From Nannocystis bainbridge (GTDB taxonomy: Bacteria; Myxococcota_A; Polyangia; Nannocystales; Nannocystaceae), in contig NZ_JAQNDL010000003.1 in assembly GCF_028368995.1 (NCBI RefSeq), positions 1,312,001-1,376,000 on the forward strand: a DNA stretch of 64,000 nt. Reading direction: 5' to 3'. Each line of letters starts with the position of its first letter. The stretch's first letter is position 1. Under the pieces are notes generated by a model. The model saw nothing but the letters and a program-made list of their open reading frames with translations, ran no database searches and was not told where the DNA came from. Shown in pieces: positions 1 through 64,000 of the stretch. The translations under genes and the position numbers were made by a program.

Positions 1-1996
<1,996 letters not shown>

Positions 1997-2009
1997 CGGA
2001 GGCGTGGAC

Positions 2010-3767
2010 ATGACCGAGCGCGAAAGAGTCAACATCCTCCTCGTCGACGACCAGCCGGCCCGGCTGCTCAGCTACGAGGCCATCCTCGCGCCGCTCGAGC
2101 AGAACCTGGTGCGCGCGTCGTCCGGCGTCGAGGCGCTGCAGCGGCTGCTCAAGGAGGAGTACGCCGTGATCCTCCTCGACGTCAGCATGCCGGAGATGGA
2201 CGGCTTCGAGACCGCGGCGATGATCCACCAGCACCCGCGGTTCGAGCGGACGCCGATCATCTTCGTCACCGGCCACAACATCACCGACCTCGACGCGCTC
2301 CGCGGCTACGAGCTCGGCGCGGTCGACTACGTGTACGTGCCGATCGTGCCGGAGATCCTGCGCGGCAAGGTGTCGGTGCTGGTCGAGCTGCACCTCAAGC
2401 GCCAGGAGTTGGTGCGGGCCAACCGCTCGCTCGAGCAGGCCAACGCCCAGCTCGCGCTCGCCAACTCCAACCTGCAAGCCGAGAAGACCCGCGAGCTCGA
2501 GCAGCTCAACGCGGTGCTCGAGCGCGCCAACGCCGGCCTCGCCGCGGCCAACGGCACCCTCGCCGCCGAGATCACCGAGCGCCAGCGGGCCGAGGAGGCG
2601 CTGCGCCACACTCACGCCCAGCTGCGCGAGGCCGACCGCCAGAAGGACGAGTTCCTGGCCATGCTGGCCCACGAGCTGCGCAACCCGCTGGCCCCGATCC
2701 ACAGCGCCGTCGAGCTGATGGGCGTCAAGGAGATCGACGATCCCGAGGTCCGCTGGTGCCGCGACGTGATCGAGCGCCAGACCGAGCAGCTGCACCGCCT
2801 GGTCGACGACCTGCTCGACGTCTCGCGCATCACCCAGGGCAAGATCAAGCTGCAGAGCGCCCCGCTCGAGGTCGCGGCGGTGATCAGCCGCGCGCTCGAG
2901 ACGACCCGCCCGCTGATCGAGACCCGCCGCCACCGGCTCGACGTCGGCGTGCCCGAGGAGCCGATCTGGATCGAGGGCGACCGCACGCGCCTGACCCAGG
3001 TGGTCGGCAACCTGCTCAACAACGCCGCCAAGTACACCCCGGAGGGCGGGCAGATCCGCCTCACGGTCGAGCTCGCCGGCCCGACCACGCAGGTGCTGAT
3101 CCGCGTCGCCGACTCGGGCACCGGGATCTCCGGCGAGATGCTGCCCAAGGTGTTCGAGCTGTTCACGCAGGTCGACCGCACCGTCCACCAGGCCCAGGGC
3201 GGCCTCGGCATCGGCCTCGCGCTGGTGCGCCGCCTGGTCGAGCTGCACGGCGGCTCGGTGGCCGCCCACAGCGAGGGCCCCGGCAAGGGCAGCGAGTTCA
3301 CGGTCCACCTGCCGCTCCTGCGCCGCGAGGCCGCCAGCGAGGCCGCGGACGCCCACGCCGCCCCGGAGCCGAAGCGGACCAGCCGCCGCGTGCTGGTGGT
3401 CGACGACAACGTCGACGCCGCGCTCAGCCTGGCCGGCCTGCTCAAGGTGTCCGGCAACATCGTCGAGACCGCTTACGACGGCCAGCAGGGCATCGACGTG
3501 GCCGACCGATTCCGCCCCGAGGTCATCTTCCTCGACCTCGGCATGCCCAAGCTGGACGGCTTCGGCGCCGCCTCGTGGATCCGCTCGCAACCGTGGGCCG
3601 CCGACGTGCTCCTGATCGCGGTCACGGGGTGGGGTCAGGAGGACGTGCGTACGCGGACTCAGCAGTCGGGGTTCGACGCCCACCTGGTCAAGCCGGTCAA
3701 CTTCGCCAAGCTCACCCGCCTGATGGACCAGCACCGCGGCGGCGCCGGGCGAAAGAGCGTCGGGTGA
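2010..3767 (+). CDS. Hybrid response regulator/histidine kinase (REC-coiled coil-HisKA-HATPase-REC)
   Basis: LLVDD...LDVSMPEMDG receiver; AHELRNPL; NAAKYT; GGLGIGL; C-terminal REC; GGAGG upstream of ATG 2010. Confidence 0.93.
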   Translation: MTERERVNILLVDDQPARLLSYEAILAPLEQNLVRASSGVEALQRLLKEEYAVILLDVSMPEMDGFETAAMIHQHPRFERTPIIFVTGHNITDLDALRGYELGAVDYVYVPIVPEILRGKVSVLVELHLKRQELVRANRSLEQANAQLALANSNLQAEKTRELEQLNAVLERANAGLAAANGTLAAEITERQRAEEALRHTHAQLREADRQKDEFLAMLAHELRNPLAPIHSAVELMGVKEIDDPEVRWCRDVIERQTEQLHRLVDDLLDVSRITQGKIKLQSAPLEVAAVISRALETTRPLIETRRHRLDVGVPEEPIWIEGDRTRLTQVVGNLLNNAAKYTPEGGQIRLTVELAGPTTQVLIRVADSGTGISGEMLPKVFELFTQVDRTVHQAQGGLGIGLALVRRLVELHGGSVAAHSEGPGKGSEFTVHLPLLRREAASEAADAHAAPEPKRTSRRVLVVDDNVDAALSLAGLLKVSGNIVETAYDGQQGIDVADRFRPEVIFLDLGMPKLDGFGAASWIRSQPWAADVLLIAVTGWGQEDVRTRTQQSGFDAHLVKPVNFAKLTRLMDQHRGGAGRKSVG

Positions 3768-3799
3768 CGGCGCTCGCGCTCGCTGGCGGGCCTCGGGTC

Positions 3800-3838
3800 T
3801 GTCCCCAGAGACAGGCTCGGTTCCTGTCTCCGGAGACA
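3800..3838. repeat. Two TGTC-N6-GACA palindromes
   Basis: TGTCcccagaGACA at 3800 and TGTCtccggaGACA at 3825. Confidence 0.75.
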
Positions 3839-3960
3839 GCTCGGACGGCCGTCCGCCGGGGCCCGGGCCCGCGCGCGGTCGCCCGCGTCAATGGCGCACT
3901 GCAGTACCGTGTTTTCTCGACTATTGAGGGATTTCCCTGGCCGAGGTAGCAATCTTGCGC

Positions 3961-4566
3961 ATGGCCGCACCACCCCGTCCTCCCCGCGACGACGATCCGC
4001 GCTCGGAGCCGTGGGTGTCGATCGACGAAGTCGCCGCCCACCTCGGGGTGCGCAAGGACTCGATCTACCGCTGGATCGAGCGCCGCGGCCTGCCGGCGCA
4101 GAAGATCGGCAAGCTGTGGAAGTTGAAACTTTCGGAGGTCGACAAGTGGATGCTGGCCGAGGGCCAGCGCCGCTCGGAGACGCCGGGACAGCACCCGGCG
4201 ACGGCTGCGCCGCGTGACTACGTGTTGGTCGTCGACGACGACGAGGTGGTCCGCGAGTCGCTGCGCGACTTCCTGGTCGACGAGGGCTACGGCGTGCTGG
4301 CCGCCGCCGACGGCCTGGAGGCGTTCGAGCTGCTGGCCGCCCCGGCGACGCCGCTGCCCGCCGTCATCGTGCTCGACCTCAAGATGCCGCGCATGGGCGG
4401 CCAGGAGTTCCGCGAGGTCAAGGCCCGCGACCCTCGCCTGGCCCCGATCCCGGTGCTGCTGGTGACGGCCGAGCGGCGCGTCGACGCCGGCGGCGCCATC
4501 GTCCTGCGCAAGCCGATCGAGCTCGGCGCGCTGCGCGACGCGCTGCGCAAATTGCTGGGCCGCTGA
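3961..4566 (+). CDS. Excisionase-like (HTH_17) DNA-binding domain fused to a receiver domain
   Basis: EPWVSIDEVAAHLGVRKDSIYRWIE...KIGKLWK HTH followed by VLVVDDD...VLDLKMP...RKP receiver. Confidence 0.85.
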   Translation: MAAPPRPPRDDDPRSEPWVSIDEVAAHLGVRKDSIYRWIERRGLPAQKIGKLWKLKLSEVDKWMLAEGQRRSETPGQHPATAAPRDYVLVVDDDEVVRESLRDFLVDEGYGVLAAADGLEAFELLAAPATPLPAVIVLDLKMPRMGGQEFREVKARDPRLAPIPVLLVTAERRVDAGGAIVLRKPIELGALRDALRKLLGR

Positions 4567-4610
4567 GACCACCATGAGCCGCACCGCCGAGCGCCGCTGA
4601 GGAAGAGACC

Positions 4611-5684
4611 ATGAGCCGCACCGCCGACGACGACACCCGCACCGCCGAGCGCCGCTTCGCCGCGCTGACGCAGGCGTCCGGCCAGGCCGTATGGCGGGTC
4701 GCGGCCGACGGCGCCCGACCGCTCGAGGACTCGCCGGGCTGGCGCGCGCTGACCGGCGTGAGCCGCGAGCAATGGCTCGAGCGCGGCGTGCTCGCCGGTG
4801 TGCCGGCCGGCGACCGCGACCGCGTCGAGGCGGCCGTGCGCGCCGCCTTCGCGGCCGGCGTCGCGTGGGACCTCGAGGTCCGCCTGCAGCGCCCCGACGG
4901 CCACCTCGGGTGGGCGCTGCTGCGCGCCGCGCCGGTGGAAGGCCCGCGCGGCGAGCGGGTCGAATGGGTCGGCACCGTCGCCGACATCCAGCGCCGCAAG
5001 GACGTCGACTCGTTCCGCGACATGATGACGGGGATCCTCGGGCACGACCTGCGCAACCCGCTGAACGCGATGATGGTCTCGGCCCAGCTGGCCCACCTGC
5101 GCGCGCGCGAGGAGCCGGTCCGCACCCCGCTCGAGCGCGTGCTCGCCAGCGGCGAGCGCATGGGCCGGCTCATCGATCAGCTGCTCGACCTGACGCTGAC
5201 GCGCCTGGGCGGCGGGCTCGTCGTCAACCCGGTCGCGGCCGACCTGCGAGAGATCGTCGAGCAGGCGCTCGAGGACCTGCCGGCCGCGAAGCCGCGGATC
5301 CGCTTCGACGCCGTCGGCGACCTGCGCGGCACCTGGGACTTCGACCGCCTGCAGCAGGTCGTCACCATCCTGCTCGGCAACGCCGTCGATCACGGCGCCC
5401 CCGGCACGCCGATCTCCGTCCGCGCTGTCGGCGAGGCCGAAGCCGCCGTCGAGCTGATGATCCACAACCACGGCCCCGCCGTGCCCGAGAGCGTGCGCGA
5501 GGCGGTGTTCGAGCCGTTCCGCCGCACCGACCCGGCCCGCCGCCACGGCGCCCGCGCGCTCGGCCTCGGCCTGTTCGTGAGCCGCCAGCTGGTGCTCGCC
5601 CACGGCGGCACGATCGCGTTCGAGTCGAGCGACGCCGGCGGCAACCTGATGCACGTGCACCTGCCCCGCCGGCCCCCGGCGTGA
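4611..5684 (+). CDS. PAS-domain sensor histidine kinase
   Basis: PAS_3-like SPGWRALTG...EWVGTVADI; GHDLRNPL H-box; GNAVDHG; LGLGLF. Confidence 0.9.
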   Translation: MSRTADDDTRTAERRFAALTQASGQAVWRVAADGARPLEDSPGWRALTGVSREQWLERGVLAGVPAGDRDRVEAAVRAAFAAGVAWDLEVRLQRPDGHLGWALLRAAPVEGPRGERVEWVGTVADIQRRKDVDSFRDMMTGILGHDLRNPLNAMMVSAQLAHLRAREEPVRTPLERVLASGERMGRLIDQLLDLTLTRLGGGLVVNPVAADLREIVEQALEDLPAAKPRIRFDAVGDLRGTWDFDRLQQVVTILLGNAVDHGAPGTPISVRAVGEAEAAVELMIHNHGPAVPESVREAVFEPFRRTDPARRHGARALGLGLFVSRQLVLAHGGTIAFESSDAGGNLMHVHLPRRPPA

Positions 5685-5739
5685 CGAAGCGTGACGGGTG
5701 ACGTGACCCGCGGCGCCGCGTGACGGCGTCGCTACGCGG

Positions 5740-6410
5740 CTGACGCTGGCGCATGATGTGTCGGGGCGGCGCTGTATAACGGCGCCCCATGGAGCATCGC
5801 CATACTGCTTGAAGCGCAGCATGGCGTGTCGAGGCAAGCTGCGTGAGTGCGTCGCATGAAGTGTTGCGGCGACGCTGCGTAGCGGCAGCGCATGCTGTGT
5901 CGCGGCGACGCAGTGTTGCGGCAGCGCATGCTGTGTCGCGGCGACGCTGTGTTGCGGCAGCGCAGTCGCGGCGACGCTGCATGAAGGCGGCGCATGAACT
6001 TTCGGCGACGCTTCGTGAATGCGTCGCATGACGTGTCGCAATGCTGCGCGACGGCGTCGCATGAAGTATCGGCGGCGCTGCGTGAATGCGCCGCATGACG
6101 TGTCGCAGCGATCTGCGAGACGGCGTCGCATGAAGTATTGCGGCGGCCCTGTGTGGCGGCATCGCAGGCGTGTAGCGACGTGCTGCATGATGGCGTCGCA
6201 TGACGTCTCGCAGCGATCTGCGAGACGGCGTCGCATGAAGTATTGCGGGCGGCCCTGCGTGGCGGCATCGCAGGGCGTGTAGCGACGTGCTGCATGACGG
6301 CCTCGCATGAAGTATCGCGGCGGCCCCGCGTGACCGCGTCCCATGAGGTGCCGCGGCGACGCTGCGTGACGGCGTCCCATGACGTCTCGCGGTGACGCTG
6401 CGTGAACCCG
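5740..6410. repeat. Degenerate tandem array of ~19 units with a ~33-36 bp period (core GCGTCGCATGA(A/C)GT...GCGACGC)
   Basis: (G/C)CATG cores at about 5751, 5787, 5819, 5854, 5890, 5926, 5992, 6026, 6059, 6093, 6128, 6198, 6233, 6305, 6341 and 6377; ~105-bp higher-order duplication 6093-6197 vs 6198-6304. Confidence 0.85.
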
Positions 6411-6924
6411 CGACGCCTTTGCGCGCCGCGGCGCGACGCTTCGACCGCGGCGAGGCAACCCGCCTCGCGGAACTCTCCCTCGCGCGCCCATCGACCCCGC
6501 TCATCCCCCGGACCGCCCGCCCATCGGCGAGCACGGGCACTCGCGCGCCCCCGGGCGAGCGGACGGGTGGTCGCCGCCACTGTCCGGCGCCTCGCTGCGA
6601 TTTTGTGGCTGGCGGGGCGCTCCCACTCGCCAATGGGAGCACCGCGGGCCTGCAGCCGGCTTTCCTGCGGCCTGAGCGGCAGTTCTCGGCCATTCGTCTC
6701 GCAAAACAATGATTTCCCCGATAACAAAATCAGTTTTAGCCCGTCCTCTCGCCGCCATGAAACTGGGTCTCAGTCGGTCACAGTCGGTAAAAGTCGAAGA
6801 AAAACAGCGCATACTTCGCAGTTAACGTCGTTATTGATGCGATCTTGATGCGTTTGGCCGCTCTCCTGACGTCCTCTTGATCCGATCATTGCGAATCTAT
6901 TGGAGGTCAGACGAGGGGTCCACA

Positions 6925-8169
6925 ATGCTCAATCGAATCACCGCTTCCGGGAATGCTTGCACTGTCACTTCGGCGCCGATGGGTGGTGCGACGACCGCGC
7001 GTTACTTCCGCGAGCTCGCGGACGTGACGGTGATGGGCAAGGACGAGGAGCTGGTCGCGGCGACGCGCCTCATCGAGCTGCGCAAGACCATGTGGGCCGC
7101 CTTCCTCGCCTACCCGCCGTTCGTCTCGGCGATCTGCGCCCTGGTGGCCGAGCGCCTGTCGGCCGAGTCGGTCCCGCCGGCCGTGCTCGAGGCGGTCGAG
7201 AAGACCTCGCGCGCCCTCCGCGACCGCGTCCTCAAGAGCCACGAGGAGGCCTTCACCGCCGCGCGCAACGCCCTCATCGAGCGCCTCGTGTTCGCCGACG
7301 TCGACAGCGTGGTGGCTGACTCGATCCTCGCCGACCTCACCGGGCTCGAGAGCGACCGCGGCGTCGCCACCAACATGAAGGTCAAGCCCCCGTACCGCGA
7401 CAGCGCCCCGTTCGTCCGCTACGTCGCGGCCGCCCGCCGGGCCCACAGCGCGGTGATGCTGGCCAAGAACGCGTTCGTGCGCTCCAACCTCCGCCTCGTG
7501 GTCGCCATCGCCCGCCGCTTCGCCCGCAGCTCGATCCCGCTGCAGGACCTGATCCAGGACGGCAACATGGGCCTGATGAAGGCCGTCGACCGCTTCGACC
7601 CGACCCGCGGCTGCCGCTTCGCCACCTACGCCGCCTGGTGGATCCGCTACGCCATCACCCGCGCCATCGTCGACACCGACCGCAGCGTCCGCCTGCCCCT
7701 GCACATGATCGACGCGTGCAAGAAGGTCAGCCGCGCCCGCCGCGAGTACGAGGTGATGTACGGCCGCTGCCCGACCGACGAGGAGCTGTCCTCGGCCACC
7801 GGCATCAGCATGGAGCGCATCCAGCGGATGAGCTGGTCGCTGATCGACCAGCCGCTGAGCCTCTCGCTGCCGGCCACCCGCGACGGCGAGGGCAGCCTGG
7901 CCGACACCCTGGTCGACGCGACCCTGGTCGCCCCGTCCGAGCTGATGGACTCGGCCGTCCTCCAGGACGCCCTGCTCGAGGTGTTCGAGAAGCTGTCGCC
8001 GATGGAGGCCGACATCCTGCGCAAGCGCGTCGGCATGGACGGCGAGCCCGAGCTCACCCTCAAGGAGATCGGCGCCAACTACTCGCTGTCGCGCGAGCGC
8101 ATCCGTCAGCTGCAGGAGCAGGCCCTGCGCAAGCTCCGCTCGGAGTTCGAGCGCCGCCAGCTGATGTAA
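6925..8169 (+). CDS. RpoD/SigA-family (non-ECF) sigma-70 factor, probably an alternative group 2-like sigma
   Basis: Region 1.2 (YFRELA...EEL), region 2 NLRLVVAIARRF/DLIQDGNMGLMKAVDRFD/FATYAAWWIR, region 4 TLKEIG...LSRERIRQ; no region 1.1; start chosen after GAGGGG. Confidence 0.92.
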   Translation: MLNRITASGNACTVTSAPMGGATTARYFRELADVTVMGKDEELVAATRLIELRKTMWAAFLAYPPFVSAICALVAERLSAESVPPAVLEAVEKTSRALRDRVLKSHEEAFTAARNALIERLVFADVDSVVADSILADLTGLESDRGVATNMKVKPPYRDSAPFVRYVAAARRAHSAVMLAKNAFVRSNLRLVVAIARRFARSSIPLQDLIQDGNMGLMKAVDRFDPTRGCRFATYAAWWIRYAITRAIVDTDRSVRLPLHMIDACKKVSRARREYEVMYGRCPTDEELSSATGISMERIQRMSWSLIDQPLSLSLPATRDGEGSLADTLVDATLVAPSELMDSAVLQDALLEVFEKLSPMEADILRKRVGMDGEPELTLKEIGANYSLSRERIRQLQEQALRKLRSEFERRQLM

Positions 8170-8535
8170 TCACAATAGCGACTCCCTGCTGAACCCGTCT
8201 GATACGACCCCCGACCCCGAGCCGATCGCCCCAACCCCTGGGCGATCGGCTCGCGTCATTTTTGGGTCACCGTCGACCGTCGGCCGCTGCGCTCGCGCTC
8301 GCTTCGCCGGGGCGCCGACGGGTGACCGGCGCACCGCCCGTCCGCAGCCAGCGGGCCGCCGGCAGGGGCGGCCCTTGAGCCCGCTATTCCGACTTTCGGC
8401 GCCCCCGCCGACCCTGGTGGACCGACGTGACATAGCCGAGCCCGGTGAGCGGACTTTCGAGGTTGCCGCTCGCACGCCGCCAGCCCTAAACTGGCGGGGC
8501 CGGGCTGCGCTCGGCACGCCCGAGTCGGCAAGCAC

Positions 8536-10260
8536 ATGACCGCAATCACTGCCAGCGAACGCGCGAGCATCCCCAAGGCCCCCACGGGGATCAACGGCCT
8601 CGACGACATCACCGGAGGCGGCCTCCCGCGCGGGCGGCCGACGCTCGTATGCGGCAGCGCCGGTTGCGGCAAGACCTTGATGGCGATGGAGTTCCTGGTC
8701 CGCGGCGCCATCGAGTTCGACGAGCCCGGGGTGTTCTTCGCCTTCGAGGAGACGGCCGACGACCTGACCGCCAACGTCCGCTCGCTCGGCTTCGACCTCG
8801 ACGACCTGGCCGCGCGCGACAAGCTGATCGTCGAGCACATCCATATCGAGCGCAGCGAGATCGAGGAGGCCGGCGAGTTCGACCTCGAGGGCCTGTTCAT
8901 CCGCCTGGGCCTGGCGATCGACACCGTCGGGGCCAAGCGCGTGGTGCTCGACACGCTCGAGACCCTGTTCGGCGGCTTCGACAACGAGGGCATCCTGCGC
9001 GCGGAGCTGCGGCGGCTGTTCCGCTGGCTCAAGGACCGCGGCGTCACCGCCGTCATCACCGCCGAGCGCGGCGACGGCACCCTCACCCGCCAGGGCCTCG
9101 AGGAGTACGTGTCCGACTGCGTGATCCAGCTCGACCACCGCATGCACGACCAAGTGTCGACGCGGCGGCTGCGGATCGTCAAGTACCGCGGCACCCACCA
9201 CGGCACCAACGAGTACCCGTTCCTCATCGACAGCGACGGCTTCTCGGTGCTGCCGCTGAGCTCGCTCAAGCTCGACCACGAGGCCTCGACCGAGCGCGTG
9301 TCGACCGGCATCGAGCGCCTCGACGCCATGCTCGCCGGCGGCGTGTACCGCGGCACCAGCGTGCTGCTGTCCGGCACCGCCGGCACCGGCAAGTCGAGCA
9401 TCGCCGCCCACATGGCCGCCGCCTGCTGCGCCCGCGGCGAGCGCTGCCTCTACTACTCGTTCGAGGAGTCGCCGTCGCAGGTGCTCCGCAACATGCGGAC
9501 GATCGGCCTCGATCTGGCCCCGTGGCTCGACAACGGCATGCTCCACTTCGTCTCGACCCGCCCGACCTTCCACGGGCTCGAGATGCACCTGGCGACCATG
9601 TTCAAGCATGTCCGCGAGTTCGACCCGCAGTTGGTCGTCATCGACCCGATCAGCAATTTCATCTCGGTCGGCACCGCCGGCGAGGCCCAGTCGATGCTGC
9701 TGCGGCTGGTCGACTACCTCAAGAGCCGGCAGACCACGGCCGTGTTCGTCAGCCTGATCAGCGGCGGCAAGGGCCTGCTCGAGGCGACCGAGCAGAACAT
9801 CTCGTCGTTGATCGACACCTGGATCTTGCTGCGGGACGTCGAGCTCGGCGGCGAGCGCAACCGCGGCCTCCACGTCCTCAAGTCGCGCGGCACCCCGCAC
9901 TCCAACCAGGTCCGCGAGTTCGTGCTCACCGCGCACGGCGTCGAGCTGCGCGACGTCTACGTCGGCCCCGAGGGCGTGCTGACCGGCTCGATGCGGCTGG
10001 TGCAGGAGGCCAAGGAGCGCGAGGCCTCCGAGCTGCGCCGGCAGGCTATCGCCCGCAAGCGGCGAGAGATCGAGCGCAAGCGACAAGCACTGACGGCCCA
10101 GATCGCGGCCCTGCGGGCCGAGTCGGAGAGCGAGGAGCTCGAGCTCGAGCTGCTGCTCTCGGCCGAAGAGGCGGTCGATCGGCGGCTCGCCGACGACCGC
10201 GTCGGCATGGCGTCCAGTCGCCGCGCTGACGGCAACAAGCAACAGGAGGAATCGCCATGA
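8536..10260 (+). CDS. kaiC: Circadian clock protein KaiC (double RecA-like domain with C-terminal coiled coil)
   Basis: CI Walker A GSAGCGKT and FEE; [11 protein letters not shown]; CII Walker A GTAGTGKS and FEES; phosphosite region NISSLIDTW; [12 protein letters not shown]. Confidence 0.96.
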
Positions 10261-10580
10261 ACAGCGAGCACGAACTTCAGGCGGGATCCGACGAGCCCGA
10301 CGTCTGGGAGCTGCGGCTGTACGTCGCCGGTCAGACCCCGAAGTCGATGCAGGCGCTGCATAACCTGCAGAAGATCTGCGAGGAGCACCTGCCCGGGCGC
10401 TACCGCATCGAGGTCATCGACCTCCACAAGCACCCGAAGCTGGCCAAGCAGGACGAGATCGTCGCCATCCCGACGCTCGTCCGCAAGCTGCCCGACCCGA
10501 TCCGCCGCGTCATCGGCGACCTCTCGAACCTCGAGAAGGCGCTGATCGGCCTGCAGCTGGTGCCCGCGACGAACCCATGA
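10257..10580 (+). CDS. kaiB: Circadian clock protein KaiB
   Basis: [12 protein letters not shown]...[23 protein letters not shown]; ATGA overlap with kaiC. Confidence 0.96.
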
Positions 10581-10714
10581 CCGCCCGCGCGACCGCCGTC
10601 TCTACCTGTCCTTTCGGCCAGGCCCAGCGTGACCGCCGTGCGCCCTCCGGGGCCCGTGCGGTCACCTGTCTCTTCGGCCATACGCGGGCCCACCCGGCGG
10701 AGGTGACGTCGTGA
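10577..10714 (+). CDS. Putative 45-aa small ORF, translationally coupled at both ends (not in the ORF track)
   Basis: ATG overlaps the kaiB stop (ATGA) and its TGA overlaps the GTG of the next kinase (GTGA); [45 protein letters not shown]. Confidence 0.45.
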
Positions 10715-12735
10715 GCGACGCCCTCGCCGCTGCCCAGCGGGAGCTCGAGGAGCTGCGCCTCCGCCTCGCCGAGGCCCAGGAGACCATCCGCGCGATCCAG
10801 GGCGGCGAGGTCGACGCCCTCGTCGTCAGCGACGAAGAGTCGCCGCGGGTGCTCACGCTCGACGCCGCCGACAAGCCGTACCGCCTGCTCGTCGAGCAGA
10901 TGCACCACGGCGCCGCCGCGCTGACGATCGAGGGCGTCGTGCTGGCCTGCAACCCGGCGTTCACGCGGCTGCTGCGGAGCGAGCCGGCCGCGGTGCTGGA
11001 CCTGCCGCTGCAGCAGCACATCGACCCGCCGGGCCTGCCGGTGTTCGAGGCGCTGCTGCGCGACGGCCTGGCCGCGAGCGCCGAGAGCGAGGTCATGCTG
11101 CGCCGCGGCGACGGCGAGCGCATGCCGATCGTCCTCGGCGTGCGGGCGCTGCACGAGGGCGTCGCCGGCGTGTGCCTGCTGGTCGTCGACCTCAGCGAGC
11201 CGAAGCGACGCGAGCGGCTGATCGCCGACGAGGCGACCGCGCGGGCGATCCTCGAGCAGGTCGCCGACGCCGTGGTCGTGTGTGACAACGAGGGCACCGT
11301 CCTGCGCGCCAGCCGGGCCGCGCACGACCTGTGCGGCACCAACCCGCTGTTCCAGCGGTTCGACCGCGTGTTCTCGCTGACCCGCCACGACGAGCCCGGC
11401 GCGCTCGTCGACCTGACCGCCGCGTGGCGCGGCGAGCCGCTGCGCGGCCTCGAGGTCCGCTGGGACCGCCCCGGGGGCAAGCGCGCCGAGCTGATGCTGG
11501 GCGCCGGCCCGCTGGTCGTCGCCGGCGGCGAGCGGCTCGGCGTCGTCATCACCCTGACCGACATCACCTCGTTGCGCGAGGCCGAGGACGAGCTGCGCCG
11601 CCGCGCCAGCGAGCTCCAGGCCTCAGACCGCCGCAAGGACGAGTTCCTGGCGATGCTGGCCCACGAGCTGCGCAACCCGCTGTCGCCGATCCAGTCGTCG
11701 CTCGAGATCATGAGCCTGCAGGCGCTCGACGACCCGCTGACCAACCAGTGTCGCGAGGTCATCGAGCGCCAGGTCCAGCAGCTGACGCGGCTGGTCGACG
11801 ACCTGCTCGAGGTGTCGCGCATCAACACCGGCAAGATCCAGCTGCAGATCGAGCGCATCGACCTCGGCGCGACGGTGCAGCGCGGCATCGAGACCAGCCG
11901 CCCGGCCGTCGACGCCAAGCAGCACCGGCTGCAGTTCGTCGGCCCGCCCGAGCCGGTGTGGGTCCGCGCCGACGCCACGCGGATCGCCCAGGTGATCGGC
12001 AACCTCGTCAACAACGCCGCCAAGTACACCGAGAACGGCGGCGAGATCGCCGTGCGCCTCGAGAGCGAGCGCGGCCACGCCGTCGTCCGCGTGCGCGACA
12101 GCGGGATCGGCATCCCGCAGGAGATGCTGGGCGAGGTGTTCGACCTCTTCACGCAGGTCCACCGCTCGCTCGACCGCTCGCAGGGCGGCCTCGGCATCGG
12201 CCTGGCGCTGGTCAAGCGGCTCGTCACCATCCACGGCGGGCAGGTCGAGGCCCACAGCGACGGCGCCGGGCTCGGCAGCGAGTTCGTGATCCGCCTGCCG
12301 CAGGGGGAGAGCGAGCGCGCCGCGCCCGAGCCGCCGCGCGCCGACAAGGCCGGCTCCTCCGGGCCGAGCCTGCGCGTGCTCGTCATCGACGACAACCGCG
12401 ACGCCGCCGAGCTGCTGGCGGCCCTGCTCGGCATGCTCGGCCACAAGGTCGAGACCGCCGGCGACGGCCCGTCCGGCATCGCCGCGGCGCTGTCGTTCTT
12501 GCCGCAGCTGGTGCTGTGCGACATCGGCCTGCCGCTGCTCGACGGCTACGGCGTGGTCGCCGACCTGCGCCACCGCCCCGAGTTCGCCGCCACCCGCTTC
12601 ATCGCCCTCACCGGCTACGGCCGCGCGGAGGACCGCCAGCGCTCGCAGGCCAGCGGCTTCCACGCCCACCTGATCAAGCCGGTCGGCCTCGCCAAGCTCA
12701 AGTCGCTGCTGCGCCCGCCGCAGGACGAGACCTGA
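10711..12735 (+). CDS. Kai-associated PAS-PAS hybrid histidine kinase with C-terminal REC
   Basis: N-terminal LAEAQETIRAIQGGEVDALVV segment typical of kinases downstream of non-cyanobacterial kaiB; two PAS; AHELRNPL; NAAKYT; REC. Confidence 0.92.
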   Translation: MSDALAAAQRELEELRLRLAEAQETIRAIQGGEVDALVVSDEESPRVLTLDAADKPYRLLVEQMHHGAAALTIEGVVLACNPAFTRLLRSEPAAVLDLPLQQHIDPPGLPVFEALLRDGLAASAESEVMLRRGDGERMPIVLGVRALHEGVAGVCLLVVDLSEPKRRERLIADEATARAILEQVADAVVVCDNEGTVLRASRAAHDLCGTNPLFQRFDRVFSLTRHDEPGALVDLTAAWRGEPLRGLEVRWDRPGGKRAELMLGAGPLVVAGGERLGVVITLTDITSLREAEDELRRRASELQASDRRKDEFLAMLAHELRNPLSPIQSSLEIMSLQALDDPLTNQCREVIERQVQQLTRLVDDLLEVSRINTGKIQLQIERIDLGATVQRGIETSRPAVDAKQHRLQFVGPPEPVWVRADATRIAQVIGNLVNNAAKYTENGGEIAVRLESERGHAVVRVRDSGIGIPQEMLGEVFDLFTQVHRSLDRSQGGLGIGLALVKRLVTIHGGQVEAHSDGAGLGSEFVIRLPQGESERAAPEPPRADKAGSSGPSLRVLVIDDNRDAAELLAALLGMLGHKVETAGDGPSGIAAALSFLPQLVLCDIGLPLLDGYGVVADLRHRPEFAATRFIALTGYGRAEDRQRSQASGFHAHLIKPVGLAKLKSLLRPPQDET

Positions 12736-12769
12736 CCCGCCGGGCAGCCTCACGTCTTTCGTGAAGGGC

Positions 12770-12909
12770 TGTCCGTGAGGACATGGCCGGAGAGACACCC
12801 GAGGATGTCCTCTCGATCATGTCCTCAAAGCCATGCATGACCTTCCCGGCGCCGGTACTGCCCGTCCCGAGCGACACAATCTGGCCCTCCAAACATGTCC
12901 TCGAGGACA
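12770..12909. repeat. Cluster of TGTC-N6-GACA palindromes between convergent genes
   Basis: Perfect copies at 12770 and 12896; 1-mismatch copy chained at 12784. Confidence 0.75.
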
Positions 12910-12977
12910 GATTAAAATCACGCCGGCTGTCGGGTTCGCCCGGCTGGCGGGTCCAGGCACGCCCTCGACCCGCCTCG

Positions 12978-13973
12978 TCACGCCGGCGCGGGCGCGAGCG
13001 GCAGGCCGATCGCCAGCGTCGTCCCGCCGCCGCTCGGCGATGGTTCGTGCCACAGCCGGCCTCCGTGGGCCTCGACGATGCTGCGGGCCACGAACAGCTC
13101 CGTCGTCGTCCGCCGGCGCGCCAGCGACGGGCGGCCGAGGTCCGCGATCACGTCGCTGACGCGGAGCACCACCTCCGCGCCCACCACCTCGCCGCGCAGC
13201 ACCACCGCGCGCTCCGCCACCGCGGCCCGCAGCGCCGACTGCAGCGCGCTGGTCAGAGCCCGCACCAGGCGCTCGTGGTCGCCCAGCAGCCACGCCTCGC
13301 CCACCTGCAGCGTTTGCTCGATCCGGACCTTGCGCGCCGAACCCGAGGCCTCGCTGCGGGTGACCGCCTCTGCCACCAGCTCGCCCACCGGCAGCGGATA
13401 GCGCTCGAGCAGCTCCGGACTCCCGCGCAGGTCCGCCACCTCGTGCAGCCCGCGCGTCACGTCCTGCAGCCGCTGCGACGCGCTCTGCAGCATCTCCGTC
13501 ACCATCTCCTGCTCCGGCGAACCGCCGCCGAGCCCCCCCAGGTAATCGCGGCACAGGCAGATGTTCATCAGCGGGTTGCTGATGTCGTGCGCCAGCATCT
13601 CCAGCAGCTGCGCCTCGCGCTCGCGCAGCAGCGCCGCCATGCTCGCCGCGTACTGGCGGTCCAGCACCTCGTGGAGCGCCTCGCCGACCTCGCCCTCGCG
13701 ATCGGCCGGTTCGAGGTGGCCGGCGACGTCCCGGCGCAGCGCCGCGAACTCGCGCGCGAGCGCCTCGGGCCCGGCGTCCTCGCGCGCGCGGCTGGCCCCG
13801 TGCCCGGTCGCCGCGTCGGCGCTGGCCGTCGTGTCGGTCGTCTCCAGCAGCTCGGCCAGCTCCTCGACCAGCAGCTCGGCGCCCTCGAACAGCGTCACGA
13901 ACGCGGGCAAGCGCTCGCGCAGGCGCTGGGCGGCGTGCGCTCGGGACGAGGGTGGAGACCGCCGGGCCGGCAT
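12978..13973 (-). CDS. Histidine kinase-like protein with intact H-box and degenerate ATPase domain
   Basis: LAHDISNPL; GDHERLVRAL; ARSIVEAHGGRL; no N-box Asn and no DxGxG or GxGLG. Confidence 0.75.
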   Translation of the reverse strand: MPARRSPPSSRAHAAQRLRERLPAFVTLFEGAELLVEELAELLETTDTTASADAATGHGASRAREDAGPEALAREFAALRRDVAGHLEPADREGEVGEALHEVLDRQYAASMAALLREREAQLLEMLAHDISNPLMNICLCRDYLGGLGGGSPEQEMVTEMLQSASQRLQDVTRGLHEVADLRGSPELLERYPLPVGELVAEAVTRSEASGSARKVRIEQTLQVGEAWLLGDHERLVRALTSALQSALRAAVAERAVVLRGEVVGAEVVLRVSDVIADLGRPSLARRRTTTELFVARSIVEAHGGRLWHEPSPSGGGTTLAIGLPLAPAPA

Positions 13974-14235
13974 CGTCGGCCGCGGAATATGGCACAGAGG
14001 CCCGCGGCGCGTGAAGCTCCGCCCCGCCGTCCGCGCCGCGCGACGCCTGGGAATTCCCCGACGAAAGCGGCGCTGTACGGGTGATTTTCGCCCCTGCGCA
14101 GCAGGTTCGTCGCCGACTCACGCCGCGCGCCGCGACGCCCTCCTGCGCGACCGCTCGCCCCCGTCTTCACCCGACGCCCGGGCCGCGCCCGCGCGGCCCG
14201 CGAGGCCTCGATCCTCGGGAGCGCCGCGCCTCTCC

Positions 14236-14403
14236 TGTCTTTGCAGACAGCCTCCTCCGAGGTCCCCGCGACCCTGACGCCCGCGGCCCGCCCCCCGGCG
14301 AACATGTCCGCGAGGACAGCCTCACCGGTCCCTGCGTGAATCCCCGTCCCGCATCCCACCTGTCCCCGAGGACATCCGCCTCCGTGACCTGTCCCCGAGG
14401 ACA
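14236..14403. repeat. Four TGTC-N6-GACA palindromes
   Basis: Copies at 14236, 14305, 14361 and 14390; the last two are identical (ACCTGTCCCCGAGGACATCCG). Confidence 0.8.
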
Positions 14404-14429
14404 TCCGGCGGCGCTCGACCTCGCTGGGC

Positions 14430-15047
14430 TCACTCCACGCCGCTGTCGTCCCGCAGCAAGTCGGCGTCCGGATCGGGTCGCAGCTCGAGCGGCACCCCGA
14501 GCAGCGCCGCCAGCTTCGCCGCCGCCGCCTGTGCCGCCGCCTCGCGGATCGGCTCGGCCAGAGGATCGAGGTCCAGCGACCCGACCCGCAGCGTGCGCGC
14601 GTGCGTACGCACCTTCAGCTCGAGCCAGCGCGGCGCGCCGCGCTTCATCTTCGCCCGCGCCGGGCGGGCCTCCAGCGCCTGCAGCCCGAACGCCGGCTCG
14701 CTGTGCCGACGCGCGGCGGCCTGGAACTCGAGCGTCACCTCGCCGCGCACTGCCACGATTCGCAGCGGAGCCTCGAGCAGGAAGCAGTAGAGCACCACCC
14801 GCAGGCAGATGTAGAGCGGCAGCAGGAACGACACGCCCTTCAGCGCGTTCGCCAGGGCCATCTCGCGGTACAGCAGCACCCCGAAGATGAGCACCTGGAG
14901 CGCGGCGATCGTCACCACCGCCAGCCACAGCCCGACGCGGCGCCGCCAGTCCGCCGCCGTCCGCCGCCGCGACAGCACCAGCCGCGTCCCGTCGTCGACC
15001 TCGACCGTGAAGGGCCGGAACGGGTCCTCGATCACCGCCTCGGGCAC
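14430..15047 (-). CDS. Hypothetical membrane protein (2 TM)
   Basis: Hydrophobic segments VGLWLAVVTIAALQVLIFGVLL and VSFLLPLYICLRVVLYCFLL; GTG start is inferred. Confidence 0.6.
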   Translation of the reverse strand: MPEAVIEDPFRPFTVEVDDGTRLVLSRRRTAADWRRRVGLWLAVVTIAALQVLIFGVLLYREMALANALKGVSFLLPLYICLRVVLYCFLLEAPLRIVAVRGEVTLEFQAAARRHSEPAFGLQALEARPARAKMKRGAPRWLELKVRTHARTLRVGSLDLDPLAEPIREAAAQAAAAKLAALLGVPLELRPDPDADLLRDDSGVE

Positions 15048-15626
15048 GATTTCCAACCATACCGCAGTCGAGCTCGCCGCCACCACCCGCCCGACTCGCG
15101 GGTTCGCGCGTGCGCTCGACGAAGCGTCGGGCGAGCCCGACCTGCGAGGGCGTGAGCTCGGCCTCACGCGCCGTCGCCGACGCCCGCACCGACGAGCTTG
15201 CGCGCCCGCCCGTGCGGCGGACGTGCCGTCACGCGCCGCCCTCGCCGCGCGCGTCCCGCTCGCGCCCGGCTCGGCCAGGCGCTGCGAGCCCGACCTCTGG
15301 CAGCGCCTCGACCGAGCTGGGGCCGGCCAGCTCGCTAGCCAGGCCGCAGGCTCGCCCGCGTCGGAGATCCCCCGCTCGAGCTCGCCTTGAGGTCGGCCCG
15401 CCGCGATTGTGCCAGTGCCCCCAGCGGCTGACCTTTCGGACATCTCGCGCTCCCTTCGCCGCTGCGCGTCATGACCGACCTCAGCCATGTACCTGCATGT
15501 GACCCGGCGAATACGAACTGTGGTTCGCCGGAGCCGCTGCGACAGCGGCACGCGTGTATGCCACACACGGTGCGGCAGGCGCTGATATTGCGGCGCGGCC
15601 CCGGAGCGAGGACACTGTCACTCGGC

Positions 15627-17168
<1,542 letters not shown>

Positions 17169-17171
17169 GCA

Positions 17172-17229
17172 TGTCCCGAAGGACATGCTGCGCCGGGCCG
17201 CCTTGACGACATGTCCCTCGGGACATGTC
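17172..17229. repeat. Two TGTC-N6-GACA palindromes between convergent genes
   Basis: CATGTCCCGAAGGACATG (17170) and GACATGTCCCTCGGGACATGTC (17208). Confidence 0.8.
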
Positions 17230-17237
17230 TGCCGAAT

Positions 17238-19064
17238 CTACGGCTCGAGCTCGCCCCAGCGGACGATCGTGCCGTCCTCCGAGGCGCTCCACAGCGCGCC
17301 GTCGGCCCACCGTAGATCCAGCACCTGATCGGTGTGTCGGTGGAGCACCGCGACCTGCTCGCCGCCGGGCACCCGGTGCTGCGTGATCTGGCCCCACTCG
17401 TGGCCGACGAACAGCCACTCGCGCGTGAGCAGCAGGCTGCACGCGTGGCTGGGCCCGCTCGGGAGCTCGGGCAGCGCCTCGACCACCGCCCCGGTCGCCA
17501 CGCGGATCAGCCGGATCTCCGGGTACCCTGCCACCGCCACGAACGCCCCCTCGGGGCTGATGGCGATCGCGCCGCCTCGCTCGATCTGCAACGACAGCGT
17601 CGGCTTCGCCTTGGCCAGGCCGACCACCGCCAGCGCCTCGCCGATCAGCACCGCCGCCACCTCGTCGGCCAGCGCCAGCCGCGGCCAGTCACCCTTCGCC
17701 TTGAACGTCTTCCCCTTCGCAGCTCCGAACGCGCGCCACTGGGCGTGGCAGGTCGGATCGCTGCGCGGGTTGGACGGCCGCGTGTGCGACAGGACGCCCC
17801 ACGTCGCGTCGTTCGGCGCCAGCGCCAGCCCGTCGGCGCAGCGCTGGACCTCGATCGTCTCGAGCTTCTCTCCCTCGGCGTCGAGCACCGCCACCGCCAC
17901 CGCCGCCCCGTCGTGGAGCACCACCATCCGCTGGCGGTCGCGCGTGCGCACCACATCGTGGACCTGCACGTGCGTCAGCATCCGCGTCGCTCCGCTCGCT
18001 AGCTCGATCTCCACCACCGAATCGAGGTAGTTCAGCGACTGCGTCAGGTGGGCCGTGACCGCCCCCTCGTACACGATCACCCGCCGCAGGCCGCGGCTGA
18101 AGCCCGTCACTCTGGCGAGTGGTTGCTCCGGGCGATCGATCGCCCAGATCGCCACGCTCGCGTCGATGCAGTCGATCGCCGCCACGTGGCTCGCGCTGGC
18201 GGCCGCCCCCTGCCCGCGCCAGCCCGGCTGCTGCCCGATCGTGCCTGGTTGCCGGGCGGTGAAGATCGCCCGCTCCGCCGCCACCTCCCACACCACCACC
18301 TCGCCGAGGCTGTCATGGAAGGTCACGCGGCTGCGATCGTGCGCCACCGTCCCGGGGCCCGAGCCGATCGACAGATCGCGGAGGTGGACGAATTTGCCGT
18401 CGACGAGCCCGGCCCGCTCGCCGCGCGTCCCGATCATCCCGCCGTCGTCCGTCACCAGCAGCGGGTTCGGGCCGATGAAGAACGGGCTGTCCTCGCGCGG
18501 CTCGATACGCCCGTCGGCATGCACGATCAGCAGGTGATTGCTGCTCATATAGACCGCGCCGTCGCGGCGGACCGCCAGCGCCCCCCTCGCCTCCGGCGGC
18601 AGCTCGATCTCGCCGAGCACCGCCCCGGTGAGCGTATCGACGCGAAAGAGCGTCGCCGGCCGACCCGGTCGATAGCCGACGAGCTGCGCCCCGTCGGGCG
18701 TCAGCGCCCCGTTGAACTGAAACCCCGGAATCGGCGCCGGCACCAGCCCGACCACGCGGCCCGACGCCGGCCACACGCGCACCACGGCGCGGCCTCCCGG
18801 CTCGCGCACCGCCGCCACCACCGATTCCCCGTCGGGGTGGGCCACCATCCATTCGACCCCGCCGATGGCGGGGATGCTCGCGCGTGGCGGCATCGGCGAC
18901 GCCGGATCGTGGAGCGTCAGCCCGTGGCTCGCGCCGACCACCAGCGACCCGTCGGCCAGGAACGCCAGCGCGTGCGGCTTGCCGGCGAAGATCCGCAGCG
19001 CCGGCCCGCGCGGGGCAGCAGCAAAATGCACGATGGGAGCGGCGAGACGGGGGGTCCAGGTCAT
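17238..19064 (-). CDS. WD40/beta-propeller repeat protein
   Basis: C-terminal HTDQVLDLRW...SASEDGTIVRW WD40 repeat; repeated SPDG/TPDG-like blades. Confidence 0.75.
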   Translation of the reverse strand: MTWTPRLAAPIVHFAAAPRGPALRIFAGKPHALAFLADGSLVVGASHGLTLHDPASPMPPRASIPAIGGVEWMVAHPDGESVVAAVREPGGRAVVRVWPASGRVVGLVPAPIPGFQFNGALTPDGAQLVGYRPGRPATLFRVDTLTGAVLGEIELPPEARGALAVRRDGAVYMSSNHLLIVHADGRIEPREDSPFFIGPNPLLVTDDGGMIGTRGERAGLVDGKFVHLRDLSIGSGPGTVAHDRSRVTFHDSLGEVVVWEVAAERAIFTARQPGTIGQQPGWRGQGAAASASHVAAIDCIDASVAIWAIDRPEQPLARVTGFSRGLRRVIVYEGAVTAHLTQSLNYLDSVVEIELASGATRMLTHVQVHDVVRTRDRQRMVVLHDGAAVAVAVLDAEGEKLETIEVQRCADGLALAPNDATWGVLSHTRPSNPRSDPTCHAQWRAFGAAKGKTFKAKGDWPRLALADEVAAVLIGEALAVVGLAKAKPTLSLQIERGGAIAISPEGAFVAVAGYPEIRLIRVATGAVVEALPELPSGPSHACSLLLTREWLFVGHEWGQITQHRVPGGEQVAVLHRHTDQVLDLRWADGALWSASEDGTIVRWGELEP

Positions 19065-19346
19065 GGGGAGGTGCCCGAGAATAACCGTGTGCGCCTTGTC
19101 GCGGTTCACGATCGTCCATCGCCGCGATCGATGGCGCCCCGGGTGGCACTCCTCCTGCGTGACCCCGACGCCGCGCGAACGCGTGCTTTGGCGCGTGACG
19201 GAGATCCACCGTCACGCGCCCGCGTACGGCGTCCGACCGTCGAGGGGCGACCGCGACGTGCGGATCGCTCCTGGGTTGCTACGCTGCGCCCCCATCCGAT
19301 CGGTCGATATCACCGCCCCGGATGACTTGCCGATACCTCGGAGAAA

Positions 19347-20267
19347 ATGATGCATAAGCCTGCTCGAATCCTCACCCTGTTGTGCGCCGCGCTGCTCGGC
19401 GGCTGCTCGGATCCCGGCGCCGGCGTCACTGCGGCCCCCAGCACCGACGATCCGTCGACCTCGACCGACTCCACCGGTTCGACCACCGTCGCGCCCACCA
19501 CCGGCGAGCCCACCACCGGCACCACCACTGGCACCACCACCGGCACCAGCACCACCAGCGACGACGCCACGACCAGCGTGACCGACGGCGAGGAGGCGAT
19601 GTGCGACGTGTGGCAGCAGGACTGCCCGGACGGCTACAAGTGCATGGCCTACGCGCCCGAGGGTGAGCCCGCGTTCGTCGGCAACAAGTGTACCCCCGTG
19701 ATCCAGAACCCCGGCAAGGTCGGTGATCCCTGCATCGTCGAGGACGGCTGGTGGACCGGCGTCGACGACTGCGACTACGGCCTCGCCTGCTGGAACATCA
19801 ACCACGACGACAACACCGGCCAGTGTGTCGCCCTGTGTTCCGGCACCGAGGACTCCTACGATTGCCCGGGCTCGGCCGACATCTGCGTGTTCTGGGTCCC
19901 CGGCATCGCCCACGTGTGCCTGCAGGGCTGCGACCCGCTGCTGCAGGACTGCCCGGACGCCCAGGGCTGCTTACCCGACTGGGCCAGCGGCGGCCAGCAA
20001 TTCGTGTGCCTCGCCGAATACTCGTTCGAGGAGGGCCAGGAGTTCGACCCCTGCCAGTTCAGCAACGTGTGCGACCCGGGCCTCCTGTGCTGGGGCTCGG
20101 ACTCGGCGCTCGAGTGCGACCAGGACATCGGCGGCTGCTGCCTCTCGTTCTGCGACATCACCGATCCGCAGTGCACCGGCGAGGGCGCCGAGTGCGTGTC
20201 CTTCTACGAGGGCCGCGAGGTGCCGCCGGCCTTCGCCGACGTCGGGATCTGCGTGCTCCCCGGCTGA
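19347..20267 (+). CDS. Myxobacterial Cys-rich lipoprotein with Thr/Ser linker
   Basis: Lipobox LGGC; Thr-rich stalk; CDVWQQDCPDGYKC, CDPLLQDC and GCCLSFCD motifs. Confidence 0.85.
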   Translation: MMHKPARILTLLCAALLGGCSDPGAGVTAAPSTDDPSTSTDSTGSTTVAPTTGEPTTGTTTGTTTGTSTTSDDATTSVTDGEEAMCDVWQQDCPDGYKCMAYAPEGEPAFVGNKCTPVIQNPGKVGDPCIVEDGWWTGVDDCDYGLACWNINHDDNTGQCVALCSGTEDSYDCPGSADICVFWVPGIAHVCLQGCDPLLQDCPDAQGCLPDWASGGQQFVCLAEYSFEEGQEFDPCQFSNVCDPGLLCWGSDSALECDQDIGGCCLSFCDITDPQCTGEGAECVSFYEGREVPPAFADVGICVLPG

Positions 20268-20299
20268 ACCAACGCGCCGGCTCTCGCTTGAGCCTCGGA

Positions 20300-20388
20300 T
20301 GTCCCTTTCGCCATGTGCGAAGGGACATCCGAGACACGACCCGGATCCAATCCATCGAGATGCCCCCGAGGACAGGTCCACGCGGACG
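20300..20388. repeat. Chained degenerate TGTC-N6-GACA units between convergent genes
   Basis: TGTCcctttcGCCA-TGTGcgaaggGACA and TGCCcccgagGACA-GGTCcacgcgGACG, each pair at a 14-bp period. Confidence 0.6.
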
Positions 20389-20406
20389 TTTCAATCAACG
20401 CCCGCG

Positions 20407-21738
20407 TCAGTGCTCATGATGAAGATACGCCGCCTGCCGCGGCAGCCGCAGGCTCACCAAGAACGCGAGCGCCGCCATCGCGCTCACGTACCAGAAGAAC
20501 GCCGACTCGTGGCCCGCCGCCTTGAGCGCGAGCGCCACGTACTCGGCGGTCCCGCCGAAGATCGCGTTGGCCACCGCGTAGGCCAGCCCGACCCCGAGCG
20601 CCCGCACCTCGGCCGGGAACATCTCCGCCTTGACGATCCCGCTGATCGACGTGTACGCGCTGACGATCGCCAGCGCCGCCACCACCAGCACGAACGCCAG
20701 CGCCGGGCTGCTCACGTGCTGCAGCGCCGTCAAGATCGGCACCGTGAAGATCGCCCCCAGGCCGCCGAACAGCAGCATGTTGGTGCGTCGGCCGATCCGG
20801 TCCGACAGCGCCCCGAACAGCGGCTGCATACACATGCACAGGAACAGCGCCGCGGTCATCACGTAGCTCGCCGTCTTGATCGGCAGGTGCACCGTGTTGA
20901 CCAGGTACTTCTGCATGTACGTGGTGAACGTGTAGAACATCAGCGAGCCGCCGGCGGTGTAGCCCAGCACCGTGAAGAACGCCGCCCCGTGGTGGCGCAG
21001 CAGCCCCGCCACGCTGCCGGCCTCGGCGTTCGTGCGGGCCTCCTCGCTCTGCGTCTCGTGCAGCCCGCGGCGCAGCAGCAGCGCGACCACGGCCGCCACC
21101 GCCCCGGCCGCGAACGGGATCCGCCAGCCCCACGCCTTGAGGTCGGCCTCGCTCAGCAGCAGCTCGAGCACCACGATCACCAGCACCGCCAGCAGCTGCC
21201 CGCCGATCAGCGTCACGTACTGGAACGACGAGAAGAACCCCCGCTGCCCGCGGAGCGCCACCTCGCTCATGTACGTCGCCGTGGTCCCGTACTCGCCGCC
21301 GACCGAGAGGCCCTGGAACAGCCGGCACGCCAGCAGCAGCAGCGGCGCCCAGCCGCCGATCTGCGCGTGCGTCGGCAGGCAGGCGATCACCAGCGAACCG
21401 GCGCACATCATCGTCACCGAGATCAGCATCGAGGTCTTGCGCCCGAGCCGATCGCCGATCCTTCCGAACAACCACCCGCCGAGCGGCCGCATCAAGAACC
21501 CGGCCGCGAACACCCCCGCGGTGTTCAGCAGCTGCGCCGTCGGGTCCGAATCGGGGAAGAACGCCGGCGCGAAGTACAGCGCCGAGAACGCGTACACGTA
21601 AAAATCGAACCACTCGACCAGGTTGCCCGACGACGCCGCCACGATCGCGAACACGCGGCGGCGCTTCTCCTCCGCGGTGTAGTGCGGGCTCGCGGCAGGG
21701 ACCGTCGGGGTCGCGGGGGTCGTGGGATCGTCGCGCAT
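20407..21738 (-). CDS. kgtP: MFS metabolite:H+ symporter, alpha-ketoglutarate permease-like
   Basis: [53 protein letters not shown]. Confidence 0.9.
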
Positions 21739-22050
21739 GGTCCTCGCCCCGCAAGTGTTCGCCGAAAGCCCCCCACGCGCGCAACCTGCAATGCGCAGGT
21801 CGCTCGCCCGCCCTCGCCGCCGCCGTGGGGCCTCGTGCGGCCGCTGCAGCGCCGGCGCCGCTGGGGCAGCCCGAACCGCGGAGCCGCCCTGCGTCGTCGC
21901 CCGCCCGCTATCCCGCGAGCGCCGCACCGTGGGGCCCCTCCGCCGACGAGCCTCGCGCCTCCGTAGCACGCGACCGCCGACGATCGGCGAGGGCCACGCC
22001 GACCTCGCTGCGGTGTATCGCCGCAGCTCGCCGCGCCGAGTACCGCGAGC

Positions 22051-22950
22051 TCACCCGGCGCCGACGCGCTGATGAAACAGCTCCTCGAGGGCAGCCACCA
22101 CCGCGCGGATCCGCGGCACCTGCCGCAGCTCGCGGTGATACACCAGCCACACCGTCACCGACGGCAGCGGTTCCTCGATCTCGATCCGCACCACATTGTC
22201 GAGCTCGCGACCGACCACCTCCGCCATCATGGCGATCCCCTGCCCGCGCTCGGTCGCCTCGTGGATCGCCTGCATCGAGTTGGAGCGGAACGGGAAGTGC
22301 TTCGCCCCGCGCGCCACCAGCCACTCCTCCAATTCGCGCTGGCGCGGCATCGCCTGGCTGTGGCCGATGAAATCGTGGCGCTCGTAGTCGCCGGGGCGCA
22401 GGCGGGCCCCACGGAGCCGGCGCTCCACATACGCCTGCGACGCGAACAGCCCGAGGTGCAGCACGCCCAGGCGGCGCTCGATCAGCACCTGCGACTCGGT
22501 GCGAGTGGTGCGGAGCCCGATGTCCGCCTCGCGGCGGGCGAGGTCGGCCAGGCGCGACTCGGCCATCAGCTCGATGCACGTCTCCGGGTGCTTGCGGCGG
22601 AACTCGCACAGCCCCTGCGTCACCGCGCGCACGAACCCGTCGCCGACCGACAGCCGGACCGTGCCCGCCAGCTTCGAGCTGCGCCCGCCCGCGTCGCGCC
22701 GCACCGCCTGCAGCCCGTGCTCGAGCTCCTCCGCCAGCGCCACCAGCTGCAGCGCGTCCGGCTCGATCGACGTGCCCGCGCTGCTGCGGTGCACCAGCGT
22801 CCCCCCGAGCGCGGCCTCGAGCGCCTCGATGCGGCGCGCCACCGTCGAAGTCGAGGTGCCCAGGGCCCGCCCGGCCGCCAGGAAGCTGCCGTGGCGATGC
22901 ACCGCGAGCAACACGCGCAGGTCGTCCCAGGTCGTCGAGTCGATTTCCAT
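22051..22950 (-). CDS. LysR-family transcriptional regulator
   Basis: WDDLRVLLAV.RHGSF..AGRALG...STVARRIEALE HTH; ADLARREADIGLR. Confidence 0.93.
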   Translation of the reverse strand: MEIDSTTWDDLRVLLAVHRHGSFLAAGRALGTSTSTVARRIEALEAALGGTLVHRSSAGTSIEPDALQLVALAEELEHGLQAVRRDAGGRSSKLAGTVRLSVGDGFVRAVTQGLCEFRRKHPETCIELMAESRLADLARREADIGLRTTRTESQVLIERRLGVLHLGLFASQAYVERRLRGARLRPGDYERHDFIGHSQAMPRQRELEEWLVARGAKHFPFRSNSMQAIHEATERGQGIAMMAEVVGRELDNVVRIEIEEPLPSVTVWLVYHRELRQVPRIRAVVAALEELFHQRVGAG

Positions 22951-23027
22951 ATCCGGGAAACCGTTTAACAGAAATGTCCATCGCTGCGAAGCCGCAGCGC
23001 GCTCATCCTTCGCCGCGGGAGCCTCTC

Positions 23028-42482: not shown

Positions 42483-42672
42483 GCACCTGGTCGCTGCGAC
42501 ATCCGCTGAAGGTCGCGGCCGCCAGCGCACCCTCGACCCGCTGACGGATCGACCGTTATCCGGCGCGCGCTCGCCTCCGCCGTCGCGCCGGCCTGCGAGC
42601 GCGCTCCCCGTCCACGCGCCCCGCTTCGCCGGCCGTTTGCGAGCCGCGCGCGTCATGCTCTACGGTGGCGCG

Positions 42673-44331
42673 ATGGCTCGTTCGCTCGTGCTCGCCGCCC
42701 TGAGTCTGCTGTCCGCCTGCGGCGACCCGGTCGCCGAGGACAGCGCCACGAGCACCGGGACCACCGGGACCACCGGCGCGTCGGAGTCGATGAGCACGAC
42801 CTCGGTCGGGACCGACGGACCCGCGACCACGGACGAGCCGACCGGCGGCACCGCGGGCACCACGGCGTCGACGACGACGAATACGGACACCGCCACGTCA
42901 GACACCGATGCACCGGCGATGGACTGCTACGAGGGCAGCATCGTCACCGCGGTCGCCGAGCTGAGCGCGGAGCGGTTGGTGGGGAAGAACTGCATCCTCG
43001 GCGACGTGTGGATCGTCGAAGGCACCGGCCCCGACCTGTGGTTCTTGAGCGAGATCCGCTCGATCGGCGGCTACTTCAAGATCCAGGGCCCGCACGAGAT
43101 CGTCAGCCTCCACGGGCTGGAGAAGCTCGAGTCGGTCGGCGGCTCCATGTATATCGCCGAGACCCCCGAGCTGCAGGACGGGAGCGCGCTCGCGGGGCTG
43201 GTGTCGGTCGGCGGCCCCCTCGAGATCCGGGGCGCGAACAAACTGGAGACCCTGGACCTCGGCTCCTTGACCACGGTGAACGGCGACCTGCGCCTGTCGG
43301 CGGGGCTCGCGTCGCTCGACCTGACGGCGCTGACGAGCGTGCCCGGCGACCTCGTGCTCGAGCACACCCGCTTGACCGACCTCGCCGGCCTCGCCGCGCT
43401 CACGTCGATCGCGGGCCTGCGGCTCGCGGACAACGCCGAGCTCGTCGACCTGAAGGGCCTGGACGTCGTCGTGCAGCCGGACGCGCTCCTGGAGATCGAG
43501 CACAACCCGGTCCTGGTCGACCTGGACGGCCTGTCGGGCCTGACGACGCTGAGTCGTCTGGAGGTGCGGAGCAACCCGGCGCTGACGAGCCTGGCGCCGC
43601 TCGCCGGCACGTCGGTGGCGCACGCGTTGATGATCGTCGGCAATACGAAGCTCACCGCCTTGCCCCCGCTGCAGGGCGAGGTCGGCCTCCTCGACGTCAG
43701 CAGCAACGCCGCGCTGCTCGGCCTCGCAGGGCTCGAAGACGTCGCCACGACCCACGAGCTCAGGATCGACGGCAACGAATCGCTGACCGACCTGCAGGGC
43801 CTCGCCGGCGTCAGCGCCGAGCTCCAGAGCATGGCGATCACCCACAACCCTGCGCTAGCGACCCTCGCCGGCCTGTCCGCCGTCACGAGCGCGCTCGAGG
43901 TGAAGATCGTCGGCAACCCGCTGCTCGCGTCGCTGGAGCCGCTGAAGAGCTTGCAGTCGGTATCGTGGTTGACGCTCGCGCAGACCCAGGCCGCGGCGCT
44001 GCCGGCGTGGCAAGACCTGACGAGCCTGGGCACCCTCGTCCTCACCGACAACCTCGCGCTCGCGTCGCTGAAGGGGCTCGAGAACCTGGCCAGCGTGGAC
44101 TCCTTGCACATCGGCCAGAACCCGCTGCTGACCACGCTGGCGCCGCTGCAGGACGGCGCGCTGATCGAGGTCGGCCAGGCGTACGACGTCTCGGGCAACC
44201 CGAAGCTGCCGAGCTGCCTGGCCAAGGCGCTCTACGACTCGCTGCAGTCGCCGCCCGCCGATTTCTGCTACGACAACATGGACGACGCGTGCAGCGGGCT
44301 CGGCGGCTGCGTGATCCTGCCGATGCCCTGA
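42673..44331 (+). CDS. Lipoprotein with receptor-L-domain/leucine-rich repeats
   Basis: Lipobox LSAC; Thr stalk; repeated L.I..N..L..L.GL..L units. Confidence 0.88.
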   Translation: MARSLVLAALSLLSACGDPVAEDSATSTGTTGTTGASESMSTTSVGTDGPATTDEPTGGTAGTTASTTTNTDTATSDTDAPAMDCYEGSIVTAVAELSAERLVGKNCILGDVWIVEGTGPDLWFLSEIRSIGGYFKIQGPHEIVSLHGLEKLESVGGSMYIAETPELQDGSALAGLVSVGGPLEIRGANKLETLDLGSLTTVNGDLRLSAGLASLDLTALTSVPGDLVLEHTRLTDLAGLAALTSIAGLRLADNAELVDLKGLDVVVQPDALLEIEHNPVLVDLDGLSGLTTLSRLEVRSNPALTSLAPLAGTSVAHALMIVGNTKLTALPPLQGEVGLLDVSSNAALLGLAGLEDVATTHELRIDGNESLTDLQGLAGVSAELQSMAITHNPALATLAGLSAVTSALEVKIVGNPLLASLEPLKSLQSVSWLTLAQTQAAALPAWQDLTSLGTLVLTDNLALASLKGLENLASVDSLHIGQNPLLTTLAPLQDGALIEVGQAYDVSGNPKLPSCLAKALYDSLQSPPADFCYDNMDDACSGLGGCVILPMP

Positions 44332-44389
44332 GCTGCGCGTCGCCGAGCTCGGGCCGCAGCGAGGTGCTCGCGACCGGTGGTCATACCAA

Positions 44390-44417
44390 TGCCTTCAAAG
44401 ACATGTCTTGAGAGACA
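44390..44417. repeat. Chained TGTC-N6-GACA units between convergent genes
   Basis: TGCCttcaaaGACA-TGTCttgagaGACA. Confidence 0.7.
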
Positions 44418-44492
44418 TTATGATCACACCGACGCGCACCGCGGTCGTTCGCGGCGGCGGCAGCCTCGGGCTCGCCACCGGCGATCCAGCGC

Positions 44493-45404
44493 TCACGGCA
44501 GCGCGCACACGCCGACGTTCTCCAGGCCCACCGGCGCTTCGCCCGGGTCGTAGTACGGCCGGCATTGCTGACCGACCCCCGGGCAGGCGGGGTTGTCCAG
44601 GGCGCAGTACGGCGAGCAGCAACCCGGGCCGTCGCCGCCGCCGATGCACTCCACGGCCGCGTCTTCATCGACGCAGTTCAGCCCGGGCGCGCACTGCCAG
44701 TCGCCGCCGCAGCCCTCGAACAGCTGGTTGGCCGGCAAGTCCGAGACCCCCAGGCACACGAAATCGACGCCGGCGTACTGGCAGGTGTCGCCCGCGGGGC
44801 AGCTCGGCAGCAGCGGATCGCAGTGCGGCACGCACAGCGGGATCTCGTGATAGCCGAAGCACGCCGACGCGCTGTCGCACAGCGGCTGACTCGAGCTGCC
44901 CTGACACATCACCGCGCAGGTGCCGGTGCCGGTCTGCGGATCGGCGTGGTCGCAGAACAGGCCGACGTCACAGGTATCGGGCCCCAGGTGGCCGAGGACC
45001 AGCTGCTGACACGATTCGCCGGCCTGGTCCGGCTCGGCGACGATCGATGAACAGACGATGCTCTCGCTGTCGAGCGGAGGCGGGCCCTCGGCGCTGCACT
45101 TGAACCCGCTCTCGCAGTCCTGGGCGTAGACGTCGCACGCGGCCGGCGGACCCGGCGGGACGACGAACACGGCCCCGGTCGGGTCGTCGCAGGTCGTGCA
45201 CGTGGAGCCGGAATCACCGCTGATGGCGCCGGTCGAGCCGTCGCTCGCGGTGCCGGTGGAGTCCGGGGTCGGGTCGGTGGTGGTGGTGCTCGCCGGCCCC
45301 GACATCGAGCCGCCGCTGCCTCCGCCGGTGAGGATCGGATCGAGGACGCCAGGGTCACAGCCGAACAGGGCCAGGACGAACAAAAAACGGGTTGAGACTC
45401 GCAT
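44493..45404 (-). CDS. Cys-rich lipoprotein, paralog of 19347-20267
   Basis: Lipobox LFGC; CDVYAQDCESGFKC, CDPLLPSC, GCCSPYC and VGVC motifs. Confidence 0.85.
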   Translation of the reverse strand: MRVSTRFLFVLALFGCDPGVLDPILTGGGSGGSMSGPASTTTTDPTPDSTGTASDGSTGAISGDSGSTCTTCDDPTGAVFVVPPGPPAACDVYAQDCESGFKCSAEGPPPLDSESIVCSSIVAEPDQAGESCQQLVLGHLGPDTCDVGLFCDHADPQTGTGTCAVMCQGSSSQPLCDSASACFGYHEIPLCVPHCDPLLPSCPAGDTCQYAGVDFVCLGVSDLPANQLFEGCGGDWQCAPGLNCVDEDAAVECIGGGDGPGCCSPYCALDNPACPGVGQQCRPYYDPGEAPVGLENVGVCALP

Positions 45405-45462
45405 GCGCAGAGGGTCGTGCGAGCCCCTCCGGACGGCTCAGTTGTTTTCGCCCGCGAGAAAT

Positions 45463-45504
45463 ACGAAGCTCTTCGTTGACACTACGAAGATCCTCGTACA
45501 TCAT
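45463..45504 (+). promoter_or_regulatory. Putative sigma70 promoter of the BlaI-family gene with two overlapping operator palindromes
   Basis: TTGACA (45476)-17 bp-CATCAT (45499); palindromes ACGAAG-CT-CTTCGT (45463) and TACGA-AGATCC-TCGTA (45483). Confidence 0.65.
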
Positions 45505-45512
45505 CCCGAGCG

Positions 45513-45896
45513 ATGCCACCGCCGCGCCCGACTGACGCCGAGCTTTCGATCTTGCGGGTGTTGTGGTCGACCGGGCCGGCCACCGTGCGCACCGTGTTCG
45601 AGGCGCTGCAGGCCGAGCGGGCGGTCAACTACACCACCGTCCTCAAGCTGCTGCAGATCATGACCGACAAGGGGCTCGTCACCCGCGACGAGAGCGCGCG
45701 CAGCCACGTCTACGTGCCCGCGCAGGCCGAGGCCGAGACGCAGGGGTCGCTCGTGCGCGACCTGCTCGACAAGGCCTTCGCCGGCTCGACGTCTCGCCTC
45801 GTCATGCGCGCGCTCGAGGAGCGGCCGGCCAGCGCCGACGAGCTGGCCCAGCTGCGCGCTCTGCTGGCGCGGCTCGAGCGAAAGGACGGGCCATGA
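45513..45896 (+). CDS. BlaI/MecI/CopY-family repressor
   Basis: PTDAELSILRVLW, YTTVLKLLQIMTDKGLV.RD, FAGS. Confidence 0.93.
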   Translation: MPPPRPTDAELSILRVLWSTGPATVRTVFEALQAERAVNYTTVLKLLQIMTDKGLVTRDESARSHVYVPAQAEAETQGSLVRDLLDKAFAGSTSRLVMRALEERPASADELAQLRALLARLERKDGP

Positions 45897-47143
45897 CCGC
45901 CGCGCTCGCCTTCCTCGGTGTCGTCATGCTGCACGCCACGTGGGCCGGCTTCGCCGCCGCCGGGGTCGCCGCGATCGCCCTGCGCCGGCTCGGCGCCGCC
46001 CGCTCGCGCCGACGCTACGCCGTCGCCCTCGCCGCCTTGCTCGCGGTCCCGGCGGTCGCGGTCCTGTGCGCCGCCGCCCCGCGCCTCGCCGCCGAACCCG
46101 ATGCGGTATCCGCCGCCCTCGCCGGCCTCGCCGCGCCTACCTCCGACTCGCTCGCCGGCCTCGCCGCGTCCGCCTCCGACTCGCTCGCCGGCCTCGCCGC
46201 GACCGCCTCCTCCAGCCTCATCCCGGCCTCGCTCGCCGGCCTCGCCCCGCCCGCCTACTCGCTCGCGCCCGCGACCCCGTGGCTCGGCCTCGCCTGGCTC
46301 CTGGGCACCGCCTGGGGCCTGCTCGGCCTCGCCGTCGCCTCCGCTCACCTCGCGCGGCTGCGGCGGCGCGCCCGGCCCCTGCCCCGCGCCCACGCCGAGC
46401 GCCTGCTCGCGCGGGCCCGCGGTCAACTCGACTACGCCGGCGCGATCGACCTCGTCATCTCGCCGGACGTCGGCGTCCCCACGGTGCTCGGCTGGCGGCG
46501 TCCGCTGTGCGCCTTGCCGGCGGCGGCGCTGACCGCCTGGCCCGGCGACGACCTCGAGTGGTTGCTGGTCCACGAGCTCGCCCACGTCCGCCGCGCCGAC
46601 ATTGCCTGGGGCTGGGCGCAGAACCTCGTCGAGGCCGCGCTCTTCTTTCACCCCGGCGCGCGCTGGCTGTCGCGGCAGGTCCGCCACGAGCGCGAGTGCT
46701 GCTGCGACGCCGCCGTGCTGGCCCGCCCCGACGCCCTCGTCCCCTACGTCCGCGCCCTCGCCCGGCTCGCCACGGCCGATCGTGCGGCGATTGGTCCGGC
46801 CCTGTCCGCCACTGGAGGAACCCTCGTGTCTCGCATCGAACGCCTCGTCGACCCCACCCTGCCGCTGCCCGCCTGCTCGCGCAGCCTCTGCCTCGCCCTC
46901 GTGCTCGCCGCGTTCGCCGGCGCCGGAGCCCTCGCCGCTTGCGAGACCGAGGAGGCCGACACCGCGCCGACCCGGCCCACCGCCGAACCGCTCGTCGCCC
47001 CGCCGACCCCGGCCGAGTCGCCGGCGGCCAAGCCCGAGAGCGAGGCCCCGATCGGGACCCCGATCCCCAGCGACATCGATCGCTACCCGATCCCCTTCAT
47101 CGAACCGCCCGAAGGCGAGGAGGAGATCGACACCGGCTGCTGA
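45893..47143 (+). CDS. M56 (BlaR1-like) metallopeptidase without a penicillin-binding domain
   Basis: VPTVLGW.RP, HELAHVRRAD, FFHP..RWLSR....ERECCCD; ATGA overlap with the repressor; 33-bp in-frame repeats at 46118, 46151 and 46184. Confidence 0.9.
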   Translation: MTAALAFLGVVMLHATWAGFAAAGVAAIALRRLGAARSRRRYAVALAALLAVPAVAVLCAAAPRLAAEPDAVSAALAGLAAPTSDSLAGLAASASDSLAGLAATASSSLIPASLAGLAPPAYSLAPATPWLGLAWLLGTAWGLLGLAVASAHLARLRRRARPLPRAHAERLLARARGQLDYAGAIDLVISPDVGVPTVLGWRRPLCALPAAALTAWPGDDLEWLLVHELAHVRRADIAWGWAQNLVEAALFFHPGARWLSRQVRHERECCCDAAVLARPDALVPYVRALARLATADRAAIGPALSATGGTLVSRIERLVDPTLPLPACSRSLCLALVLAAFAGAGALAACETEEADTAPTRPTAEPLVAPPTPAESPAAKPESEAPIGTPIPSDIDRYPIPFIEPPEGEEEIDTGC

Positions 47144-47179
47144 CCGCCGCGGAGCGGTGGTCACGGCCAGGCTTCAGGC

Positions 47180-47392
47180 CATGTAGAAATAGACATGTCA
47201 CATCGGACATGTCGTAACGGGCATGTCGCAGAGAGCATGTCGTAACGAGCATGTCGTGACGGCCATGCAAAGTCGGAGCGTCGAGCGGCGCGCGGATCTC
47301 CATGCGCCATAGCGACGGCGGCGTGAAGCGTTCGCCGCGACCGCGGAGCTCGCCGGGACTCTTCTCCAGGAAAATGTCCGAGAGGACATGTC
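47180..47392. repeat. 14-bp-period chain of CATGTC units plus an extended palindrome
   Basis: CATG at 47180, 47194, 47208, 47222, 47236, 47250 and 47264; TGTCcgagagGACATGTC at 47375. Confidence 0.85.
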
Positions 47393-47550
47393 CTCGAGGC
47401 TCGGCGAGCCCGCCTCGCGCCACCAGCCGGGCACCGCGAGGCGCCCGGCGAGCTCCCGGCGTCGCCATCAGCCGGACGTCGCGGGGCGCCCGGCGGACCC
47501 GCGCCTCCCGGCGTCGCCAATGGTCGGGCGCCGCGGGGCGCCCGGCGGCT

Positions 47551-47967
47551 TCACGCCTGCACGTGGCTCGGGTCCATGTAGGCCAACTCCCAGTGGTGGC
47601 CGTCGAGGTCCGCGAACGCGCGGTAGTACATGAACCCGTAGTCCTTCGGCTCGCCGATCGCCTTCCCGCCGGCCGCGACCGCCGTGTCGGCCAATTGGTC
47701 GACCTCGGCGCGGCTGGTGGCCGACAGCGCGAACAGCCCCTCGCGGTGCGTGCGGGTGTCGCAGATCCCCTGCGGCGTGAAGTCCCTGAAGCGCTCCTCG
47801 GTCATCAGCATGAAGAACGCCTCTTCGCTGACGATCATGCAGGTGCACTTGTCGTCGGTGAACTGCGGGTTGAAGGTGAACCCGAGCTTGGTAAAAAATT
47901 CGACCGTGCGCTCGAGGTCGCGGATGGCCAGGTTGACGAACAGCTTGCGCGGGTTGGTGATTGCCAT
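47551..47967 (-). CDS. VOC/glyoxalase-family protein
   Basis: FVNLAIRDLERT..FF.KLGF.FNPQFTD; DYGFMY.R.F.DLDGHHWE; AAGGAGG RBS. Confidence 0.92.
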   Translation of the reverse strand: MAITNPRKLFVNLAIRDLERTVEFFTKLGFTFNPQFTDDKCTCMIVSEEAFFMLMTEERFRDFTPQGICDTRTHREGLFALSATSRAEVDQLADTAVAAGGKAIGEPKDYGFMYYRAFADLDGHHWELAYMDPSHVQA

Positions 47968-47994
47968 GGTGGTTCCTCCTTGAAGGTTCTGAAC

Positions 47995-48025
47995 TGGAGA
48001 CCGGAGCCCTTCCCTGAACTCATCG
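47995..48025 (-). promoter_or_regulatory. Putative SigG-type ECF promoter for the VOC gene
   Basis: CGATGA-N18-GTCTCCA on the minus strand, matching the SigG-type consensus CGATGA-N18-GTC as I recall it. Confidence 0.6.
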
Positions 48026-48042
48026 GTCGCTCGCAAAATTTT

Positions 48043-49011
48043 TTAGGGTTCGAGGGCCGGCGGCAGGCCGAACCGCGGGAACAACGCCGCGGTGTCGAGG
48101 AACGAATTGAGGCCGACGACCTGCTCACCCGCCGTCTCGAGCACGATCAGCGCCCACGCCGTGTGACCGCCCTCGGGGCTCGGACGGTACTGCCCGAACG
48201 CCAGCGAGCCTGAGGCCGCCGTCGGCACCAGCCGCGAGCCGCGGCAGCCGCCGCCGCGGCCCGTCAGCCAGGCGCGCAGGATCGGGTGCCCGCGCAGCCA
48301 CAGCGAATACGGCGGCATCGACAGCGTGGCGTCCTGGTGGAGCAGGCTCGTCAACGCGTCCATGTCGTAGCGCTCGAAGGCGTCGACGAACCGCTCGAGC
48401 AGCTGCGACTGCGAGCTCGACAGCGGCGCTCGCTCGGTGGTCACGCCGCGGCTGGCCAGGGTCGCGCGGGCCCGCTGCAGCGCGCTGTTGACCGCCGCGA
48501 CCGAGGTCTCGAGGCTGCCCGCGACCTCGGCCGCCGGCCACCCGAGCACCTCGGTCAGCAGCAGCACCGCGCGCTGCTTCGGCGGCAGGTGCTGCAGCGC
48601 GGCGACGAAGGCCAGGCGGATGCTCTCGCGCAGGCTGGCGCGCTCGTACGGGTCGGCGTCGGCCGGCAGCACCAGCGCGTCGGGGATCGGCTCGATCCAC
48701 TGATCGCCCGGCAGGGCCACCAGGCTGTCGTCGATCGTGCCCATCGGCCCGAGCTCGACCGGCCGCCCGCGCCGCGCGCGATGGCCCAGAGCGTCGAGGC
48801 ACACGCGGGTGGCGATCCGGTACAGCCAGGTGCGCAGCGACGACCGCCCCTCGAAGCGATCGAGCGCCCGCCAGGCCCGCACCAGGGTCTCCTGCACGGC
48901 GTCGTCGGCCTCGGCGGCCGAGCCGAGCATGCGGTAACAGTGGCCGGTGAGCGCCGCGCGGTGCTGCTCGAGGTCGTGCGCCGTCGCGGGGGAGCTGACG
49001 ACTTCGTTCAT
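48043..49011 (-). CDS. ECF sigma factor with C-terminal SnoaL-like extension (SigG-like)
   Basis: [54 protein letters not shown]. Confidence 0.92.
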
Positions 49012-49461
49012 CGCCGCCGAGGTGTACCAGGCCCGCCGGCCCCGGCAAAGCGCCCTGAAGCCGCCGGAGACGCGGCCTTCGTCGCAACCGAGTAGCGAAC
49101 CGGAGGTCGCGGGCCCGGACTGCGAACCCCGACGCAAGCCCTCGCCGGGTGACCTCCGCTCGCGCGAGATCGCGGCGCACGGAGCCCCGGCCCCGTTCGC
49201 CGCGGGGAGCTCACGGCGCCGGGTCCAGGCGAAATCACCGCGAGCGACCGAGGCGGCGATCCACGCGCAGGCGCGGGCGGCCTCTCATCCGGGCCCCGGC
49301 CCGGGCCCGTCGCCATCACCTGGCCTTCGAGACAGCTTTTAAAACCTGCCTCTCGGGATAGGTGCGCCACACACGCAGGCGCTGCCCGGCCGCTCAGCCG
49401 GTCGCGGGGATCCGCACCTGCGCGGGCTGACCGCCGGCCTGCACCGGGCTAGATTCGTCGC

Positions 49462-50409
49462 ATGCGCCTGTTTGGCTTACTGCTGCTCGCCTCGGCCTGC
49501 ACCCTCGAAAACCCCGCGTTCTTCGTCACCGACGGCGCCAGCGGTGACCCCACGCGCCCGACCGCGACCTCGAACACGCCCACCGCGCCCGGCACCGACG
49601 CGACCAGCGAGCCGCCCGCGACCACCAGCGAGCCCATCACCACCGGCACGAGCACCGGCGGCCCCACCAGCGATCCGCCGGCCACCGCGACCTCGACCAC
49701 CGTCGACACGACCACCGACCCGACGCCGATGACCGCCAGCAGCAGCAGCAGCAGCAGCGGCGGCGACGACACCGACCCCGTGGCGTGCGGGTTCCTCGAC
49801 GTGACGGGGCCGATGCTGCCGGCGCTCCTGCTGCCGAACAAGGAGCCGCTGAACGCCGACCAGTGCGCGCAGGTGCAGATGAAGGAGCTCACCGGCAAGC
49901 TCTACGCCGGCCCCGGCGGGTTCCAGATCGAGACCCACCAGGACTGCCCGTCGCAGAACCTGCCGGGCCAGGGCTTCGCCTTCAACATCTTCATGCCCGA
50001 CCTGCCGGTCGCCCAGGGCGAGTGCGTCAAGCTCGAGCTCACGCTGCACCCCGATCAGCCGAGCTGCCTGGTGTCGTCGCTGATGGTCAAGCACCAGGGC
50101 TCACCGGTCCTCGTGGGCAGCTTCGGTCGCGCGAACTTCGGCCCCGAGGTGCCGTTCCAGCTCGGCCTGCAGCCCACCGGCACCTGCGCCTGCCCCGACT
50201 GCTGCGCGCCCGGGCTCGACCCCGACCTCTACCGCTACCAGCTGTCCGCAGGCGAGGTCGCCGAGGGCCAGACCCTGATGTTCGAGCACGGCGGCAAGCA
50301 GCACGTGTTCTCCAGCATCCGCGCCCACGTGCACGCGCCGCCCGAGTGCACCGAGCTGCCGCCGCCCGAGTGGCAGCACCTCGACTGGCTGGCGATCCGC
50401 GTCGAGTGA
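49462..50409 (+). CDS. Hypothetical lipoprotein with Thr/Ser stalk
   Basis: MRLFGLLLLASAC lipobox; Thr/Ser linker; Cys-containing domain. Confidence 0.8.
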   Translation: MRLFGLLLLASACTLENPAFFVTDGASGDPTRPTATSNTPTAPGTDATSEPPATTSEPITTGTSTGGPTSDPPATATSTTVDTTTDPTPMTASSSSSSSGGDDTDPVACGFLDVTGPMLPALLLPNKEPLNADQCAQVQMKELTGKLYAGPGGFQIETHQDCPSQNLPGQGFAFNIFMPDLPVAQGECVKLELTLHPDQPSCLVSSLMVKHQGSPVLVGSFGRANFGPEVPFQLGLQPTGTCACPDCCAPGLDPDLYRYQLSAGEVAEGQTLMFEHGGKQHVFSSIRAHVHAPPECTELPPPEWQHLDWLAIRVE

Positions 50410-50412
50410 GCG

Positions 50413-51657
50413 TCAGTCGAGCGGGTGCATCGCCCCGCGGATGGTCTGGTGCACCACCTGGGCGCCGACCTCGAGCCGGCGGGCGATGTCCTCCATCACG
50501 TGCAGCTCCTCGTCGCTGACCGAGCCGTCGGCGGCGGCGACGATCGTCAAGTGCTGCACGAGCTGGGCCCGGTTGCGCAGCGGCACCTCGAGCGCGGCCT
50601 GGATCCGCCCGTCGAGGTCGCCGAGCAGCTTGGGGATGTCGGCCGGCTCGTCGGCGTGGTCCGAGCCGAGCAGGCGCCCGAGGGCGTCGAGCTCGGCCGG
50701 CTCGACCCCGCCCGACGCGGCCGCCACCGCCAGCCCGGCGGTGTAGAGCAGCCGCCGCAGCGTGTCCGAGGTCTGGCTCTTCTCCTCGAGGTACGACGGC
50801 TCCATCAGCTGCAGGTCGCGCTCGATCACCTGCTCGACGTCCTCGAGCTGCCACGCGCTGTCGGTGCTGCGCCCCAGCGCCTGCAGGTACGGCTCCGAGC
50901 GGCTGAACGCCCACACCGCGCGCACCCGCACCGGGTTGTACGGGTGCGTGCTGAAGCAGTCGAGGGTGTCCTCGTCGTACTCCTTCTCGCGCGCCTCGGG
51001 GGCCGAGGCCAGGCTCTCGACCTGGCGGGCGAAGGTCGCCAGGTCGGGCCGCACGCGCTCGCTGGCCATGCCGCTGGCGAGCTTGAAGAAGCCGCTGGCG
51101 GCCGCCTCCGGGTCACCGGCGCACAACAGGCCGATGCGGTCGGCCGACAGCTCGGCGCTGCGACACCACGCGTAGAGCCGCAGCGACGTCGCCCGCGACA
51201 CGAACGGGATCCCGAGCTCCTCGATGGTCGCGGTGATCGGCATCGGCAGCCCGTAGTGATCGAACACCGCGTGCCCGAGCTCGTGGCCGATGACGAACCG
51301 CAGCTCCGCCGGCGTGAACACCTCGAGCAGCCGGCTCGACAGCGTCAAGATCGTCGGGCCCTTGATCTCGCGGTAGCAGGTGGCGTTGAACTGGTGCTCG
51401 GGGGTCACGTAGACCTCGACCGGCGTCTCGTAGCCGAGCATCTCCTTGCACTGCGTGACGGTGTCGGCGATCTCCGGCGACATCGAGCGCGTCAGCCGGA
51501 GCGTCGAGCTGAGCAGGTTGCGCCGGTAGCCGTAGCCCTTGCCGCCGCGCCACTCGCGGAGCTTGGCCAGGGCCTTCCGCACCCCGAAGTCCTGCATCAC
51601 GTCGTCGCGCAGCTGCTGCTCGCGCCGGACCTGGAACTGCCGCGGATCAATGCGCAT
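50413..51657 (-). CDS. M48-family metallopeptidase with C-terminal TerB-like domain
   Basis: ELRFVIGHELGH, ELSADR.G, FSTHP...RV; AAASGGVEPAE and AAADGSVSDEE TerB motifs. Confidence 0.88.
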   Translation of the reverse strand: MRIDPRQFQVRREQQLRDDVMQDFGVRKALAKLREWRGGKGYGYRRNLLSSTLRLTRSMSPEIADTVTQCKEMLGYETPVEVYVTPEHQFNATCYREIKGPTILTLSSRLLEVFTPAELRFVIGHELGHAVFDHYGLPMPITATIEELGIPFVSRATSLRLYAWCRSAELSADRIGLLCAGDPEAAASGFFKLASGMASERVRPDLATFARQVESLASAPEAREKEYDEDTLDCFSTHPYNPVRVRAVWAFSRSEPYLQALGRSTDSAWQLEDVEQVIERDLQLMEPSYLEEKSQTSDTLRRLLYTAGLAVAAASGGVEPAELDALGRLLGSDHADEPADIPKLLGDLDGRIQAALEVPLRNRAQLVQHLTIVAAADGSVSDEELHVMEDIARRLEVGAQVVHQTIRGAMHPLD

Positions 51658-51757
51658 CACTCCACCTCTCGCCTCACACCTGTCTTCACGAACGAAACGC
51701 GCCGCCCGGACCGCCACGCGGCACCGGGTCGGCGCGCCTCGCTACCTGCTCACGCGA

Positions 51758-52198
51758 TCACGCGCGGGCATACTTGAGCGTCAAGACCTCGAGGATCTTG
51801 GTCGCCAGGCTGTCCTCGACGTTGAGCACGCGCTGCATCGCCTCGAGCATCGCGTCCTCTTGCTCGTCGACGTCGCCGCTCGACATCGCGATGTCGGCCG
51901 CCAGCAAGTAGGCCTTGTTCTTGACCATCTGCGACGAAAGATCGCCGAGCGCCTTGACCGAGTCCTTCAGGTTGGGGAAGCGCTTCAGGATCTTCACCGC
52001 CTCCTGATACACGTCGCCGAACTCCTTGCCCTCGAACTCGGGCAGCTGGGCGAAGTAGCTCTCGACGGTCGGCAGCTCCGCCTCGTCGAAGCTCCCGTCG
52101 GCGCCGCACATCAGCAGCATCCCGTGGAGGAGCAGGGCGTCGTCGGTGGGCTTCTTCTGCGGCGTCACCTTGCCGGTCAGTTTGGACAGCAGACCCAT
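51758..52198 (-). CDS. TerB-family (tellurite resistance) protein
   Basis: GADGSFDEAE and MSSGDVDEQEDAMLE motifs; AAGGAG RBS. Confidence 0.85.
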   Translation of the reverse strand: MGLLSKLTGKVTPQKKPTDDALLLHGMLLMCGADGSFDEAELPTVESYFAQLPEFEGKEFGDVYQEAVKILKRFPNLKDSVKALGDLSSQMVKNKAYLLAADIAMSSGDVDEQEDAMLEAMQRVLNVEDSLATKILEVLTLKYARA

Positions 52199-53093
52199 GA
52201 GGTAGTCACTCCTTGATCCCGCAGTGCGGGCGCAGGCAGTGTCGGCGAGGCGACGGCCGCGTACAAGGGTCAAACGCCGGCGTCGGCCGGATCGGGCGAT
52301 TGCCACGCAAACGTCGTTTACATGGCGATTGAAGCGTTTCGGCGCGATACGTCGGCGGTCGCGGGCGGCCGTCCCCACCTCGTGCAGCGACAGGGCGGAG
52401 CGCCGCATCGCCGCAAAACCGCGTACTGCCGGCGACCGAGCCTGACCCCTGCACACACAACGACCGCCGACCCGGGCGTAGATCTCGCCCGCGGACAGAG
52501 GTCCGTGGCGCGACGACAGCCGCGACCTCGGGCCGCGCCGGCAAGCACCCCACGCCGACCTCGACGCCGCCGGTCGGCCGCCGCGAGCCGCGATTCCCTC
52601 GCTCGCGCCGGTTTGACCGCGAGCGCGCAACACCAGCGCGAGCGCAATCGACGCCAGCGCCTGCGTAAGCATCCGTTCATTTTTCTCGGCGGCCTTCACC
52701 GCGAGCCGCGGCCGCGCGCTCGCACGAAGCGGGCCACGACGCGCCATCGACAGGCACACCCATGCTCGCTCCGCCGCCCACGAAGCTGCGCCTGACAGCG
52801 AGGATGCGGGCCGCGACCGCGCCATCGCCGGGCTCGCTCGCGCTGGCCGCGGTTCGTGCTCCACTGCCAGCGGCCACGCGCCGACGCACCGCCGTCGCTT
52901 CGCGGCGGGCGGCCCCATCGCGGCAGACGACGCGGATGAAGCCCCGCGCGGCGGACGGTGAAATTTTCGTCATGCGCTCGTGTCGACCCCCGTCTGTGTG
53001 CACGCTCGAGCCCACGGACGCCGTTCGAGGCGCGCCGTGTTCGGGCCGACGCCGTCGTCATCGCCACCGCTCGGCCCAGGGAGACCGTCGACA

Positions 53094-56000
53094 ATGACCA
53101 CCACCGACGCCGCGCTCGCGCACGGCCCCCGCGATCGCCTTCGTCACGCGCTCGAGCGGGCGGCCCAATGGTTGCCGATCCAGGCCCCGCTCGAGGTCTT
53201 CGTCCACAACAACCTGCTGGTCGCGTTCCAGCACCTGCCGTTCCACCAGGCGATGCTGGCGGCCCGCCGCAAGCTCGGCGTGCGCGGCTACTTCCCCGAG
53301 GACCGCTACCGCCACGAGCACGCGGTCGGGCGCATCACCGAGGCCGACCTCGACGCGGTGTTCGCCGACGAGCCGCTGCCCGACCTGCCGCTGGCGCCGA
53401 ACTTCCCCTCGGCCCGCGCGATCGCCCGCACCGTCACCCGCTACAGCATCGGCGCCGAGACGCCGGCCGACCTGCACTGGAAGATCGTCGAGGAGCAGGC
53501 GACCACCTTCTTCGCCGCCGACACCGGCGAGGACGCGCGCAACGCCATCCTCGCCGCCACCGCCGACTGGCTGCAGCCGCAGCTGGCCCACCTGCAAGGC
53601 CGCGAGGCCGAGCTGGCGGCGCTGGTCGTCGGCCGCCCGCCGTTCCGCACGCCGACCGGCGAGCTGACGGCGCTGCTCGGCGACCGCCTGCACGCGGCCG
53701 CGTTCGCCGAGCGCCGCGAACCGGTGGCCGTGCGCGCGCTGTGGACCGCCTGCGTCGACGCCTGCGTCCACTACGCCGGCATGCCGGTGATCGGCGCGCG
53801 CAAGCTGTGGACCCACCGCGAGCTGCTGCGCGCCTGCAGCGACATCGACGCCAACGACCTGGTCCACGCGGTGTTGATCCCGCTGTGCGCGGCGTTCCTC
53901 GACCGCGGCCAGTCGCACTGGTCGATGCCCGACCGCGCCGACGGGTTCTTCAACGCGTGGTTGCGGGTCAAGCAGGCCGGCGTGTCGATCCGCCCGAGCT
54001 GGCTCGGCGGCGCCGACAAGCGCATGCGCGACTGGCAGACCCGCGGGGTGACGGCCGAGGACGCGGTGATCGAGCTGCTGGCCGAGCTCGGCGTCGAGCC
54101 CGACGAGTACGAGGCCTACGTCGAGCGCACGCTGCTTCAGCTGCCGGGGTGGGCCGGCATGTTCCACCGCCTGGGCCACGCGCCAGGCCCGATCGGCCGC
54201 TCGCGCGCCAAGATCGAGCTGCTCGATTTCCTGGCCGTGCGCCTCGCGCTCGACCTGTTCGCCTTCCGCGACATCGCCCGCCAGGTCGGTCACAGCGGGC
54301 CGGCGTCGCAGATCCGCCGGGTCTGCGCCGGCCTGCCGCAGATCGCCCCGCCGCCGGTCCGCGGCCCGCACGACACCGCCTGGCCGCTGTTTCAATTGGC
54401 GCAGCACGCCGGCATCGCCGCGCCGACGATCCGCGCCGCCAGTCGCGGCGAGATCGACGTCCTGGTCGCGTTCCTCGACCGCCACGACGACATGACCCGC
54501 ATGCGCCTGTGGCACGAGGCGTACGAGCGTCACTACCGGGTCGAGCTGCTCGACGCGATCGCGGCCAACGTCCGCCAGGCCCGCATGCCGGAGGTCGCGC
54601 CGCGGTTCCAGGTGATGCTGTGCCTCGACGACCGCTTCGAGTCGTCGCGCCGCTACCTCGAGGAGATTTCGCCGGAGGTCGAGACCTACGGCGGGCCGGG
54701 CTTCTTCGGCGTGGCGTTCGCCTACCAGGGCATCGACGACCCGCGCACGTTCCCGCTGTGCCCGGTGATCGTCACGCCGCAGCACCGCATCGACGAGGTC
54801 GTGCTGACGCAGCAGTACGACCTGGCCCAGCTGCGCAAGCAGCGGATCCAGCGGATCGCCCGGGTGCGGCAGCTGTTCGGCCGGGCCTCGCGCTCGCTGT
54901 GGCTCGGCCTGCTGGTCAGCATCGTCACCGGCGTGTTCTCGCTGGTGCCGCTGCTGCTGTCGATCTTCGCCCCGCGCACCGCCGGCAAGCTGCGCGAGGC
55001 GGTCCGCAAGCGGATCCTGCCCGAGCCGAAGACCCGCCTCACGCCGGCGCGCATCGGCCTCGACAAGGCCCCGGGCGACGACCTGCTGCCCGGCTTCTCG
55101 GTCGACGAGATGGCCGCGCGCGTCGCCTCGCTGCTCGAGAACCTCGGCATGACGAAGCGCTTCGGCAAGCTGATCGTCGCCCTCGGCCACGACACCTCGT
55201 CGGTCAACAACCCGCTGCTCGCGGCCTACTCGTGCGCCGCGTGCGGCGGCCGCAGCGGCGGGCCCAACGCGCGCTACCTGGCCCACATCGGCAACCGCCC
55301 CGACGTGCGCGAGCGGCTGGCCGCGCGCGGCATCGTCATCCCGCCCGAGTCGGTGTTCGTCGCCGGGGTCTACGACACCTGCGCCGAGAAGATCGCGTGG
55401 ATCGACGAGGACCTGCTGCCGGCCGCGGCCCGCGGCGAGCTCGCCGCGCTCACGGTGATCCTCGACGAGATGTGCCGCCGCAACGCGCTCGAGCGCAGCC
55501 GCCGGTTCGCGACCGCGCCGAAGCTGCCCGACGCCCAGGCCGCCCGCAAGCACGTCGAGAGCCGCGCGGTCGACCTCAGCGAGCCGCGCGCCGAGCTCGG
55601 CCACGCCACCTGCGCCTGCAGCATCGTCGGCCGGCGCGAGCTGACCTACGGCCTGTTCCTCGACCGCCGCTGCCTGCTGATCTCCTACGACCCGACGCAG
55701 GACCCCGACCACAAGATCCTCGAGCGCACCCTCGCCGCGACCTCGCCGGTCGGCGCCGGCATCTCCCTCGATTACTACTGCTCGAGCGTCGACCCGGAGA
55801 AGCTCGGCTCGGGCACCAAGCTGCCGCACAACGTCACCGCTCTGGCCGGGGTGATGAACGGCTCGTCGAGCGACCTGCGGACCGGCCTGCCGACCCAGGC
55901 GACCGAGATGCACGAGCCGATGCGGCTCGAGGTGATCGTCGAGGCCACGCCCGAAGTGCTGCAGGACATCCTCACTCGCCAGGCCGCGGTCGCCGAGCTG

Positions 56001-56210
56001 GTGCTGAACGAGTGGGTGCGGATCACCGCGATCCACCCGGACACGCGCCAGATGTGGACCTTCGACGCCCGCTTCGGCTTCCGCCCGTACGCGCCGACGC
56101 CGGTCGAGCTGCCGGTGGTGCCGCGCTCCGAGGACTGGTGCGCCGGCCGCGTCGAATGCCTGAAGCCGGTCCGGGTCGTCACGCCCAACGAGGTGAAGCA
56201 TGCTCCCTGA
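53094..56210 (+). CDS. dabA: DUF2309 (DabA/MpsB-like) beta-carbonic-anhydrase-like subunit of an inorganic carbon transporter
   Basis: PLEVFVHNNLL, LPGWAG, putative Zn ligands in CLDDRFE, GHDT..VNNP and CAACGG; LFLDRR.LLISYD, DLRTGLP.Q....HEPMRL. Confidence 0.9.
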   Translation: MTTTDAALAHGPRDRLRHALERAAQWLPIQAPLEVFVHNNLLVAFQHLPFHQAMLAARRKLGVRGYFPEDRYRHEHAVGRITEADLDAVFADEPLPDLPLAPNFPSARAIARTVTRYSIGAETPADLHWKIVEEQATTFFAADTGEDARNAILAATADWLQPQLAHLQGREAELAALVVGRPPFRTPTGELTALLGDRLHAAAFAERREPVAVRALWTACVDACVHYAGMPVIGARKLWTHRELLRACSDIDANDLVHAVLIPLCAAFLDRGQSHWSMPDRADGFFNAWLRVKQAGVSIRPSWLGGADKRMRDWQTRGVTAEDAVIELLAELGVEPDEYEAYVERTLLQLPGWAGMFHRLGHAPGPIGRSRAKIELLDFLAVRLALDLFAFRDIARQVGHSGPASQIRRVCAGLPQIAPPPVRGPHDTAWPLFQLAQHAGIAAPTIRAASRGEIDVLVAFLDRHDDMTRMRLWHEAYERHYRVELLDAIAANVRQARMPEVAPRFQVMLCLDDRFESSRRYLEEISPEVETYGGPGFFGVAFAYQGIDDPRTFPLCPVIVTPQHRIDEVVLTQQYDLAQLRKQRIQRIARVRQLFGRASRSLWLGLLVSIVTGVFSLVPLLLSIFAPRTAGKLREAVRKRILPEPKTRLTPARIGLDKAPGDDLLPGFSVDEMAARVASLLENLGMTKRFGKLIVALGHDTSSVNNPLLAAYSCAACGGRSGGPNARYLAHIGNRPDVRERLAARGIVIPPESVFVAGVYDTCAEKIAWIDEDLLPAAARGELAALTVILDEMCRRNALERSRRFATAPKLPDAQAARKHVESRAVDLSEPRAELGHATCACSIVGRRELTYGLFLDRRCLLISYDPTQDPDHKILERTLAATSPVGAGISLDYYCSSVDPEKLGSGTKLPHNVTALAGVMNGSSSDLRTGLPTQATEMHEPMRLEVIVEATPEVLQDILTRQAAVAELVLNEWVRITAIHPDTRQMWTFDARFGFRPYAPTPVELPVVPRSEDWCAGRVECLKPVRVVTPNEVKHAP

Positions 56211-57606
56211 ACTGCTGTCCGTCGGGTTCGCGCTGGCGCCGGTGTGGCCGGCCCTGGCGGCGATCGTCGTCGCCCTGCTGCTGCTGCCGGGCACGCGCCC
56301 GTCGGAGCGCCTGGTCGCCCGCATCACCACCGCGGCCGGCTGGCTGAGCCTGCTCAGCGCCGTCTGCGGGGTCGGCCTCTACCTGTCCCATGGGCCAGTC
56401 GATTATCGGCTCGGCAACTGGTACGACGCCGCCGGCTACAGCTTCCCGCTGGTGCTGCTGTTCGACGGCCTGGCAGCGGCGATGTCGGCGTTCATCGCCG
56501 TGATCGTGCTGACGACGGTGCGGTTCTCGGTGACCTACCTGCACCGCGAGCCGGGCTTCATCCGCTTCTTCGTGCTGACCCTCGGCTTCGCCGCCGGCAT
56601 GCAATTGCTGGTGATGGCCGGCAGCGTCGAGCTGCTGTTCATCGGCTGGGAGTTCGTCGGCCTCAGCTCGGTGCTGCTGGTCGCGTTCTTCCACGAGCGG
56701 GCGATGCCGGTCCAGGCGGCCCTGCGCGTGCTCGTCACCTACCGCGTGTGCGACATCGGCCTGCTGATCGGTGCGGTGACGCTGCACCACTGGCTCGGCA
56801 GCACGGTGTGGGTCGACGTGTTCGCCCGCCTGCCGCAGCACACCGGCGCCGCCGCCGGGCTGGCGACCGCGCTGGCGCTGGTGTTCGCGGCCATGGGCAA
56901 GTCGGCCCAGTTCCCGGTCGGCGGCTGGCTGCCGCGGGCGATGGAGGGCCCGACGGCCTCGTCGGCGGTGTTCTACGGCAGCCTCTCGGTCCACGCCGGG
57001 GTGTTCCTGCTGCTGCGCGCGGCGCCGCTGATCGAGCAATCGCTGACGGCGCGCATCGTGCTGGTGATCGTCGGCCTGACGACGGCGGTGATCGCCGCGC
57101 TCAGCAGCCAGGTCAGCGCCGACGCCAAGTCGGCGGTGGCCCACGCGACCGCCAGCCAGGTCGGCCTGATGTTCGTCGAGTGCGGCCTCGGCTTCTACAC
57201 GCTGGCGACGGTCCACCTGATCGCCCACGCGACCCTGCGCTACTATCAATTCCTGCGCACGCCCACGGCGCTGCACGACGCGCTGTGGCAGCAGGCCGCG
57301 CTCGGCCGCACCGACTCCGACGAGGCCGCGGCCCGCTGGGAGGGCCTCGCGCTCGGCCAGCGGCGCGCGCTCTACCGCCTCGCGCTCGAGCGGTTCGCCG
57401 TCGAGCAGGCGCTCGACCGCCTCGTCACCCGCCCGATCATGAACCTCTCGCGCCTGCTCGATCGGCTCGAAGGCGGCCTCCTGGCCCTGCACGGCCGCCA
57501 GCCCGAGGCCGGCACCGGCGCGCCGCTGCCGGTCATGGCGCCCGACATGAACGGCGACCCCGCTTTCAGGCCCGCCGACCACGGCGCGCCGGAGGCCCGC
57601 ACATGA
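56200..57606 (+). CDS. dabB: NuoL/MrpA-like proton-conducting membrane subunit (DabB/MpsA-like)
   Basis: IGWEFVG, YRVCD, MGKSAQFP..GWLPRAMEGPT, HAGVFLL, ADAK; overlaps the end of dabA. Confidence 0.85.
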   Translation: MLPELLSVGFALAPVWPALAAIVVALLLLPGTRPSERLVARITTAAGWLSLLSAVCGVGLYLSHGPVDYRLGNWYDAAGYSFPLVLLFDGLAAAMSAFIAVIVLTTVRFSVTYLHREPGFIRFFVLTLGFAAGMQLLVMAGSVELLFIGWEFVGLSSVLLVAFFHERAMPVQAALRVLVTYRVCDIGLLIGAVTLHHWLGSTVWVDVFARLPQHTGAAAGLATALALVFAAMGKSAQFPVGGWLPRAMEGPTASSAVFYGSLSVHAGVFLLLRAAPLIEQSLTARIVLVIVGLTTAVIAALSSQVSADAKSAVAHATASQVGLMFVECGLGFYTLATVHLIAHATLRYYQFLRTPTALHDALWQQAALGRTDSDEAAARWEGLALGQRRALYRLALERFAVEQALDRLVTRPIMNLSRLLDRLEGGLLALHGRQPEAGTGAPLPVMAPDMNGDPAFRPADHGAPEART

Positions 57607-59108
57607 CCCACGACCTGGTCGCCCTCGCCATCCCGCTGCTGTGGCTGTTCCCGCTGCTGGCCGCGTTCGTGGTCCAGTTCCTGATCCGCGAGCCGACCCG
57701 CCAGCGCGACGTCGCCATCGGCGTGGCCTGGGTGGTGTTCGCCGTGGCGATGGGGGCGTTCCTGCTCAACGGCTGGGACTCGCACTTCGACCGCGACGAC
57801 CTCGAGTCGGGGCTGTTCATGTCGCTGCGCTTTCACATGGCGGTCGACGGCCTCAACGCGCTGCTGCTGCCGATGACCGCCGCGATCGCCCTGGCCTCGC
57901 TGCTGTCGACCCCGCGCTCCGACCTGCGCGGCAACACGGCGGCGCGGATCCTCGCCGTGGAGGGCACCCTGCTCGGCTGCTTCCTCGCGCTCGACGCCGC
58001 CACCCTGTCGCTGTTCTGGGTCGGCTCGATGCTGCCGCTGTGGCAGGACACCCGGCGCAGCAAATCGCGGCCGCTGCACCTCGTCATGACCCTCGCCATC
58101 GCGGCCACCACCGCCGCGCTGGTGGCCGCGCTGGTGATCATGGCCGGGGCCGGGGCCGCCGGCTCGGCCTCGCCGTTCGACCTGCTGGCGCTGACGCAGG
58201 CCACCACCTCGTTGCCGCCGATCGTCGGCTGGCTGTTCCTGTTCGTCGCGCTGCTGCGCATGGGCATCTTCCCCATGCACCTGTGGCTGACCGCGGCCGG
58301 CTGGCGCGCCCCCGGCTACTCGGCGATGCCGGCGCTGTTCACCTCGCTGGGCTCGTTCGGGCTGACGCGCGTGGTCATGCCGCTGTTCCCGCGGCTGTGC
58401 GAGCAGGTGTCGACGCCGCTGGTGGTCCTCGGCGCCGTCACGGCCCTCTACGGCGCGGTGCTGGCGGTCGGCCAGTACGACCTGCGGCGCGTCATCAGCT
58501 ACTTCTGGGTCAGCCAGATGGGCCTCGTGCTCACCGGCCTGGCCACCCTCAACGCCCCCGGCGTGTCGGGCGGGCTGCTGCAGGCGATGTCGTCGGTGGT
58601 CGAGGTCTGCGGCCTGATGCTGATCGCGCTCGAGGTCGAGGCCCGGGCCGGCACCACCGACATGCGCCTGCTCGGCGGCCTGGTCCGCCGCGCCCCGCGG
58701 CTCACCACCGGCTTCCTCATGCTGTCCACCGCGGCCGTCGGCTTCCCCGGCACGATCTCCTTCGTCGCCGAGGACCTCGCCATCCAGGGCCTCCTCTACG
58801 ACCACCCGCTGGCCGCCGCGCTGCTGCTGGTCGTCACCGCGATCAACGGCGTGGCCCTGTTCAAGGCGTTCAAGCAGACCTTCCTCGGCCCCGGCTCGCA
58901 GCACGCCAAGGACCTGCGCTCGTTCGCCGACCTGCGCGGCTGGGAGTACCGCGCCTCGGTCGCGCTGATGGCCACGCTGCTGATCGGCGGCCTCATGCCG
59001 CAGCCGCTGCTCGCCGTGCGCGCCGGCGTCGTCGACGCCCTGCAGAAGCTCGAGCCGGCCGCGGCCCACGTCGTCGCCCCGGACGACGACGACGACGACG
59101 ACGGCTGA
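57603..59108 (+). CDS. NuoM/MrpD-like membrane subunit with degenerate key residues
   Basis: VDGLN, FPMHLWL, QYDLRRVISY, GGLVRRAP, GFPGTISFVAE; ATGA overlap. Confidence 0.82.
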   Translation: MTHDLVALAIPLLWLFPLLAAFVVQFLIREPTRQRDVAIGVAWVVFAVAMGAFLLNGWDSHFDRDDLESGLFMSLRFHMAVDGLNALLLPMTAAIALASLLSTPRSDLRGNTAARILAVEGTLLGCFLALDAATLSLFWVGSMLPLWQDTRRSKSRPLHLVMTLAIAATTAALVAALVIMAGAGAAGSASPFDLLALTQATTSLPPIVGWLFLFVALLRMGIFPMHLWLTAAGWRAPGYSAMPALFTSLGSFGLTRVVMPLFPRLCEQVSTPLVVLGAVTALYGAVLAVGQYDLRRVISYFWVSQMGLVLTGLATLNAPGVSGGLLQAMSSVVEVCGLMLIALEVEARAGTTDMRLLGGLVRRAPRLTTGFLMLSTAAVGFPGTISFVAEDLAIQGLLYDHPLAAALLLVVTAINGVALFKAFKQTFLGPGSQHAKDLRSFADLRGWEYRASVALMATLLIGGLMPQPLLAVRAGVVDALQKLEPAAAHVVAPDDDDDDDG

Positions 59109-59142
59109 ACGTCGAAGCATGTCGCACCGGGCTCGCCATGCC

Positions 59143-59361
59143 TGTCCCTTCGGACATCTCGCGCGGCTAGCGACGACGCATGGCCCCGGCCATCGACCCG
59201 CCGCCGACCTCGGCCTGGCCGCGGCGCACGTCTCGCCGGGCGCACGTCGACATGTCTCTTGGGCCATCTCTCCGACGCCGTCCTCGTCCTGTCCGGGACC
59301 AGGGTACCGGCCTCGACCGTGATCGTCGCGGTCGAGCTCCCACGACCTGTCCTTCGTGACA
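59143..59361. repeat. Cluster of TGTC-N6-GACA palindromes
   Basis: Perfect copies at 59143 and 59348; 1-mismatch copy at 59253. Confidence 0.7.
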
Positions 59362-59585
59362 TCCCCTGCGGACCCGCGCCGGGCCGCGGCTCGCGCCGCA
59401 TTCTTCGGCCCTGTGATTTTCTCTGTCAGACGTCGACCTGCTCGCGTCATACTGGGCGAGCAAGGGTGCCGCGGCGTAATAGTTCGCCGCGGCAGGATTT
59501 GGCTCCCGCCGTCGCATCGACGGGAGCGCTGAAGTGGTCGGGCCGCCATTTCGCAGACGCCTCGTGCGGCTGCGGAGGACGTCCC

Positions 59586-59915
59586 GTGTCACCACAACTG
59601 AAGACCCCCGACCACGCGCCTGCGCCGGCAGGCTGCGCGTTGCGACTGTTCTGGATGCTCGTCGGCAACGCGATCGTCTACGCCTGCCTGGCCACCATCG
59701 CCTTCCAGGGCCTGCCGTTCCCGTCGCTGCTCGACGGCGTCGTCTGGATCACCGTCGCGCTGACGATCGCCGCCCGCCGGGTCGACATCACCCGCTGGGC
59801 CGGCACCACGGCCAGCGGCGAGCCGGCCACGCTCGCCCACTGGCGGCGCTACGCCGTCACCGTGGTCGTCGTCACCGCGGCGGTCTCGGTGCTCGCGCAC
59901 GCGCTGTCCGGTTAG
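59586..59915 (+). CDS. Small hypothetical membrane protein (3 TM)
   Basis: GGAGG upstream of the GTG; three hydrophobic segments. Confidence 0.65.
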   Translation: MSPQLKTPDHAPAPAGCALRLFWMLVGNAIVYACLATIAFQGLPFPSLLDGVVWITVALTIAARRVDITRWAGTTASGEPATLAHWRRYAVTVVVVTAAVSVLAHALSG

Positions 59916-61609
59916 TCGGCCCGCGCCGTCGCGTCGTCGACCGCGGCGCCGCCGCTCGCGTCCGCGGGGCCGGCGACGCCGTCGCGCCGCGGGCACGGAC
60001 CGACCACCAGCTCGACGGCCCACCCCGGGCCGTCGCGGACCTCGACGTCCGCGCTGGCGAACGCGCCCAGCAGCAGGTCGCCGGTCCGACGCACCTCGTC
60101 CTCGGCGACGCGCTCCTCGTCGGCCGGTTCGGCGGGCGGCGGTCGGTCGACGCACGCCCGCAGCCCTGGCGGGCGCCCGGCGGACGCCAGCCCGCGCGCC
60201 AGGGCCCCGAGGAACTCCGGCGCGGGGCTCTGGCCGGCGCTCCACCTGCCCACGAGGACAGGTTCGCTGCGGACGGCGATCGACTCGCCGAGCGCGAGGC
60301 CGAGGAAATCGGCGAGCAACGCCTCCGCCGCCGCGCCGAGCGGCGGCCCCTGGTGGCGGACGTGCAAGGTCGTCACGTCGGCGCCGAGGTCCACCTGCCA
60401 GCCGTGCAGCGCGCCGCCCGCGGCCGGCCAGTGGGCCGCGAGCGCCTCCTCGATCGGCTTGCGCAGCAGCGACGGCCGCGGCTGCGGCGCGAGCGGGGCC
60501 GTCGCGGGCGTCACCGGTGCCGCCATCGCGGCGGTGATCCTCTGCAACGAGCGCTCGTCGGCCACCGCGGTGACGTCGACCTCCGGTTCGCTGCCGGCGA
60601 CGGCGGCGATCCGCGCGACCAGCAGCGCCTCGACGTCGTGCGCCTCCTCGGGGGAGCCGATCAACGCCAGGCGCACGCGCACCCCGCCGGGTTCGACCAC
60701 GAGCGCCGTGCGGAACGAGCGATCGTCGGGGGCGACCTCGGCGAGGATCCGCGTCACCGCGTCGCGCACGCGGATCTTCCACGCGACCTCGGCGAGGGCG
60801 GCGCGCAGCGGCACGTAGACGCTGGCGAGCAGCAGGGTCGGCAGCACGAGCCGCCAGATCACGCCGTAGCGGGCGCCGACGGCCCGACGCAGGCGAGCGG
60901 CGAGCGCCGACGCGCCGTCCTCCGCGAGCACCACGTGGTTGAAGCCGAGGCCGACGAACAGCAGCGCCGAGCAGAAGATGATCGCGCAGAAGTTGGCCGT
61001 GAACAGCAGGAACGCGCCGCCGGCGATGTTCCACTGGTTCACGCCGAGCCCGTAGCCGGCCACGCACAGCGGCGGCACCAGCGAGATGCCGATCGCCGTG
61101 CCGGCCGCCGCGCTGGTGGTGTCGGCGCTCTGGCGGGCCGTCGTGAAGCCGGCCGCCAGGGCGCAGAAGGCCGCGATCGCGAGGTCGAGCACCGTCGGCG
61201 ACGTGCGGGCCGCGATCTCGGGCGTCGTCTCGTGGAACGGCAGGCCGACGGTCAGCCCCGCGGCCAGGAGCACCACCCACGCGATGCTCGCCGCCACGCG
61301 GAACATCGAGCCCAGGGTCAGGAGCGGCGAGCCGACCGCCAGGCCCATGCCCAGCCCGACGATCGGCGACATGAGCGGCGAGATCAGCATGGCGCCGATG
61401 ACCACGCCGGTGCTGCTGAGCACGAGGCCGAGCGTGGCGATCCCCGTCGCCAGCACCAACTGCAGCCAGTAGCTCACCGTGTCCGCACGATGGCGCGCGT
61501 ACATGTCGCGGACGATCGCCGCGCGCTGGCCGGCCGGGACCCCCAATCGCCGCGCCAGCGCGTCCTGGATCGGGTGCTCGCGGCCGGCCGCTGCAGATGC
61601 GTCGCTCAT
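59912..61609 (-). CDS. DUF389-domain membrane protein
   Basis: IATLGL..SSTGVVIGAMLISPLMSPI; EIAARTSPTVLDL; GTAIGISLVPPL. Confidence 0.88.
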   Translation of the reverse strand: MSDASAAAGREHPIQDALARRLGVPAGQRAAIVRDMYARHRADTVSYWLQLVLATGIATLGLVLSSTGVVIGAMLISPLMSPIVGLGMGLAVGSPLLTLGSMFRVAASIAWVVLLAAGLTVGLPFHETTPEIAARTSPTVLDLAIAAFCALAAGFTTARQSADTTSAAAGTAIGISLVPPLCVAGYGLGVNQWNIAGGAFLLFTANFCAIIFCSALLFVGLGFNHVVLAEDGASALAARLRRAVGARYGVIWRLVLPTLLLASVYVPLRAALAEVAWKIRVRDAVTRILAEVAPDDRSFRTALVVEPGGVRVRLALIGSPEEAHDVEALLVARIAAVAGSEPEVDVTAVADERSLQRITAAMAAPVTPATAPLAPQPRPSLLRKPIEEALAAHWPAAGGALHGWQVDLGADVTTLHVRHQGPPLGAAAEALLADFLGLALGESIAVRSEPVLVGRWSAGQSPAPEFLGALARGLASAGRPPGLRACVDRPPPAEPADEERVAEDEVRRTGDLLLGAFASADVEVRDGPGWAVELVVGPCPRRDGVAGPADASGGAAVDDATARAD

Positions 61610-61753
61610 GTCCGCGGATCGTAGTCGCACCGCGCTCGCGCTTGAATGAACTCGAGATCGTCGAGCGCGCGGCAGCTCACCGGCGCGGGCGTGGCGCCGT
61701 CGAGCCCGCTCGGCGGACGCGCGCGACGCGGTCGAGCTCGCCGCGCCGCTTCG

Positions 61754-62374
61754 TCAGTCCTTGCGCACCGCGTGGAATTTCCCGTCGGTCAGCGTGGGCC
61801 CCTCATTGCCGGCCGCCGGCGACCACTGGAAGCTGCCGTCGATCGCCGACTCCGAGGCGGCGCTGACGATCACCTGGGCGCCCTTGAGGTCGACGTACGT
61901 GCTGCCGCGGATGCTGTCGGTCACGACCGTGTTCTTGGCCTCGTCGCCCTGGGCCGCCTTGGCCGCCGCCGTATCGACGCCCACGCTCACATAGCGCGAG
62001 CTCCCGCCGGTCGTGTACGTCGCGGCGCCCTTGAAGTCGGCGACGACCAGCACGAGCTCCTCGCGGTTCACCGCGCCTTCGCTCGTCGCGGTGTGGCTGC
62101 ACGACACCGTCAACGTCTCGCCGCCGCCGTCGCTCGCCTTGGCCCGCGCCGAGCAGCGCTCCGCCGCCCACGGTCGACCGTCCATCGTCACCGTCCCGTC
62201 GCCCCTGTCCTTGGCCCCCCCGGACGGCTTGGCCGCGGCCGGTGCGGGCGCCGCTGCGGCCGCGGTCGCGGCCGGCTTCGTCTCCGCGGCCTCGCGCTTG
62301 GACTCGTCGTCGCACGCCGGAGCGATCGCCGCGACGATCATACAAAGACACAACCTCGAATAAACACCACGCAT
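61754..62374 (-). CDS. Hypothetical lipoprotein
   Basis: Signal peptide ending APAC; Ala/Pro linker; beta-rich domain ending LTDGKF. Confidence 0.75.
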   Translation of the reverse strand: MRGVYSRLCLCMIVAAIAPACDDESKREAAETKPAATAAAAAPAPAAAKPSGGAKDRGDGTVTMDGRPWAAERCSARAKASDGGGETLTVSCSHTATSEGAVNREELVLVVADFKGAATYTTGGSSRYVSVGVDTAAAKAAQGDEAKNTVVTDSIRGSTYVDLKGAQVIVSAASESAIDGSFQWSPAAGNEGPTLTDGKFHAVRKD

Positions 62375-62605
62375 GCGCCTCCCCTAGCACTGCTCGAGCG
62401 AGGGTGTCCACGCGCGAAGTCGGACCGAACCTCGATTCGTGCATGCACCACCTCGCGTCCTCGGCGACGTCTCGCCTCGTCCGATTTTTTTTTGCGGGCC
62501 CGGGAAGATCGCGAAGGCCCGGCGTTGTCGCGGCAGACCCCGACGTCCGGCGCGCGCGACCTCCGCGACGCGTCGTCCGACGGTCGCAGCCACGAGACCG
62601 ACACG

Positions 62606-64000
62606 ATGCAATCACGAACCTTCCTCAGTGCCACCCTCGCCACCCTGCTGCCCGCGATCGCGGCCTGTGACAGCGACGCCGCGACCGACACCGACGACGC
62701 GCTGCTCGCGGGCGAAGACACCACCGATACGGATGACGGCGCGGCGATCGAGCTCGACGCGCGCGACGTCCTCGCGGCCGACAGCGAGCCCGCGACCATC
62801 GTCGGCGGTCAGCCGGCCGCGGCCGGCGAATTCCCGTTCATGGCGACCATCGAGGTCGACACCCCCACCGGTCTCCGCATATGTGGCGGCACGCTCGTCG
62901 CGCCAGCGCGCATCCTGACGTCGGCGGCCTGCATCACCGATTACGGCGCGGTGGCGCTGCCGGGCCAGATGACCGTCGGCATCGGCGATATCGGCTTCAG
63001 CGTCACCGCCTCCGACGAGATCCGCAGCGTGTCGCAGGTCGTCGTCCACCCGAAGTACGTGCCTGCGCTCCCGCGCCACGACAATCCTTACGCCCTCGCC
63101 GTCCTGGTGTTGAGCTCGCCCTCGAGCTTCGCGCCGGTCGAGATCGCCAGCCCCTTCGGTCCGAGCGACCGCGCGAAGTGGTTGCCGGGCGCGCTCGTCA
63201 CGGCGCTCGGGTGGGGCGACCTCATCCCCGGCGGCCTCGGCTCGTTCAGCCTGCAGAAGATCCAGCTGCCGGTGTTGACCGACACCGACACCGGCGCCCA
63301 GTGGCTCGATGGCGACTACGACCCGGCGCTGCACGTCATGGCCGGCTCGCCTCCGGCTGGCGCGTGCGACGGCGACGAGGGCGGCCCGCTGCTCGTCCAG
63401 ACCGCCGCCGGCTGGAAGCAGATCGGCGTGCACCTCTACACCAGCGGCTGCGACCTGGACTATCAGCCCTACGACTTTGTCAGCCCGTCGCTGTTCAGCC
63501 GCATCGGCGCGCCGACCCTGCACCGCTGGCTCCGGACCGTCCTCCACGAGACCCCCGCGGTCGGCGACGTCGACGGCGACGGCAGGGCCGACATCGTCAC
63601 CTTCACCCACGGCGATTCGTCCTACGGGCCGCTCGACGTCTACGTCGCGCTGTCGAACGGCGCGACCTTCGGCACCGCGCAGAAGTGGCACGATTGGTGG
63701 GCCCACCGCGGCCACACGCCGATGCTCGGCGACTTCGACGGCGACGGCCGGGCCGACATCTGGGCCTTCACCGACAAGCAGGTGTGGGTCCGGCGCTCGC
63801 GCGGCTTCGACTTCAACGGCGGCGGCTACGAGACGCCGGTCGGTAGCACCACCGCCGTCAGCATCGGCGCCGTCGGCGACGTCAGCGGCGACGGTCGGGC
63901 CGACGCCGTCGTGTTCGCCAATGACGGCACCGGCGACGTCCACGTCATGCTCGCCACCACCTCGGGCTTCGGCGCGAAGACCAAATGGCACGACGCGTTC
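62606..64000 (+). CDS. Lipoprotein with inactive trypsin (S1A) domain and FG-GAP/VCBS repeats; runs off the window and is absent from the ORF track
   Basis: Manual translation: lipobox IAAC; IVGG; CGGTLV; TSAAC; GWG; CDGDEGGPL; GDVDGDGRADI and GDFDGDGRADI repeats. Confidence 0.88.
   Translation, partial: MQSRTFLSATLATLLPAIAACDSDAATDTDDALLAGEDTTDTDDGAAIELDARDVLAADSEPATIVGGQPAAAGEFPFMATIEVDTPTGLRICGGTLVAPARILTSAACITDYGAVALPGQMTVGIGDIGFSVTASDEIRSVSQVVVHPKYVPALPRHDNPYALAVLVLSSPSSFAPVEIASPFGPSDRAKWLPGALVTALGWGDLIPGGLGSFSLQKIQLPVLTDTDTGAQWLDGDYDPALHVMAGSPPAGACDGDEGGPLLVQTAAGWKQIGVHLYTSGCDLDYQPYDFVSPSLFSRIGAPTLHRWLRTVLHETPAVGDVDGDGRADIVTFTHGDSSYGPLDVYVALSNGATFGTAQKWHDWWAHRGHTPMLGDFDGDGRADIWAFTDKQVWVRRSRGFDFNGGGYETPVGSTTAVSIGAVGDVSGDGRADAVVFANDGTGDVHVMLATTSGFGAKTKWHDAF

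Follow-up and report, generated by a model that had tools for sequence, protein, structure and literature searches.

A clade-specific, hyper-abundant palindromic DNA element with an exact 14-bp period at gene ends in Nannocystis

The motif TGTC-N6-GACA is a clade-specific, hyper-abundant DNA element, built from the unit GGACATGTCC with an exact 14-bp period; its geometry, the independence of its half-sites, its lack of strand bias, the conservation of its arms between species and its placement after stop codons were observed directly. We suggest, with a probability of roughly 45%, that its copies are duplex-DNA sites at gene ends for a putative symmetric protein that oligomerises. A first-pass annotation of the window (the whole 64-kb stretch of DNA analysed) had proposed a site for a dimeric protein, comparable to matS, SlmA or Noc sites, or else the core of a dispersed repeat; the dimeric-protein and dispersed-repeat parts of that interpretation stood, while the likeness to matS, SlmA and Noc sites did not. 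Our analysis confirmed that the motif is real and more extensive than had been stated, adding the 14-bp phasing, the palindromy within each arm and the existence of some 1300 intragenic copies. Literature searches found no published description of the motif.

Within the window TGTC-N6-GACA occurs in 19 perfect copies, compared with 0.75 expected from 100 dinucleotide shuffles (sd 0.82, largest 3), and 53 sites carry at most one mismatch, compared with 19.9 expected. The 18 perfect copies reported earlier were all present at their coordinates, with a nineteenth added at 25212, as were all 11 one-mismatch copies. Genome-wide there are 3663 perfect copies in the 11 Mb of this soil myxobacterium, whereas every other spacer from N0 to N15 gives 29–155 (the adjacent lengths, N5 and N7, 78 and 120), a clear excess of N6 in the comparison of spacer lengths that the first-pass annotation had proposed. 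The extended consensus that it had described was borne out across the whole genome as (A/G)C(A/C)TGTCC-N4-GGACA(T/G)G(T/C). The top-ranked 8-mer of intergenic DNA is GACATGTC, with a count of 2237 compared with 2–794 for the comparison 8-mers counted, which were mostly other palindromes. The sites in the window are as follows.

3800..3838, no strand: perfect sites 3800 and 3825, 33 nt past the stop of a hybrid histidine-kinase gene; both kept in 4/4 Nannocystis relatives, with arms conserved and spacers changed.
10607..10680, no strand: one-mismatch sites 10607 and 10667, after a kaiB-like gene; the orthologous gap has one-mismatch sites in 3/4 relatives.
12770..12909, no strand: convergent-gap cluster with perfect sites 12770 and 12896 and one-mismatch sites 12784 (in 14-bp phase with 12770), 12820 and 12863; the gap has sites in 4/4 relatives, differing in number and position.
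14236..14403, no strand: gap free of genes that holds perfect sites 14236, 14305, 14361 and 14390.
15429..15442, no strand: one-mismatch site.
17172..17225, no strand: 70-nt convergent gap with a pair of perfect full sites, the first beginning 3 nt past the stop of the plus-strand gene, the second stopping some 12 nt short of where the minus-strand gene ends; a site adjoining the minus-strand gene is found in 3/3 mappable relatives; if transcribed, the two are predicted to form 9-bp hairpins of -13.6 and -15.3 kcal/mol.
20300..20374, no strand: convergent gap with three one-mismatch sites, 20300, 20314 and 20361, of which the first two are in 14-bp phase.
25212..25225, no strand: intragenic perfect core TGTCTATATCGACA (amidohydrolase gene) that lacks the extended consensus; probably fortuitous (chance expectation, about 0.75 matches per window).
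28475..28488, no strand: perfect full site trailed by eight T in a row; among the few copies also matching the intrinsic-terminator pattern.
30969..30982, no strand: perfect site in a tandem gap.
40949..40962, no strand: one-mismatch site within the 27 nt that separate two genes of a CoA-transferase operon; present in 4/4 relatives.
41548..41561, no strand: perfect intragenic site (gene 40964-41782); arms retained in 4/4 relatives, spacer variable.
44390..44417, no strand: sites 44390 (one mismatch) and 44404 (perfect) in 14-bp phase, in a convergent gap.
47182..47265, no strand: chain of (G/A)(A/G/C)CATGTC in 14-nt steps with unrelated 6-nt spacers; members 47182, 47196 (perfect), 47210 and 47252, with weaker ones in between.
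47375..47388, no strand: perfect site in the same convergent gap as the preceding chain.
49321..49334, no strand: one-mismatch site; in 4/4 relatives the orthologous gap carries 2-3 perfect ones.
59143..59361, no strand: perfect sites 59143 and 59348 and one-mismatch site 59253, past the last gene of a dabA/dabB-like operon.

The repeating unit is a palindromic decamer, GGACATGTCC, composed of two pentamer half-sites, GGACA and TGTCC, and recurring with a strict 14-bp period. Autocorrelation from TGTC to TGTC had maxima at 14, 28, 42, 56 and 70 nt (1576, 769, 703, 341 and 183), and in-phase neighbour pairs numbered 1548 at 14 bp, compared with 0, 1, 5 and 6 at 12, 13, 15 and 16 bp. Nearly every unit has a partner at plus or minus 14, and sites occur as phased pairs or arrays. 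Each arm is self-complementary, as can be read straight from the sequence, indicating two alternating dyad axes. Spacers were identical in 33 of the 1548 neighbouring pairs (6.2 expected) and largely unrelated in the rest, suggesting that the arrays are mostly not recent duplications.

With gene coordinates taken from a crude in-house gene caller, site density was highest in convergent gaps, at 2.87 per kb, followed by tandem gaps (1.1–1.25), divergent gaps (0.44) and coding DNA (0.145). Sites concentrate 0–50 nt downstream of stop codons and between convergent genes; in convergent gaps the density peaks at 5.9–7.5 per kb over the 20 nt closest to stop codons and drops below 1 per kb past 150 nt. 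Post-stop density is about 50 times that of coding DNA, and promoters are avoided, with depletion less than 50 nt from start codons and in divergent gaps. The earlier report that perfect copies are mostly intergenic is consistent with these results (17 of 19 here, the exceptions being 25212 and 41548, in genes), the difference between convergent gaps and coding DNA upholds the intergenic enrichment that it proposed to check, and convergent genes do flank its clusters at 12.8, 17.2, 20.3, 44.4 and 47.2 kb. About a third of all copies are nevertheless intragenic, 15-fold over a synonymous-shuffle control; these lie in coding DNA for disordered linkers, use rare T-ending codons and favour rare residues such as Met and His. 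This intragenic excess suggests a generating drive, and a function at gene ends leaves the intragenic copies unexplained.

Around the chromosome, each 250-kb bin of all five contigs had 13–56 sites per 100 kb; the two GC-skew switch regions fell within this same range, revealing no ori or ter zone, and spacing between sites was irregular (CV 1.13). Together with the stop-codon-tied positions, this argues against the proposed analogy with matS, SlmA and Noc sites, and points to a gene-end role, or to a spread shaped by tolerance, rather than to macrodomain organisation. The fallback proposal, the core of an unrecognised dispersed repeat, was also correct.

The motif is restricted to three genera of the Nannocystaceae. 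Mean identity at orthologous sites was about 0.95 over the 8 core positions, 0.73 in the spacer and 0.72 in the flanks, in a small sample of 24 alignable sites out of 93 (18 of the 24 perfect in genome G000) that are not mutually independent. The occupancy of gaps is also conserved across species: gaps that hold sites in the window were positive in 22 of 24 comparisons, empty ones in 1 of 44.

The first-pass annotation had favoured a dimeric-protein site over a hairpin, and that argument was supported genome-wide by the single spacer, the lack of covariation and of compensated doubles, and the absence of transcription asymmetry. A hairpin would tolerate varied loop lengths, and the use of a single spacer length therefore speaks against one. 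On sites selected for perfect cores, Watson-Crick fractions at mirror positions equalled the independence expectation (0.591 vs 0.571 at positions 4 and 9, and 0.409 vs 0.392 at positions -3 and 16). Single-arm variants were enriched 3–5 fold (TGGC..GACA, 857 vs 164; TGCC..GACA, 752 vs 157), and compensated doubles showed no enrichment (TGCC..GGCA, 295 vs 298; TGGC..GCCA, 428 vs 435; TGAC..GTCA, 116 vs 84). The two half-sites degenerate independently of each other; non-covariation would also be expected of copies that were merely decaying.

For 635 tandem-gap sites close to stop codons, a logo built in the direction of transcription was mirror-symmetric, with no strand asymmetry of the motif and no downstream T-run, and G.U-type and A.C-type mispairs were equally frequent (64 vs 80, 96 vs 76 and 99 vs 100). 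Only 36 motif hairpins had a T-rich tail. Genes for tRNA end in separate canonical hairpin-plus-T-run terminators; a perfect motif lies within 120 nt downstream of 5 of 102 of them and upstream of 0 of 102. An intrinsic (Rho-independent) terminator was rejected because the transcribed strand has no U-tract, the logo is symmetric and tRNA genes terminate otherwise, and a structured RNA under pairing selection was rejected because compensatory changes were not enriched and G.U was not preferred over A.C. If transcribed, full sites are predicted to form stable 9-bp tetraloop hairpins (-11.6 to -15.3 kcal/mol), making an RNA-level effect physically likely, whatever else happens. Strict canonical terminators at protein-coding genes are rare (3% of 3' gaps), leaving the motif as the commonest recognisable 3' feature there.

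From this evidence we infer both a protein as the reader of the motif and its role at the sites. Protomers of one sequence-specific protein would bind consecutive pentamers, with the orientation flipping from one to the next, and two different two-fold interfaces would link them, one at the CATG centre of the decamer and one across the 4-nt spacer, so that two to seven units occupied together could form a short filament. The likeliest role of such a protein may be that of a bidirectional boundary at gene ends, which would block transcription, insulate or keep supercoils from diffusing, and the intragenic copies could be by-products, tolerated and persisting only where linker-coding DNA is unconstrained. 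It is conceivable, although in our judgement improbable in this complete form, that in Nannocystis and two sister genera about one gene end in four carries a putative sequence-specific protein polymer shortly after the stop codon, assembled on alternating pentamers in 14-bp register and serving as a bidirectional transcription roadblock and/or supercoil barrier. Candidate binding proteins that we tried all failed or proved non-specific; one of them, an Arc-like RHH protein, does not track the motif cleanly. A consideration against a protein reader is that the zone 0–50 nt past stop codons also hosts RNA-level 3' elements and REP sequences.

The motif could alternatively be a REP-like selfish or neutral hairpin repeat, a possibility to which we give rather low odds; it would have spread by non-RAYT copying and accumulated where it is tolerated (3' gaps, convergent gaps and disordered-linker coding DNA), with any function residing in RNA, as a 3' hairpin stabilising or ending transcripts. 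The ranking of densities, from convergent through tandem and divergent gaps to coding DNA, is a classic tolerance pattern, and the proximity to stop codons resembles that of E. coli REPs, which lie near stop codons. The clustering of sites, the predicted stable hairpins and the prominence of the motif among 3' features agree with this explanation, as do the excess of identical neighbouring spacers, which indicates recent tandem duplication in some arrays, and one gap that in two relatives bears arrays of a longer, constant-loop repeat. However, RAYT (Y1 transposase, PF01797) had no match in the genome itself, in a search whose control found the family in E. coli and five other references, and was present in 0/10, 0/4 and 0/5 genomes of the three motif-bearing genera, compared with 17/40 other genomes of the order. 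The sites lack a master sequence, the most common 22-mer occurring 5 times among the 3663 of them, and are not surrounded by a longer element, similarity in an all-against-all comparison of 2777 loci arising only via the 14-nt arrays. Spacers are highly diverse while arms are fixed, one loop length alone is in use, and chained units could form just 5-bp stems. The unenriched compensated stem variants, the equal use of G.U and A.C and the missing U-tract also count against a hairpin repeat.

An explanation that we regard as unlikely is a HIP1-like or uptake-like motif, whose abundance would stem from a genome-wide drive with no local function for each copy. This would account for an 8-mer palindrome being the top intergenic 8-mer, for an intragenic excess that overrides codon preference and even favours rare residues, for the clade-specific distribution and the even spread round the chromosome, and for the conservation of sites between species, as reported for HIP1 (PMC5861425). 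The drive could be biased mismatch repair tied to a methyltransferase reading the CATG or ACATGT centre, or preferred uptake and recombination of motif-bearing DNA. However, a drive on an 8-mer leaves the exact 14-bp phasing and the near-universal partners unexplained; the D12-class adenine methyltransferase family is present in 59/59 genomes of the order, and its presence thus does not track the motif; and the post-stop skew over coding DNA is far beyond that known for HIP1, USS or DUS.

A regulon of an ordinary known-family transcription factor (CRP/FNR of the MrpC-like type, PadR or LexA) is very improbable, for although the palindromic 4-6-4 site is operator-like and ATGT-N8-ACAT fits the PadR operator box, there are 3663 perfect copies, mostly post-stop and depleted near start codons and in divergent gaps. 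The CRP/MrpC half-site geometry, TGT-N10-ACA, corresponds to TGTC-N8-GACA, whose count of 29 is the lowest of all spacers, and CRP/FNR (MrpC-type) operators were rejected. PadR operators fit the box geometry but were rejected as well, PF03551 having 0 matches in the 90%-complete genome, in a search whose control succeeded in 14/14 reference genomes.

Among known systems, matS (MatP), SBS (SlmA), NBS (Noc) and parS (ParB) are 12–16 bp palindromic duplex sites with dimeric readers; there are tens of them, up to about 100, and they are either restricted to ori or ter regions or kept out of them. Our motif resembles this class, the one first proposed for it, in being a palindromic duplex-type site, but it occurs in thousands of evenly spread, gene-end-tied copies in phased arrays, and the class was rejected because no restriction or exclusion centred on ori or ter was seen. 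The USS of Pasteurellaceae and DUS of Neisseriaceae are oriented, non-palindromic 9–12-mers, largely intragenic, with no fixed pair spacing. They share with the motif thousands of copies, clade 'dialects', use of tolerated parts of genes and inverted pairs past genes, but the Nannocystis motif is palindromic, mainly extragenic and fixed at 14-bp spacing.

REP elements are extragenic palindromes, short and capable of forming hairpins, whose clustered, clade-limited copies run from hundreds into the thousands at 3' ends and in convergent gaps. The motif is likewise extragenic, 3'-proximal, clustered, clade-limited and able to form hairpins. They include the REP/BIME elements and REPINs of Enterobacteria, Pseudomonas and Stenotrophomonas, with their RAYT transposases (PMC3116915, PMC3337134). 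In contrast to these elements, motif-bearing genomes lack RAYT, and the motif has no master copy or conserved loop, a core of only 14–22 bp, an exact 14-bp period and self-complementary arms, with about a third of its copies intragenic.

HIP1 (GCGATCGC) is a highly iterated palindrome of cyanobacteria (PMC5861425, PMC4390886); the former describes it as octameric, 15–300-fold over-represented and conserved between genomes apparently by selection, with possibly more than one copy per gene on average and a proposed role in nucleoid structure. The Nannocystis motif is also an over-represented octameric palindrome with arms conserved between genomes. However, HIP1 is not described as paired or phased on a 14-bp scale, nor as tied to stop codons, whereas our motif lies mostly outside genes and invariably forms phased pairs or arrays.

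A search for a p53-domain match, run without a positive control, found none. Architectural resemblances are seen in the MetJ met-boxes, in which AGACGTCT recurs every 8 bp as a tandem operator array for a ribbon-helix-helix repressor, and in the p53 response element, in which two RRRCWWGYYY decamers are bound by a tetramer. Like the motif, these have a palindromic unit of 8–10 bp, a fixed period and alternating pentamer quarter-sites, which a protein with two dimer interfaces would read, and GGACATGTCC literally matches the p53 pattern RRRCWWGYYY; they differ in having few sites, at promoters, rather than thousands at gene ends. To our knowledge, no sequence-specific, genome-wide, DNA-bound terminator or insulator system has been described in bacteria, and the boundary reading, if true, would represent a system of that kind.

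The palindrome TGTC-N6-GACA occurs 19 times in the window, compared to 0.75 copies expected from dinucleotide shuffles (the largest shuffle value was 3), and sites with at most one mismatch number 53, compared to 19.9 expected. All 18 perfect and 11 one-mismatch copies listed in the first-pass annotation were confirmed; the nineteenth perfect match, at 25212, is intragenic, does not fit the extended consensus, and probably arose by chance. The content of the window is that of ordinary chromosome and includes a kaiC/kaiB-like pair and a dabA/dabB-like operon alongside two-component systems and sigma factors. A DabA-like protein encoded here shares 91-92% identity with its counterparts in named Nannocystis records, which places the organism in that genus. 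The kaiC-like and kaiB-like genes (8536-10580) are flanked by PAS/histidine-kinase genes, forming a cluster of clock-protein homologues in a myxobacterium. Across the Nannocystis bainbridge genome (11.05 Mb, 71.5% G+C, 5 contigs), in which the window occupies positions 1312001-1376000 of contig C2, the six-nucleotide spacer was found 3663 times and each other spacer from N0 to N15 between 29 and 155 times. The genome-wide consensus is (A/G)C(A/C)TGTCC-N4-GGACA(T/G)G(T/C), with unconserved outer flanks. Spacers of the 3663 sites are diverse, with a mild pyrimidine-pyrimidine-purine-purine tendency, and the most frequent 6-mer spacer accounts for 107 of them. CGTC-N6-GACG is also elevated in this genome (2989 vs 563), as are other word pairs spaced by 6 nt, each approximately 20-80 fold over (TCAA..CAAC, ACAA..CAAC, GTTG..TTGA, GTAG..TTGT and ACTA..CTAC); the latter point to another, more A+T-rich dispersed repeat family.

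Each arm of the site is self-complementary, so that GGACATGTCC (half-sites GGACA and TGTCC) is itself palindromic, and the element can be described as a decamer recurring every 14 bp. The spacing of consecutive perfect sites peaked at 14, 28, 42 and 56 nt (144, 88, 61 and 36 pairs), and the TGTC-to-TGTC autocorrelation at 14, 28, 42, 56 and 70 nt (1576, 769, 703, 341 and 183, with a background of approximately 40-300). When up to one mismatch was allowed, 11,671 sites were obtained, of which 1548 had a neighbor at exactly 14 bp, while neighbors at 12, 13, 15 and 16 bp numbered 0, 1, 5 and 6, respectively; the longest chains of such sites comprised six. A typical example is:

Window 47182-47265: typical phased chain

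The most frequent intergenic 8-mer of the genome, GACATGTC (1588 copies, exceeding all pure G+C words), is likewise a palindrome; copies without a perfect partner still have a degenerate one 14 nt to either side, and approximately 40% of intergenic CATG tetramers have a second CATG 14 nt away. This period corresponds to 1.33 helical turns, three units spanning four turns. Neighboring spacers were mostly unrelated, being identical in 33 of the 1548 pairs (6.2 expected) and sharing five of six bases in 62 (37 expected), so that recent slippage accounts for only a few per cent of the arrays.

To survey the order, we counted the strict 16-mer ATGTCC-N4-GGACAT in 59 genomes. It was present in all ten genomes of the Nannocystis genus, N. 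bainbridge included (25-652 copies), and in all genomes of two sister genera (23-34 copies in the four of the second genus, 11-102 in the five of the third), compared to 0-1 copies in the other 40 genomes (30 with none, 10 with one). Among 12 genomes from other families of the class, 11 had none and one had a single copy. The strict count is inflated in one relative, G013, where eight identical 16-mers were traced to a 3.3-kb TniA/TniB-type transposon that has one site inside its transposase gene. The repeat (loci L051-L058) is at least 3.25 kb long and is present in at least eight copies of 96.0-99.9% identity, among which seven share at least 99.6% with one another; its genes specify a transposase of rve/Mu type and an AAA_22 ATPase. 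With a relaxed pattern, three genomes drawn from the two sister genera yielded 422-623 copies (9-98 for reversed-pattern controls), and two motif-poor genera 66-186 (controls 38-73). Phased double sites occurred in 10/10 Nannocystis-genus genomes (10-144 copies), in 2/5 and 0/4 genomes of the sister genera, and in 0/40 of the others.

Synteny was compared with four relatives over 80-120 kb each, in which the majority of intergenic gaps were unalignable. Three window sites (3800, 3825 and 41548) fall in DNA that does align; all four relatives retain their arms but have different spacers. We could align 24 of the 93 sites in the relatives to N. bainbridge, where 18 are perfect; the 24 are not independent of one another, and their identity was approximately 0.95 across the eight core positions, compared to 0.73 for the spacer and 0.72 for the flanks. 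Occupancy of a gap was conserved even without conservation of sequence: for the 21 of 39 window gaps mappable in at least one relative, occupied gaps were also occupied in 22/24 comparisons and empty gaps in 1/44. The number of sites and their position within a gap vary between species, and a longer local repeat with one arm variant forms arrays in two relatives. In the relative G001, the gap orthologous to window 12735-12978 is 880 nt long and consists of tandem repeats of approximately 100 nt, each with CCTGTCCGTTCGACC, a half-degenerate version of the motif. Elsewhere in the window (5700-6450), degenerate repeats of approximately 36-40 nt around GCGTCGCATGA...GTGTCGCGGCGACGCTG fill the 1.3-kb gap that precedes a sigma-70-type gene (6979-8169), and the orthologous gaps of the four relatives hold different repeat arrays at the same place.

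All positional numbers depend on our own crude codon-likelihood gene caller (7949 genes, 83% coding). With that caveat, the intergenic enrichment seen in the window held genome-wide and followed gene orientation, convergent gaps being densest (918 sites, 2.87 per kb; 564 of 1463 such gaps with at least one site), followed by tandem gaps (1183 sites, 1.1-1.25 per kb), divergent gaps (232 sites, 0.44 per kb) and genes (1330 sites, 0.145 per kb). A perfect site lies in the 3' gap of 1880 of the 7949 genes, and in 1040 of these the first site starts no more than 50 nt past the stop codon; upstream of genes, few sites lie within 50 nt of the start codon. After normalization for available length, the first 20 nt past a stop codon in convergent gaps carried 5.9-7.5 sites per kb, a density that dropped steadily to 0.3-0.95 beyond 150 nt; in tandem gaps, the stop-proximal density was 2.75-3.7 per kb and the start-proximal density 0.65. 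This stop-codon-proximal, bidirectional placement suggests a role as a gene-end boundary. A matS-like macrodomain marker, one of the functions proposed by the first-pass annotation, is not consistent with the 13-56 sites per 100 kb present in every 250-kb bin; these bins revealed no ori/ter bias and no feature at the two GC-skew switches, and clusters were not regularly spaced along the chromosome (CV 1.13). Coding copies were no farther from intergenic copies than random coding positions.

The single spacer length with free sequence, the independently degenerating half-sites, the two alternating dyad axes and the exact 14-bp period argue for an element read by protein on duplex DNA, a reading to which we assign a probability of roughly 0.45. 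The putative protein would be symmetric, would recognize the pentamers and self-associate through two interfaces, and may mark gene-end boundaries. A REP-like hairpin repeat, read as RNA or single-stranded DNA, seems rather unlikely. Such pairing would predict covariation between arms, G.U over A.C mispairs on the transcribed strand, and variable loop length; we found no arm covariation, no G.U preference and one loop length, in agreement with the initial preference for a dimeric-protein site over an RNA hairpin. Watson-Crick fractions at mirror positions equaled the independence expectation, with a sole weak excess at (-1,14) (0.578 vs 0.472). Single-arm variants were 3-5 fold over spacer controls, and compensated double variants at the most tolerant position were at control level (295 vs 298, 428 vs 435, 116 vs 84). 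When 635 tandem-gap sites located no more than 80 nt from a stop codon were oriented by the upstream gene, the logo was mirror-symmetric, with G.U-type and A.C-type mispairs equally frequent and no downstream T-run. The tRNA genes of N. bainbridge terminate in textbook G+C-rich hairpins followed by T-runs; a perfect motif lies within 120 nt downstream of only 5 of 102, and the terminator precedes the motif where both are present. The symmetric logo without a T-run and the separate tRNA terminators rule out the motif as the organism's intrinsic terminator. No trade-off between the two was evident after protein-coding genes, where strict canonical terminators were rare irrespective of the motif (3.0% of 3' gaps containing it, 3.1% of those lacking it). 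ARAGORN placed approximately 25 of the 102 tRNAs within 2.6 kb (contig C2:2556665-2559233) and seven at C2:2356727-2357509. A REP/RAYT system was rejected, since the Y1 transposase is in no motif-bearing genome, yet is present in 17 of the other 40 genomes of the order, and there is no master copy; no longer mobile element was found surrounding the N. bainbridge loci. On the side of the hairpin, full sites would, if transcribed, form 9-bp tetraloop hairpins with predicted energies of -11.6 to -15.3 kcal/mol, so that some RNA-level consequence is likely in any case, which counts against a purely duplex reading.

Copies inside genes bear on a further alternative, a HIP1- or USS-like motif multiplied by a generating drive, which we consider unlikely. 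In 7150 confidently called genes we found 1087 sites, compared to 63-82 after synonymous codon shuffling within genes and 15-101 for other spacers. The two dominant reading frames encode x-V-(P/L/S)-x-D-(M/S/I) and (L/M)-S-x-x-T, and the motif imposes infrequent amino acids (Met, His) and infrequent codons (T-ending or ACA). In-gene copies are distributed across 965 genes and are densest in Pro/Ala/Ser/Glu-rich repetitive segments of large proteins, evidently disordered and often with 36- or 42-nt periods; one dense region that appeared gene-free is most likely a segment of this type inside a gene missed by the caller. A small third-frame class encodes a Cys-rich C-P-x-G-Q protein motif, probably a coincidence at the protein level. 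The excess over synonymous shuffling indicates that the motif is generated or favored in genes too, and persists where the protein is unconstrained. A generating drive is the better explanation for these intragenic copies and for a distribution shaped by tolerance. Large proteins (TPR-type, Ser/Thr kinase and others) at C2:2066053-2070511, C3:712626-717846 and C2:1216679-1218890 contain disordered linkers of 12-14-residue repeats, such as PVLADSPADASPEA or SPVPADMSPVTS, with one copy of the motif underlying each repeat.

Several candidate readers of the duplex element were considered. The geometry of a CRP/MrpC-type operator does not fit the spacer counts, no PadR-family gene was found in N. 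bainbridge to read the matching ATGT-N8-ACAT box, and a D12 adenine methyltransferase is universal in the order and hence uninformative. The decamer equals the p53 half-site, and a search for a p53 DNA-binding domain, run without a positive control, gave no match. The HTH_17-receiver protein at window 4015-4566 was examined on account of two conserved sites upstream of its gene. Full-length orthologues are present in 6/10 Nannocystis-genus genomes (the six of at least 11 Mb) and absent from the other four and from both other motif-bearing genera, and the protein was dropped. An Arc-like RHH protein (C3:1940182-1940382), chosen from small genes with strong codon adaptation, is present in 8/10, 4/4 and 2/5 genomes of the motif-bearing genera (14/19) but also in 5/40 others; being enriched but not exclusive, it is a weak lead rather than a candidate. 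The gene directly ahead, forming a conserved pair with it, is presumably of SPFH/band-7 type, as judged by eye without a family search.

Bacteria have few genome-wide signals; hyper-abundant short motifs, with REP, HIP1 and USS/DUS as examples, belong to these, and some have lacked an explanation for decades. The Nannocystis motif has exact geometry, strict phasing and a sharp phylogenetic boundary (19 genomes with it and 40 essentially without it in one order), which, together with the stop-codon rule, make the search for its reader tractable. GC-rich bacteria have few canonical terminators at protein-coding genes, and a DNA-binding protein at gene ends, if that is the reader, would represent a new way for them to delimit transcription units. 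If the motif is driven or selfish instead, it would be a palindromic repeat family spreading without RAYT and reshaping disordered protein segments. In practical terms, Nannocystis is mined for natural products, and the motif serves there as a landmark for gene-end annotation; it also calls for caution in cloning and assembly of these genomes.

Our search of the literature on Nannocystis and myxobacterial palindromic repeats and on the motif itself, which covered publications apart from their supplements, found no description of the element among the papers listed. It has its niche in common with REP/BIME, its clade specificity with uptake sequences, and its hyper-abundance and conservation with cyanobacterial HIP1 (PMC5861425), yet it fails a defining feature of each of the three. 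We class it among the hyper-abundant short genomic palindromes, with a real chance that its mechanism is new.
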